Source: Anthoceros angustus
Lineage: Eukaryota > Plantae > Anthocerotophyta
Length of the DNA stretch: 64,000 bases
NCBI GenBank assembly: GCA_010909165.1
Contig: MU008162.1
Span: 1,922,001 to 1,986,000 of the forward strand
Direction of reading: 5' to 3'
Position numbers and translations under genes: made by a program. The notes beneath the pieces were generated by a model. That model saw nothing but the letters and a program-made list of their open reading frames with translations, was not told where the DNA came from and searched no databases. Numbering within the stretch: position 1 is the stretch's first letter; the number at the start of each line of letters is the position of its first letter. Below, one piece after another: positions 1 through 64,000 of this stretch.

Positions 1-60
1 GGGAACATCAAATGGCCGTCACAAAATGCCGAAAGAGTGATTAGACAAGCTGGAGCGAAA

Positions 61-1023
61 CTAGTCGAACAGGCTGAAGCCCATGTCGTCGTCCGACTCT
101 TCAGCGGGTTCCGCCTTTTCTTCCTCCTTGGCCGCTGCAGCAGCGGGTGCAGCAGCTGCTGGTGTCTCCACCGGAGCGGCGGCCACCACAAATTTGCTCG
201 GGTCCTTCAAGTACTCCTTCACCTTCACCGCCTGAGGGAATGAGTAGCCTGTCTCAATGGCAATAGCCAACACGTTCTTGTAACTGTTGACGAAGAAGTG
301 TGGTGCTGCCGCCAGTGTCGGGTAGTTCAGACCCAGAGAAAGTGCTGCCACTGTCGATATTCCGGCAGTGAGCTTGCTCATCAAGTCATCTTCTGTCAGA
401 TCCAAGACTGCAGGATCGAACACCGACCCATTATCGTAGATGCTCTGAACCACGAGCCCGTATGAGAAAGGACGGATTCCCAATTTAGCCAACAAAGCAG
501 CCTCAGAGGACCCGACCTTGTCACCCTTCTTGATAAGCTCCACCGGGGCTATGATTTCCACAGTTCCCTTGTTGATTTTCGTGGGAATGTTAAGCACCTG
601 AAAGAAAGAAGTCTGGGAGGGATCCAGCCCAGTGTTCCCCGGAGGAACCACCACATCAATGGGTGCCACGAGACCCACACGGGCAGGTGCTCCCACCTTG
701 TACTTGGCAACCTCCTCCCTCACCTCCTTCAGATCACCCTTGGTGAAGATCAGACCAACGTTACCCACCAGCAACGGTATCAAATTCAAGATAGCTTCAT
801 TGCCCGTCTTCTCAGAGTGGATACGAATGGTCCTCTTCATCATCGTGTTTTTTCCCATCAACACCACAGACTCGGGCCTCAACCCCTTCCTGATGGCCTG
901 CAACTGATTGGATCCAACATTGTCGGCGGCACAAATCAGGACCTGATTGAACTCCTCCAATAGGTCGCACATCTTCCTGTCATACGCCTGTTTCTTCTCC
1001 TGCTTGGTACCCTTGAAACCCAT
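61..1023 (-). CDS. RPLP0: 60S acidic ribosomal protein P0 (uL10), single coding exon
   Basis: 320-aa ORF with [37 protein letters not shown], an Ala-rich hinge and the P-protein C-terminus [13 protein letters not shown]. Confidence 0.98.
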
Positions 1024-1526
1024 TGCTCCTGTAATGGAAGGTACTGAAAGTTAGCGTCATTGAGATTGTCGCGAAGAGAAACATAATTCTATCGTAATAG
1101 AATGACTGACACCGGTAAGTCCTCCTAACATGGGAACCGAAGGCTAAGAAGTACCTTCAAGAGTTCCCCTGTTTGCCAAATGGGTCTGCAGCGTGGCCTA
1201 GCTACAAAGCAAGCTAAAGATACTCGGAAGACATGGACTTCGGATGCTGAGCGAGAAATCAAAACAGTACCACACCTGGTTCGAAGGATCCCGAAAAACT
1301 CCGGCAAACAAACGCTCCGCTTCACCGACAAAGGATACAAGGATGATTTCCTCGAGCTACGAACTGCAAGAAACTGGGGGCCAAGTCGAGCCTGGTCGGA
1401 CAAGGCGGGCAGAGTGACTGCCACTTTAACCCCGATATACGAGATGCGCCGACAAGTGAAGAGCGCAAAGCCACAGCAAAGGAAGGACCTAACTCTTGGC
1501 TCCCTCGCCTATTTCAACAGCCAATA

Positions 1527-1562
1527 TTTAGGGTTTTGGCGTTTGTGTCCTTGAACCCTAAA
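1527..1562. promoter_or_regulatory. Telo-boxes in the bidirectional RPLP0/RPF1 intergenic region
   Basis: TTTAGGGTTT at 1527-1536 (reverse AAACCCTAAA) and AACCCTAAA at 1554-1562. Telo-boxes are typical of plant translation-machinery promoters. Confidence 0.6.
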
Positions 1563-1715
1563 CCTCACCTAAGGAACCGCTGCTATCCATGGGGAGTATT
1601 TACGTATTGAGCACATCTTGCTCCTCTCGGTAGCATCCGCGTCAACTGATCCAGAACCAGGTGTTGGTATATCATAAGCTCAGGAACCCCTGTTCGTCCT
1701 TTTGGGCTTGGAGCC

Positions 1716-3661
1716 ATGGCCAAGGGAAAGCGCAAACGTGGGGATGACGACGACGACGACGATGATGGAGATGATCGCAGAGATAAGAAGGTTGTGCTGC
1801 CCTCGCAGATTAGGAACAAGGATCGGAGAGCTGCTGCTTATGCAAAGTTAAAGACCGCGAAGAAAAGGGATAAGCAAAAGGCTCAGCAGGCGCGCTTGGC
1901 TGCTGAGAAGGAGGCCGAGGAGCTTGGCGAAGCGGTAAGCTGCTGAACGGTGGGTTGGGGGTATAGCAGTTGTCGCTGCAAGGTTTTCTGATGGGTGATG
2001 GATTTTACAGCCTCCGTCAAGGCAAATTCCCCGGACCATTGAGAACACTAGGGAGCCAGATGAGACAATTGCGCTGCCAGATGATGAAGAGGTGGGTTGT
2101 AGGATTTAGGGGGCTGAGGGGGCTGCATTTTTGTTTGATTTGACTAGCTACCAAATGGAAGGCTGAAGGAGGGATTCTGCAGCTTCATGCAGATGACGCA
2201 ACTGATGAGTTCAGTGCCCATTTATCACGAGCTCGGGAGTCGAGATTACTTATCACAACTTCCAAGGAGTGCTCAAACGTGAGACTATGATATGCTGTTG
2301 CCCAGACGTTTTCATGGGTGACTGTTACTGTGTGTTCGTGGTGCTGGAAAGGCAGTTTGGCTCACATGTTCTTAGCTTCTAATGCAGCCCACTCGGAAGT
2401 TCATCTTGGAACTGTTAAAGGTCATTCCGCACGCGCATTACTACAAGCGCGGAAGCTATGAATTGAAGCAGGTGAACTTTTTCGTCGAGTTTCACCCCTC
2501 CTTTCATAATATCACGCTTCTTACAGGCCTATGGTGGTTGGGTGACATGTCCCAGATTGTGAAGTATGCAAAGAACCGAGATTTTTCTGGCATCATGGTC
2601 ATCAACGAGAATCGCAAAGAGCCCAGTATGTCTCCAGACCTTGGGAAAACATCCTCTGGGTAATATAGGCTCAGGTGGAACTCATCGGTGTGTTTTTGTT
2701 TTCAACAGATGGTATGCTTCTTATAAATTTGCCGGATGGCCCTACTGCCCACTTTGTAATCTCCAACCTTGTGCTCAGCAAGAAAATAAAGGTAAGCCGC
2801 AGCCTCACCTGGTGGAGGGTTGGCATTTTGCTACATTTGGCGTATGGAGTTGAGTTGGTAACTTTTTATTGAACTGTAAAATGCAGGGCCATGGGCGAGC
2901 AACTAGTCATATACCTGAACTTATTCTAAACAATTTTACAACCCGCCTAGGGCATCGAATTGGCAGGTGTGGGTTTCATTTCTTTATAGCTCTCTTGGAA
3001 TTGCATGACAAATGAATTGGTGGGTCTACGAGTATATGACGATCTTCTTTGGCAGTGCAGGCTTTTTGCTTCTGTATTCCCCCAAAACCCCAATTTCAAG
3101 GGTCGACGGGTTGTAACTTTTCACAATCAACGTGATTTTATTTTCTTCCGGCATCACAGGTACACGCGAGGCTCATTGTCACTGTCTGGCTCTTTACATC
3201 TAAAAGTTCGGTCACGCACTTACAAGTGGTGTTTCAGATATATTTTTGAAACCAAAGAGGTAAAGGAGCCTCTCACGAAGAAGAGCAAAGTTGAAGGGGC
3301 TGTGAAGAAGAGAAAGACTAAAGAGACTGTCATATCTCGATTGCAGGTAAGCCTGGTAGTTTTGCGTCAGCCTGAGTGTGGCACAGAAAAATTCAAACAA
3401 CTAAAGAGGTGCTCGTGAGTCCTGCTTGAAGTAATGGAGTGGAATTGCAGGAGTTGGGTCCTCGTTTCACTCTGAAGCTTCAGAGCCTACAGCATGGGAC
3501 CTTTGACTCTAAGTACGGTGAATATGAGTGGCTTCACAAGGTAATCATGTCAACGCTGCCTGTGGGCACCTGGCGTTGCTTCTTTTTCAGCTACATCAAC
3601 TGATGGATCTCTCCTCTGGCAGCCTGACATGGACACGAGTCGACGGAGATTTTTCCTATGA
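1716..3661 (+). CDS. RPF1: Ribosome production factor 1 (Brix domain), multi-exon with short GT-AG introns
   Basis: Spliced exons give [99 protein letters not shown] and [12 protein letters not shown] (stop 3659-3661). Confidence 0.95.
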
Positions 3662-3995
3662 AAAACCCATCAGAAATCGTCCCCTGCTAGGAAGAAGACG
3701 AAGAAGTATAGTTTAGTCCACTTGTATTTTTGTGTGTCATGAGACCTGGTACTTAACAACTTGTACCATTGTACCGTGGTGTGCGTAAGCTACTTGCACC
3801 AAGGGCATCCACTCCTTTTAGGCACCCCTTTTAGGATCAATCTAAGCCCACATGTGTCCATCTGGCAAATGTGTCATTTGGACTGAGCCATCGGGTAGCT
3901 CGTCGTTCGGTGCGTCCACACAAATCACGAACAATTTTTTTGGAGAATGATCCTACAATTCAATTTTAGATGAACAATAGCTCATCAAAAAGTTA

Positions 3996-4232
3996 TTATC
4001 TTTGTAGAGTATCAAGTCTGATGTTCATGACCCTGGCCGATTGTTTTATGTTTGTTTTAAGCACTCGGTCGCACACTCTACATTCTGCGACCAGCCTTTC
4101 TACATCTCCATACATCCTTGCCCATAAGTGTGTGGGCCTGAGCATGCTGTAGGTGCGCTTAGCACCAAAATGCCCTAAGCCTTCATGCACCTGGGTGATG
4201 AGTCCTCGACCATCCCTAGGAGCGTCTCGCAC
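3996..4232 (-). mobile_element. Ty3/gypsy integrase zinc-binding (HHCC) fragment
   Basis: HEGLGHFGAKRTYSML...W..M..DV..LV..C.VC motif. Confidence 0.8.
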
Positions 4233-4471
4233 ACCCCGCCTCCGTTAATTGGACGTCTCCAACCAGCCACAGGCAGCGCAGGGATCTCAACCATGAATTA
4301 TTTGTTGTGAGGGGCACAAATCGCCCCTTTTGTACATCGGCTGGGGCGTCATAGCCCCCAGATTTTTCAGGTCCTAAAAACAGCTATCGTGAAGAGACAC
4401 GCCTACAATTCCGAGCGATCTTAGGTCCAGTGTGGCACCCTATCCAAATTCCATTCCTAGGATGCTATCAC

Positions 4472-4960
4472 CTATTTGCCTACTCTATCTGCGCGCCCTT
4501 CTCCGACTTGGCCGCTTGGCTGTCCTGCTTCTTGTGTTGTAGGAAGCAAAGGAGCCATCTGGCCAGACCCATCAGCTGTGCTGATACCAATTTTCGGGTC
4601 AACCAGCCATTGGGTTCCGACCACGCCTGTCTTGACCAGGCTACTGGCCGGCATGTTCCTCTTCCGAGAGGGTTCAATCACCAACCCACCCGCTTCCTCC
4701 TTGCTGCGCTCATACACTTTCTTGATCAATTCGATATCCCAATCCTGAGGCTTCGCTCTAATTCCCTCGCCTGGTTGCTTGTCCTTCAGCTGGCGAGCGC
4801 ACTCCTGCACCAGTCCTAGGCTCACATAATTCCACCGCTTCTCCATGAAGCCAAGCCCCAGCTCCTTCACCAATTCCCTAGCTCGGACCTTCCAATGGTC
4901 CATATTATTCCATGCCACATTCGCAGCGGCCTTGGCGCCATGCTCTTGCCGTAACCTCAC
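4472..4960 (-). mobile_element. Retrotransposon-associated accessory ORF remnant
   Basis: 162-aa ORF between gypsy fragments with no recognisable host homology. Assigned by context only. Confidence 0.35.
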
Positions 4961-7099
4961 TACCCTTGGCGCTCGAATTGGCGACGCCCCTCGAATTTCC
5001 TAGCAGGCGGCCTCCTGTGGTTCCTACCTCCTCAACAAACGCCGCCGCGTGGCGCCCGCCTCCCTCTGGCGAGCCGCGACCTCGTGAGGATTTGAAGCCG
5101 CCTCCGTGGTGCGCCTCGCCTCCTTTCGATCGGTGCTCCTCCAACAGCACTCCTCGGCGCCACAACACTCCCGGCCTTGCTCCTCCTGCTCCAGTGCTGC
5201 CGCCCCACTCTTCGACGCTGCTCCAGCCGCCATTGCGCTCCACCGTTTGAATGAGTTTCTGTTTCCCCCCCGGGTTCTCTTAGGGTTAAATTCCCCTGAC
5301 TTCCCCTACCGGGATAAAGATAAATTATCCTGTAAGCTACGTTTACCTAGGTTATAATTAGTAATATGAAAGGGTATTATGAAACATCATAATTAAGTAG
5401 TATATAAGACATCTTTTTTGTATTGAGAACATAACATAAACATTTTTCTCTTGTGATAATAAGTTCCTATCTCGTGAGTTTCCTCTCTCGAAACTTATCA
5501 GGCTGGATGCTAACTGGCTTGTGCCATGGCAGCAACTCAATGACATGATCTACAGGGCGTTAGGGAGGGAGTTTTGTTGGGTCTGCAAATACACGAACTC
5601 CTAAAGAATGACTTCATGGAAGGTGGGAGCGATCCTCATGAGCCTTGGCCTCAACGGCCCTTTCTTCCGTTCCTTCAGGCATGATTCTTTTAGCTTTGCC
5701 CGGATACAAGAATTTGCAAGCGGTTGCTTTTATTGAAAGTGGACCTGCAACCAAGCTTTATTAAGAGTATATTGCTCACTCTGCATGATGTATGTCTTGT
5801 TCCCTTTCGTGAGGTTGAGTCGTTGGACAGCCAATAACGTGATAATCTTGGAAGGGGTTAATATACAAACCCCTTCCGACAACCGAAACCCCTTCACAAA
5901 AAGACACCGTTTGAAATGCAAAATCGTCGAATCCTCGTCATGACACCATGCTAATTGGACGCCTCCAACCAGCCACAGCCACAGGATCTCAACCATGAAT
6001 TATTTGTTGTGAGGGGCACAAATCGCCTTTGTACATCGGTCAGCGCCATAGCCTCGCATTTTAGCCCAAATTAGCGATTCAGGCAGGTGGCACCCTATCC
6101 AAATTCCATTCCTAGGATGCTATCACCCATTTGCCTACTCTATCTGCGCCCTTCTCCGACTTGGCTTATCGTCCCGCTTGTGTTGTAGGAAGCAAAGGAG
6201 CCATCTGCTGCACTCCATCACCGTGTCGATACTAATTTTCGGGTCAACCAGCCATTGGGTTCCCGACCACGCCTGCCTTGACTGTGGCTACTGGCCGTGC
6301 TCCTCTTCCGAGAGGGTTCAATCACCAACCCACCCGCTTCCTCCTGCGCACACTTTCTTGATCAATTCTGATATCCCAATCCCGAGGCTTCGCTCTAATT
6401 CCCTCGCCTCGGTTGCTTGTCCTTCACCGGCGAGCGACTCGCACCAAATTTAGGCTCACATAATTCCACCGCCTCCATGAAGCCAAGCCCCAGCTCCTTC
6501 ACCACCCCTAGCTCGGACCTTCCAATGGTCCATATTCGCCATCAAGGCCACAATTTCAGCGGCGGCCTTGGGCGCCATGCTCTTGCCGTAACCTCACTAC
6601 CCTTGGCGCCTCGAATTGGCGACGTCCCGCCTCGAATTTCCTAGCAGGCGGCCTCCTGTGGTTCCTACCTCCTCAACAACGCCGCCAAGAGCGCCCCATG
6701 TCATGAGCCCGCGCTACCGCTAGTGAGGATTTGAAGCTGCCTCCCTCCGTGGGTGCGCCTCGCCTCCTTTCGATCGGTGCTCCTCCAACAGCCAGCCTCG
6801 ACGCTTGCTCCACCAGCCTCGACGCTTGCTCCAGCCGACGCCCCACTCTTCGACGCCGCTACCGCCATTGCGCCCACCGTTTGAATGAGTTTCGCTTTCC
6901 GGTTCTCTTAGGTTAAATTCTCGACTTCTACCGGATAAAGATAAATTATCCTGCTACGTTTACCTAGGTTATAATTAGTAATATGAAAGGGTATTATGAA
7001 ACATCATAATTAAGTAGTATATAAGACATCTTTTTTGTATTGAGAACATAACATAAACATTTTTCTCTTGTGATAATAAGTTCCTATCTCGTGAGTTTC

Positions 7100-7460
7100 C
7101 TCTCTCGAAACTTATCAGGCTGGATGCTAACTGGCTTGTGCCATGGCAGCAACTCAATGACATGATCTACAGGGCGTTAGGGAGGGAGTTTTGTTGGGTC
7201 TGCAAATACACTGCCGAACTCCTACAGCAATGACTTCATGGAAGGTGGGAGCAGATCCTCATGAGCCTTGGCCTCAACGGCCCTTTCTTCCCGGGTTCCT
7301 TCCAGGGCATGATTCTTTTTAGCTTTGCCAGATACAAGAATTTGCCGAAGCAGTTGCTTTATTGAAAGTGGACACTGCAACCAACTGTTTATTAAGAGTA
7401 TATTGCTCACTCTGCATGATGTATGTCTTGTTCCCTTTCGTGAGGTTGAGTACGTTGGAC
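7100..7460 (-). mobile_element. Ty3/gypsy protease-RT linker and RT start (duplicate at ~5480-5830)
   Basis: Minus strand reads LL*EFGSVFADPTKLPP*RPVDHVIELLPWHKPVSIQP, typical of the gypsy RT N-terminus, preceded by NVLNLTKGNKTYIMQ. Confidence 0.75.
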
Positions 7461-7989
7461 AGCCAATAACGTGATAATCTTGGAAGGGGGTTAATATACA
7501 AACCCCCTTCCGCACAACCGAAACCCCCTTCACAAAAAAGACACCGTTTGGGAAATGCGAAATACGTCGAATCCTCCGTCAACAGCACCATGCTAAATAC
7601 GAAAGGGGAAAAAAACATTGATATTTCACAATTCATAAAACAAAGAGGCATCTACTGGCTGGCCGCCGCCTGAGTATCCTTGCCCACGGCTATGCTTTGA
7701 CACAAGTAATGAAAGAAAATCCGATATCACGCTTTCAAAACCCCTTTCCCTCGAATATAGTCTTTCCTCTACAAAGATCCTCAAAGTGACTGATCCGAGA
7801 CTCATCGCGCTTGGTGGCTTCAATCTAAAACAACGCCAGTGCGCATGCTCCAATTCTACTACAAGCTGCCTCTGCCAGGCCTTCGCTTCATCATCTTCTT
7901 GTCGCCTGGTCCTTGCCACCACTCCTGCCGCACAGATCTGTGGTTTGTTGTCCTTCCTCTAGCAAGTCCCTGCTTATGCTTTCATCCTC

Positions 7990-10900
7990 CTTGCACTAAG
8001 TGGAACCACCGAGCTTTCAAACAATTTTTTCGCTAATACAAACTTCTTTAGCCTGACAGGCCGCCTCTCCGGGCCTCGAATGTGAGCTCCTTCCAGGCAA
8101 AACCTCAAAACCATGTATGCGTGGGATATAACCAGCACAATGGATGTTGTCCCACCTCTAATCCAGAGAATGTTTTGATGAATTTCATCATCAACCCGAG
8201 AGGTCTTTGGTAGGCACACCACCATTTTGTCTTGAGACATGTACACCGCTTCTTCACCATGATCATGTGCAATCACGGATCGTCCATTGTTAAAAGTCCC
8301 TCAATATTGGGCGCCATAGCCGCTCTTGCCGCCCTTCACACACCAAGCTATGTACTCCACGTCTCAAATCCACCTGTTACTCATGTTTGTTTTGTCCCAA
8401 ACGAAGGACACCATTCCACCCTTGCCACATAATCCACGCATGCACTCTCTCACAAGGTGAGCTTCTTCCACTCACATGACAATGAGCCCGAATTCTTCCG
8501 CCGTCTTCTCCTCGAAGCTTTGGAAACTGTGTTCATCATGCCCGATCCAACCGACTATCCATAGGACCAATGTCAAAGCCTCTTGGGACATCCATAACCA
8601 AGGGTATAAGCCCGTCAAGGAATCCCGCATCTCCATAATGTTTCTTTTTCCACTTGATAGTAACACTCTTTCTCGCACAACAAATGAATGTGCGTCCGTC
8701 TTTCAAATCCTTGTCCGATTGCACCGCTCATCCTCAAGACTCTTCCAATTGTTAATCTCAAATATGAAGTTCTTGAAATCCTCAGCTTTTGCAAATTCTC
8801 CACATCCTTTATTTGTCAACGCCGTGGAAAGAAAAACGAGCAGGGACACCACATTCCTATTGTATTCAAACAAGCGACGATGACGGGAGGGTGTGAAAGC
8901 GACGCCACCGCCGCCCTTCACACCTCCATCGACAAATTTGGTTTGGAGTGCACATGCCAGCGCCGGCGCCGGCGCCCGCCGGCCAGAGGTAGAGCAGGAC
9001 GGCCGACATGGGCGCCGGCGCCGTGACATGTGCCTCAAGATCAAGGGGGAGGCACCCGCCCCCCACTATCGTGCCATTCTCTCAGACAGATGTGGCGCGG
9101 CCACGCCTCGCGAAACAAAAACCAAAGCGACTCATTGTCAGTGGTGACGGATCTCACCTTCCCAGCAAAAGCCGTTTGAAATCGAGCAATCATGTCGTCC
9201 GTTGAGTGTAGAGGATATTCCTTCCTCACTTCCTCGAAAGATGAGCACTCCAGATGTTTAGCCATGGCCACTTGAATAACATGCGTCTTTCTTGAAGTAA
9301 TTTCGTCCTCCATTCCTTTGAGATCGAGGATGCCACAAGATCTTCCCCTTGCCGTGACAAGAATCTGCCCACATTCACTGGTATACCTCGGAATGATTTC
9401 CGTGGTTTCATGAGCATGTCTTCGGCTTGAAATACACTTCCACGTGTTTGGGATCATCCGTGACTTTCCTTTTCCCTTCCCTTTCTTGCGCAGGTATGTG
9501 CTTCTTCCGCCTGTAACTCGCCGCTTCCCACTTTGAAAAGATCTTATCAATATTATCCCATACCTTGCCCTCCCGCCGAGATGCAGATGTGTGTCCCGTT
9601 GTCCACTTTGTTCGCTTGTACACGCCATCTCCTTCATCATCTTCAATTAATCCAAGAACCTTATAAAGATTGAACTTCCATGACATGGTCATCACTCCAT
9701 CCCGACGCCGCAATAAGAAGCTCATCTCGTAAATATCTTACTTCAATAAAAGACATTTTCTTCCGCTTGTCGACATTGTGTTATGGTCTTGCAAGAACTC
9801 TCATCTCACCGTAAGCCCACAGATACATGCGCTTCAACATATTGAAAGCAGGACTTCCAGCAATATCGCCAAGTGCTTCATAGCAAGATATGTGTGGTTC
9901 CCCAAGTACACCCATAATATATTTCTTGGCAATCGCCATCCAACTTGCTAATATCGTTGCACTCCCGGGTCAATCATGCATGAATGGCGAACCCTTCTTC
10001 AATCCTTCCTTGAAATAACTCGGGCTAGGTAGTTTGACCATGCCTCGTCCACCCTCCCGATTTGGGCATCGGTGTAATAAAAGATCGGCTTCAAATTCTC
10101 AAGCTTTACCAAGATCGCCTCCGAACAACTTTCTTGCATAGGCGAGTCCCCGATTATTGTCAATGGGTCCGATTCGGATAGCATCTTCAAGTCTTTCCTC
10201 ATCTCGCACATGGACGCTACTATCCCTGGTGGGCTTCACTCACGCTTTCCTTCCTGGATTTCTTCTTTCTCTTCTGGAGCCTCGGTGTGAGCGATCGGTC
10301 AAGGCGTGCCCACCATGCCTTGCTCTCCCACTCGAGTCCCTGTCTCCATACTCTCGGATCGGCGGACACAGGAGGTGCCTCAGAACGCACCGCCCACCGC
10401 CGACCCACCGTCTCTTCCGCAACAAGTGGCGTCAGATGGGCCGGCCGCCGGCGCCAACCCTTCGTGCCTTGGGAACCCGAAACCGCTTGGGGTCCGTGTA
10501 ACCGAGTCTCAAGACTTACTCGGAGGGCGCCGCCGGCGCGCCCTCCTCCTCGGCATACTAATCGGGTACCTCCATGGAGGAGCCGGAAAAGGAATGTCCA
10601 AGAACGGAGCATCCTTCCATCCTCTCGCCTCCGAAAGTCGCCATCGCCGAGTGGGACGCCGGTATACACCCATCCTCCTCATCGGATGGGCCGAGCTCAC
10701 TAGCCGCTGCGCGCGGCCCATCATGCACATTCGTCGCCGGGCTCGACTGTCGACATTTCCTCCTATCTTTGGATGACGGATTCGGTAATCTTCCGCATAT
10801 GGTCGTAATTAGTGCTCTAGCTTCGAGCATCCAAAACAGAAAAGGATTGAGGAAAGGCAAGATAGGCACAAGTCATGGAAACCAACATACCACGATTTGC

Positions 10901-11900
10901 ATCAAGCTTGAAAACCTTATTCCAAAGTTTTACTTAGCTATCGACGATAGCATTTCAAATCCTCCACCAGTTTGAAGGATCACTTCTTGCTTTGGAAGCC
11001 ATGTGGTGACCTCATAAGCCTTGTACATGGTTTCATCTTCGCTTATCCGATCAAATACCAAAGGCTTTGTTGTGCAGATAAAACATTCTCGCCCATCCAT
11101 ATCCACGCCCATAGAACCCAGCCCTTGCTCTGGTTTGGCAAGGCCCCTTGAACCCTACGACCCAGGTTTCAATAGAGGAGTCCAAAATTGTTCTCCTCAA
11201 GGCTCCTCATCTGTGTCAACATCTAGTCCTTCTTGAGCAGAACATTGGCCTCCACCTTGCTCCCCAACCGCCGTATGGCAAGAGTATCCTCATAGTTAAA
11301 TGGCGTTGGAATAGGCGGCACCGATTGCCTGTGGGGTCTCTTCCTCGGTCTCCTCCTGCAGCCTTCTCCTTCTAGCCGGCCTTCCCGGATGTTAGGCCGA
11401 TTTCCCATGCCCAATTGACAAATTACCTCGTGGCGGTGCTTGATGGCCTGGTTGTATCTCGCGCCTCCACCGGAGGTAGGCCGCGCCTTCTCCAACATCC
11501 ACACACCCGCCGCATCCTTCTTCTTGCCGGGCCGGGATTTCTTGGTTTTGGGCATCGGGTCGATGTTCGCCTCGTTCTCCACGCCTTCCTACTTGCCTTC
11601 CGCTTGCCATCCTCAAGAGATTAGATACAATCGCCATAGGAAGTAGCAATTCAAAGAAGGAATCGCACAACTTGAAGGAAATTTGCGAGCAAGGGGAGGG
11701 CCATACCAAGACTATGTGAATCGCGAAGAGGAAATGGCGGAGGATCGCGTAGCGGAGAAGTCGCGTCGGGAGACGCCAAAAGTCCTTCGCACGAGAGTTG
11801 ATCTCGAGGCGGCCGCCACCGTCCGTCTGGCTCGAAGAACTTGCCTCTCTCGTGGTTACTCCACTTGAATCGAAAGTATGACGCCCGCTCGGTCACGCCA
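7990..11900 (-). pseudogene. Degenerate large accessory gene with a C-terminal N4C/N6A DNA methyltransferase-like domain (~8010-8620)
   Basis: Across frameshifts and stops: LVMDVPRG...W...GLIVM*VEEAHLV...FVWDKTN...VEYIAWCVKG...AYQRPLGLMMKFIKTFS...DNIHCAG...CLEGAHIRGPE...FVLAKK. This is the beta-class amino-MTase motif order. Confidence 0.55.
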
Positions 11901-14099
11901 CATGTGCAGCAACCCTAACCATAAATGTCAATTAAGGAAATGATTACGGAAAACCATTTATAGGACCCTAAGTCAAAAGCCGCATATGTGAACCCCAATG
12001 CCGAGAAAACAATGAAGAGGCGGTGCCTCGCAGCCAAGTTCTGAAGATCTTTCGGTTTATTTGCTCATAATGGCATTTCCACCTTACCTTCACCACGGCC
12101 TATGTCATGTCATACCACGCCTGTGAAGAGTGAGGACCATATTTGATTTATAGAGGTGCGGAGTCCTCGTGCCGGCAATGTTGCGCGCCACACACATCAC
12201 TGTCAAGAGGTCGAAGCGTCCACAAAGTTCATTCCGCACTCACAGCGATCAAGGGGAACATGTACTTGAGAACAAGTGTTGGGTTTGCATCGCCTCCGCC
12301 TCTGCTCACCCATGTAATGACCTCATTGATGTTGTCGCAGCAGAAATGTTGTGACCCTACTAGAAAAGGGCACCTTATGGGATGTTGCAATTTTTGTTAC
12401 ACTTCCACATTGCAACATGTTTTGAGGGTTGGTATTAAGTTTGTTAGTTCGTCCCGCTTGGTGCAGCCATCTTAACACGAACCCGCACTCTCTTCCCACC
12501 TCCCCTTCCGGTACACCCTCTCACAAGCATTGTTAATTTCACCGCTTACATTACCGTGTTGCAATTTTATGTACCACTTCCAACTTCCAGCATGGTTTGA
12601 TGGCTTGGTGTTAAGTTGGTCCATTCTTTCTCTTCCTTCCCACCATCCTAACACAATGCTTGGTCTCTCACTTCATGTACCACTTCAAAATTGCAACACT
12701 TTATGGTGGCTTGGTGTTCAAGGTGTCCTTTTCTTATCCACTTCTCACCCCATCTTAACACAATACTTGGTCTCTCTCCTCTCACCTCACCCTCCTATTT
12801 ATTGCCCCTTATCACACCCTTTTATACTCTTTCACTTCTCCTCCTCCTTCATGACCGTGAGAAGGACCTCCCTATCACACCATTTTATACTCTTCCACTA
12901 TTCCTCTTTCAACTTGCTTGTTACAATGACCTCTCCGCCTTGGGCTGTCCTTCCTTCCTTTTACCTCCTTTGCATATACTCAATATACATATATATGTTT
13001 GTAGGTTTCAAGACATAAGTATGTGTACGCTTATATGTACACATCCATCTTATACTTCTATTATATTAGTGTATTTACATGCCTCTTTGTATACGTATAC
13101 GTACGATATAGGCATCAAGACTTGTTTATATAATAATATATATGTGCTAACCCTTACGTCACTCTACCTTATATATCTAAGTGTTTGATTTTATTGACAA
13201 TTTAAATCAAATTTTTGGACACTTCAATCCCCTCTATCCCTTGCGCCTTTGTTTCCACCGATGCAATACGAACTCCACGTGATATGGGCATATGCGTCGC
13301 GGCACCACCAACATGTGCCTCGAAGAAGCGACGCCACGCCACTTGGTGACTCTGCACCAACACCAATGGTTTCGTGGTTCCTCCACATCTTCCTACACCT
13401 ATCCAAACTCTATAACCACTTTCACACCATGCATTTGCCATGTCAATGCTAGGTGGGTAGACCAATTCTCTTGTTGCTAATTGACCATCACCGTCCACCC
13501 ATGCACCGACTCCATCGTCCGCAGGAAAACATCTCTCGACCATTCACATTCCTCCACAGTGCGAGGAAGAGGGTCTTTGATTTCCGGATGGTAGGTGACT
13601 CTCTGTGAGGAGCCAAGGATGGTCAGATCGAATGGGGCCCCGCGCCCTTCCCGATCATGAGCAACAAAACGAGTCCGAACTTAAGGTTAGTTTGCCTTCA
13701 ACAAGAAATGTTTATGCGGTGAAGACAATGTTGTGGCCGAATAGTCCACCCCATCCGTGGCGGATTCCATCTCATGCACACCGCACGGTGGTATTGCGGT
13801 GTGCCGCCGCCATCGACAAGCGCCCTCTCCATTCCGTGGGTGCCCATGACCCCTGTGAACTTGAACTTATATGCTCGCCATTGATGGAATCGCATCCAAA
13901 GCGAAGACACCGTGAAGGAAGGGAGATGGGGTGCAAAATCTGCCGTGGTTTGTTCCGCCAAGGAGCGATGCAGGATGACCGCAGGATCGAGTTCTTCCCA
14001 CAAGCAAATGATCCGTGGATCGAGGATGGGGATGATGACTTTGTTCACCCTCCTCTGGTGCATCCGGAACATTCCATCCCAAGCCTTTAAGTGAGACAT

Positions 14100-16797
14100 T
14101 GATGACAACAAAGTCATGACAAGCGCATGCGACGGCAGTGTCTTTGCAAAATGTGAACTGGAGAAGGTGAGACTTTCTTAAACCGTGTTGCAACCAAATG
14201 TGCATGCAGAGGTTGACCAAGCAAGGCCTTGAGCAACGATATAGGTTCCTCACAATGTGCGGCAAAGCGAGACATTTCTTCAAAGCCTCGTACATCGGAC
14301 CCGAGTCAAACTAACAAAGAAAGAGTTTTACGCATGTTATGGGATCGGTTCCTGCTACTGCGTGAAGGCCTTCGAAGAGTATATTGTATGGGGGGCAATG
14401 ATACGAGGCGAAAGGGAGGGTCATGAGGAATGCCCGTGGGATAGTGTTCAACCAACCCAATTCATAAGTCCGTCATGCACTTGGTGCTCTAGCGTGGATG
14501 GATAATGCTTTTGCTCATGGCGAAAGACTTCAACGGGTGTATAACGCGACACCTATACAAATGGAGATATGGTCATTGTACAACAGCGGTGTCAAAGCTC
14601 GTGCAGCTTTGACGTCGCGTGGTTTTTGAAGTTATGGAAATCTAACTTCACGTGAAGATTCCCAAATCCAACAGTTCTCGACCGCTCAATATGTGCAGGT
14701 TAAAGACCACCATTCGAATACAACTCGGAAGGTTGATCAAGGTAGATATCACTCTACCACTAGTACAACCCATCTACGGTGGGAGGAGTTTTCGTGTTCA
14801 TCCCATAGTTCGCCGAATGAGCTGGTATGCGGATGGTTCGGAGTGTCGGGTGGGGTGGCCGCGCCCACCTCGGATGATCGACCTGCATCAAGTTGCTCGA
14901 GTACCATGATTGAAACTCGCAGTCCTTCATGGATGGCCCCCTGGTTGTAGGTTTGATTGGTCGAGTTTGTAGGTTCGGGCCCGGGCGGCCCCGGCGCCAT
15001 CCACCTTCAAACTCGCCAACCATAATACATGACCTAGAAGGTGGACGTTTTGTAGATTTTAGATTGCGGAAGATGGTAAAGGTATGTGTGAAGAGGTGCT
15101 AGTCCACGACATCGGTTTGTTGTATGCAATGGGTTTCATGGATTCTGTCTTCGCTTGTGGTATGGAAGAAGCGTGTTTGTATGTGTGAAATTGGGAACGT
15201 GATAAACTTGGAAGCATGTGAAACTTGGAACGTGTTTGGCTGTGGACAGAAAAATATCATGCCGCGTTGGAGGCACACCGCATGCAGCTGCAGGAGGAGC
15301 GGGGAAAAATGGCAAAACACCGTGAAAAGAGTTACAGGGAACCGGATAAGTACATGCTCCTCGCTATACGGAATGGACCAAGAAGACCGAGATTCCACAC
15401 TTTCTGCGTTGGCCAAAGAATCTTGATGAGGATGTATCATGCCGTGGGTTGCATGATCCACAATTATACGTGCAGCAAGAGTGTTTTTGCACTATGCCAA
15501 TTTGAGGAACGATCACTCGACAATCGGATTATTCAAGATGTTATTCTTAATTATAAAGGAGTGCTACCCAAAGTGCTCTATTTGACAACACTTGGGAAAA
15601 CAAGAACCATTGTTTGCGTATTTGAACATGCTAGTTGATATGGGAACTTTTCGGAAGGTGAAGGTTGGGTTCCTCCTTGTTGGGCACACTCACGACCAAA
15701 TCGACGGATGTTCTCTTGCTTTTCCAAAAGCTTGAAGCACAAGGAGGCACACACTCTTCCGCGTTGGCCGACATCTTGGTTCATGCATACGCCTACCGGA
15801 GATCAAAGTTTTGCGAGGTCCGGACTTAGGTCATATGTATGGCCGATTAGACAAGGCGATGGTCGCCAGCATATTCATCGGCGGTGAGAAAATTGAACAA
15901 CTTATCTTTCCAGCTTTAAAATCACCAGAAGACAAACCGACTGTAGGCTGGTGGCGATGATTAGGAGCAAGCAATATTCGACATCGATGTATTGGGAAAC
16001 CGCCGGGTTGGAGTTTTTGAAATTTGTCCCCTCAACGACATAACAACTGTCGGCCCTCCGGCTCGAGACAAGAAAGGGACGTCGGCAGGTTATCTCCAAG
16101 GAGGAGCACATTTGAGAGCGGGTGCAGCTGCGCCATATGTGAGGACAATATGGATGGTGGGAAGCATTGGGTGGACCAAGAAGAAATCGCAATAATCGTG
16201 GAGAACAATATTGGGCTCGCACTAGAAGTGCCGTGGAAATGGTTCTCTCGCGGGAATCGGCGACAACACTCCAAGTTCCCATGAAGCTATCCTAGAGAGG
16301 CGTTGCTAAGAGAACTCCCCAACGGATATGTACTTGGGGCCTTACCAACTGGGAAGGCGGCAGAAATGGCACGTTGCATGGAGATGTAAAAGACATAAAG
16401 GAAGGATGTTCATCGCGGTACTTGTACCGATACGCATAATCGGCCTTTCTGGGTTGGAAAAGTTAATCAGGTGAGGTTGGATGTGGAAGAGCCTCATTTC
16501 CTGGTTCACTGGTTCAGGACTGAGCACACAGATGCATATGAAGGCAGATACGTGGAAGAATATGTGATTCGAGTCCCATCCACTGAGACAGCTGGGATTG
16601 GAAGGAAAAAGGGTGGGAAGGCAAATTTCCCGAAGAATGTTCAAGAAGTCTTCATCAATAAAACTGTCATCCTGTATTATGGGTTCAGTTTGAATTCCCG
16701 TAAACATCTCTATTCCATTGACAAAAAAGCGATCAGGGATAAGTTGAATGAATTGCGGGGCTTCATCGAGCCAGCCAAAGTGCACCAGAAGAAGTAG
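14100..16797 (+). pseudogene. Degenerate Sola-like (DUF7869-type) DDD/E transposase
   Basis: Frameshifted motifs: CCNQMCMQ (~14185), LEAHRMQLQEER..HREKSYREPDKYMLLAI-(D)GMDQ-KTEIPHF (15370), LPKVLYL-DN-WENKN (15575), FAYLNMLVDMGTFRKVKVGFLLVGHTHDQID (15682) and C-terminal RPFWVGKV..VHWF (16441). Confidence 0.75.
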
Positions 16798-19700
16798 CGA
16801 AGGCGGTGAGGACATCGGGCCCTTGGACATGGAAGGTGTCAATTCGGGAGATGAGTGAAAAGATGTATGAAGTGGAGGCAAACGGTGGACATCGGTGAAC
16901 AAGAGGGTTTACTCGACGGTGTGTGAAGTGTTAGGGTCAAAGTGGGAGCTCGCGTTAGTGATAGGGAATGACCTGGTGCTATCATTCGGTGGGGAAGTTG
17001 AAGAAGTAGGAGTCACTTCCCCTGGCCGTAGGTTGCAGTGTCGGCGACATGGACAAATGGCAGGGCGCCGGTGGGCCGGCGCCCTGCCATTTTTCACCAT
17101 CCTCTAGTAGCATGGAAACCGTTTTCCGCACCCGTCCTGCGTATTGTACATTTTGTTCGTTATATATAACCCATCCGTACGCATGCCTAAATCCTACATC
17201 GTGGAAACCCGATAGTTGGCGCCCGGCCCACGGCCTGCCTTCTTGCCAAAACAAAAGACTATGGGTTCGGGCGACGGTTCGGAAAGAAGCACCATTCTTT
17301 ACCAATGATGATGTGAAGATTGCTGCAATGTCTTCAAAAGACCTTGTTTATTTAGGCATGCCTCATCAACCCCGTTCCCTTTTAGTCCTTAGGGTACTTA
17401 TGGTAAGCAAGCATGGGTCGTATGCCAAATTCGATGGCGAACTCGCCCTAACCCTTTGTGTGATGGAACCGGACGTCAATTTCATCCCTTATCGACCCTT
17501 ATTTTCAGGCCTTTTGGGATGTTGCCCAAAGCGGTGAATCGACCCATCCCAAACCCCTTCCGACGATATTTGGATGAAAACCCCTTTATATTAACCCCTT
17601 CCAAGATTAGCATGTTCAATCTAGATCTATCTCTAACGTCTTTGGTGGCTAGCTGGGGCTTACAGATAATGAGATCATGGCAGGGAAGGCATTACCACAA
17701 AGCTTGAGAAACCACTTGGGAAGGTGATTAATGCATCATCCACTCTTCCTTCTTGGTTTCATGCTCTCCATGGCTATGACTAATGTGGACACATGTCCAG
17801 GATGCCGATCTGCGACCCTTTTCAGAGCTCTAGACACATAGTGATGGCGGCACCAAAGTCAAGCAACACTTTGGCACAGCTAACCTAACTTCCAGCAGTT
17901 GGCACATGGGTCAGGAAGCACTTCCTCATCTCCTTATATTCCTTCTTCTCCTCCTCCGTTGGAATTTTGAAGTTGGCTTCTTCTCTGATGCGTTGGCTGC
18001 CTTGCTCCACTTAGGCTTGGAAGGTCTTGCAGATGAGAGGTGCTTGTACTTGTTTGTACTATAGTTGATTGGCGCCTTTATCACCTTGACCAGAGTTGCG
18101 GGTTGGTTTGATTCACATCTGCCCTCATTTCAAATTTCAGTCCATCAATGAACTTTTTGACCTTCTGCTCCTCGTCCAACCTTGGCATGTCAAGTGTGAG
18201 TTATAGAAACTTGTCACGGTACTCTTGTACAGTGCCTTGCTAGAATATCTTCTTGAACTGCTGGTACAAATCCTTGCGATGATTCACTGTTAGGAATTGT
18301 TCCAAGAAAAGATCGGCTAGGAGTTGAATGAATTAGGGCTTCATCGAGCCACCAGCCAAAGTGCACCGAAAAGATAAGACGGTGAGGACATCGGGCCCTT
18401 GGACATGGAAGGTGTCAATTCGGGAGATGAGTGAAAAGATGTATGAAGTGGAGGCAAACATGGACATCTAGACAAGAGGGTTTACTCTCGACCGTCAAGT
18501 GTGTGACCGCCAAGTGTTAGGCTCAAAGTGGGAGCTCGCGTTAGTGATAGGGAATCACTGGTGCTATCATTCGTGATCGGAAGTTGAAGAAGTTGGAGTC
18601 ACTTCCCGGCCGTAGGTGAGCCCATGATGGCGGGCCGGGCGCCGCCCCGCCATTTTTCACCATCCTTAGTAGCATGGAAACCGCTTTTCCGCACCCCGCG
18701 TATTGTACATTTTGTTCGCAAATCAGATATAACCCATCCGACGCATGCCTAAATCCTACATCGTGGAAACGATAGTTGAAGGCGCCGCCCACCGGCGCCG
18801 AGGCCCCTTCTTGCCAAAACAAAAGACTATGGGTTCGACGGACGGTTCGGAAAGAAGCACCATTCTTTACCAATGATGATGTGAAGATTGCCTCGCAATG
18901 TCTTCAAAAGACCTTGTTTATTTAGATCTGCCTCATCAACCCCGTTCCCTTTTAGTCCTTCCGGGTACTTATGGTAAGCAAGCATGGGTCGTATTATGCC
19001 AAATTCTGATGGCCGAACTACGCCCCTAACCCTTTGTGTGATGGAGACACTGCTCCGGACGTCAATTTCATCCCTTATCGACCCTTATTTTCAGGCCTTT
19101 TTGGAGCGATGTTGCCCAAAGCAGCAGAATGCGACCCATCCCAAACCCCCTTCCGACGATATTTGGATGAAAACCCCCTTACTGTATATTAACCCCCTTC
19201 CAAGATTAGCATGTTCAATCTAGATCTATCTCTAACGTGCTGGTGTGCTTGGCTAGCCAGGGCTTACCGATAATGAGATCATGGCAAAGGGAAGGCATTA
19301 CAGTCAGCTTGAAAGCTTCAGCAAAACCACTTGGGAAGGTGATTAATGCATCCGTCCACTCTTCCTTGCTGGTTTCATGCTCTCCCATGGCTATGACTAA
19401 TGTGGACACATGTCCAGATGCACAGATCTGCAGGCCAGCCTTTTCAACAGTAGCTCTAGACACATAGTGATGGCTGGCACCAAAGTCAAGCAACACTTTG
19501 GCACAGGCACCAGCTAACCTAACTTCCAGCTTGATTGGCACATGGGTCAGGAAGCACTTCCTCATCTCCTTATATTCCTTCTTCTCCTCCTCCGTTGGAA
19601 TTTTGAAGTTGGCTTCTTCTCTGATGCGTTGGCTGCCTTGCTCCACTTAGGCTTGGAAGGTCTTGCAGATGAGAGGTGCTTGTACTTGTTTGTACTATAG

Positions 19701-19960
19701 TTGATTGGCGCCTTTATCACCTTGACCAGAGTTGCGGGTTGGTTTGATTCACATCTGCCCTCATTTCAAATTTCAGTCCATCAATGAACTTTTTGACCTT
19801 CTGCTCCTCGTCCAACCTTGGCATGTCAAGTGTGAGTTATAGAAACTTGTCACCAGCATTTTGCCTTGCTAGAATATCTTCTTGAACTGCTGGTACAAAT
19901 CCTTGCGATGATTCACTGTTAGGAATTGTTCCAAGAAAAGCTGCCTGAAGATCGGCTAGG
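16740..19960. repeat. Staggered tandem duplication (~16740-18320 and ~18325-19960), indel-dominated differences
   Basis: The transposon right end, TIR and gypsy protease/gag are present twice in the same order. Confidence 0.8.
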
Positions 19961-21540
19961 AGTTGATTGGGGACTCCATACCAAGGTCGACTTGCCTCTC
20001 TTGTTGTCGCCACCATCAGTAGGCATATCCCTCCATTGACATCACACAGAATTGAATCTTCTGTAAGTCATCTTTATCAGAAGCAAGAAGGTATTTGTCA
20101 AGCTTGTCTAACCAATCGCGCACGCTTTGAGCATCCTTCGCTCTCTCGTCAAATGTTGTGGTCTTGACTTTTCATTGCAGTTCCTTGTCGAGCTGGGGCT
20201 TCGGTTTGAACATGTATTCTTCTCTTCCCTGCACTTCTCCACCCAATTTCCCTCGTCGATGTTCCCAGTGCTTGCACCTCATCAATTGTAAGAGTCTCAC
20301 CATTGCCTTAATGTCTTTGTTATCTTCTTCTCCAGGTTGAAGCTCCACTACAAGTTTCTTCAGCTCTTCGTCCTCCAAGCTCAACTCCCGCTCACCTGGA
20401 ACTAACGGGTATAGTCTCTCTCCTTCTCCTTGGATTTGGTGCCCCAAAAATTGTGCCGACTAATGGTGTAGAGACCTGAGTCCCTTTCACATATGGCACA
20501 TGTATGGGCGTCACTACATCTGGAGATGGGGATTGGTGAGCGCCTGGGGGCGTTGATTGCTCTAGCGTCTGGAGCATATGCCCTCCAGCTGCCTCTCCAG
20601 ACGGGCCTGGCCCTCCCCCACTTGAATCTCAATCTGATTGACGGCTTGCTCCACCTTCTCCATTTGTTCATCTTGATGGAGTATGGATGAGTGTAGTTCG
20701 TCGCAAGTACGCTTGACATCGGCTATCCTTTCCTCAAATTATCACCAAGCTCCATCCCGGCTCGCCTTGGCTTCATGTCCAACCCGTGGTTCTATTGCAG
20801 TGCGTGCAGGTTGTCGCAGGTTGTCGGTCGAAGCCCCTCGCTTCCTTGGTCGTCCGCGTTGCCGCACCACTAGCTCGGAGGTGTAATCGACGGGCGCATT
20901 CGCAGTGTTCGAATCTGCACCAACCTAGTGAGATTCTGTTTCTACCCGGACCCCATGCCGGCGTGAGATTTCTTGGCGCTTGCGATGATCAACCGTTGCT
21001 TGTCCGAGCGCTTGGATGTCGGTCAGGCGGCCCTCTGCTGGGTGATGGGATTGTTGTCGTGCTCAGCAATGCACCCGCTCCCCGATCCCTTCCAAAGGGT
21101 GGTCTTCGTCACTCGCGCTCGAGATCACCCTGTCAACCTCCTCAGGTTCGATGCAATCACTCATGTTGTCTACTTGCTTGGGAAGATCACTGGATTTTGG
21201 GTTGATTACTTCCTAGAAGTCTCCGGCACTGATTAGCGGTTGCGATCCAACACCCTCAATGTAGGGTAATCCTCAATCTCTCAACTGATCTCCTTTGGCG
21301 AAGCTGGTCCACAGGGTGTGGAAACAAAGTTGGAATTGGCAAGCCCGAAAGGCAAGATTTCGGCACTCACGACCTTTTTCTGTGCTTCCTCCCTTCTAAT
21401 CAATCCCCGTCACTGGCTGGGCTTTGCAACAGATTGTTGCTTCCACATTTTGGCACGTCGCAGTTGAGCCTACCCAGATTCTGCCTACCTGTCGCGATCC
21501 TGGATCAAGAGTGGCTAGCACAGATGGCTCTGATACTAAA
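17609..21540 (-). mobile_element. Ty3/gypsy gag-protease region with Met-tRNA PBS
   Basis: Retropepsin VLLDFGASHHYVS...DLIIGKPWLAKH (19215-19646), gag-like RLDEEQKVKKFIDGLKFEMRADV, and PBS reverse complement GCTCTGATAC(T)A at 21527-21538. Confidence 0.85.
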
Positions 21541-21771
21541 GATGCTGCAACGCGGCTTAGTTCTCAGCTTCAGGAAAATGGACAGGTTGGTTTTCGTGGT
21601 CTGTGGTACATATATATGACATGGGGGCAGGCCAAGAAGGCCACATGCCCATTTGACCGCCTATTCTTGGACTTCTATTCCAAATGTTCGGGTTTACTAT
21701 GGTCAGTTGAAGTTAATTTTGTTTTATACTTTTTACCCATTATAAATGGCTATTTGTCCTATTTATATGTA

Positions 21772-22307
21772 CAGTCCACCCCCCCTAATTGGGACTGGTT
21801 CGGAGTGCCTTTAGAGGTCCCATTAAGGGAAGTGTCCCGATTGTACTTTTCCTATTTAAAAATAATAAAAAAGTTATAAACTTTAAAAAAAATCGAAAAA
21901 TACTCAAAAAAAAGAAAATTTAAATTTTGATTGATAGGTTTCACTAAAATTAATTTTTACCAGTTCTTTATACAGTTGTTTGAAAGCTAGCACTCTCTCT
22001 AAGCAGCATAAAAAAACCTCTACCTATCATAAAGGAAAAAGCTTAGCTTAAGAGTCTTCAATCACACCTAAAAGTCTATTGTGCTCTCAAATAATGGATT
22101 CTTTTTCTTTCTTTTTTAAATTTTTAGTAAAAATTAGAAATCCCATTTAGGAGGTGAAACTAACATGAATGTATGTTTCAAAAGGTCCCAATTACCATTT
22201 AGGGAAAAGTCCCATTTATTACATTGTAAACTAAAGGGAGTAGGATGGGAGGTCCCATTTAGAGAGGAATCCCATTTATAGAATTCCCAATTAGGGGGGG
22301 GCGACTG
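21772..22307. mobile_element. MITE, Tc1/mariner (pogo-like) type
   Basis: 23-bp TIRs CAGTC(CA/GC)CCCCCCCTAATTGGGA with 2 mismatches, TA on both flanks, AT-rich non-coding interior. Confidence 0.85.
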
Positions 22308-23561
22308 TAATTAGCTTATTTATCTGTAATTAGCCTATTAATCCTATTTATCAGCTGATTGTACATACGAATATACGGATACCTCATAGGATTCCCGCTA
22401 CGTGGCCGTATATGACTATGGTGGCTTTGGCTTTGAGGCTGTTCCTTGTGGATGATGTGAGTGTCAGATGTGAGTGGCCAGCTCTATGTCGCTTGTTTCA
22501 AAATGCCTTAACGAAATTTGATCTTCGTGAGCTTCAAAAACTGTTGTTTTTTTTAGTTGATTAGACCACGTATTCACTCCTACTTAATTTAGAAGAGCCT
22601 GAAAGATTTTACAGTAGAAGAGATGACCAAGCATGAGGCCTTGGAGACCCTTACAATTCCATTGGGGCTGAGATCATATATCTGGCAACCCCTAACCTAA
22701 GGGCCTCTTAAAACCAATCTTTTATTGCGAGCGAGACAGCAGAGATCATATATGAGGCGATCCCGAGGTCTTACCTTCGCAAGGACAAGCTTCCCCATTT
22801 CACTACATCCTACACTACTTTTAGCCTGCCTAACAAAACCATGTGTATTTTCTACTGTTTGTATTGTATTAGTTAAATATTTTTTATCCATAAGTAACTA
22901 AAACTTTACTACATAAATTGATAAGTTGAGCATGGTCCGACAAGCGAAACTAGTGGTTTCTTGACCACCATCATATTTCACAAAATAAGTTTAAATCATA
23001 TACAATTTATTGAATAAGTAGAGATGGTTGAACCAATTAACCAGCAAGTAAGAATCACCTTGTGAATTCACTGGAAATCAAGGTAATATTTTTTGTACTC
23101 ATGAATATTACATAAAATTTAGTTACCAAATATGATATATTTAATTATCTTGTGTCATATGATAAATATGCGGTTAGGATTTGAAATTTGTTAGGAGATA
23201 AAATCTTGAAAAATACTTGTTGTACCGTCTTTCTTTGAATTCTTGTCTATGTGATAACATGCGACTCAAGTTGCATTAGCTGAACTATTTCATAGTAGAC
23301 TCCAATAAATTTCTTCTTCACCTTATAGTGATCCAGAAAGGCCTATTTTGATCATCTGTCTCACATGGAACTGCAATCATATGGCCTCGTCCGATGTAGC
23401 CATATATCAACACTGTGGTTAAAGAATGAATTGGTTTAACTCCCCTAAAGGACCAATGTCGAAGACAATCAGTGTATACATTGAGAATAATGTGTTCAAC
23501 TATGAAACTATGATAATGCAGTTGGTTACTCATGCAATTTGATGCATTAATCTTCTTTAAT

Positions 23562-23809
23562 GTAGTATGGAGGAGCAATCATCATTATTGAGGTAGTATG
23601 GAGGAGCAATCATCATTATTGAGGTAGTATGGAGGAGCAATCATCATTATTGAGGTAGTATGGAGGAGCAATCATCATTATTGAGGTAGTATGGAGGAGC
23701 AATCATCATTATTGAGGTAGTATGGAGGAGCAATCATCATTATTGAGGTAGTATGGAGGAGCAATCATCATTATTGAGGTAGTATGGAGGAGCAATCATC
23801 ATTATTGAG
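23562..23809 (+). repeat. 31-bp minisatellite, 8 perfect copies
   Basis: Unit GTAGTATGGAGGAGCAATCATCATTATTGAG x8. Confidence 0.97.
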
Positions 23810-25339
23810 GTAGGTAGTATGGAGGGGTACATATCTAAGAGTTCAAAATCTAGGAGTTTGAGGCCCATTTTAATGGGGCCAACTTCCCTCGTTGAAGAAT
23901 CCTTTTGAGTTGAGACTAATATTGAATGATTTTGTCAAGGCAATGCTCTGCCTTCTCCTTTTTCCGCTAACTATGCACTTGCAACATAAAGATATATTCA
24001 TTTATGTTACAAGGCATAGGCTAAGGGACCTGTATGTAATAATCAGAGATAGGTAATCCCCTCTAGTTAGAATTGCATATGCGGAAGCGATTGCATCTAA
24101 GATGCTTTCTTAGCTATTGATTAAGGTGGGTCAAAGGTAGGCCTTAAATAGCGATGTACGAAGGGGTGTGTCCTGCTAATTAACAAACTGCACTTTATAG
24201 CTAGGTCTAGTTAGACTAACCAACGTGATACAGAACCACATGGTCTACCTTATTTCTAACTCTCCCTCTTAGACACGTGCAGGTTGCTATGTCTTGAAAG
24301 CTTCAGAAAGCAAAAGGAGATCACCACAGTTGAAGACAAACTTCAATCATCTTCAAATCCGCTATCACCCAAAGTCAGTCGCACTTCCTCTCGCTTAACG
24401 TGTAGCCTACGGAAACTCATGGAGAAGAGCACTACCCTTATGACCAGAAGAGAAGCGTGGTATCAAATTTGAACTCCAACTCAAGTGACGGAACAAGTAT
24501 GTGAGCTCACCACCAAATGAGTGACTTGTCTAATGTCACATAATTACTACAATCCACTAGTCCAAGCCCTTCTCTGTGGAAGTAGTGTTTGAACTTGGGC
24601 AAGAACTTTGTCAACACGTTAGCAGTATTGTTGTCAGTAGGTACATATTGTACCTTGACTATACCACTATCAGTAGCATCACGAACACAATGATGTTGAA
24701 TCTCTTTGTGCTTCATGCATGCATGGAAGACGGGGTTAGCAACTAGAGCATGCTGACATGTTATCACAATTAAAAACTATTGGCCCTGTCTGGTTCATGC
24801 CCAGATTTTCGCATAACTTTCGCTCTCACTTAGCCTCCTTAGTGGCTTCTGTAAGTGCCTTGTATTCTGATTCTTTTGAAGATAATGAAATAGCTGCCTG
24901 TTTACAGCAAGACTAATTCTCTAACGTGGATCCAGCTAGGAAGAAATAAGCAGAGATACTCTTTAGGGTATCAGCATCTGAAGCCCAATCAGCATCTACA
25001 AAGCACGTAAGTAGAAGATGCTTATTCCCACAAGGTTAGTAGTATAGGCCAAAGTTCGGTGTACCCTTGAGGTGCCGCATTATACGCTTAAGAGCAATCC
25101 ATTGATCTTTGCCTGGATTCTCGGAGAACTGTATAATGTTCAGTATTGACTATTTGGAGATGTCTGGTCTCGTCTGATTGCTGAGAAACATAAGTATACC
25201 CACTCTCATGCAATAGGGAATATTCTCCATCTCCTTTTTGTCCTGTTCTGATTGTGGACATGATTTGGAGGAAAGCTTCACACCAACGACACCAGGAGTG
25301 GTAGCTACTCGAGCATTTTCCATGTTGAAGCATTTGAGC

Positions 25340-28300
25340 ATACGAGCGACATATCTGCCTTGATGTAAATAAATACCCTCGTATTGTCTCTATGTACATG
25401 CATACCAAAGATATACTTAACATTGCCAAGGTCCTTCATCTCGAATTCCTTGCTAAGATCAACTTTAATCTTGTTTATATGTTATTCCCTTGAATGACTA
25501 AGTCATCAATGTATAATTCAACAAGCACAAGTGAGCTATCCTTACGTAGCACGTAGATGTTAGAGTTAGCTTACCAATTTGCTTAAGATAGGCATCTATC
25601 TTTTCATACCACAAGTGTGGGCTTTGCCTAAGTCCATAGATGGAGCAGTTTAACATACGTACTTTATGTGGAACTTCTTGTCTTTATGGTCTTCAGGTTC
25701 ATCCATGTAGATCTCCTCCTTGAGATACTTTAAAGAAATTTTGTGCACACGTCAAGCTCGTAGATCTCCAAGTTAAGTTCTATACATAATGCTAGAAGCA
25801 TCCTGACGGAAGCAGCTTTGAAGATAGGAGAGTAGATGTGGGAGGGAAAACCCCGGGGCTTCCGAGGCTTCCCCCTCTAGCGGCCACACTTATCCCACTG
25901 TCGCTTCGTACGTCGGGTTTCGTCCCATGAGACTTGTGTGAAAGTTCGAGGCCTCGCGATAACCGATCGCTATTTGCAGAGACACAACTTCTCAGCCTTC
26001 TAAACGAGCAAGGCGCCCTCTACTCACCCTCTTACAGCATGCCCACTTGTGCCTCGAAAACTACCAATCGACCTACAACGACAACACAACACACCAGGTG
26101 TCCCGCCTAGACGAGGAGTTCATCACGGCGCCTGTGGACCCCTCGATCCACACCGCACCTCTTCCCCACTTTTAAGACCACTCTCTCCACCTGTGAGCGC
26201 CTTTACTTGCATTTGGGATTCGTCCCTTAGGCTCGCCTGTGGCCTTCCGCCAACGCCTACCTATTCTCCTCTACTCATCTCCTCATCCTCTTCCTCCTAT
26301 TCTAACCTCGCCTGGCTTCACTGCTCGACCGCCTCACGGCTACAACCGCCTGGGGTCGGCCTCCACCGGCAAGTTCTTCCTTGGGTCGGTTGCTATGAGT
26401 TTGACACCTGAGCCAGAACCTGTGGAGTCCTCGAAGGAACTTTCGGCTTGAGGGTAGACCATGTGAATTCCCGTAGTCTACCCTCAGCCGAAAGTCTCGG
26501 CACCACACATCCAAAGCAAAGCAATTTCACAGCAACCATTCACAAGGGGAGCAACTCGTTTAGGCACTTGCAGGGCCTTACCTTAGTGTGCACTCTGTAG
26601 ATTAGAACATGAAGTTCTAGATCTGCAAAACAAACAAAACAAAAATGAATTTGGGCCTCTTTAACAGGTCAGCCATCCCAACAGAGATCCGCCCCTAGAA
26701 AGCATAACTCTGGAGTTTCGATGGAAGGTGTGCTACCAACCAAGCCTCTACTCTGGCACGCTACATATCGAAAAGTTTTAAGATATGAAGTGTTGCACGC
26801 TTTAAATATGGGGTCTCTCTGGGGAGAGGCACACGGCCCCTCTCCTTCCTCCTTTCATGTTCTTCGTGAGGATTTTTGCACCTTCCTCTCGGATTCAATG
26901 GCGAGAAACAGGCATTTCACTGCCCAATCTTCTCGGTTCCTTGAGGCGCATCTGCCTAGGAATTCTCGACAAGGTCCTCACCGATGTATGGCAATTTATG
27001 GCTGGAGTTCTACACCAAGATGGGCTCAAGCACGGGATTTGGGGATTGAGGTTCTGTTGACATTTGAACTCTGAGCGACATATACGCCTTGATGTAAATA
27101 AATACCTAAGATATTGTCTCTATGTACATGCATACATACCAAAGATATACTTAACATTGCCAAGGTCCTTCATCCAAATTCCTTGCTAAGATCAACTTCA
27201 TCTTGTTTATATATTTATTCCTTGGACTAAGTCATCAATGTATAATTCAACAAGCACAAATGTGAGCTATCCTTCATTACGTAGATGTTAGGAGTTAGCT
27301 TACCAATTTTGCTTAAGATGGGCATCTATCTTTTCATACAGCCCACACTGTGGGCTTTGCACTAAGTCCATAGATTGGAGCGAGTTTAACATACGTACTT
27401 TATGTAGAACTTCTTGTCTTTATGGTCTTGAGGTTCATCCATGTAGATCCTCCTTGAGATACTTTAAAGAAATTTTGTGCACACGTCAAGCTCGTAGATC
27501 TCCAAGTTAAGTTCTATACATAATGCTAGAAGCATCGTGAGCGGCTTTGAAGATAGAGTAGATGTGGGAGGAAAACCAGGCAAGGGCTTCCCCTCTAGCG
27601 GCCACACTTATCCCTGTGACAATGCGTTGGGTTTGCGTCCCATGAGACTTGTGAAGGATTCGAGGCCTCACGCGATAACCGTCGCCATTTGCGAGACACA
27701 ACTTCTCGACCTTCTAAGCAGCAGGCGCCCTCTACTCACCCTCTTACAGCCAGTGCGCACTTGCCTTGCTCGAAAACTACCAATCCCGACCACCATGCGA
27801 TAACACAGTGCGGGTCACCTTTGGCCCGAGGTCTATCACCAGGGACACGATCCACCTGCAATTCGTCCCTACTTTTAAGACCACTCTTCTCCACTCGAGG
27901 GGCTCTTTTACTTGCAGTTGGGATTCGTCCCTTAGGCTCTGTGGCCTTCCCTAACACTACACTCTATTCCTCCTCATCTCCTCATCCTCTTCCTCCTATT
28001 CTAACCTCGATTGGCTTCTTGACTCGCCCTTACGGCCTGGCACAGGTCGGCCTCCACCGGCAAGTTCTTCCTTGGGTCGGTTACTATGAGTTTGACACGG
28101 GCGAGAACCTCCGGTCCCTTGAGAACTTTCGGCGGGTGAACTCGGGAATTCCACATGGTCTACCCTCAAGCCGAAAGTCTGACCACCACCACATCCAAAG
28201 CAAGCAATTTCACAGCACCATTCACAAGGGGGCAGCTCGTTTAGGCACTTGCAGGGCCTTACCTATGCACTCTGTGGATTAGAACATGAAGTTCTAGATG

Positions 28301-28690
28301 CACCGAGAAACAAACAAAACAAAAATGAATTTGGGCCTCTTTGCATGACCATCCCTAGCGGAGATCCGCCCTAGAAAGCATAACTGGGTTTCGATAAAGG
28401 TGTGCTACCAACCAAGCCTACTGATACGCTACGCTACATGTAGTTTTAAGAATGGACCTTTAAATATGGGGTCTCTGGGAGAGGCACAGCCCCTCTCCTT
28501 CCTCCTTTCATGTTCTTCGTGAGGATTTTTGCACCTTCCTCTCGGATTCAATGGCAGAAAGTGGCATTTCAGCCCAATCTTCGGTTCCTTGGTATACGAG
28601 CACACAGAATTCTCGACAAGGTCCTCATGTATGCCAATTGTAACAGGTTCTACACCAAGATGGGCTCAGCACGGGATTTGGGGATTGAGG
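25340..28690. repeat. Staggered tandem duplication (~25340-27075 and ~27075-28690), indel-dominated
   Basis: The copia RT and its junction with the nested element are repeated in the same order with small indels. Confidence 0.8.
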
Positions 28691-31600
28691 TTCTCTTGGC
28701 ATCTTCTTAGGTGGCTCCAATTCTGGCCCGAAATTTCAAGTGTCAAGTCCTGTTATCACTTAACATGGGTGGTCAAGATGATGACACGAGGCGCCTTGCT
28801 ATGTGTGCGTGTGACTTTCTTGTGACGGTAGGCCGCGCCACAATCCGTGTCGTTGTAGGAAGGAGTTCGTTCCCAAAGGAATGAGACTCCGTTTCGTTCA
28901 GCGATTCTCGTCTTACTGCGTCACTGGTCCCGCACACACTCTTAGTTCACGTCTAACTACTACAAACACCGAGCCGGTATGGCCAAGCGTTTGAGGACCC
29001 GTTCGCGTCCGTTCGTTCGTCTCTCACCTCTCGTCCTCCTCTCCCTCACTACACTTATCGGTCTTAAGGGAAGGCAGCGCGGGTTACAGTCCGGACCTCC
29101 TCGCGTTCCAGGCCTCTCGTCCAGCCCCTCAGTCCCTCGGCTCACGTTCGGTCCGTTCGGCGGGCGCGGCTCTGCAGCGAGCAGGTCCCATCACCCTTCC
29201 TGCACACACCACAACACGTTAGGTCCGTCACGGGATCGATCCCTGTCGTGCACCTTTCGGTGACTCGGGACTCACGTTATCAAGAAGACACACAAGGTCT
29301 GCAAGAACGCGCATCAACACCAAGGAAAAGATGATTTATCTGTGGCAGCCCCACTCTTATACTACGCCTGGTCGGCCTTTATTACACCCCTATTCCGAGC
29401 CGACGGCCACCAAGATGCCCTAATCGCCGCCTACCATCCTATTTCCTCCCCTATCTCCTTCACGGCGGAAGGTCCCGGTTCCGCCTTGGGATTGGTGGTC
29501 CAATCTCCGCTCGACAATTGCGACCCAATCGGATGATCCGCGAGGCGGACCCTCCTTTCCCGAATCTCGTTGTTACACGGCGGCCTCGACGACCGCCACC
29601 ACAAACGCCATCCTCTCGGCCTTCCTGTGGTCCTCCTGGGGCCACCGTCGCTCCCTAGCGTAAGTCGGGGCTCCTCATCGCCGAGTCCCGACTCGAGAGA
29701 ACCCAAGGGTCTATTTCCGAGTTCGGACCTCGTGGTCCAGATGACACGGGTTCCGATCCCAAGCTCCGACTCTTCCCGTGGACCTCAGATCGCTAGGTCC
29801 TCCTCCTTACCCCCGACCCTTGTCTTGGTTCGGCTTGGCTCTCCGCACCCCGCAGCCCTCACCCCTTCCGGATCGGTGGTGGTGAACTTACCTTGGGGTC
29901 CGCCAAGGCCCCGCCTCCTCTGGGCTCCTCCTCACGCTGTTGCCCAAACAGGCCCCTAGGGTCCCCTGCCCCTCGTGCCCTTCTTCCCTCCGAGCCTTCC
30001 TGGGTCCGTATTGCTGCCGAGAGGCCTCTACCGCCTGAGCTGTGGTAATAGGCAAAGTCCGAATCCACTTGCCGGATTGCCTCTTCCACGCCCGGAGCAC
30101 CCGATACTCCCTTCGCCATAGGTGCTCCGGAGCCGAGCCGTCCCGCTTGTTGCTCCACCTCCCGCCAAGTTTGATAGCCGAGCCGGGCCGCCGCGAGGCC
30201 GCTGCGCCGGCCACCTCCGCACCGCCGTTGCTCCACTTGCTCAACTCCTCCGCCCGCCCGCCTTGTCCATTCCGCCGTAACTCCGCCATCTCCCGCCTGC
30301 ACGGCCGCAACACGCTGCATCGCGGGCTTCACCTGTGCCTTTTCCATCTCGGCGACGCCCCGCCTCGCTCCATCGCCTCATCGACTGGCCGTGCAGCCGA
30401 GTTTATTTCCTGCCGCCGACCATGTCCCGCACTACCATTCCTCTCACGATAGTTTGAGTCAGCCCAAAGTCTCCTTGCGGTCCTCCATCTCCCGCTGCTT
30501 CCACCTCCCGAGAGTCCGAGGTCCTCCATCTCCTGTCAACTTCTTGGCCTGGCCGGTCCGGCTTGCTCCGCCACCTCCGCCTCCATCTTCGTGCAGCCGA
30601 GGCGCCTATCTCCCGTCAAGTCCGGATTCTCCCATTGAGAATTCCTTGCCGCCTCCGACGCTGCCTTGAGTTGTAACCCAAGGTGTCCTTGCTGCCTCCA
30701 ACTCCCCGCCGCCTCCTTCTACCTCCTGCATACCGAGGTCCCCGATTTCCGGCCTCTGTTTCGCCAGACGGCCTGCGCTTGTTCACGCCACCGCTCGCCT
30801 TCGATTGGCCGTGGCTCTCGCCGCCTCCACCGGCCCGATCACGCCGATAGTGATCGCGATCGGCCTCGCCGTGGCCTCCGCCTCCTGGCCACCTTCACCG
30901 AGCCTCCAGCCTTGGCTCGTCCACGGCCGCCTCCGCCAGTCCTGCGCCTGCTCGCTTGCGCCCGGCGCCCGCCTCCGCCTACGCCCGCAGAGGTCCTCCG
31001 CCCGCTGGGCCTCCTTGGTCTCCTCACCGCCTCTCCTCCACTGAAGGAATTTGGTCCGGCCCTGCGGATGGACCAGACCTCCTCTCGCCTCCCGCTTCTC
31101 TCAATCCGCCGAGAGCTTCGCCTTCCTTCGCCTGGCCCTCCAACCGCCTCCCGGAGGAGTACCATGCGCCCGGTGGCTTCTACCTCCGGGTCTTCGCCAT
31201 CCCGCAGACCCTGTGAGCATGTCCATGACGGTAGCTGGACCCGCCGTGTTTCTTCCACCCGCCGTGAGGCTCCCACAAAGTCCGTAGCGGGAGCCGATCT
31301 CACGGTCCGCCAAGGACCTCCATACCGTGTCCGAGTAAGTCCGACTGGGTTCTCTCGGACCCAATCAGACCCTTAGGTCCCGAGGCCGAGCCCGAGCTTC
31401 CTCCTTGGCCCTTTGGTCGAGCCCTTCTCCGCCTCTTTTCTCCGGGCTCGGAGGAGGTGAGGGAGTCCGGAGCAAGCCTTTTGCCCCTTCCGCCGGGCGA
31501 TGACCGGCTCGTGCCGCTGCTGTCCTCCGCCTCCTCGGGCCCCTTTCTCGCCTCCCATCGCTTCCTCCGCTTGCACCTGCAAGGTGAGGGTACTGCACCG

Positions 31601-32344
31601 ACCGAGGTGCCGCTGGTAGCCGTGGTCTTGCCTTCGGCTCCCTCCTGTCCGGCTGGGGCCTCACCGAGGGTGGCTTGGCGGGCTGGCCTGGGCCGCCTCG
31701 CCGGATCGGCCGCCTGGGGCACAGGAGGAGGGAAGCGGAATTTCTTCCCATACTGGGTGGAGGGGGTCCGCTCCACGATGGAGTCCGGAATCCTCCCGCC
31801 GCCCTCCTCCCGAGTCCGCTTGGCTGACGATCGGCCTCCCTCCTTGCCCGCCTCCACTTCCCAGGCCTCCCCTTTCCCGAGCGCCTCAAGCCTCCTTCCT
31901 TGAGGAGTCAAATGCCCCCATACATGGATCGTATGGGGATGATGGCGAAGGCTTCTGGCCCCGAGCTATGAGCCTCGCTAAACCGCGAAATAATCCTTCC
32001 TCACCCGCCTTCTTCCTCCGCAGCGCATGCGTGAATACTATCAGATTATCACCAAGGTGATCCACCTTGGTGAGTAGGTTCCAGTGACAATGATCCGGCC
32101 ACCGCCTTACTCGACCGTCCAACAGCCTGATATCGCCCAACCGCAGGTCCTCAGCCCCTGTGCCTCAAGATCGCCGCGTGGTCGGGCCCTATCTTCCCTT
32201 CGCCTTGAGGGGCCCGCACCACCCCCCTCTTCCTTTGGGCGGTGTAGGCCGCCTCACCTCCAAGGTCCATCGCTTGGTCCTCCCGAGGTTCTTGGACCGC
32301 ACCTCCTTATTGACCGCCAAGATTTTCCGGCGAACTCTGACCAG

Positions 32345-35300
32345 AGTGACACTATCAAATGTCCGCACTATCCGAACACATCCAAATGCCACTCCCGCAC
32401 CACCCCTCCGCCTCGGAGCCTGTGGCCCAAAGTCCGGATAGCGCCGTCACAATGTTGCGCCCACAAGGTTCCATGGCTCCCAAACTTCCGCAGGCTTTTT
32501 GGGTGCCATCGCCTTCTCCTCCCTTGGTTGCTGTAGCCGCTTGTCGGAGACCGCTGGCACGTTGCGCCGCCGCTCACGCCCGACCTCAACGGTGAGCCGC
32601 CAAGACGCCCGAGTGTCCCACGAGATACCGCCAGAGAGCCGGATCGCGCAAGAGATCGCGAGAATTGTCTCGAGGTCACCGAATGACCTTCCTTCGCCGC
32701 CGCGCCGGAGTAACTGGGCGGGAGGGCGCCCCGTCTGAATCGCCAGGTCTCGCATGGCTTATTCTCGACCTTACGCCCGCTTACCGCCTTACGCCGCTGC
32801 ACGCCCACGCCGCAGCCGGGCGTGAATACCGCTATAACGGCCTCGCAAGGTTACGGCCCCTGCCAACAGCGTCTGCCCACTGTGGTCACCCACGCGCCGC
32901 CTCGTCCGCTCCTACGGCTCAACTCCCGAGTTACTTTCGGCGACTTATCCCGCCTGGTCTCGAGTGGGTCCGACTTATCCTGCTACTGTGGCGCCTACCA
33001 TAGTAGGTCCGGCCGCCTCACTCCGATCCGAGTATACTCCGAGTGCCGCCCGAGTGCTATCCATGCTTATTTCCCTTTTCGCCTCATTTTATCCTTTACT
33101 CCTACAAAAACAAAACCCTACCTATTTTCTAACCCCTGTGGAAGTCGTAGTCCACACTATGATTAGCACCTCGTCACAATCCACTATTCTTCGGCATTGC
33201 CCAAAAGGCCTGTATGTGATTTTCCCTTTGAGAGCTCAATCGCCCAATTCTCTCAAGAAGGAGTGCATCATAGCATTGGAGGTTGGAGGATCACGCCGCT
33301 TAGCGCTACCGAACGACCGCCAAGACGAGCACCTTTGGGCTGTGGAGGACGACCACTAGGGACATGTTCGCAGGCCAACAGCTGTGAGTCAAGCGCCGCT
33401 TCGCAAACAACAACTTACGCTTTTTCTCCCATGAGGGACGGCCCAAGCAACCCGCTTTTCAGCACTGCTTTCAAACCGGTTCTCCAAGCCGGTTCACATT
33501 TGAAGACCTTGAGGTCCTCAAGGTTTTCCACCATCACGTTATCCGCCAACCCCACCATCTTTGATTTGCCTCGTGCTCGGTTGGACATATTATCCATTTT
33601 AGCGCGGATCCTCCTATCGATCTCAAGATTGCGACTCCGGATTTGGTTAACACCTCTCAAACCTTCGATCCAAAGATCTTTCTTGTGGGATCACTGAGAA
33701 CAACACAATATATTTGGTGGACCTTGCATTTTGTCACGATTAGGAAAGCTCGAGATAGTGCAAGCTCAACAGGATCCGGGTTTGGTCTAAGAACTTTGGG
33801 TGGTCGTTGACTGAAGGGGTATTATTGCCTCCAAAGATTCAATAAAGATTGGCGGCATCTTATTCAATAAAGACTAGCGAGATATCAATTTGATATCTCA
33901 TCCTTAATTCTAATGCTTGTTTCGGCAGTGTCATAACTCTTCGTCGGTCGGTTCGATTTAAGCGCCATTTTTGAAGATGGCGAGTCCTACTCCTCCTCCA
34001 CCACAACCCGGCCCAAAACAACCAAAAGATCCGACACTATCGAATGTCCGCACTATCCGAACACATCCAAATGCCACTCCCGCACCACCCTCCCGCCTCG
34101 GAGCCGTGGCCCAAAGTCCGGATAGCGCCGAGTCACAATGTTGCGCCCACAGGTTCCATGGCTCCCAAACTTCCGCAGTTTTTGGGTGCCATCGCCTCCT
34201 CCTTGTCAGCCGCCGGAGATCACGCGGCACGCCGCTCCGCTCACCAACGGTGAGCCAAGACGCCGAGTGTCCCACGAGATACCGCCAGAGAGCCGGATCA
34301 TGAGCGCAAGAGATCGCGAGAATTGTCTCGAGGTCACAGCGAAATGACCTTCCCTTCGGCCGCCTTCGGAGTAACCACGGAGGGCGCTTCCTCGTCTGTG
34401 AATCGCGAGGTCCGCATGGCTTATTTCACCTTACGCCCGCTTACTCGCCTTACGCCGCACTGTTTTACGCCGCCGGCAGCGCGCGTGAATACCGCTATAA
34501 CGGCCTCGCAAGGTTACGGCCTGCCACTGCATGCCCGTTCTCCACTCGTGGTCCCACGTGGCGCCGCCCGTCCGCTCACCAACTCCCGAGTTACTTTCGG
34601 CGATTTATCCCGCCTCGGGTCCGGAGTGGGTCCGACTTATCCTGCTACTGCGGGCGCCTACCATAGGTCTGCACGCTCTCACTCCGAGTCCGGAGTATAC
34701 CCGAGTGCCGTCCGAGTGCTATCCATGCTTATTTCCCCCTTTTTCGCCTCATTTTATCCTTCACTCCCACAAAAAAACAAAACCCTACCTATTTTCTAAC
34801 CCCCCAGGGAAGTCCGTAGTCCACACTATGATTGGTAGCACCTCGCTCACCAATCCACTATTCTTTCAGTGCAGATTGCCCAAAAGGCCTAGACAGATCT
34901 TTCCCTTTGAGAGCTCAATTTACTGCCCAATTCTCTCAAGAAGGAGTGCAGATCATAGCATTGGAGGTTGGAGGATCCGCCGTAGGCTGCAAATACCGAT
35001 CACAAGACGAGCACCTTTGGGCGCCATGGAGGACGACTCACGCCACGACGCTGTCACATTGGCCACAAGCGCCGCCTCACAAACAACAACTTACGTTGCC
35101 TTTTCTCCCATGAGGGGGGACGGGCCTGAACCGGTGCAAACCCGGCTTTTTCAGGCACCTGTTTCAAACCGGTTCTCTCTGAAGCCGGTTCACATTTGAA
35201 GACCTTGGAGGTCCCTCCGGGTTTTCCACCATCACGTTATCCGGCTAACACTCCACCATCTTTGATTTGCCTCGTGCTCCAGGTTGGACATATTATCCAT

Positions 35301-37980
35301 TTTTAGCCTTATGCGGATCCTCCTAATCTGATTCTGAAGATTGCGACTCCGGATTTGGTTAACACCTCAGCGAACCCGCAACCTTCAGATCCAGCATCTT
35401 TCTTGTGGGATCAGCTTGAGCAGACAACACAATATATTTGGTGGACCTTGGTTTTATGCTCAGATTAGGAAAGCTTCGAGGTAGATAGTGTGCAAGCTCG
35501 AGCAAAGCAGGATCGGGTTAGTCTAAGAACTTTGTGGGTGGTCGTGACTTAGAAATTATTGCCTCCAAAGATTCAATAAAGATTGGCGGCATCTTTATTC
35601 AATAAAGACTAGCGAGATATCAATTTGATATCTCATCCTTAATTCTAATGCTTTTCCCATTGTGGTCATAACTTCACGGCCTCGTGTTCGATTTAGCCAT
35701 TTTTGAAGATGGCCGAGTCCTACTCCTCCTCCACCACAACTCCAGTTCCAAAACAACCAAAAAAGATCCGACACATTCCCTTTAGATCATTCCATACCAA
35801 AAGGAATTGGACTGCTCAAGAAATGTCAAGGAAGATCCTTCGACTTTACAAGAGGCATACTTCAGACCTGAGGTAGCCAAGTGGAAGCTAGATGTGGATG
35901 ATGAGTAGTACAACTCATTAATCAAGAATAACACTTGGACTTTGTTAACTGCCCAAGAGTAGAACCATCGTGGTATAAATGGGTTCTTAAAACTAAGCTC
36001 CGGTGGAGGTAGAGCCTAGGATCCGGCAAAGCTAGATTAGTGGCTAAGGATTATAGCCGGAAAAGGAGATGACTATCAAGGCAATAAGGTCTACTATGGA
36101 ACGCAAAGTTTGGGCAACCAAATTAAAAGAGCAAGACAAGTTTGATTTTTTGGCTAAAAACGATTGAAGAGGAGCATGTGAAATTTTCGAGAACCTTGAA
36201 GCAGTTGTAGGATATTGTTAGGAAGTCAAGAGGATATCCCAGAAAAGAACGGGTCAAAACGACCCCGTGAGAGAGGCGTAATGGCAAGAAGAGGCGGTAT
36301 CATCATGTAGGGTCGCCACCACGCGTAGGTCGAAAAGAGCATCCACGGTAGGGTGAGATAAAATCTCGAAAGAAAATTAGAATAAGGAGAATATCCACTA
36401 TATATGCTCATCAATAGGGAATAAATATATAGATTAATTAGGGTAGCGCTAGAATAGAAAATATTTAGATAGGATTGGGATCATTTGCCCGCCCAGCTGC
36501 AGAAAGCCGAGCCAAACACCAGGCGCTCGCGGAAGTGGAGGGCCTTTTCAGGTGACACATAGCCGCAGGAACAATGGCGTAAGCCGCCTTTTATGAAACA
36601 ACAACGTTGCCACTCTGAGGGGCCTGAGCCGGTGCAAACCCGACTTTTCAAACATTTCAACCGGTTCTCTGAAGCTGGGTTCACATTTGAAGACCTTGGA
36701 GTCCCTCAGGCCACCATCCGTTATCAAGATTTAACCTCCACCATCTTTGATTTGCCTCATGCTCGTGTTGGACATATTATCCATTTTAGCCTTATACGGA
36801 TCCTCTAACTGATTACAAGATTGCGACTCGGTTTGGTTAAACCCTCAATGAACCCGCAACCTTGTGATCCAAGATCTTTCTTGTGGGATCGAGCGGCATA
36901 ACACAATATATTTGGTGGACCTTGCATTTTGCGTTCGCTGATTAGAAAGCTCGAGGTAGATAGTGTGCAAGCTTCTGAGCAGCAGGATCCGGGTTTGGTC
37001 TAAGAACTTTGTGGGTGGCTGTTTGACGGAAAGGGGTATTATTGCCTCCAGTATTCAATAAAGATTGGCGGCATCTTTATTCAATAAAGACTAGCGAGAT
37101 ATCAATTTGATATCTCATCCTTAATTCTAATGCTTGTTCTCGGCATTGTGTCATAACTCTTCGTCGGCTCTCGTGTTCGATTTAAGCGTCATTTTTGAAG
37201 ATGGCCAGAGTCCTACTCCCTCCTCCACCACAACTCCAGTTCCAAAACAACCAAAAAAGATCCGACACATTCCCTTTAGATCATTCCATACCAAAAGGAA
37301 TTGGACCTGTTCCGAAGAAATGTCAAAAGGGAAGATCCTTTGACCTTACAAGAGGCATACTTCAGACCTGAGGTAGCCAAGTGGAAGCTAGATGTGGATG
37401 ATGAGTAGTACAACTCATTAATCAAGAATAACACTTGGACTTTGGTTAATCTGCCCAAGAGTAGAACCATCGTCAAGTATAAATGGGTTCTTAAAACTAA
37501 GCTCCAGGAGGTAGAGCCTAGGATCCGTTACAAAGCTAGATTAGTGGCTAAGGATTATAGCCAGAAAAAGGGAGATGACTATCAAGGCAATAAGGTCTAC
37601 TATGGAACGCAAAAGTTTGGGCAACCAGTCCAAAAGAGCCAGAAGACAAACAAGTTTGATTTTTTTTGGCTAAAAACGATTGAAGAGGAGCATGCCAGGA
37701 AATTTTCTGAGAACCTTGAAGGGAGTTGTAGGATATTGTTAGGAAGTCAAGAGGATATCCCAGAAAAGAACGGGTCAAAACGACCCCAGAGGCGGAATGG
37801 CGGTCAGAAAGGTGGTGGAGACTACCATGAGGTGCCACCCACTGATGGTGAGCAAAGCGGACTACCACGGTGGGTGCTAAAATCTCGTAAAGAAAATTAG
37901 AATAAGGGGAATATCCACTATATATGCTCACCAATAGGGAATAAATATATAGATTAATTAGGGTAGCTAGAATAGAAAAA
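32345..37980. repeat. Overlapping staggered duplications (32345-33960 / 34030-35700; 35090-36480 / 36590-37980)
   Basis: The same blocks recur two to three times with indel-type differences. Confidence 0.8.
37340..37585 (+). mobile_element. Ty1/copia RT N-terminal fragment (degraded duplicate at ~35850-36080)
   Basis: WKLDVDDE*YNSLIKNNTWTLVNLPKSRTIVKYKWVLKTK...YKARLVAKDYSQKKGDDY. Confidence 0.85.
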
Positions 37981-39369
37981 TAGGCGGTTTAGATAGATTA
38001 GGATTTTGGAATGATGAACCAAATCTAGGGTTGTGCAGCCTCGGTGGCGATCATCCAAAAGGCAAAGTGCGGTTTGGAACTTCCTCTTGAGGCGTCCTCA
38101 TTGTGGGGCGTAGGCGAGAAAGAGAAGAAAACCATTGCCGTCGTCATGCGACTTCGAAGGCGGCCAAAGAGAAACCCTAGGCGAAGGAGAAGAGGAGGCA
38201 GAGAGCGAACACCAAAGGTGTTTGGACCTGTGGCTGAAGGGCCGAGTGCTGGAATCATCAGGCGGGGAGCCCACGAGTTGAGGTGCCTAGCGCGGTGTGA
38301 GATTGAAGAGATTGAAGGCGCGAGGTGGAGCAAATTGTGAACGGAGAAAAGAGGAATCGCGCTCACACACCACGGCCTGCCACGAAGGAAAACTGAGGAA
38401 AAGTGGTGGCGGTGGCGTCGCCAAGCCTAACGTGGGAATTGTGTGGTTTTGTTTCCGCTCTCGAAGAGAAGGAGTGTTGGAAGCAAGACCTTGGGGCTTG
38501 GAAGAGTAACTTCCCTTGAAGCATTTGGAGAAAAAGCACCATGCCTCGAGCAGAAAAGGCACCATGCCTCGGCGAAAAGGCAAGGGAAGGAACCGCCAAG
38601 GGTTCCTCCTCGAGAGGAGGAAAGGAAAGAGCAGGCGCTGCCGCCCGAGGAGGAGCTATAATGCCCCAATTCACTTGTTTCAGGGCAAACCCCGCGATTT
38701 GGTTGATTTTCAAGAATGGGCGAGGAGGATAACATCCAATTGGGATGGGTGTATGGCCGCCAATGGGCCTACACCAATTTGGAATTGATTGAGGAGTGCT
38801 TCATCAATCTCCATCAATCGAGGCAGCCCTTGCCGTTCAGGAAAGGAATGCTCGAGCGGATCCTGTTGGACCGTAAGGAGCATTCGATGTGTATGGAGAC
38901 CGGAGGAGGAGAGCTCGAATTGCTCTCCTCGAGAGGACGAATGGAGGAAGAGGAGCCCTCCGAAATTCCGCAGAGATCCTCGACATGATGGACGGAGGAG
39001 TGAAGGCCCATGCCAAGAATGGCTGGAAAATGATAGCATCAAGGAGTCAAGTGGAGGCTCTTTGCAAAAGATTGTGTTGGGTTGGTGAATTACGGACTTC
39101 TTATTTCAAAGCACCAACTTCCTCAATTTTGTGGAAGATTTTCAATGGGAGCCAAGCCGATTGGGGCACCATCATGTATGAGGCCTACATCCACCACCGG
39201 GAGAAGCTCCTCAAGCCAAATTCGTGGATGAGGAAGGCCAAGGCTCTACCTTAGCACCTATTTGGTGCATTTGTGGGAAACGGAGGGACTTCTCACAAGC
39301 AAGGAGTTGGAAGATGCTTGGCATCCTTCGGAGATAATTCATCTCCAGCCAAGCTTGGAAAGGCCTTTG

Positions 39370-41720
39370 GCCTTTGCATTGAGGAAGACAGTGGGAGGTC
39401 AGACCTCCACAAGCATGCTAGGAGCAAGGGCGGAGGATGTAGAGGCAACAAGGTTGCCGGAGTGGGAAGCTTTTCCCCTACAAGAGCAAGGGGGAGGAGA
39501 GGAACAAGAACTGGCCGAGGAAGGCCGAATGGTAGTCTATGAGAGGAGGACTACCAGAGGGGAGGCACCACCCAAGGGTGGGGAGTCCCCACCATCTCGC
39601 TTTGTGCCTAGGAGAGGCACCCAGCTCCCCAGAGGGGAGGCACCACCCAAGGGTGGCACTACCGTAGGCACCCCACCACGGTAGGTAGGCATCACCGCTG
39701 GGGAGCAGCCACCGCTGGGTGCACCCCACGCAAGCAGCCACGCGTAGGGAAGGGAAGGAGAGACGAGAGGCCGCGGCGGCGCCTAGGCCGCCACCACCCG
39801 CTGAGGAAGGGGCGGATGGGCGATGGTGAGGGACTCACTGATGGCCGAGGGCAAGGGAGCTGGAAATTTCCAGCAAGAAGACAGTGGAATTAGGACCCTA
39901 GGAGAATTGCCGAGTGCTTGTGAAGCACTCAATGTGGATTTGAAGGGGCTAGGAGCTAGCAGCCTCCTTGTGGGCATGCAAGAGGAAGTCAAGGCCAAGA
40001 CAGAGGAGGACTAAATGGCAATTGGAGGCCATGGAGTCCGACGAGAAGGCAAGGAGAAGGTGGAGAAGCTCCAGATCTGTGGATCAAGGGAAGGAGAAGG
40101 TCCTAGAGGGAAGGTTGTCCGAGGAGAGAGCCATTCGCAACAACCCAACGGGATTCTGGAGGCGTATATGGAAGAGCATTTTGCCCCAATTAGAGCAAGA
40201 GGAAGGGCAAAGGAGGCTCTAGGAAGGAGAAGGTGGCGTCCAACAATGGACGCACAAGAGCAGTGTGATGGCTACCCAAGCCATCAAGATCCGGACATGG
40301 AAGAGGAATTGCGAAGGACCCGCTCAATTTGGAAGAGAAGCTGAGCTAAAGGCTCAAGATCGCAGGTGGAGCAGAGCGCGAGGGAAGTGAGTGGCAAGTG
40401 GAGAAGGAGAGACTTGCCAAGCAATGGCCGAGGAACAAAGGAGGTTCCAGAGGAGGAGCACCACAAGAAGGTGGTGCATGGATGCCGGTGGTGAGGAAGA
40501 GGAGATTTTGATATGCCCTTCGCAAAATGGCCAACCAAGGAAGCAAGGAGGAGAATGTGACCTCCATGTCAAGGTGGGAGGTCGACTCCACAAGCATGCT
40601 AGGAGCAAGGCGGAGGATGTAGAGGCAACAAGGTTGCCGGAGTGGGAAGCTTTTCCCCACAAGAGCAAGGAGGAGGAGGAAGAACCGCCGAGGAAGGCCG
40701 AATGGTAGTCTATGAGAGGAGGACTACCACGGGAGGTGCTGACCCCAAGGGTGGGGAGTCCCCACCATCTCATTTGTGCCTAGGAGAGGCACCCAGCCTC
40801 ACCCCAGGGGAGGCACCCTACCGGTGAGGCGGCCTACCCAAGGGTGGGGAGTCCCCACCATCTCATTTGTGCCTAGGAGAGGAGGACTACCAGAGGGGAG
40901 GCCTACCGCGGTGAGGCAACCCCTGTAGGCGACCTCTGGCGTAGGGAAGGGAAGGAGAAGAGGAGAGCTCGAATTGCTCTCCTCGAGAGGAGGAAGGGGC
41001 GGATGGGCGATGGTGAGGACCCCACCGCCCGCGTGATGGCGCGAGAGCTGGAAATTTCCAGCAAGAAGGCAGGGTGGAATTAGGACCCTAGGAGAATTCT
41101 TGAGTGCTTGTGAAGCACTCAATGTGGATTTGAAGGGGCTAGGAGCTAGCAGCCTCCTTGTGGGCATGTCGAGGAAGTCAAAGCCCAAGACATGGCGAGG
41201 CGGGGACTAAATGGCAATTGGAGGCCATGGAGTCCGACGAGAAGGCAAGGGAAGGAGAAGGTCAGTGGAGAAGCTCCAGGATCTGTGGATCAAGGGAGCG
41301 GAGAAGGTCCTAGAGGGAGGTTGTCACGAGGAGAGAGCCATTCGCAACAACCCAACGGGATTGGAGGCGTATATGGAAGAGCATTTTGCCCCAATTAGAG
41401 CAAGAGCAGAAGAGCAAAGCAGAGGCCCTAGGAAGGGAGAAGGTGGCGATCCAACAAGTGGACGCACAAGAGCAGGTGATGGCTACCCAAGCCATCAAGA
41501 TCCGGGACATGGAAGAGGAATTGCGAAGGACCCGGTTCAATTTGGAAGAGAAGCGCTGGAGCTAAAGGCTCAAGATCAGCAGGTGCAAGAGCTAGAGCGC
41601 GAGGGAAGTGAGTGGCAAGTGGAGAAGGAGAGACTTGCCAAGCAAGTGGCTGAGCTGGAACAAAGGAGGTTCCAAGAGGAAGAGCACCACAAGAAGGTGG
41701 TGCACAGGATGCTGGTGGTG
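39370..41720. repeat. Staggered duplication of accessory ORF segments (~39370-40500 and ~40590-41720)
   Basis: Repeated blocks, plus internal GGGGAGGCACC(A)CCCAAGGGTGG sub-repeats. Confidence 0.7.
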
Positions 41721-43564
41721 AGGAAGAGGAGATTTTGGGCAGATTATGCCCTTCAAGCAAAATTAGCCAACCAGCTGAGGGAAGCAAGGGAGGAGAATGT
41801 AACCCTCCATGTCAAGGTGGGAGAATTGACCACCGCAAGGGACGCCTACAAGGGTAGGTGTGAGGATGGAGAGTGGCCCACGGAGATTGATGATCTCCAA
41901 ATGCAGTATCATAGCTTAGGGGCTCACCTCCATAATAGGATTTTGAAGGCCAACAATGAGGTGTTACGGTTGGCCAAGAGGAGGACAATAGGTCCTCATG
42001 ATGATGACAGGAAGGAGTTGCAACAAGTGCAACCAGAGGCCTCCGACTTTGATGAGGCCATTGACATGGACTCCGAGGAAGTGAGTGGCAAGTGGAGAAG
42101 GAGAGGCCGCGACGCCAAGGAGGAAAGATGGCGCGGAGAGTAAGGAGGGGGACAGCTCCTGGGGGTCACCCTACCAGAGGGTGACACCACCACGTAGTCC
42201 GCTGACTACCGTGGTAGACAACACCACGCCGTAGTCCGACCACGGTAGGGCAAGCCGCGAGCGGGCTTGCTGGGAGTCGCCGGAGGCCCGGCCGAGAAGG
42301 AGCCGGGGTCCTAGTGACACACCCCCAGAATAGAAGAGGAGGTGGGGAAACAACCCCACCGAGGAGACAGGACGGATCCGACCCGTCAAGGAAGAAGGGG
42401 GGTGAGAAGTTCCCTCACCCCACGAACGAGGGAAGGGCCCGAGCCAGGAGAGGAGGCTGATGCAAAAAGGGCCCGAGGATTAGTGGAAATCGGCTGACAA
42501 TTGAGGGAGGAAGAATCTTTGAGAATGCTCCATGATAGGTATGGACAAATCAAACAGGAGGAAAGGAGCACGGAAGATTCCAACCCAAGAGGCAGCGCAG
42601 ATGGGGAGAAGAAGAAAAATGAAGATCAGACTACCATGGTAGTCACCACCCCCCGTAGTCCGCTGACTACCGCGTAGGGTGCCGATGAACGGGCCAGCGC
42701 GGAGGCTGGAGGGCGAGGCGCGCGGAGGGGCGATTGCGGAGGGTGACAGAATTGGGGCGCCGCCTGAGATGGAGGAAGGGGCAGATTGTACTTGCCCCAC
42801 ATCGGAAGACAAGATCCGGGAAGGGACAGGAGCAAAAGGAGGGCGAGGGAGCCAATCCACAAGGGACACGTCGCCACCCCAGCGAGATAAGGACTGAGAA
42901 TGGTCAATGACCATAAATGAGCTTTGGGGAATGGGAAGGATAAGTGGTGTAGACTGACATCCTTTAAGGATGATCTTAGGTGAAGTTACTAGAATAGAAT
43001 TTACCAAGGATCAGACAATGGACTTAGGTGCTGCATTAAATGTCAAGTGTAGGAAATAATAGAAAATTGGAAAAGGTGACCTGCAATAGGGTCACCTAAG
43101 GGAGGTTGTACGTGGGAGGCCTCCTATAAGAGGAGGAGGATTTCACAAAGTAAAGTATCACGTCTTGCGCTTCCATACTCGCGAGTCCTTTGCCCTTGTA
43201 AAGGAATTTCGTGCCGGCTGTGAGCCAACGCGGCGTCTGGTAGAGAGGAAGTCGCGGTGGTCGGAGTGCTTGGTGGAGGACTTTCTGATTTAGAGAATTT
43301 AAATAGAAGCAATTCCTTGCAAACACTCTCTATCGGCAACATCTTCCTCATCAGATATGAGGATAGAATCTTGTGCCTTGAGAGCCATGGATCTACATGA
43401 GCTCTGATACTAAGTTAGAATTGCATATTATATGGAAGCGATTGCATCTAAGATGCTTTCTTAGTAATTGATTAAGGTGGGTCAAAGGTTCCTCATCAGA
43501 TATGAGGATAGAATCTTCTGCCTTGAGAGCCATGGATCTACGTGAGCTCTGATACCAAGTTAGA

Positions 43565-43925
43565 ATTGCATATTATATGGAAGCGATTGCATCTAAGATG
43601 CTTTCTTAGTAATTGATTAAGGTGGGTCAAAGGTAAGCCTTGAATAATGGTTTATGAAGAGGTGTGTCGTTTCAACTACCCTGCTAGTTAATTAACTACA
43701 CTTCATAGCTAGGTCTAGTTAGACTATCCAACGATGCTACAGAACATTGCATATTATATGGAAGCGATTGCATCTAAGATGCTTTCTTAGTAATTGATTA
43801 AGGTGGGTCAAAGGTAAGCCTTGAATAATGGTTTATGAAGAGGTGTGTCGTTTCAACTACCCTGCTAGTTAATTAACTACACTTCATAGCTAGGTCTAGT
43901 TAGACTATCCAACGATGCTACAGAA
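43565..43925 (+). repeat. Exact ~180-bp tandem duplication inside the copia 5' LTR; partial LTR+PBS duplicate at 43330-43557
   Basis: ATTGCATATTATATGG...GATGCTACAGAAC is repeated back to back. Confidence 0.9.
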
Positions 43926-46099
43926 CCATGTGGTCTGCCTTATTTCTAACTCCTCTACACCATACAATATGAAAGGAGATCGATCGTGAGGTGTGTTGCC
44001 AATTGAAAAAGTATTGGATAGTGCCAAGTAATAACCTATAATTGATTTATTTCTAACTATGTTAATATATGAATTGTGTCTTCTTTTAATATGAAAATAT
44101 TGTAAGGAGCCAAATTTGATACGAATAGAGACCTTAACATAAGCTAGTGTTATTCCAAATTGTGCACAATGTTAAAGAACATAAGTCAAAGAGACTCGAG
44201 TTGAGTGGTTGGGCATTCTTGGGTTAACCACGGCGTTTCAATGAACATTGGAACTCTAGGCTTTCGTGTCACAGTTCAAGGGAGGACAGAAAGTAGCACG
44301 TAAATGAAAGTGAAATTGAAAGTCATCATAATAAATATTTAAAAACTATTATACAAAAATTAATAAAATAATAAAGGTGGTACAATGTATACATTTATAT
44401 CACCTTTATGATCTCTTCCAAGACATGATTTTGCTTTTGGATTATAGAGAATGGGCCTCTCATCAAAGAATTCAAGATGCATGAAGGTCAAAGAGATGCA
44501 GAAGTACGTTTTTTTCAGCTAGAGTGCATGAAATGAAGTCACTACTACGGTTTGTGTCCACATTGTTGATGCATCCTCGTTTCCCTCAATAGTATGTAGG
44601 CCCTTAATTCTTTCTGCATATGACATTGTCGTCACAATAGGTGTATTTAGGAATGGAGCTTAGTCCTCCTTTTTATCGCGGTCCTTGGGGGTCTCCCTTT
44701 GATCATTCAGTTGTTTGTAGTATTTTGCATCAGCTCATACATTTTCAATTCATTTTAATCTTGGTTAAAGGATTTATATACAATTTAGTCCATACAAACA
44801 AACCCCTTTTCTCTAATTTTTTTTCTTTTACCTCTAATCTTTTTTGTTTAGAATCTCTTTTAATTCATTATCATAAATACGATCAATGATCTTTATCTAT
44901 TCTTTTCTATTCATCATCATTCACTTATATCTATTGATAGAAGAAGAAGCAAATGAAAGAGGAACATTGACACTTATATTTATCTAAAGAAGAAGAATCA
45001 AATGAAAGAGGAACACGAAGACTTATGAAATATGCAGAGGTGGGAAGTCCCATATACACCGAGGCAGCTGAGAACAAGCCACAAAGAGGACTAGCCCCCA
45101 CGAATCTATGTCGTGAAGCAAATGAAAGTAAGACCTCTATTTATCTTTCTATCATCTTTATTATATAACTATATATTTTTTCTTTGTATCTCTATCTCTT
45201 TTAATTTTCTTTTATCTCTAAATTTCTTTTATACCTAGGCCCTCATTTCTTTTGTTTCATTCTTCTTTTTTAATCTTTGTTTATTTTTTCTATACCCTCT
45301 AGAGTTTTGTTCCCCATTGCCCGACATAAATGAGACTCCCCATCTCTGAATATCTACAAAATCTCCACCTTCTTTTTAAGCAGCATCGAAAATCCAAAAA
45401 AAATAAATGCACAGATAATAGGAACAAAAGAAGAAATTCACCGATTCAAGAAACCAAGAAACAATATATTTTTAATCAATTATTATAAAATTATTTGTAT
45501 AAAAAGGATTTTTAATAAGAAAAACGCTATTTCTGAACAACGGCCAGCCTCGGCGTCCTCTTTCCGGTGGTCGTCTTACATGAAAGTCTCTCCCATACGT
45601 AAGTACAGGCGTACGTACGTAGGAATGGTAACTCCGATTACCTCCACGATCCACCTTCCGAAACGTCCCAGAATCTGGTCTATTTAAGTTAGGAGACCTC
45701 TCAAATTCTTGGCGGCTAAAAGGGAGATTTGTACGGAAACGGCAAACGGGGAAGATGCCAAGCCGGGGACCGGGGGACCGGGGGAACGCGTCCGGTCTAC
45801 GTGGGCGGAGCATGTGCCGCCTTGACGATGCATGATGAGCGACCAATCAGGCATAATTGATCGTCCTTTCACAAGTGTAGCTCCTGTTACCGGCTGGCCG
45901 GGTCCCGCCACCGCGAGAGCAACCGTAATTCCTCCCACGAGGCAGCCAGCGGGCTGGGCCGGGACCTCGTCACCCAGTTGCGTGTACTACCTCTTGACTA
46001 TCACTTTCCGCATGCAGCTTGTGATCACATTCATGCAGGTTCTCTGTAGTCAGGAATCCACACATCTAATTGCATCCAGGACCACGGCAGCCTCATCAT

Positions 46100-47900
46100 C
46101 GACACATAAGTTTGTGCTTACTGTATTTGTTCCCCTAAGACGCCTTCCCAGATGAGACAGTCTTCAGGATAGTGCTCTCTGGAATCAGAAGAAGAGTACT
46201 TGAGCCTCTGAGAAACGTACACTTCGAAGCTTTGAAGCAGACAAGGAATGGAATTGACCCATCACACATTGTAGGACAAACCTGTGAGCAGAGGATGGAG
46301 CTAAGCTCCTGGAGACACATGAGTTATACATATGTGGGTTACAGGCAAGGCCCCTTCAACATCCTGCTGCTGACACAATAAAGCTCGCCGATCTCCACCT
46401 TGGGTACCAACAAGGTCAAGCCCCTTGAGTACCCTGATCTCTATTTTTCTTGCTTCGAGGTCTTCCTCCATTTTCTTTTTCACGAAATGGCTTGTCAGCA
46501 CTGGATTGATGCTGATGAAGACCACTTGTAGAGACCTTTTGCCCTGCCTTTAGGAAAGCTTCATCGGACCCAGAGATAGCAACATGAGCTGGAGTTTCAT
46601 CTTCTACTAACAAGTCTGCCTGAGATAATTTCGCATAATCCTGCGGCTGGATGTACAGTACAAAGCGATTTCCTTAGGTCGATGGCTCAGCAGACTCACT
46701 TGTGAGCAGAGTACCAACACCTGGAAGAAGTGGTTTCTAGCACATACTTAATTGTCTGGCAGTGTTGACGAAATACAAAAACTCTGGCCGAAGGCCTTGT
46801 CGAAGGGAGCTTTCGTACTTCCACCAAATTGTACAAGTCAATGTGCTCCTAGAAAATCCAAGGGCGGACTATTAGAAGCTGCGTGCAGAGCTAGAAACCC
46901 ATCGGATCCTCGGTATACCACCACAACAACGATCACTAATTTGGGAGCTTTGAATACCTATAATCCTTTACCTTATACTCAAGGGCATCACAGCTCTAGA
47001 AAATAATTTCAAAGACTTGTCTTCAACATCTCTGGGCTAGGAGCTGTGACAAAAACGTGCGAGTAGCTGTTCCAACGAAAAGATACAGTAGCTGGATATC
47101 TCATACGTGCAATTCCCCCCAGGTAACATGCTAGAATAGAGAGCAGCTGCCCCAGCCACGGAAACTCCTAGTGCAGCAGACTTTCCAACCGTTCTTCTGA
47201 AAGTCAGATCTCCGAGATTGCGTCAAGAAATGTTACAACTGCGGTTGCCTGTCACAAACAGTTGGGCACCTCGTGTCAGTCTCCTTACATAAAGCAGTCT
47301 TCGAGTTGACAGGTGCTTGCTTGTGAAGGGAGATTGACAGGGTTCATACTGAAATCAGACTCTAACCACACATAAGGAGCAAAACCCAAACAGTTTTACC
47401 TGATCTCTGTCAGGTACTTGCTGACCAGAGGTCCTTATGGATGCGTCTCTCACCGACTCCTTCTTTGCCTATGTACGACCCTGCTCTCCCTGCATGTTGC
47501 CGAGCCATCACATAATAGAGGGACAGAAAGCAGCACCCAACATCATTACAGTCCAGAATCGCCACCACATTCATAAATAAACATACCTCCAGAGTGGCAA
47601 GAGGTTCAATACAGCGGATGTGTGGAGGACATTGGGGAAATGTTGAGCTCGTCGTCCATAACTATGCAAGTCTGGCAAGATGTCAGTGAGAGAATAGATT
47701 GCTCATTGAACCGGCCAGTCGCATATGCATATACCTCCGTACGGAACCTAGCATGTGCACCGTAGACATGAATGCCACGGTGAGCAAGAGACATGCAGAG
47801 CCTTAAGCTCAGGCGTACTACTGATGACCATTAGCATCCTGTCCAAACTGCTCATTGAGCAGGCTCAAAATGATACCGCCACCTACCGCTTCAATTGTGC
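46100..47900 (-). pseudogene. Unidentified degenerate multi-exon gene remnant (left arm)
   Basis: Protein-like fragments (HFVKKKMEEDLEARKIEIRVLKGLTLLVPKVEIGELYCVSSRMLK; EHIDLYNLVEVRKLFDKAF) with splice-like sites and in-frame stops. Confidence 0.3.
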
Positions 47901-48514
47901 GAGCAAAGACGGTTCGGTGTCCATGCCTCGAAATCCCGTGCTGTCAAAACGACTTGCTGCTCAGTGGGTGCGGTTTCAGGAAAGCCAAAACTACCATTGG
48001 AAACGAAGAAATTAACAATATGGTATGATACTGCAATCTGGATAGTTTGTGCCAATTGAAGAAACCACAGCAACTCACCTGTCATCTTGGATGAAGAGCT
48101 CAACTTGATACCAGTGCCTTCAGGACCGAGTGAGCAACGAGCTACCACCTGTCATCTTGCGTGAAGAGCTCAACTTACTACCAGAGCCTTTACACACCGA
48201 GCGAGAAACGAGCTACCACCTGCAAGGAAGAAATATTCCATGTTCGGGAACGGCCTGTCGACCTGTGCCGGTCTTCTACGGACCTCTTTCTCTCATCGCG
48301 GTATTCCCTGCTGTGTTACTTACAAACATGCTAGTCCGCGAATGACGGTTCCAAAGAGAAGCAAACAAAGAGCACAGACAAAGACATACACAATGCTTCG
48401 CACGGGGCACCAAATACAATCGCTGTCAAAAAATTATTGCATCGCATAAGAACGTAGTGACAACACACCCTCAGCAGGTGCTGCAGCCGCAGAGCTACTT
48501 GTGTACTTCCTACC

Positions 48515-49101
48515 CTACTCTTGAATCTCAACCGTGCCATCGTCAATCTCGCTTTGTAGGTCTTTGGGGTCCTTTCCATCAACAGTGCATCCTACAGACA
48601 CACAGGTCCCCAATATCTCCTTCACCGTGCCCGCCAGCTGCTTGGCCATGGACCTACGGGCCATGATTTTGGCTATCTCAATCACGTCATCAAGGCTGAT
48701 GTTCCCGTTGTGCTTTATGTTCTTCACCTTCTTCCTGTCCCGTTCGGGCTCCTTGAGAGCCTTGATGACAAGAGCGGCTGCACTGGGGACCACGGATACC
48801 TTGGCTTGCCTGTTCTGCACCGTCAGCTTCACAGTCACCCGCAGACCCTTCCAATCCTTGGCCGTCTCCTTGGCGATGTCCTCTCCCACCTTCTTAGGGG
48901 ACAAACCTAGAGGCCCGATCTTCGGGGCCAACGACGAGGCCGCTCCCACCTGCACAGCAAATCCCTGTCAGCACACCCTCACGTTCTTCCACAACCAACA
49001 CACACAGGCACACAATGCGGACATGATCAAAACCCTACCTCGCCGCCAGTGACCCGCACGTGCACCTCCACCACCTGCGAGGGGTCTAGTTTGGGCGGCA
49101 T
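48515..49101 (-). CDS. RPL12: 60S ribosomal protein L12 (uL11), left copy; exons 49101-49039 and 48949-48515
   Basis: [21 protein letters not shown]|[29 protein letters not shown]...[23 protein letters not shown]; GT-AG intron. Confidence 0.97.
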
Positions 49102-49258
49102 GACTGTTGTTCAGAGGCTCCTCCAGGTTTCGGCAGTCCGACTGAAGGGCCATTTCAACTAACAGGAGGCCGTTTAAATTGAAACCCATAATTCGGGCTG
49201 GCTTGCGTCTGATATTCAATCGTGACGGCTTCGATCTTCGGACCGGGAACTGGATAGG

Positions 49259-50440
49259 ATGGGAGAGCGGGATTATTCTTCCGACAGATCGCGATGGTAG
49301 AGCGGGGAAGAATATCCGGCTCAGAGCGATCCCATGTGTCGTTTGTATTATGAGATGCGGAGATGGACCCCTTCGGAGGATCTGTGACAAAGGGTGCAGC
49401 TCTGGTGCTGGCAAGCCCTGAGCAACCAGTTGTTTCGATCCGGACCTGGTTCGGGATGCTGGTCCTCTCAGGCGCTGCTTCATCAAGGGTTGTCCCACGG
49501 GATGCTCACTTGCCGCCACATATGTAGTGACATGTTGAAGAGTTTGGAGTCAAGTGGATGGCGTAGTCTTATTATTGCTAACGTGCTATGCTAATATTTT
49601 GTAGGTCCAGTTTGAATATGGATGTGGAGAAGAAGCCCATGACCTCATGATGCATCTAGGCTGGGATGAGGCTTTTTTTTCTGTGTCACTTGGCTTGTCT
49701 TCACATCTACAATTGGGATCTTAGGTTTGACTTCTAGCTAACTGGAAGCTTAAAATTCTGACACAGGAACAATTGCTGACTTTATATTTTGTTGGATCGG
49801 AAACTGTGGAATTGCGAGGAAGTTTATTGCTGGATGGTGTAGGATCGAGCTTTCTTTCCTCAGTGCTACAAGGGGTTTCTGTATTTGCATGAAGGACATT
49901 GGGTGGTGAGGTCAGATCATCAATATGGAGCCCGATTTTCTTGCTTATCAGTCATCATCCTGACCTAGTTCACTCGCAGTACGTTTTATCTTTCGTGTCA
50001 GGTTACTCTTTAATTTTTTTTCAGCGTTTTATCATGGGTATGATTCTTCAAAAGTTTTTAGGCCTACTTTATTTGCAAATATGTTATCTCGCCAAGGTGA
50101 TCCTGCAGAGCGTTAATCACATGAGGCCATACCATGAACCACCTTTGTGGCGATGTCTCGGAGGTAAGCAATAGCAATGCTAGTATTCTTTTCGGAATGG
50201 GTGGCTTGCTATACTTTGGTGCGTGGTCTGACGTGAAGTGTGATTGTTGAGACTCTTTTGTTGCTTCACGCTGTCTCTAGGAGTACATCTTTCATAGGCC
50301 TGCAAGTTAAGGGTTTGGAAAGCTTAAAAGTGAAGCCAATAGAGGTATGGCGTGGCTGCCTAAATCACATCGCTCAGATTCATCCATGGAACGTAGTTAA
50401 AGGCTATTGCAAAATCATGTTTACCTATAGAAGAAAAATG
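49259..50440 (+). pseudogene. SEN2: SEN2 tRNA-splicing endonuclease pseudogene (inverted copy)
   Basis: Homologous to 50655-51857, but with TAG at codon 14 (49298-49300), further stops and frameshifts, and a damaged acceptor (GCAA instead of GCAG). Confidence 0.85.
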
Positions 50441-50654
50441 TAAACAAAATAGTAGTGTGCAGAATTGTAGGTAGTGATACCATCTTTGTTTATTGTCATG
50501 TACTGGTACTATACCATCTTCAGTTATGTTCCAAAATTAACTATCACTTTATTTATAGTCATATATAGATATAACACCATCTCCATTTATAGTCAATCTA
50601 TTATACACATACACACTACCTACCATCTTGCACACTACTATCTTGTCTACATTT

Positions 50655-51857
50655 TCACTCTGATGGTGAACCTGATTTTGCTACCACTTTTAACTCTGTA
50701 GTCGGGTCTGAATCTGAGCGATGTGATTCAGGCAACCACCGCTGTACCTCCACGGGCTTCACTTCTAAGCTTTCCAAGTCCTGAACTTGTAGGCCTTTGA
50801 AAGATGTACTTCTAGGAACAACATGAAGCAATAGAAGAGTCTGAACGACCACGCTTCCCATCAGACTATGCACTAGAGTATAGCAAACCACCCATTCCGA
50901 ACAGAACACTAGCTTTGTTGTTGTGTACCTTGGAGACACTGCCACAAAGCCGATTCATGGCATGGACGTCCGCCCAATTAGCAACTCTTTGTCTTGGTTC
51001 ACCTTCCGGCACAACGATGACAGCATACCTGCAAATAAAGTAGACCAGAAGACTTTTGAAGAATCATATCCATGATTAGACGATGACAAAAAATTAAAGA
51101 ATTGTCTGGCATGAGGGATAAAACGCACTGCGAGTGAACCAGCTCAGGATGATGACGATAAGCAAGAAAGTCGGCTCCATATTGATGACCGGACCTCACC
51201 ACCCAGTGTCGTTCACGCAAGTACAAAAACCCCTTGTACCGCTGAGGAAAGAAAGCTCGATCCTGCACCATCCAGCTCCAAACTTCTTCACAACTCAGCA
51301 GATTCCGACCCTGCACCATATATAATGTCAGCAATTGCGCTAGTTTCGGAAGTTTAAGCTTCCAGTTAGTTATAAATCGAACCTCGGATCCCCAGCTGTA
51401 AAGGTGAAGACAAGCCAAGTGATGACAAAGAAAAAAGGCCTCTTCCAAGCCTAGATGCATCATCAGGCCATTAGTCTTCTCTTTCTCCACATCCAATATT
51501 CGAATTGGACCTACAAAATATTAGCATACTACGTTAGCGATGATAAGACTGTGCCACCCACTGGCCTCCAAACTCCTCAACATGTCACTACATACGTGGC
51601 GGCAAGTGAGCATCCCGTGGGACAACCCTTGAGGCCGCAGAAGCTGGGAGGACCAACATCCCGAAGCATGCTCGGCTCAAAACAGCTGCTTGCTCAGGGC
51701 TTGCCATCACCAGAGCTGCACCCTTTGCCACATGCCCTTCCATAGGGGTCCATCTCCGCATCTCATCATACAACCGAGACATGGGATCCTCCTGGGCCGC
51801 AGATTCTCCTCCGCTCTTCCATCTCGATCTGTCGCAAGGATGGTTCTGCTCTTCCAT
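50655..51857 (-). CDS. SEN2: tRNA-splicing endonuclease subunit SEN2-like, apparently intact, 5 exons
   Basis: RWKSGG..EDPMS..LSRACFG; LGLEEAFFL; YKGFLYLRERHWVVRSGHQYGADFLAYRHHPELVHSQ|YAVIVV..NWADVHAMNRLCGSVSK|TLLLLHV..VQRWLPE. Confidence 0.9.
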
Positions 51858-51923
51858 CCTATCTAATTCCGGGTCCGAATCTCGAAGCCGTCGCAATTGA
51901 ACCTCACAGGCAAGTCGGCCCGA

Positions 51924-52195
51924 TTTAGGGTTTCAACATAAACGGCCTCCTTTCATTTGAAATGCGAGCATCAAAGGGTGTAAAGTCTCTTGGCGCTGCC
52001 CGATCAGGCTCACCAGAGCTTTCAGAGATGGGAGTTATCATCAGTGACCAGTTCTCTTATGGAAACCAGCAGGGCTCAGCGGACGTTCGGAAGAGAGGCT
52101 GGAGGAGCTTCTAAACAGTAGTCATGCCGCCCAAACTAGACCCTTCGCCGGTGGTGGAAGTGTACGTGCGGGCAAGTCGGTCCAAATTAGGGTTT
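51924..52195. promoter_or_regulatory. Duplicated telo-box promoter module between SEN2 and RPL12
   Basis: TTAGGGTTT at 51925-51933 and 52187-52195, each within a repeated GGCAAGTCGG..TTAGGGTTTCAA.ATAAACGGCCTCCTTTCA block. Confidence 0.65.
52124..52171 (+). pseudogene. Extra truncated copy of RPL12 exon 1
   Basis: [16 protein letters not shown], after which the sequence jumps back to promoter sequence. Confidence 0.85.
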
Positions 52196-52275
52196 CAATA
52201 TAAACGGCCTCCTTTCAACTGAAGTAGCCCTTTAGTAGGACTGCCGAAACCTGGAGGAGCCTTTGAGCAGCAGTC

Positions 52276-52864
52276 ATGCCGCCCAAACTAGACCCCTCGC
52301 AGGTGGTGGAGGTGTACGTGCGGGTCACTGGCGGCGAGGTAGGGGTTTGATCATGTCCGCATTGTGTGCCTGTGTGTGTGTTGGTTGTGGAAGAACGTGA
52401 GGGTGTGCTGACAGGGATTTGCTGTGCAGGTGGGAGCGGCCTCGTCGTTGGCCCCGAAGATCGGGCCTCTAGGTTTGTCTCCTAAGAAGGTGGGAGAGGA
52501 CATCGCCAAGGAGACGGCCAAGGATTGGAAGGGTCTGCGGGTGACTGTGAAGCTGACGGTGCAGAACAGGCAAGCCAAGGTATCCGTGGTCCCCAGTGCA
52601 GCCGCTCTTGTCATCAAGGCTCTCAAGGAGCCCGAGCGGGACAGGAAGAAGGTGAAGAACATAAAGCACAACGGGAACATCAGCCTTGATGACGTGATTG
52701 AGATAGCCAAAATCATGGCCCATAGGTCCATGGCCAAGCAGCTGGCGGGCACGGTGAAGGAGATATTGGGGACCTGTGTGTCTGTAGGATGCTCTGTTGA
52801 TGGAAAGGACCCCAAAGACCTACAAAGCGAGATTGACGATGGCACGGTTGAGATTCAAGAGTAG
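52276..52864 (+). CDS. RPL12: 60S ribosomal protein L12 (uL11), right copy; exons 52276-52338 and 52430-52864
   Basis: [21 protein letters not shown]|[12 protein letters not shown]...; near-identical to the left copy. Confidence 0.97.
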
Positions 52865-53469
52865 GGTAGGAAGTACACAAGTAGCTCTGCGGCTGCAGCA
52901 CCTGCTGAGGGTGTGTTGTCACTACGTTCTTTTGCGATGCAATAATTTTTTGACAGCGATTGTATTTGGTGCCCCGTGCGAAGCATTGTGTATCGCTTTG
53001 TCTGTGCTTTTGTGCTCTTTGTTTGCTTCTCTTTGGAACCGTCATTCGCGGACTAGCATGTCTGTAAGTGACACAGCAGGGAATACCGCGATGAGAGAAA
53101 TAGGTCCGTACAAGACCGGCACAGGTGGACAGGCCGTTCCCGAACATGGAATTTTTCTTCCTTGCAGGTGGTAGCTCGTTTCTCGCTCGGTGTGTAAAGG
53201 CTCTGGTAGCAAGTTGAGCTCTTCACGCAAGATGACAGGTGGTAGCTCGTTGCTCACTCGGTCCTGGAGGCACTGGTATCAAGTTGAGCTCTTCATCCAA
53301 GATGACAGGTGAGTTGCTGTGGTTTCTTCAATTGGCACAAACTATCCAGATTGCAGTATCATACCTTATTGTTAATTTCTTCGTTTCCAATGGTAGTCTT
53401 GGCTTTCCTGAAACCGCACCCACTGAGCAGCAAGTCGTTTTGACAGCACGGGATTTCGAGGCATGGACA

Positions 53470-55250
53470 CCGAACCGTCTTTGCTCGCACAATTGAAGCG
53501 GCAGGTGGCGGTATCATTTTGATCCTGCTCAATGAGCAGTTTGGACAGGATGCTAATGGTCATCAGTAGTACGCCTGGGCTTAAGGCTCTGCATGTCTCT
53601 TGCTCACCGTGGCATTCATGTCTACGGTGCACATGCTAGGTTCCGTACGGAGGTATATGCATATGCGACTGGCCGGTTCAATGAGCAATCTAGTCTCTCA
53701 CTGACATCTTGCCAGACTTGCAGAGTTATGGACGAAGAGCTCAACATTTCCCCAATGTCCTCCACACATCCGCTGTATTGAACCTCTTGCCACTCTGGAG
53801 GTATGTTTATTTATGAATGTGGTGGCGATTCTGGACTGTAATGATGCCGGGTGCTGCTTTCTGTCCCTCTATTATGTGATGGCTCGGCAACATGCAGGGA
53901 GAGCAGGGTCGTACATAGGCAAAGAAGGAGTCGGTGAGAGACGCATCCATAAGGACCTCTGGTCAGCAAGTACCGAACAGAGATCAGGTAAAACTGTTTG
54001 GGTTTTGCTCCTTATGTGTGGTTAGAGTCTGATTTCAGTATGAACCCTGTCAATCTCCCTTCACAAGCAAGCACCTGTCAACTCGAAGACTGCTTTATGT
54101 AAGGAGACTGACACGAGGTGCCCAACTGTTTGTGACAGGCAACCGCAGTTGTAACATTTCTTGACGCAATCTCGGAGATCTGACTTTCAGAAGAACGGTT
54201 GGAAAGTCTGCTGCACTAGGAGTTTCCGTGGCTGGGGCAGCTGCTCTCTATTCTAGCATGTTACCTGGTGGGGAATTGCACGTATGAGATATCCAGCTAC
54301 TGTATCTTTCCGCTGGAACAGCTACTCGCACGTTTTTGTCACAGCTCCTAGCCCAGAGATGTTGAAGACAAGTCTTTGAAATTATTTTCTAGAGCTGTGA
54401 TGCCCTTGAGTATAAGGTAAAGGATTATAGGTATTCAAAGCTCCCAAATTAGTGATCGTTGTTGTGGTGGTATACCGAGGATCCGATGGGTTTCTAGCTC
54501 TGCACGCAGCTTCTAATAGTCCGCCCTTGGATTTTCTAGGAGCACATTGACTTGTACAATTTGGTGGAAGTACGAAAGCTCTTCGACAAGGCCTTCGGCC
54601 AGAGTTTTTGTATTTCGTCAACACTGCCAGACAATTAAGTATGTGCTAGAAACAACTTCTTCCAGGTGTTGGTACTCTGCTCACAAGTGAGTCTGCTGAG
54701 CCATCGACCTAAGGAAATCGCTTTGTACTGTACATCCAGCCGCAGGATTATGCGAAGTTATCTCAGGCAGACTTGTTAGTAGAAGATGAAACTCCAGCTC
54801 ATGTTGCTATCTCTGGTTCCGATGAAGCCTTCCTAAAGGCAGGGCAAAAGGTCTCTACAAGTGGTCTTCATCAGCATCAATCCAGTGCTGACAAGCCATT
54901 TCGTGAAAAAGAAAATGGAGGAAGACCTCGAAGCAAGAAAAATAGAGATCAGGGTACTCAAGGGCTTGACCTTGTTGGTACCCAAGGTGGAGATCGGCGA
55001 GCTTTATTGTGTCAGCAGCAGGATGTTGAAGGGGCCTTGCCTGTAACCCACATATAACTCATTTGTCTCCAGGAGCTTAGCTCCATCCTCTGCTCACAGG
55101 TTTGTCCTACAATGTGTGATGGGTCAATTCCATTCCTTGTCTGCTTCAAAGCTTCGAAGTGTACTTTTCTCAGAGGCTCAAGTACTCTTCTTCTGATTCC
55201 AGAGAGCACTATCCTGAAGACTGTCTCATCTGGGAAGGCGTCTTAAGGGA
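53470..55250 (+). pseudogene. Unidentified degenerate multi-exon gene remnant (right arm copy)
   Basis: Mirror of 46100-47900 with shared stops. Confidence 0.3.
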
Positions 55251-58200
55251 ACAAATACAGTAAGCACAAACTTATGTCTCGATGACGAGGCTGCCGTGGT
55301 CCTGGATGCAATTAGATGTGTGGATTCCTGACTACAGAGAACCTGCATGAATGTGATCACAAGCTGCATGCGGAAAGTGACAGTCAAGAGGTAGTACACG
55401 CAACTGGGTGACGAGGTCCCGGCCCAGCCCGCTGGCTGCCTCGTGGGAGGAATTACGGTTGCTCTCGCGGTGGCGGGACCCGGCCAGCCGGTAACAGGAG
55501 TTAGACTTGTGAAAGGACGATCAATTATGCCTGATTGGTCGCTCATCATGCATCGTCAAGGCGGCACATGCTCCGCCCACGTAGACCGGACGCGTTCCCC
55601 CGGTCCCCCGGTCCCCGGCTTGGCATCTTCCCCGTTTGCCATTTCCGTACAAATCTCCCTTTTAGCCGCCAAGAATTTGAGAGGTCTCCTAACTTAAATA
55701 GACCAGATTCTGGGACGTTTCAGAAGGTGGATCGTGGAGGTAATCGGAGTTACCATTCCTACGTACGTACGCCTGTACTTACGTAGGAGGAGAGACTTTC
55801 ATGTAAGACGACCACCGGAAAGAGGACGCCGAGGCTGGCCGTTGTTCAGAAATAGCGTTTTTCTTATTAAAAATCTTTTTTTATACAAAGAACTTTATAA
55901 TAATTGATTAGAATATATTGTTTGTTGGGTGAATTTCTTCTTTTGTTCCTATTATCTGTGCATATGTTTTTGTTGGATTTTCTATGCTGCTTAAAAAGAA
56001 GGTGGAGACTTTGTAGATATGCAGAGATGGGGAGTCTCATTTACGTCGGGGGCAATGGGGAACAAACCTCTAGAGGGTATAGAAAAAATAAACAAAGATT
56101 AAAAAAGAAGAATGAAACAAAAGAAACGAGGGCTAAGGTATAAAAAAAATTTAGAGATAAAAGAAAATTAGAAGAGATAGAGATATAAAAAAAGAAATAA
56201 ATATTTTATATAATAAAGATGATAGAAAGATAAATAGAGGTCTTACTTTCATTTGCTTCACGACAGAGATTCGTGGGGGCTAGTCCTCTTTGTAGCTTGT
56301 TCTCCGCTGCCTCGATGTATATGGGACTTCCCACCTCCGCATATTTTTTAAGTCTCCGTGTTCCTCTTTCATTTGCTTCTTCTTCTATCAATAGATATAA
56401 GTGAATGATGATGAATAGATAAAGATCATTAATCATATTCATAATAAATACATTAAAAGAGATTGAAAACAAAAAGATTAGAGGTATAAGAAAAAAAACT
56501 AGAGAAAGGGGGGTTTGTTTGTATGAACTAAATTGTATATAGATCCTTTACCCAAATTAAAATGAATTGAAAATGTATAACCGGGTGCAAAATACTACAA
56601 ACAACTGAATAATCAAAGGGAGACCCCCAAGGACCGCGATAAAATGGAGGACTAAGCTCCATTCCTAAAGACACCTATTGTGATGACAATGTCATCTGCA
56701 AAAAGAATTAGGGCCTGTGTACTATTGAGGATGCATCAACAACGAATTCATGTTATATTGAGGGAAAAAACGATGGGGAAAAGTCCATCCAGCACGGGAC
56801 AATGAAGGTGGACCTCCGGGGTCAAGGTGAAAAAGAGCTACTAAGCCCTTACCTAAAGTTACCTACTGCTCCTAGAACATCATATGCAGGAAGAACAAAT
56901 GGCCTGCAAATGACTGAGGAAGACGAAGAAGCGTCAACAATGTGGACACAAACTATAGTAGTGACTTCATTTCATGCACTCTAGCTGAAAAAACGTACTT
57001 CTGCATCTCTTTGACCTTAATGCATCTTGAAATCTTTGATGAGAGACCCATTCTCTATAATCCAAAAGCAAAATCAGGTCTTGAAAGAGATCATAAAGGT
57101 CACTTTCATTTACTTGCCACTTTCTGTCCTCCCTTGAACTGTGACACGGTAGCCTAGAGTTCATGGTAGCCTAGAGTTCCAACTGTTCATTGAAACGCTA
57201 TGGTTAACCTAAGAATGCCCAACCACTCAAATCGAGTCTTTTTGACTTATGTTCTTTAACATTGTGCACAATTTTTGAATGACACTAGCTTATGTTAAGG
57301 TTTCTATTCATACCAAATTTGGCCCCTTACGATATTTTCATGTTAAAAGAAGACTCAATTCATATACTAACATAGTTAGAAATAAATCAATTATAGGTTA
57401 CTCCTTGGCGCTATCCAATATTTTTTCAATTGGCAACTCGCCTCACAAATCTCATATTTCACATTGTATGGTGTAGTGGGGATTACTTATCTTTGATTAT
57501 TACATACAGATCCTTTAACCTATGCCTTGTAATACAAATGAATATATCTTTATGTTGCTATCTTTATGTTGTAATCGCATAGTTGACGGAAAAAAGAGAA
57601 GTCAGAGCATTGCCTTGACAAATCGTTCAGCATTAGCCTCAACTCAAAAGATTCTTTAAAGAGAGAAGTTGCCTTCATCAAAATGGGCCTCAAACTCCAA
57701 GATTTTGAACTCTTAGATATATACCTCTCCATACTACCTGCCTCAATAATGATGATTGCGCCTCCATACTACCTCAATGACTAGGTATTGCAATGGATGC
57801 CTAAAGACAAAGAATGGTAGGATGACATGTATAAACGGAAGATTAATGCATCAAATTGCATGAGTAACTAACTGCATTATCTACATTGTATCATAGTTGA
57901 ACACATTATTCTCAATGTATACACTGATTGTCTATGACATTGGTCCATCAGGAGAGTTAAAACAATTCATTCTATAACCATAGTGTTAATATATGGCTAC
58001 ACAAATAAGGTGAAGAAGAAATTTATCATAGTCCACTATGAAATGGTTCGGCTAATGCAACTTGAGTCGCATGTTGTCACATTAACATGAATCTAAAGAG
58101 TCTAAAAGAAGACAACTTGACATAAATCTAAAGAGTCTAAAGAAAGACAACTTGAGTCGCATGTTGTCACATTAACATGAAACTAAAGAATCTAAAGAAA

Positions 58201-59488
58201 GATAGTACAACAAGTATTTTTCATGATTTTATCTGCTAACAAATTTCAAATCGTAACCGTATATGTCGTATGACACAAGATAGTTAAAAATATCTATTTG
58301 GTAAGTATATTTTATGTAATATTCCATGAGTACAAAATATATTATATAGATTTTTAATGATAACATAAGATGATTCTTACTTACTGGTTAATTGGTTCAA
58401 CCATGTCTACTTATTCAATAGAGTGCTTATGATTTTAACTTGTTTTGCGAAATAATGATGGTTGTCAAGAAACTACTGGTTTTCTTGGTCGGGTCAGTCA
58501 ATGCTCGACTTATCAATTTATGTGGTAATTTTTATTTACTTTTATATAAATATATTTAATAATATAATAAAAATTATAAAAATACACATGTTTTGTTACG
58601 CAGGGTGAAAGTGGTTTAGGATGTAGTGAAATTTGAAGCTTGTCCTTGCGGAAGGTGAGAGTTCTTGGCTGTAATCTTGAGCCAATGGCATTATGACTTT
58701 TCTTGATGTGATCGGCCACGGTACTGGCCCAATCAGGTCGGCGCAAACGGAATCTGTCAGTAAGCAAAAGCGGGCAACGGAACGGAACGTATCGTGGTTG
58801 GAAACTCGGACGTAAATTTTCGTTTGAGTCGACTCGAGTGCAGCTGCAGCACAGTACGAGCGTTGTGCGTGGAGAGAGGGGCGGTTGGTTTATATTCGAA
58901 GCACAAGGCCGCAGCTGGCTGCTGTGTGCTGTGCTGCGGACTTGTCTGCCTGCCTGCCCGCCTTCCTTGCTCGCGTGAACTCTCACCCTCGGTTTCGCAC
59001 GGAAGACGCCGCCGGACTGCCTGCCGGCAGATGAGCGCAGCGCAGCGAAGCAATGGACTCTGCGTCTCCCTCCCTGCTGCTGGTCCGGACGCTGGTGCGA
59101 GCTGGAGCCCGAGCTGCAGCTGCAGCTGCTGCTTCAGCAGACTTGTGATGTCCTGCGCTCCGGGCGGCGGGAACGGGACGGGGACGGGACGTGAACGGCC
59201 CTCTCTGCTGTCCCTGCTCCCCCTGTCCCTGTCCCTGTCCCAGCTGCTCCTTGCCAGGCGCCTGCTCCTGCTCCCAAGCCTCCTCGCCTTCTCCTTGCAT
59301 TGCCGCCTCTGGAGCTCGTGATGGCAGGCGGAGCGTGGCGCGGGATGTTGCGCTGCGTATGTGAGGTGTGGTTGAAATTGTGATCAATTGGCATTGCGCG
59401 GGGATTGAACGGAGGGAAGGAGATAAGGAAGCGAGGGAGGGAAGGAGGGAAGAGGAAGGATTGTGGTGTTTGATGTTTTTCTGTGGCC

Positions 59489-62400
59489 ATGGCGGTCAAC
59501 AGCAGCGTGCATGTTGTGGTTCCGAAGGGAGTGATTGAGGAGGAGCTCAAGGAGTTCATGGAGACCAAGGTCGGGCCGCTCTCGGGTTGGTCAATTCACA
59601 TCAAGAAGAGGTATTCGCCGAGCAGGGATGTCGGATACGCGCTGCTGCAGTTTGAGGAGCAGAGGCACGCGGAGAAGGCGTGCGAGCTCTCGGCGGACAA
59701 CAAGCTGCATCTCAGGAGCGGGAATTTGACGGTGACGCGCACCAAGTATGACATCAAGCAGGGCCCGTCTTACGGACTGGAGCGGTGGGGGAGCGGGACC
59801 TTCCATGGCGGTTGCCTTGTGTCCGACACCGATTTTAAGCTCATGTGGGATCCGGAGGTGGCCGCGGTCGCTGAGTTCGATTTCCGTGCCAAATTGTTGC
59901 GGCTTGTGTTTAAACTTAAGCGCGAGGAAGACTGCGAGTGCAAGCTGGAATTTCCGTTTCACCAGCTGCATCTTACTGCGCTTGCGCTGCGGAAGGAGCA
60001 GTACAAGGCCTTGCTCAGGCTGCACCAGCTATCTGCTTCTACCGAAGACTTAAAGGCGTTGCTGTTGAAGGTGAGTTCGCTTCCTGCTCCTCCACTTCCT
60101 GCCTGCTGCTGCTTCCTCGCTGTTGTGCTTCTCCCGCTGTTTTCCCTACAGTTGCTTCTCCTGCTTGTTTCCTGGTTCTCCTGCAGCTTCCTCTGCGTCT
60201 CTGACTGCTTCCTCTGCGTCTCACGCTGGCTGCTTCCATCTGCGTCTCCTGCTGCTCCCTCTCTCTGCCTCTCCTCTTGCGGTGTCCCTTTGGTTCTCGC
60301 GTTTACCTGCCGCTGAACGTGGCTGGCTGTCGAGCTGCAGCCAGATTGGGCTCCGCAAGTTTTCAAGCGATCTTGCAGGGAGGTGGTGCCGCCGCCAAAA
60401 GAGTCCGTGCTTAACTCTATCCATGAGCTTTGCAACGACAAGAGCTTCCACAATGTTGGAGAGCCTGAGGAGGTCTGGACCAGAATGGGAGATCTGCTTC
60501 CCGACTACCCCATTGCACAGTGTCGTCAGTTTCTGGTGCTTGTCTCTAATGTTTCGGACGAAGAGAGCAAGAAAGTTTTGGAGATGCTTGGAGACTATGC
60601 TGTGGTTGCCCCTGCAGGAAGGCAAGTGTTGGAGACCCAAATGCACCTCTACTATGCTTTCAAACAGCCGTTTGGGCCTGTGCTCGACTCTCCGCACATG
60701 AATGGCCTTCCCTTTGAGCTGTATTTCAAGCTCCATAGCTTGGTACATTTTGGGACATTGGCGGCACCGAGCTTGACACCCCAGTTTCTGGCCATGATCC
60801 GGCCCTCTTATGAATCTCCTTTAGATTGGACTATGCAGGCTTTAGAGAAGATGGGGATCGAGGAGGGCCTTGTGTCTGATCCGATGAAGTATGTTCGGGA
60901 TGCACTGGACAGAATCAGTCAGGAGTCAACTTCCTTGAAAGCTGCTGGGGAGTGCCGATCTCGCACGCACCATGGCCACTATGTCTGGGTTCGGCGTATG
61001 TTAGTCACTCCATCCAGGATTCTGTTCTCTGGACCTGAGCTAGAGCCCTCTAATCGGGTCACTAGGCATTTCGTGAAGCACATCGACTGCTTCCTTCGTG
61101 TAGTCTTTGTGGAGGAGGATTTGAGCCCGCTGCAGTATCAAGCGCTGGCTAAGCCCATCAGGAGCTTTGATTCGGAACTCCGCCCTGAGTCTACGGCAGT
61201 GCACCAGAGGATAAGGAAAATAATGGACGGGTTCTGGATTGCTGACAAGAGGTTCGAGACTCTTGCCTTCTCAACTAGTCAGCTTCGGGAGAAGTCACTT
61301 TGGATGTTTGCAGCTCCCAATTCTCAAGTAACTTGTGAAACCATCAGGAAATTCATGGGGGACTTTGGTATGATTCGGAATGTTGCCAAGTATGCTGCTC
61401 GTATGGGGCAGTGCTTCTCTGCAAGCACACCCACTTACGATGTCCCTACTAGCCAGGTTCAGCGTATTCCAGATATTTTCACCACGTGTAACGGTATCAA
61501 GTACAACTTCTCGGATGGCATTGGTAAGATATCAGTTGCCTTTGCCACGGAAGTTGCCAGAAAGTGTGGATTCATCAAGTCCGATGGAAGAGTTCCTTCC
61601 GCATATCACATCCGTTATGGTGGCTATAAGGGAGTTGTGGCACAAGATCCTGCTGTACAGTCCAACATGACACTCTTTCTGCGGGAAAGCATGTGTAAGT
61701 TTGAGTCTACTCACAGTGGGTTTGAAGTGATTAAATGCAGTACGGCAAAGCCATGCCACCTCAATCGTCAGATTATTACATTACTGTCTACTCTGGGCAT
61801 TCCAGATGAGACCTTTGAACACATGCTGAACTATGTGCTAGGGGAGCTGGATGCGATGCTGCATGATCCAGCTAGGGCTCAGCAGTTCTACTCTGGTGAT
61901 ATGTTGGCTGGCTTGCTGAACGTTGGGTTTGATCCTTCACTTGACCCACACTTAATTAGCGTGCTGCGAACCATGCGTGCATCACAACATTTTGATTTGC
62001 AGAAGAAGGCACGTATCCCAGTGAGGAAGGGTAGGATGATGCTAGGTTGTCTTGATGAGGCACGAACTCTGCAGGGTGGTGAAGTTTTCATTCAAATTTC
62101 TCCTCTGGCTACAGATTGTGGTGTGATGGAAGACAGCAATCTGTCTCAAGTAATTGTAGATGGAAAAGTTTCGACTTACATTGTGACAGGGGATGTAATT
62201 GTCACCAGAAGTCCTTGCCTGCACCCTGGTGATATCCGACGGTTGCGTGCGGTAGACAAGCAGAGTTTGAGGCATATGGTGGATTGTGTGGTGTTTCCTC
62301 AAGTCGGCATCAGGTACTTGCTCCTCAGGAATGAGGACTGCTTGAACGCTGGCCCTCTTTTTTTCTTCCTTTCCTGTTCACGATGTTCCCTTTCTAATAA

Positions 62401-63434
62401 ATTGCCATCTATGATCAGGCCTCATCCCAGCGAATGTTCAGGTGGTGATTTGGATGGAGACGAGTATCATGTAATCTGGGACCCTCGCCTGATTCCTTCA
62501 AAAGTGGACGCACCTATGGACTACAAACCACCTCCAGATACAAAACTGGATCATATACCTACGATTCAGGTACTGCTCATTCACATGCTTATTTGAAAAG
62601 CACACGGTAGGGCTTGAACATATCTCATGGTCTCCCCCCTTCATGCAGGAAATCAAAACTTTCCACGCAGATTCTTCTATGAACCCGGCACTTGGTGTCA
62701 TCACAAATGCGCATGTTGTTATGGCAGACAAATCTCCTGCCCGAGCTCGAGACAAACGGTGTGTGCAACTCGCAGAGTTGTGCTCAATTGCCGTTGATTT
62801 TCCTAAAACAGGTATTCCAGCGTATCTACCAACGGACCTGAAACCCAAAGAGTACCCAGATTTTATGGAAAAGGAGCACACAGAGATCACGTATGAGTCC
62901 ACCACTATCTTGGGAAAGCTCTGGAGGCAGGTCAAACGGTCAGGACTGGAGTTACTTCCAGAGTTTATATCTCCGACAAAGGACTCTATATCCCGAGCCT
63001 TTAGTCCCTCTTTTGTTGTAGATGGGTATCAGGATTATCTAGAGATCGCGGAAATTCATAAGAACTGGTACGACAAGAAGCTGATTGGATTGATGAATCG
63101 GTATGGGATCAAGAGTGAGTCTGAGATCTGTTCAGGTTTCATTTTAGGCCTGTCTCCTCGATATCGCAAGCGGGGTGCGGACGAACAGGAGAGAATTGCT
63201 GGGGTCATGAAAATTCTCTCCAACGAAGCGAGGACGACCTTCGAAGACGACCAGGGCAACGAACAGGAGGCCAATGCGAAGGTTTCGGCCTATTATTATG
63301 TGACTTATCACGAGACCTACTACGAGAAGAGTTTATCAGCAAGTGGGTCAAATGTGCACCTGCTGAGTTTCCCATGGCTGTTTTGGGAGCGGCTCGTGAG
63401 CATCAAGGGAGCCAAAGGTGCCCCAGCCCAGTGA
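59489..63434 (+). CDS. RNA-dependent RNA polymerase, RDR-alpha (RDR1/2-like); exons ~59489-60070, 60341-62313, 62419-62569, 62649-63434
   Basis: N-terminal RRM-like region; TPSRILF.GPELEPSNRVTRHF, FLRVVFVEED, FSTSQLRE, KYAARMGQCFS, FSDGIGKIS, IRYGGYKGV, PCLHPGDIR, catalytic ECSGGDLDGD (DLDGD at 62447-62461), VDFPKTG and LSFPW. Confidence 0.96.
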
Positions 63435-64000
63435 CTTTTTTCTTTGGGCAGCGTTGGCTTGATGATCTGATACGACCTCTTTCCAAGCATTTTCTGCAGA
63501 GGTGGAATAGATACTTCAGTAGAATTTTGTCTCTGTCGCCTGGGGAGGTTCTCTACAAGATTTTGAAAACCAAGTGTATCCCATCTGATCATTTCCCTCA
63601 TAGAGTTATCTATGAGGGTGACATCATGCCTTCCTGATCACTAGGAACAGGGTAGTCTAATTGCATCATCCTGCGTGGGCCACAGGCTGATCTCTTTGCT
63701 TGCTCTCTCTGTGATTGCCTTCAATGCGCAGTAGGAATGTCTAGTCAGGAGACTTCAAACTTTAACCATTTCAAGACCTGCAGATTGTTACTGACGTTTG
63801 GATGACACCACTCTCGGAGCACCCTTGCTTGTAGTAGACCTAATACCTTTCTACTCCATCGAGCTGTTCCCTGGTGGTGGTACTCCACCAGACTGAAGTT
63901 TGGTTGCTGGTGGTAGTCCTCTACCAAACTGTTTTTTAGGATAACTATACAACTTGGCTGAAAGAGTGTGTGGACTTATTTGTTGTCGGACTCCATTGTA

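Follow-up and report, generated by a model that had tools for sequence, protein, structure and literature searches.

Positions 7468 to 17616 of the 64-kb window (the whole stretch of DNA that was analysed) are occupied by a 10,149-bp cut-and-paste transposon. A transposase is encoded, terminal inverted repeats (TIRs) are present at both ends and the target site is duplicated, as in a TIR DNA transposon. Two genes are arranged head to head within the element: a DUF7869 transposase gene (gene 1) on the + strand and, on the - strand, a gene ending in an amino-methyltransferase-like domain (gene 2). An earlier note on this DNA had proposed a TIR-bounded, two-gene transposon of about 10 kb with this content, and the TIRs, target-site duplication, DUF7869 transposase and methyltransferase-ending gene found here bear that proposal out.

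Table 1. Features of the element and its flanks, in window coordinates.
Feature	Position	Strand	Basis or remark
Tandem pair 4246-5954 / 5952-7596	4246..7596	.	left flank and first 129 bp of the element, present twice
Left target-site duplication, CAAT	7464..7467	.	identical four bases at either end, in each of the two sequenced copies
Left TIR, 33 nt, starts AACGTGATAATCTTGGAAGGGGG	7468..7500	+	31 of 33 positions match the reverse-complemented right end (copy at 19215)
Left subterminal GGAAGGGGGTT copies	7501-7511, 7522-7532, 7739-7749 (within 7501..7749)	-	repeat count (11 against 1.4)
Gene 2, C-terminal beta-class amino-methyltransferase-like domain	8050..8601	-	frame-shifted; tblastn to PF01555-bearing relatives and profile
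Gene 2, conserved middle domain (GILDLKGMEDE...FQTAFAGKV)	9149..9334	-	phmmer
Gene 2, conserved N-terminal domain	9504..9998	-	frame-shifted; profile A3 and tblastn
Gene 1, DUF7869 transposase gene	14177..16770	+	head-to-head with gene 2; Pfam, tblastn to 8 relatives, profile
Tandem pair 16742-18330 / 18322-19969	16742..19969	.	last 875 bp of the element and right flank, present twice
Right subterminal GGAAGGGGGTT copies	17368-17378, 17551-17561 (within 17368..17561)	-	repeat count
Right TIR	17587..17616	-	inverted-repeat search and end-copy comparison
Right target-site duplication, CAAT	17617..17620	.	end-copy comparison

Ends of the element

An inverted-repeat search paired arms at 7468-7489 and 17595-17616 (22 nt, 91% complementary). 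Because each end of the element was sequenced twice, the cleaner copies of the two ends could be compared, and this comparison gave an ungapped TIR of 33 nt. CAAT was found at both flanks in all four end copies, a 4-bp target duplication. The matching TIRs described earlier are therefore retained, with their ends moved 8 bp outward from 7476 and 17608. Eleven matches to the TIR core GGAAGGGGGTT were counted across the window (1.4 expected; none of 100 shuffles reached 11), and every copy is confined to the element ends or to the duplicated copies of those ends.

It is very improbable that the inverted repeats match by chance and that the region consists of two adjacent genes, or of nested unrelated repeats, without forming a single mobile unit. 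Further chance inverted repeats of 14-23 nt do occur within the same 12 kb and the 64-kb window contains no second full copy of the element, but the 33-nt TIR has 31 matches and identical 4-bp flanks, the over-represented subterminal repeats are found only at the ends, and the same gene pair is enclosed by TIRs in two of the relatives described below (L009 and L007).

Transposase gene and sequence quality

A translated piece at 15586-15732 matched Pfam DUF7869 (E=1.1e-10). With a profile of 15 full-length relatives, a collinear + strand match was obtained from 14177 to 16758, spanning profile positions 146-874 of 924 and split over at least six frame-shifted pieces (matches of 1.6e-17, 2.3e-16 and 6.3e-15). 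The core of the transposase lies at 15252-15764, with GHTHDQID at about 15690, and the C-terminal block (16429-16758) carries the motif RPFWVGKV. Named relatives are labelled only "DUF7869 domain-containing protein"; the transposon context suggests that DUF7869 is a DDE transposase. The + strand gene had previously been called a transposase remnant. A DUF7869 transposase is present nearly end to end, but errors in the sequence may account for its "remnant" state.

The left tandem pair has 85.6% identity, with 74 gap openings against 83 mismatches and transitions about equal to transversions, and most likely represents two error-prone reads whose overlap was left uncollapsed, outside the biology of the element. 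The right pair carries the same artefact signature (86.6% identity, 56 gap openings against 65 mismatches). Six such pairs of about 1.2-1.8 kb each lie along 4-42 kb of the window, their junctions 1.5-9 kb apart, all with gap openings about as numerous as mismatches and transitions about equal to transversions, whereas a genuine inverted duplication (44563-49206 / 56742-52172) has 124 mismatches against 22 gaps. Such a pattern is consistent with overlaps between uncorrected long reads, each having roughly 7-9% error, and that error rate alone would break every ORF. Since the element lies within an apparently single uncorrected long read, decay is not separable from sequencing error, and the many frame shifts may be sequencing errors.

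That the copy in the window is a dead fossil, with both genes decayed to pseudogenes by real frame-shift mutations, is given somewhat less than an even chance. Each gene is split over many frames, and two relatives assembled from short reads (L003 and L004) are frame-shifted as well; on the other hand, the gaps and mismatches of the tandem pairs fit read error, unlike those of the genuine inverted duplication, and the transposase profile is covered nearly from end to end.

Gene 2

Pfam gave no significant PF01555 match in about 45 translated pieces of the element from both strands, and the methyltransferase domain of gene 2 was identified in the window through relatives. PF01555-bearing relatives aligned collinearly by tblastn to 9998-8050 on the - strand, and the two best matches to a methyltransferase-domain profile among 3161 window pieces fell at 8165-8215 and 8379-8465 on the same strand, in profile order and each weak alone (iE 0.1 and 0.3). 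These results uphold the earlier description of a divergent - strand gene ending in an amino-methyltransferase-like domain. The motif-IV position reads VMDVPRGFDIG (8598-8548, - strand) and is followed by VWDKTNM (8441-8382), YMSQDKMVV (8243-8217) and a block reading YQRPLGLMMKFIKTFS (8212-8165, - strand). A motif-I-like GGTTSIV and then AGYIPRIHGFEV (about 8170-8095) lie in a garbled stretch that is interrupted by a frame shift.

The middle domain matched one relative, P0001, at E=2.4e-9 with 51% identity (phmmer, 1.84 billion proteins), and its counterpart in L003 and L004 sits upstream of PF01555. The N-terminal domain belongs to a family with the motifs YV(I/L)GG(S/N)HS...A.DHN and VW...IF..WE, and profile A3 matched collinearly at 9812-9865, 9712-9774 and 9504-9692 (iE 2.3e-6); the upstream part of the gene, about 10000-13500, lies beyond the resolved segments. 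A ParB/Srx-like identity was considered for this N-terminal domain. Pfam gave no such match above threshold, DUF6551 appeared below threshold in 5 of 14 members (best E 0.009) and a PDB profile search with the domain returned nothing; a ParB-like assignment is thus not supported by these searches.

Relatives in other genomes

The divergent DUF7869 and PF01555 pair recurs in Riccia sorocarpa, in two ENA assemblies and in one Logan assembly. PF01555 exceeds the Pfam threshold in the homologues L003 (Logan; 7e-10, with DUF7869 at 1.7e-49), L004 (5.3e-15) and P0007 (4.4e-13). In R. sorocarpa (L007) an 856-aa PF01555 gene stands head-to-head with a 1076-aa DUF7869 gene; the pair is bounded by a 21-nt perfect inverted repeat, with an assembly gap directly at the left end of the element. 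Both ENA loci (L008 and L009) carry the two genes, which in L009 lie between 31-nt TIRs 8.3 kb apart with a target duplication matching at three of four positions (TTAT against TTTT). In Ginkgo, the gene 2 N-terminal domain is fused to PF01555 in models Gb_10123 and Gb_03516. The linkage that the earlier note had proposed looking for elsewhere was thus found in a liverwort and three assemblies, the Ginkgo models show the same fusion, and in L009 the methyltransferase segment again lies between TIRs, so that neither outcome named in that note as refuting its proposal was seen. Between elements, protein identity is 22-37% for Riccia and ENA and about 50% for Logan, without similarity in DNA or TIRs. 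Relatives are multi-copy in other datasets, and uninterrupted transposase ORFs of 865-908 aa together with clusters of up to 34 near-identical members are signs of recent activity in these relatives. The transposon family has members in sequences from liverwort, fern and Ginkgo.

Gene capture by transposons is known, and PF01555 belongs overwhelmingly to prokaryotes; the methyltransferase might on these grounds be a passenger, a host or bacterial fragment captured once (Pack-MULE-like or by contamination) and without a role for the element. Such an origin is improbable, given that the domain order and the head-to-head arrangement with the DUF7869 transposase are kept in very divergent elements, that the ENA copies show an apparent intron in the methyltransferase domain and that the copy in Riccia has ion-channel genes on either side and is part of a 47-Mb chromosome.

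Predicted fold and chemistry

The AlphaFold model of the relative P0007 (pLDDT 73, pTM 0.76) has a Rossmann-type beta-class methyltransferase fold, as the earlier note had anticipated. Its best match was CcrM (E=6.5e-12, TM 0.65), followed by M1.HpyAVI, MboIIA, BceJIV, RsrI, N4CMT and PvuII; the top 38 Foldseek matches were all beta-class DNA amino-methyltransferases, and a PDB profile search agreed. The methyltransferase fold is thus taken as shown, as are the architecture and its recurrence in independent genomes. In the family alignment (A4) the order is DxPxG ... QKP ... GSG(S/T)T, with motif IV before motif I, and the window is collinear with it. Motif IV is DIPYGF in most relatives (DIPYG in Riccia, L008 and L009) and D(L/V)PRG in the lineage of the window copy (DVPRG in the window, DLPRG in the Logan copies). 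Motif I is canonical in Ginkgo and Riccia (DPFSGSGTT, DLCAGSGTT) and in the Logan copies.

No family member in this alignment has the canonical motif IV, (D/N/S)-P-P-(Y/F/W), the first proline always being replaced by I, L or V, and the SPPY/TSPPY motif of N4C enzymes is likewise absent from it, the motif being of the Asp type without PP. Since the motif is Asp-type and the closest structures are N6-adenine enzymes, N6-adenine rather than N4-cytosine is indicated as the more likely target, as judged from motifs and a structural model; N4CMT ranks below several N6A enzymes in both fold and profile searches. A link to N4C enzymes had been suggested earlier, with 4mC or 6mA as the mark and the element as a possible reservoir for plant N4C methyltransferases; it is not supported, the family having DIPYGF or D(L/V)PRG in place of (T)SPPY and N6-adenine enzymes as top structures. 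For the window copy, the suggestion that the element marks DNA is itself doubtful, because Arg stands in motif IV where the catalytic aromatic residue would be. In N4CMT, changing the Ser and Tyr of SPPY to Ala (APPA) abolished activity (PMC8885841).

Gene 2 might encode a pseudo-enzyme throughout the family, its methyltransferase fold having no use beyond binding DNA or SAM, for instance to tether or target the transposase or to read a mark. In keeping with this are the lack of a canonical (D/N/S)PP(Y/F/W) in any member, the Arg in place of the aromatic residue in one lineage where the motif is still conserved, and the restriction of most Pfam matches to the C-terminal part of the methyltransferase domain. 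We regard it as unlikely, at perhaps one chance in a few, since DIPY still has the Asp, a single Pro and the Tyr, Ginkgo and Riccia have an entirely canonical motif I, and the P0007 model aligns with active enzymes over some 255-280 columns. Moreover, the adenine-N6 rRNA methyltransferases Erm and KsgA function with N(I/L)PY.

Comparison with known systems

No published description of a transposon combining DUF7869 and PF01555 was found in the literature searched. Sola elements (Sola1-3; Bao, Jurka and Kapitonov 2009) likewise have short TIRs, a 4-bp target-site duplication and one large DDE/DDD-type transposase; the earlier "Sola-like" label agrees with the window element in the 4-bp duplication (CAAT) only. 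Sola is rare in plants (Sola1 in Physcomitrella; Sola among listed plant TIR elements), and the Sola groups were without a Pfam model in 2017. Sola2 has 4-bp duplications and Fanzor1 as a reported second gene; the literature searched yielded no methyltransferase-bearing Sola element.

Bdelloid N4CMT and Marchantia DN4MT1 also place a bacterial-type beta-class N6_N4 domain in a eukaryotic nuclear genome, and N4CMT structures were among the fold matches of P0007 (E about 2e-9). They are, however, host genes with SPPY or TSPPY and proven 4mC activity, whereas the gene 2 domain sits in a transposon accessory gene with a different N-terminal fusion, DIPYGF or D(L/V)PRG, and N6-adenine enzymes as best structural matches. 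DIRS, DAM-LTR and DNMT-bearing elements of dinoflagellates and charophytes carry their own prokaryote-derived DNA methyltransferase, as here, and are thought to exploit or evade host epigenetic control. These retrotransposons are class I and hold a Dam-type or C5 enzyme inside pol or an ORF; the window element is class II, with a separate, divergently transcribed gene of the PF01555 family. Cut-and-paste elements with a base-modifying accessory gene are known from fungi (TET/JBP transposons) and giant algal viruses (Mariner-2_PGv, Mariner-1_OLpv), but with other transposase superfamilies and other enzymes (a dioxygenase; Methyltransf_26 or C5 methylase).

The best fold and profile matches of the gene 2 family domain, CcrM, M.MboIIA, M.RsrI, M1.HpyAVI and M.BceJIV, are bacterial beta-class adenine methyltransferases that share with it the order of motif IV before motif I, a (Y/T)QKP...L...I helix and the GSGTT SAM loop. 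Sequence identity to them is only 14-19%, and motif IV of the family is not DPPY; the plant domain also differs in its place at the C-terminal end of a long protein (the Riccia model of gene 2 has 856 aa) and in its apparent intron in some copies.

Proposed function of the element

We consider it probable that the window holds one copy of a TIR transposon family in which a DUF7869 transposase is paired head-to-head with a PF01555-bearing gene 2, the following roles included. The DDE-type transposase of gene 1 is presumed to bind the element's 33-nt TIRs together with its subterminal GGAAGGGGGTT repeats and to insert the element with a 4-bp duplication. Gene 2, on the - strand and with about 850 aa in the copy annotated in Riccia, would encode an accessory protein of four parts: a variable charged N-terminus, the GGxHS...DHN domain, a conserved helical middle and the C-terminal PF01555 domain, predicted to be a beta-class (N6_N4) amino-methyltransferase of bacterial or phage type. 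In the sub-lineage of the window copy and the Logan SRR33208241 copies, the change of the motif-IV aromatic residue to Arg is conserved as D(L/V)PRG at about 50% protein divergence, and in these copies the domain has probably kept its ability to bind SAM and DNA, with its catalysis lost or changed. In most family members, with DIPYGF and a motif I of D(P/L)(F/C)(S/A)GSGTT, gene 2 is proposed to be an active DNA amino-methyltransferase acting on the element's own or nearby DNA, and such methylation would regulate transposition or counter host silencing.

Termini and extent of the element

A repeat search of the window returned an inverted repeat of 22 nt (7468-7489 and 17595-17616; 91% complementary, spacing 10,105 nt), and inspection of the sequence showed that the match continues inward beyond these 22 nt. 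Self-comparison of the window showed both element ends, with their outer flanks, to be doubled in tandem (4246-5954/5952-7596 and 16742-18330/18322-19969), so that two independent copies of each terminus are available. With the cleaner right-end copy (at 19215), the terminal inverted repeat (TIR) is 33 nt long, with 31 identities and no gap. Its mismatches, at positions 4 and 7, are identical in both copies of each end and are therefore real differences, and CAAT flanks all four end copies. That the additional TIR copies (at 5836 and 19215) are termini of a nested or second element was considered and ruled out, because the outer flanks are doubled too and the differences between copies are error-like. 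In the 64-kb window, 11 copies of the TIR core GGAAGGGGGTT were counted where 1.4 would be expected; none of 100 shuffles reached this count, and every copy lies at most about 280 bp from an element end or its duplicate. Taken together, the TIRs, the CAAT flanks and the end-confined core define an element that spans 10,149 bp and is flanked by a target-site duplication of 4 bp. The earlier note had placed 22-bp TIRs at 7476-17608; inverted-repeat ends are indeed present, but the true element is 8 bp wider on each side.

Sequence quality of the window

The doubled ends belong to a series of six tandem pairs, each about 1.2-1.8 kb, along 4-42 kb of the window (4246-41823), with junctions 1.5-9 kb apart. 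Members of a pair are 82-87% identical, gap openings are about as frequent as mismatches (e.g. 74 vs 83), transitions are about as frequent as transversions, and blocks of perfect identity are interleaved with noisy ones. A genuine inverted duplication elsewhere in the window differs by 124 mismatches vs 22 gaps, and there transitions outnumber transversions. The tandem pairs are most simply explained, and we take this view with considerable confidence, if about 4-42 kb of the window consists of error-prone long reads that were corrected in part and whose overlaps stayed uncollapsed; on that reading, the entire element sits in one such read (5952-18330). Uncollapsed overlaps of this kind would make 4246-41823 unreliable at the base level. 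An indel-rich error rate of several percent would break every ORF, accounting for the longest stop-to-stop frames in the element being only 100-200 codons. At the RNA-dependent RNA polymerase end of the window, that gene is intact, indicating good sequence quality there.

Features of the window and of the element
Feature	Position	Strand	Remark
Ribosomal protein P0 gene	64-1023	-	uninterrupted, 320 codons; Pfam Ribosomal_L10, RL10P_insert, Ribosomal_60s
Tandem-pair starts	4246/5952, 16742/18322, 25323/27055, 32348/34033, 35119/36617, 39391/40574
Element	7468-17616
Garbled motif I	about 8170-8095	-	collinear with Logan proteins
YQRPLGLMMKFIKTFS	8212-8165	-	collinear with Logan proteins
YMSQDKMVV	8243-8217	-	collinear with Logan proteins
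VWDKTNM	8441-8382	-	collinear with Logan proteins
VMDVPRGFDIG	8598-8548	-	motif-IV position; collinear with Logan proteins
Middle segment	9334-9149	-	collinear with Logan proteins
VWDNIDKIFSKWE	about 9560	-	collinear with Logan proteins
GGxHS...DHN domain	about 9998-9780	-	collinear with Logan proteins
Direct tandem repeat, 106 bp	12566-12776		76% identity; in the 2-kb stretch between the two genes
Transposase HMM matches	14177-14281, 15252-15584, 15598-15708, 15705-15764, 15909-16037, 16162-16266, 16429-16758	+	collinear
Single 20-nt hairpin	17052-17095
'RPFW' block of DUF7869 transposase profile	23327-23389	-	C-terminal block; frame '...DDQNRPFWITIR', iE 0.002; in a repeat common to 57727-58660
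Copia-type reverse transcriptase fragment	37409-37897	+	RVT_2 7.7e-11; within noisy region
Inverted duplication	44563-49206/56742-52172		two 4.6-kb arms, 95% identity
Imperfect palindrome, 2.8 kb	49151-51964		between the arms
Ribosomal protein L12 (Pfam L11) exon copies	48518-48967; 52412-52861	-; +	in inverted duplication
tRNA-intron endonuclease domain ORF	51002-51520	-	in inverted duplication
RNA-dependent RNA polymerase gene	59474-63634	+	Pfam RdRP 7.5e-139 on 759-codon frame 60317-62593, continuing in 62493-63431

The transposase gene

A 49-codon piece (15586-15732, plus strand) matches the Pfam family DUF7869 at E=1.1e-10 (41.9 bits, cut-off 26), and the profile is carried on by the next piece in a different frame. 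Eight relatives align to 15249-16770. An HMM built from 15 full-length relatives gave collinear plus-strand matches, the three best with E values of 1.6e-17, 2.3e-16 and 6.3e-15, which span profile positions 146-874 of 924; the gene is thus essentially full length, though spread over at least six frames. The transposase remnant described on this strand in the earlier note is a DUF7869 transposase, but because indel-rich errors break ORFs, 'remnant' is indistinguishable from intact but badly sequenced. Named relatives are 'DUF7869 domain-containing' hypothetical proteins of the ferns Ceratopteris richardii and Adiantum nelumboides and of the liverwort Riccia sorocarpa (in many copies), beside many unnamed ENA, JGI and Logan proteins. 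Elsewhere in the window, the short match to the C-terminal 'RPFW' block may mark a fragment of a further element belonging to this superfamily.

The methyltransferase-like gene

Among approximately 45 stop-to-stop pieces, taken from both strands of the element, none matched a Pfam methyltransferase; DUF7869 was the sole family detected. A motif scan found no DPPY in gene 2, the minus-strand gene. A 'DPPF' at 14422 (minus strand), on the strand opposite the presumed N-terminal part of the transposase, was taken as chance; 'GGTT' at 8156 (minus strand), from a scan for GxGT-type motifs, appears to be a remnant of motif I. A tblastn search of the piece 7977-8300 against 50,697 phage records returned no methylase. 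The gene could nevertheless be followed through its relatives. A phmmer search of 1.84 billion proteins with the 201-codon frame 9044-9646 (minus strand) returned three short proteins (best E=2.4e-9, 51% identity), all from one Logan assembly, SRR33208241. In contig L003 of this assembly (9.1 kb), a DUF7869 gene and a series of ORFs are arranged head-to-head; the matched segment lies within this series, whose last ORF has PF01555, the N6_N4_Mtase family; in contig L004 the matched segment is again followed by PF01555. The Pfam scores on these contigs were 1.7e-49 for DUF7869 and, for PF01555, 7e-10 (L003) and 5.3e-15 (L004, where positions 76-217 of the 221-position profile are covered). The Logan proteins align collinearly to the minus strand of the window. 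When all 3161 translated pieces of the window were searched with a methyltransferase-domain profile, the two best matches fell at 8165-8215 and 8379-8465 (minus strand) and a third, collinear one at 8566-8601, in profile order, though individually weak (iE 0.1, 0.3 and 10); a profile of the N-terminal domain matched 9504-9692 at iE 2.3e-6 and gave two further collinear matches. The minus-strand gene ending in an amino-methyltransferase-like domain, as the earlier note had it, is therefore real, and recognisable solely via these relatives. Invariant residues of the N-terminal domain include Y-V-x-G-G-x-H-S, A-R, E, A-x-D-H-N and V-W...D-x-I-F. Neither Pfam nor the PDB gave this domain a significant match: DUF6551 matches, seen in 5 of 14 members, are all sub-threshold, and a ParB-like fold is unsubstantiated.

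An intact methyltransferase domain is contained whole in P0007, a 323-aa single-ORF protein from another contig of the same assembly (L005). Among PDB sequences it matches beta-class amino-methyltransferases alone (TTHA0409, DpnA/M1.HpyAVI, N4CMT, RsrI, MboIIA, CcrM), and with a 13-sequence family profile the same matches improve to between 1e-9 and 6e-7. AlphaFold, given the 13-sequence alignment, produced a model with a mean pLDDT of 73 and a pTM of 0.76; an earlier model from a 6-sequence alignment (pLDDT 38) was set aside. All 38 of the 38 best Foldseek PDB matches are beta-class DNA amino-methyltransferases, led by CcrM (E=6.5e-12, TM 0.65, about 255 aligned columns) and followed by M1.HpyAVI, MboIIA, TTHA0409, BceJIV, RsrI, N4CMT, PvuII and then METTL3, so the family does yield a Rossmann methyltransferase match by structure.

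Motif I reads DPFSGSGTT in Ginkgo, DLCAGSGTT in Riccia, DLFSGTG followed by an apparent intron in two ENA loci (L008, L009) and DGCAGSGST in the Logan copies, and is garbled in the window. Motif IV is DIPYGF in Riccia and the ENA loci, DLPRGL in the Logan copies and DVPRGF in the window; in Ginkgo it was not seen, the gene model lacking the exon concerned. Erm/KsgA-type adenine-N6 rRNA methyltransferases use N(I/L)PY, which makes DIPY plausible as an active motif. Judged by these motifs, the gene-2 family is more likely to comprise adenine-N6 than cytosine-N4 enzymes, and the window lineage appears to have lost the aromatic residue of motif IV. Since the DxPRG variant is kept at about 50% divergence, it probably has some selected, non-canonical role. 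SPPY is typical of N4C and DPPY of N6A enzymes, and replacement of the SPPY Ser and Tyr of N4CMT with Ala (APPA) abolished activity (PMC8885841). The motif of Marchantia DN4MT1 is TSPPY. The link to plant N4C enzymes, of which the element had been proposed as a possible reservoir, is thus unsupported, DIPYGF and D(L/V)PRG being found here rather than SPPY or TSPPY.

Recurrence in other genomes

In Riccia sorocarpa (GCA_046195345.1, CM100794.1), an annotated gene of 856 aa with PF01555 and a DUF7869 gene of 1076 aa stand head-to-head, separated by 820 bp, within a perfect 21-nt inverted repeat whose arms are 11 kb apart; two ion-channel genes are neighbours. The left arm adjoins an assembly gap, leaving the terminus and target duplication unreadable. 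The ENA loci L008 and L009 carry uninterrupted transposase ORFs (865 and 908 aa) head-to-head with ORFs including PF01555. Both genes of L009 lie inside 31-nt TIRs (94% complementary, 8.3 kb apart; flanks TTAT and TTTT), and no convincing TIR was found in L008. The profile of the N-terminal domain finds 89 proteins. Among them are one from Ceratopteris, where no partner gene is present among the listed gene calls, and the Ginkgo gene models Gb_10123 (758 aa) and Gb_03516 (653 aa), in which this domain is fused to PF01555. Protein identity is 22-37% for Riccia and ENA and reaches about 50% for Logan, and no DNA or TIR similarity was found between the window element and L001, L003 or L004. Recurrence of the layout in elements this divergent in DNA, TIRs and protein indicates that the linkage is old and maintained, not a one-off capture. 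The SRR33208241 copies belong to several families, 68-73% identical in DNA. The short-read assemblies L003 (at ...VWHK/NV...) and L004 (further upstream) have frame shifts inside the methyltransferase domain and P0007 is intact, so decayed copies and intact-looking ones coexist in this organism.

In L009, positions 6977-7288, between the divergent genes, contain a palindrome of 29-33 nt (…CAACTCGATACGNCGTATCGAGTTG…) repeated several times in tandem and with overlaps, and at least 10 copies of the palindrome ACTGTATGCGCGCATACAGT are scattered through the Riccia element (L007, 4300-14695). The transposase or the accessory protein could bind at such palindromes. No such palindrome family was seen in the window copy.

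Discussion

The element is a unit bounded by TIRs and a target-site duplication, in which a transposase gene and an accessory gene of methyltransferase fold diverge from a shared intergenic region, and this layout is conserved. The transposase would recognise the TIRs and subterminal repeats, with target cuts staggered by 4 bp. The accessory protein is predicted to bind DNA, and members with DIPYGF would methylate adenine or, less likely, cytosine-N4. Dam renders transposase binding or promoter activity methylation-dependent in bacterial IS10 and Tn5, and by analogy methylation could govern either of these here. Alternatively, a methylated element could adopt a chromatin state beyond the reach of 5mC silencing, as already proposed for DAM-carrying retrotransposons.

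Among known mobile elements, C5 or Dam-type methylases are carried by retrotransposons and TET/JBP by fungal DNA transposons; the few viral Mariners with methylases were believed by their own authors to be the first reported transposon-borne methyltransferases. The literature searched yielded no account of an N6_N4 amino-methyltransferase in a plant cut-and-paste transposon, and full-text searches for DUF7869, and for PF01555 or N6_N4 combined with plant or eukaryotic transposons, brought up no description of this family. The window element shares its 4-bp target duplication with Sola elements, which are rare in plants.

The existence and origin of 6mA or 4mC in plants are debated, and to our knowledge Marchantia DN4MT1, regarded as a bacterial acquisition, is the only established case in plants. 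We propose, tentatively, that a cut-and-paste family known from liverwort, fern and Ginkgo sequences may encode an active DNA amino-methyltransferase, probably adenine-N6. The enzyme would mark the element or host DNA nearby with a modification other than 5mC, in order to control transposition or escape silencing; the D(L/V)PRG lineage may then be a derived pseudo-enzyme, and plant genomes may have in these elements a mobile supply of methyltransferase domains of bacterial type. The uncharacterised family DUF7869 is now tied to an element that has TIRs and a target duplication of 4 bp, and the canonical-like DIPYGF and altered DxPRG forms offer a natural catalytic-motif pair for comparison. 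A conserved, multi-copy, transposon-borne beta-class methyltransferase in a liverwort and plant-like sequences, with related genes in fern and Ginkgo, is a testable candidate writer, and the elements are a possible vehicle for the spread of beta-class methyltransferase domains.

Follow-up and report, generated by a model that had tools for sequence, protein, structure and literature searches.

Gene-bearing inverted repeats separated by a spacer have been described on primate and mouse sex chromosomes, including the human Y palindromes P1-P8 and the X palindromes (PMC8327919; PMC8600007; bioRxiv 10.1101/800185). Conversion keeps their gene copies nearly identical, structural change is concentrated at the spacer and inner arms, and the structures persist for millions of years, properties that are shared with the locus described here within a window of 64,000 nucleotides. 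The sex-chromosome palindromes, however, have arms of 8 kb to 1.45 Mb that are >99% identical throughout, have mostly kb-scale spacers and carry testis-expressed families, whereas the hornwort locus bears housekeeping genes (uL11 and Sen2) and only 3.6 kb of its 8-kb arm is ~99% identical, with the rest at 80-94%. Of the features by which sex-chromosome amplicons are recognized, arms of at least ~8 kb, a spacer and, judging by the pattern of divergence, sequence exchange between the arms are present, but identity of >99% along the arms is not. Palindromic repeats on the W chromosome of Salix purpurea (PMC7023750) likewise belong to a plant, contain genes and owe their conservation, by attribution, to gene conversion, but are much larger, have highly identical arms and lie in a non-recombining sex-determining region.

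Long inverted repeats of gene pairs in Caenorhabditis (Zhao et al., 2007; PMC1803023) are autosomal and resemble the locus in being kb-scale, with divergent or convergent paralogous pairs plus intergenic DNA, and in a structure that outlasts its sequence, which implies active homogenization. The nematode repeats are nearly perfect over their full length, whereas here one gene of a pair is dead and homogenization extends over a sub-tract only, with insertions at its bounds. In yeast, studies of inverted-repeat fragility from the Lobachev laboratory demonstrated that instability drops steeply as the spacer lengthens and the arms diverge, chiefly near the center of symmetry (PMC10164571). That assay employed 0.3-kb Alu repeats, whereas the present locus is a natural one of 8 kb with a center at or past those thresholds. 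The locus belongs to the known class of gene-bearing palindromes with arm-to-arm conversion. A literature search on hornwort inverted duplications found nothing relevant.

Structure of the palindrome and its insertion

The features of the locus are as follows.

22769..24064, outermost part of the left arm, distal to the insertion, AT-rich, holding an expanded 31-bp minisatellite
24065..43951, minus strand, insertion in the left arm only, a decayed LTR-bounded retroelement of 19,887 bp
43957..45519, outer part of the left arm proximal to the insertion, AT-rich
45520..49107, near-identical block, left copy, sharply bounded, 3.6 kb, paired with 55862-52270
48515..49101, minus strand, RPL12 (uL11), left copy, 165 aa, intact
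49259..50435, plus strand, SEN2 pseudogene, left copy, with stops, lost splice sites and frameshifts
50477..50613, asymmetric spacer, 137 bp, 27% GC
50655..51857, minus strand, putative SEN2 (tRNA-splicing endonuclease catalytic subunit), right copy, 285 aa, intact
51931..52191, tandem duplication of the RPL12 5' region in the right arm only, 261 bp, abutting the inner end of the block
52270..55862, near-identical block, right copy, 3.6 kb
52276..52864, plus strand, RPL12 (uL11), right copy, 165 aa, intact
55863..58660, outer part of the right arm, AT-rich, with the empty insertion site and the unexpanded minisatellite

Self-comparison of the sequence revealed collinear inverted matches that pair 22769-50476 with 58660-50614 (best blastn segment 7083 bits), with an unmatched center of exactly 137 bp. 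The left arm consists of 22769-24064 plus 43957-50476 (~7.8 kb when the insertion is excluded) and the right arm of 50614-58660 (8,047 bp). The outer and inner junctions both are sharp, including the outer junction at 58660. These results bear out an earlier note which, from the sequence, had proposed an old, gene-bearing palindrome with arms of about 8 kb and a 137-bp spacer. The arms are 92.5% identical over 7,408 aligned positions, with 553 substitutions and 10 indels of at least 15 bp. The 31-bp minisatellite comprises 8.1 perfect copies in the left arm (23562-23813) versus ~1.6 copies in the right (57727-57778).

The insertion is flanked by a 5-bp target site duplication (TSD), CCTCT, at 24060-24064 and 43952-43956, and the right arm retains an empty site with uninterrupted CCACT at about 57474-57476. 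The LTRs of ~200 bp (24065-24264 and 43746-43951) differ by K = 0.168 over 196 aligned sites; the terminal inverted repeats are AGTTAGAA/TTCTAACT, and the ends differ from the canonical TG...CA. An exact primer binding site (PBS) of the tRNA-iMet type, TGGTATCAGAGC, abuts the inner LTR copy at 43546-43557 on the minus strand. It is the sole exact match in the window; when one mismatch is allowed there are three matches against 0.25 expected. The LTR is tandemly duplicated at the PBS end, and the interior contains long tandem duplications (units of 1.2-1.7 kb) and a core of 66% GC. The sole protein domain is a copia reverse transcriptase fragment of 56 aa at ~37427-37594 on the plus strand (RVT_2, E = 7.7e-11), the strand opposite to the PBS. 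Gag-pol coding capacity is absent from the insertion, in which nine other open reading frame pieces had no domain match. The element is decayed, non-autonomous or composite. The LTRs, TSD, PBS, reverse transcriptase fragment and opposing empty site together confirm the previous suggestion of a TSD-flanked retrotransposon in one arm only.

Chimeric long reads are known to yield palindromes with very short spacers, and the structure might in principle be an assembly artefact, produced either by a fold-back read of this type or by haplotypes or paralogous loci that were misjoined in inverted orientation. Fold-back chimeras, however, have near-identical arms, whereas these arms differ by 7.5% overall and by 21% near the center, with segments ranging from 1 to 21% in substitutions. 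One arm alone has undergone pseudogene decay and acquired the 19.9-kb TSD-flanked insertion, and the indels and minisatellite expansion also distinguish the arms. Allelic haplotypes are not expected to diverge by 15-20%, nor to meet head-to-head at a point exactly past a stop codon. Moreover, clean reading frames for both RPL12 copies, SEN2 and a 737-aa exon of an RNA-dependent RNA polymerase (RDR) point to good local sequence quality. An artefact is extremely unlikely, in agreement with the earlier note. Instead, the locus very probably is a genuine, ancient inverted segmental duplication in the genome of a deep-branching, hornwort-like land plant.

Contrasting fates of RPL12 and SEN2

Both copies of RPL12 are intact, in accord with the proposed duplication of this gene. 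The left copy has exon 1 at 49101-49039, an 89-nt intron, and exon 2 at 48949-48518 plus stop; the right has exon 1 at 52276-52338, a 91-nt intron, and exon 2 at 52430-52861 plus stop. Both are open, with GT-AG introns, and are told apart by five coding differences that include three amino acid changes, with residue 14 being His in the left copy and Tyr in the right. The protein shows full-length similarity to cytosolic uL11 (E = 8e-82 with chain 4v7e of the wheat 80S ribosome) and the copies are ~92-94% identical to plant L12 proteins bearing PF03946 and PF00298. A telo-box ~85 bp upstream of the right gene is exact, and that upstream of the left gene is disrupted by a 1-bp insertion. For RPL12 and SEN2, spliced models served as reading-frame checks only and similarity searches used the exons.

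SEN2 also was found in both arms as had been claimed, but only the right copy is intact so that there is no functional duplicate. The right copy has five exons (51857-51596, 51510-51383, 51310-51129, 51028-50929 and 50840-50655), all introns are GT-AG, and the stop codon lies 41 bp from the arm end and spacer. It possesses a tRNA_int_endo domain (PF01974, E = 5e-12) and matches human TSEN2 chains (E = 4e-7) and moss and angiosperm Sen2 (E = 1e-17). The motifs AYRHHPELVHS...CGSVSK align with those of plant Sen2, and the Tyr, His and Lys that are catalytic in the archaeal and human enzymes are present. The designation as Sen2, as opposed to the paralogous Sen34, is putative and derives from best matches only. 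The left copy has a TAG after Arg-Trp in exon 1 and an in-frame TAG in exon 3; the exon-1 donor has changed from GT to AT and the acceptors of exons 3 and 4 are lost. It also has at least 10 frameshifting indels, is frameshifted at the Tyr, and the catalytic Lys is replaced by Glu. Thus, the right copy is predicted to be a functional endonuclease gene, and the left copy is a dead pseudogene.

The third duplicated gene that had been suggested, of unknown function, was not recovered by domain, RNA or protein searches of the 45.5-48.4 kb stretch. None of its 20 stop-free reading frame pieces, taken from both strands, matched Pfam better than E = 0.03, scans of the arms for Rfam families and tRNAs found nothing, and the ESM Atlas returned only a low-recognition match of 0.75. 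RPL12 exon 2 alone showed strong three-base periodicity, and there was a single weak peak at 46420-46599. A full HMMER search with the piece at 46419-46673 (minus strand) returned repeat-rich proteins only, the best E of 5.6e-34 adding up a ~26-bit match to a 'DNxPxH' motif across 18 repeats. The matched protein holds a mariner Transposase_1 fragment. A decayed mariner-like transposase at 45.5-48.4 kb was considered and dropped, as it was not seen by Pfam and no PDB chain matched at E ≤10.

Uneven divergence and the palindrome center

Divergence between the arms is strongly heterogeneous (chi-square 496, p = 3e-107). Proceeding inward, K2P is 0.156 for 22769-24064, falls to 0.097 (43955-44900) and 0.057 (44901-45519), reaches 0.013 in the near-identical block and rises to 0.2145 in the 1.37 kb adjoining the center (K = 0.21, 81.6% identity). 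The block has 47 substitutions in 3,581 aligned sites (98.7% identity), spread evenly across coding and non-coding DNA comprising the RPL12 exons (5 in 495 bp), the intron and the 3 kb beyond. Close to the RPL12 start codon, K leaps from 0.013 to 0.2 in the space of a few bases. No transposon-like terminal repeats were found bounding the block. The 261-bp duplication at its inner end carries a second telo-box and a degenerate copy of RPL12 exon 1 from 52124.

The block might have been maintained with no arm-to-arm exchange, by purifying selection or by a local mutation rate that is unusually low, since RPL12 is a highly conserved gene and the block is GC-richer than the outer arm. RPL12 coding sequence, however, occupies only ~0.5 kb of the block, and the intron and 3 kb that lack a detectable gene or RNA differ by 1.3%, compared to 1.0% in the exons. 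The abrupt jump at the start codon, beside a structural difference between the arms, argues against selection in the same way, as does the 13-33% difference between functional SEN2 exons just past the block and their pseudogene counterparts. This alternative is very improbable. The uneven identity instead indicates gene conversion between the arms in a bounded stretch around RPL12, as judged from the pattern of divergence between them. In this interpretation 45520-49107 would be the latest conversion tract, and tract ends match arm differences, namely the 261-bp duplication and the 19.9-kb insertion. Faster local mutation or decay of the pseudogene, instead of a longer time since homogenization, could account for part of the high divergence near the center.

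The earlier note considered persistence notable given the short spacer. In yeast, inverted-repeat instability is lost wholly at 75% homology, and lengthening the spacer from 12 to 20 bp reduces repeat-induced recombination 40-fold (PMC10164571). Here, arm identity is only 74-80% over the innermost 100-500 bp, where no perfect run exceeds 20 bp; across the innermost 100 columns it is 73.7%, the longest perfect run being 13 bp, and 3,162 bp lie between the ~99% identical blocks. Persistence thus is not paradoxical, because the central arm ends have diverged too far, and the spacer is too long, for hairpin instability of the yeast type, and the stability is probably attributable to decay of the left SEN2 copy. 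The center would no longer be palindromic in a functionally relevant sense. Some predicted potential for secondary structure is left, as a single strand of 537 nt across the center still forms an extended, imperfect hairpin on folding (-131 kcal/mol, z = -20).

Plant MIRNA genes have been proposed to arise by inverted duplication of their target genes. The SEN2 pair could form a functional hairpin-RNA locus (proto-miRNA or siRNA) that regulates SEN2, with selection preserving the palindrome; read-through of SEN2 over the spacer would generate an imperfect hairpin of ~1.2 kb. The SEN2 copies do converge on the center, with 137 + 2 x 41 bp between stop positions, the center folds strongly as a single strand, and the right arm is followed, after 0.8 kb, by an RDR gene. 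However, complementarity is only ~80%, perfect runs are ≤37 bp (≤20 bp near the loop), and the RDR neighbor may be a coincidence. Furthermore, the spacer, in which an ACCATCT motif occurs three times, has two AATAAA on the SEN2 (minus) strand only (50489-50494 and 50548-50553) that look like a terminator positioned for the right-arm gene and suggest that the transcript ends before the other arm. A regulatory hairpin-RNA locus of this kind is highly unlikely.

Proposed history and significance

Age, polarity and direction of conversion all are read from one sequence. A segment of ~8 kb, ordered as AT-rich intergenic DNA, 3 kb of uncharacterized DNA, RPL12 and the divergently transcribed SEN2, would have been copied in inverted orientation. 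The turn-around ~40 bp past the SEN2 stop would fit, by its geometry, fold-back or template-switch repair, and would have left the 137-bp single-copy loop that still resembles a SEN2 terminator. The left SEN2 copy became a pseudogene and the right was kept intact, an LTR retroelement entered the left arm and then itself decayed, and indels and the minisatellite expansion built up. Repeated non-reciprocal recombination between the arms probably re-homogenized the surroundings of RPL12: older tracts would have been limited outwardly by the insertion, and the latest would have its inner end at the RPL12 start codon beside the 261-bp difference. The outcome would be two intact, nearly identical RPL12 genes within an otherwise diverging palindrome. 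This explanation as a whole, uniting an old fold-back-type duplication, SEN2 decay, retrotransposon insertion and recurrent conversion around RPL12, is very probably correct.

A metagenome scan for orthologous loci with SEN2 exon 3 gave no match. In word searches, no close relative emerged; the best protein identities were 94% for RPL12, 41% for SEN2 and 49% for RDR, spread evenly across land-plant lineages.

The locus displays two classic fates of duplicate genes in one palindrome, a near-identical pair for RPL12 and one-sided decay for SEN2, and shows insertions and indels fencing in gene conversion tracts. It also illustrates how a short-spacer palindrome is made harmless, as central divergence removes the hairpin risk and exchange goes on further out. 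The region should be annotated with two RPL12 genes, one predicted functional SEN2 and one pseudogene, and a dead retroelement of ~20 kb. It is conceivable, but doubtful, that the locus is the oldest dated case of a fold-back duplication process that is unusually active in this hornwort-like genome and, equally tentatively, that short-spacer palindromes are a main route to new gene copies in the lineage, with the fate of each gene in a palindrome, retention as a conversion-maintained pair or one-sided decay, set separately, as for RPL12 and SEN2 here. Should inverted duplication turn out to be common genome-wide in the lineage, it would be the larger story.

Geometry of the palindrome and the left-arm insertion

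An inverted-repeat scan and a blastn comparison of the left half with the right half both recovered the palindrome where the earlier note had placed it, as a single collinear set of matches that pairs 22769-50476 with 58660-50614 and is broken only in the left arm, from 24065 to 43955. The unmatched centre (50477-50613) corresponds exactly to the proposed 137-bp spacer, and the arms, previously put at about 8 kb, measure ~7.8 kb on the left when the insertion is left out and 8,047 bp on the right. The inner and outer pairs of junctions are sharp, the scan and self-comparison detected no further homology in the flanks beyond the arms, and the window contains no N bases. The arms are 92.5% identical over 7,408 aligned positions in a MAFFT alignment, with 10 indels of ≥15 bp between them. 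The minisatellite difference also was recovered, as a 31-bp unit in 8.1 perfect copies on the left versus ~1.6 on the right. A read or assembly artefact is very unlikely as the source of the palindrome, as the earlier note had argued for fold-back reads: decay is one-sided, an insertion occupies one arm only, and arm divergence ranges from 1 to 21%.

Insertion and its repeated stretches (window positions)
24065-43951, left arm: insertion, 19,887 bp
25323-28702, 32348-37979, 39391-41823, 43344-43951: tandem-duplicated or LTR stretches of the insertion

The claim that a retrotransposon with a target-site duplication is confined to one arm holds. The 5-bp duplication CCTCT is present on both flanks, and the right arm retains the uninterrupted site as CCACT. 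The terminal direct repeats are ~200 bp with ends AGTTAGAA/TTCTAACT, and the LTR pair has a Kimura distance (K2P) of 0.168 over 196 sites. An exact tRNA-iMet-type primer-binding site adjoins an inner LTR copy on the - strand, and the LTR on that side is in tandem duplicate (two 181-bp units, 100% identical). The interior consists mostly of long, very indel-rich tandem duplications with 1.2-1.7-kb units that are 83-89% identical. No protein was recognisable in the 66% GC core at 30-32 kb, and the sole domain recognisable in the insertion, a copia RT fragment of 56 aa, lies on the strand opposite the primer-binding site. The insertion is an old, dead LTR element and is probably composite.

Outside the palindrome, the left flank (17.6-22.7 kb) apparently comprises retroelement remnants on the basis of its sequence, with an open reading frame at 19215-19646 (-) that resembles a retroviral-type aspartic protease (…LIIGKPWLAKH…). 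An RNA-dependent RNA polymerase gene (RDR1/2-like; 59483-63434, +) starts ~0.8 kb outside the right arm. Its exons encode an RRM-like N-terminal region followed by 737 aa (DLDGD motif) and 263 aa, and its best database identity is only 38-49%, near equal for ferns, mosses, liverworts and seed plants.

Gene content of the arms

RPL12 and SEN2 copies (window positions)
49101-49039 (exon 1) and 48949-48518 (exon 2), -: RPL12, left copy
52276-52338 (exon 1) and 52430-52861 (exon 2), +: RPL12, right copy
49259-50435: SEN2, left copy, pseudogene
51857-50655, -: SEN2, right copy, five exons, GT-AG, 285-aa model

RPL12 (uL11) is present in each arm as had been proposed, with two exons and an open frame of 165 aa in both copies, which differ at three amino-acid positions and at two synonymous sites. 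The best uL11 match is the wheat ribosome, and protein searches with RPL12, SEN2 and RDR returned land-plant matches spread about evenly across lineages; the host sequence is of plant, not human, origin. In both arms, a tandem repeat with a 70-bp unit (2.1 copies at 85% identity) lies directly downstream of RPL12 (48076-48222 and 53165-53311) and is, by its presence in both, older than the last homogenisation.

SEN2 is head-to-head with RPL12 and is transcribed towards the palindrome centre. The right copy, which matches human TSEN2 and moss Sen2, retains the endonuclease domain with its Tyr/His/Lys motifs, and its stop codon lies 41 bp from the arm end. The claimed duplication of SEN2 stands insofar as both arms bear a copy, but the left copy is a pseudogene: exon 1 contains a TAG, a donor GT is changed to AT, two acceptors are lost, a second in-frame TAG is present, at least 10 indels shift the frame, and the catalytic Lys is replaced by Glu.

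The bidirectional SEN2/RPL12 promoter of the right arm includes two exact telo-boxes (AAACCCTAA; 51925-51933 and 52187-52195, -), which are two because of a 261-bp tandem duplication in the RPL12 5′ region. This duplication is confined to the right arm and includes part of RPL12 exon 1, with the degenerate copy from 52124. In the single left-arm telo-box (49185-49200; TTATGGGTTT), an inserted base interrupts the motif. Thus, the two RPL12 copies may differ in expression, as predicted from these promoter motifs.

A third duplicated gene, proposed at 45.5-48.4 kb, was not substantiated. Only a weak resemblance to a transposase motif emerged for this interval from family, Rfam and tRNA scans, the Atlas, a full HMMER search and sequence searches against the PDB. 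The resemblance lies in an 85-aa open frame that looks protein-like and shows a weak three-base periodicity (46419-46673, -), in which the stretch LLVEDETPAHVA is similar to the DNxPxH motif of mariner-type transposases. The likeness was not credited as the HMMER match was inflated by repeats, and Pfam and PDB were blank.

Divergence between the arms and proposed successive exchange

Arm divergence by segment (left-arm coordinates, K2P)
22769-24065, outermost: 0.156
43955-44900: 0.097
44901-45519: 0.057
45520-49107: 0.013
49108-50476, innermost: 0.2145

Divergence is strongly heterogeneous among segments (chi-square 496, p = 3e-107). The 47 substitutions in the 3.6-kb near-identical block are spread evenly over RPL12, exons and intron alike, and over 3 kb in which no gene is detectable, and therefore coding constraint cannot account for the block. 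Selection alone is contradicted by the uniform similarity of its non-coding sequence, whereas recent non-reciprocal exchange from arm to arm can explain it. The inner edge is abrupt, a few bases from the RPL12 ATG, and adjoins the 261-bp duplication of the right arm; outward, divergence climbs in steps and again past the 19.9-kb insertion. We read this pattern as that of successive conversion tracts of unequal age, which would be bounded by points at which the arms differ structurally.

A self-consistent succession of events would begin with the duplication (K ≥ 0.21), followed by the LTR insertion (K ~0.16-0.17), which would have cut off the distal arm from later exchange. Exchange would have continued proximal to the insertion until the last conversion tract (K ~0.013). 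If plants are assumed to change at 5-10e-9 per site per year, a rate that is not calibrated for this lineage, these distances correspond roughly to 11-21 million years for the duplication, 8-17 for the LTR insertion and ~1 for the last tract.

Origin and stability of the centre

The geometry suggests that the palindrome may have arisen by fold-back or template-switch inverted duplication, as the turn-around directly follows a stop codon and the loop is small and asymmetric. The spacer is 27% GC, contains AATAAA twice and only on the SEN2 strand, and repeats an ACCATCT motif that also is present at the inner end of the right arm. On these features, the right arm together with the spacer is weakly favoured as the original locus, with the left arm as the copy. 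Poly(A) sites of SEN2 are predicted within the spacer, at about 50.49-50.55 kb.

The earlier note regarded the persistence of a long inverted repeat with a short spacer as notable. In yeast, repeat-induced recombination falls ~40-fold when a 12-bp spacer is widened to 20 bp, no instability is left at 75% homology, and a single mismatch near the centre already matters (PMC10164571). In primate X palindromes, change is concentrated at spacers and inner arms, and small spacers are least stable (PMC8327919). Over the innermost 100 aligned columns of the A. angustus palindrome, identity is 73.7% and no perfect run exceeds 13 bp; over the innermost 200-500 columns, identity is 78-80% and runs reach at most 20 bp. 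The ~99% identical blocks are separated by 3,162 bp. The seeming paradox thus dissolves, and the locus looks like the end state of this process of spacer and inner-arm change. As the predicted fold of a 537-nt single strand across the centre is a long imperfect hairpin, residual structure potential is above zero. That the convergent SEN2 pair acts as a hairpin-RNA locus is an unlikely and unsupported alternative: its copies are only ~80% complementary, and the spacer contains terminator-like signals.

The locus works like the sex-chromosome palindromes of primates and mice, in which arm-to-arm conversion occurs, like those of willow, and like the inverted repeats of autosomal gene pairs in Caenorhabditis. 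However, those systems are defined by >99% identity along the arms, of which the A. angustus locus falls short. The palindrome bears housekeeping genes and is in part homogenised and in part decayed.
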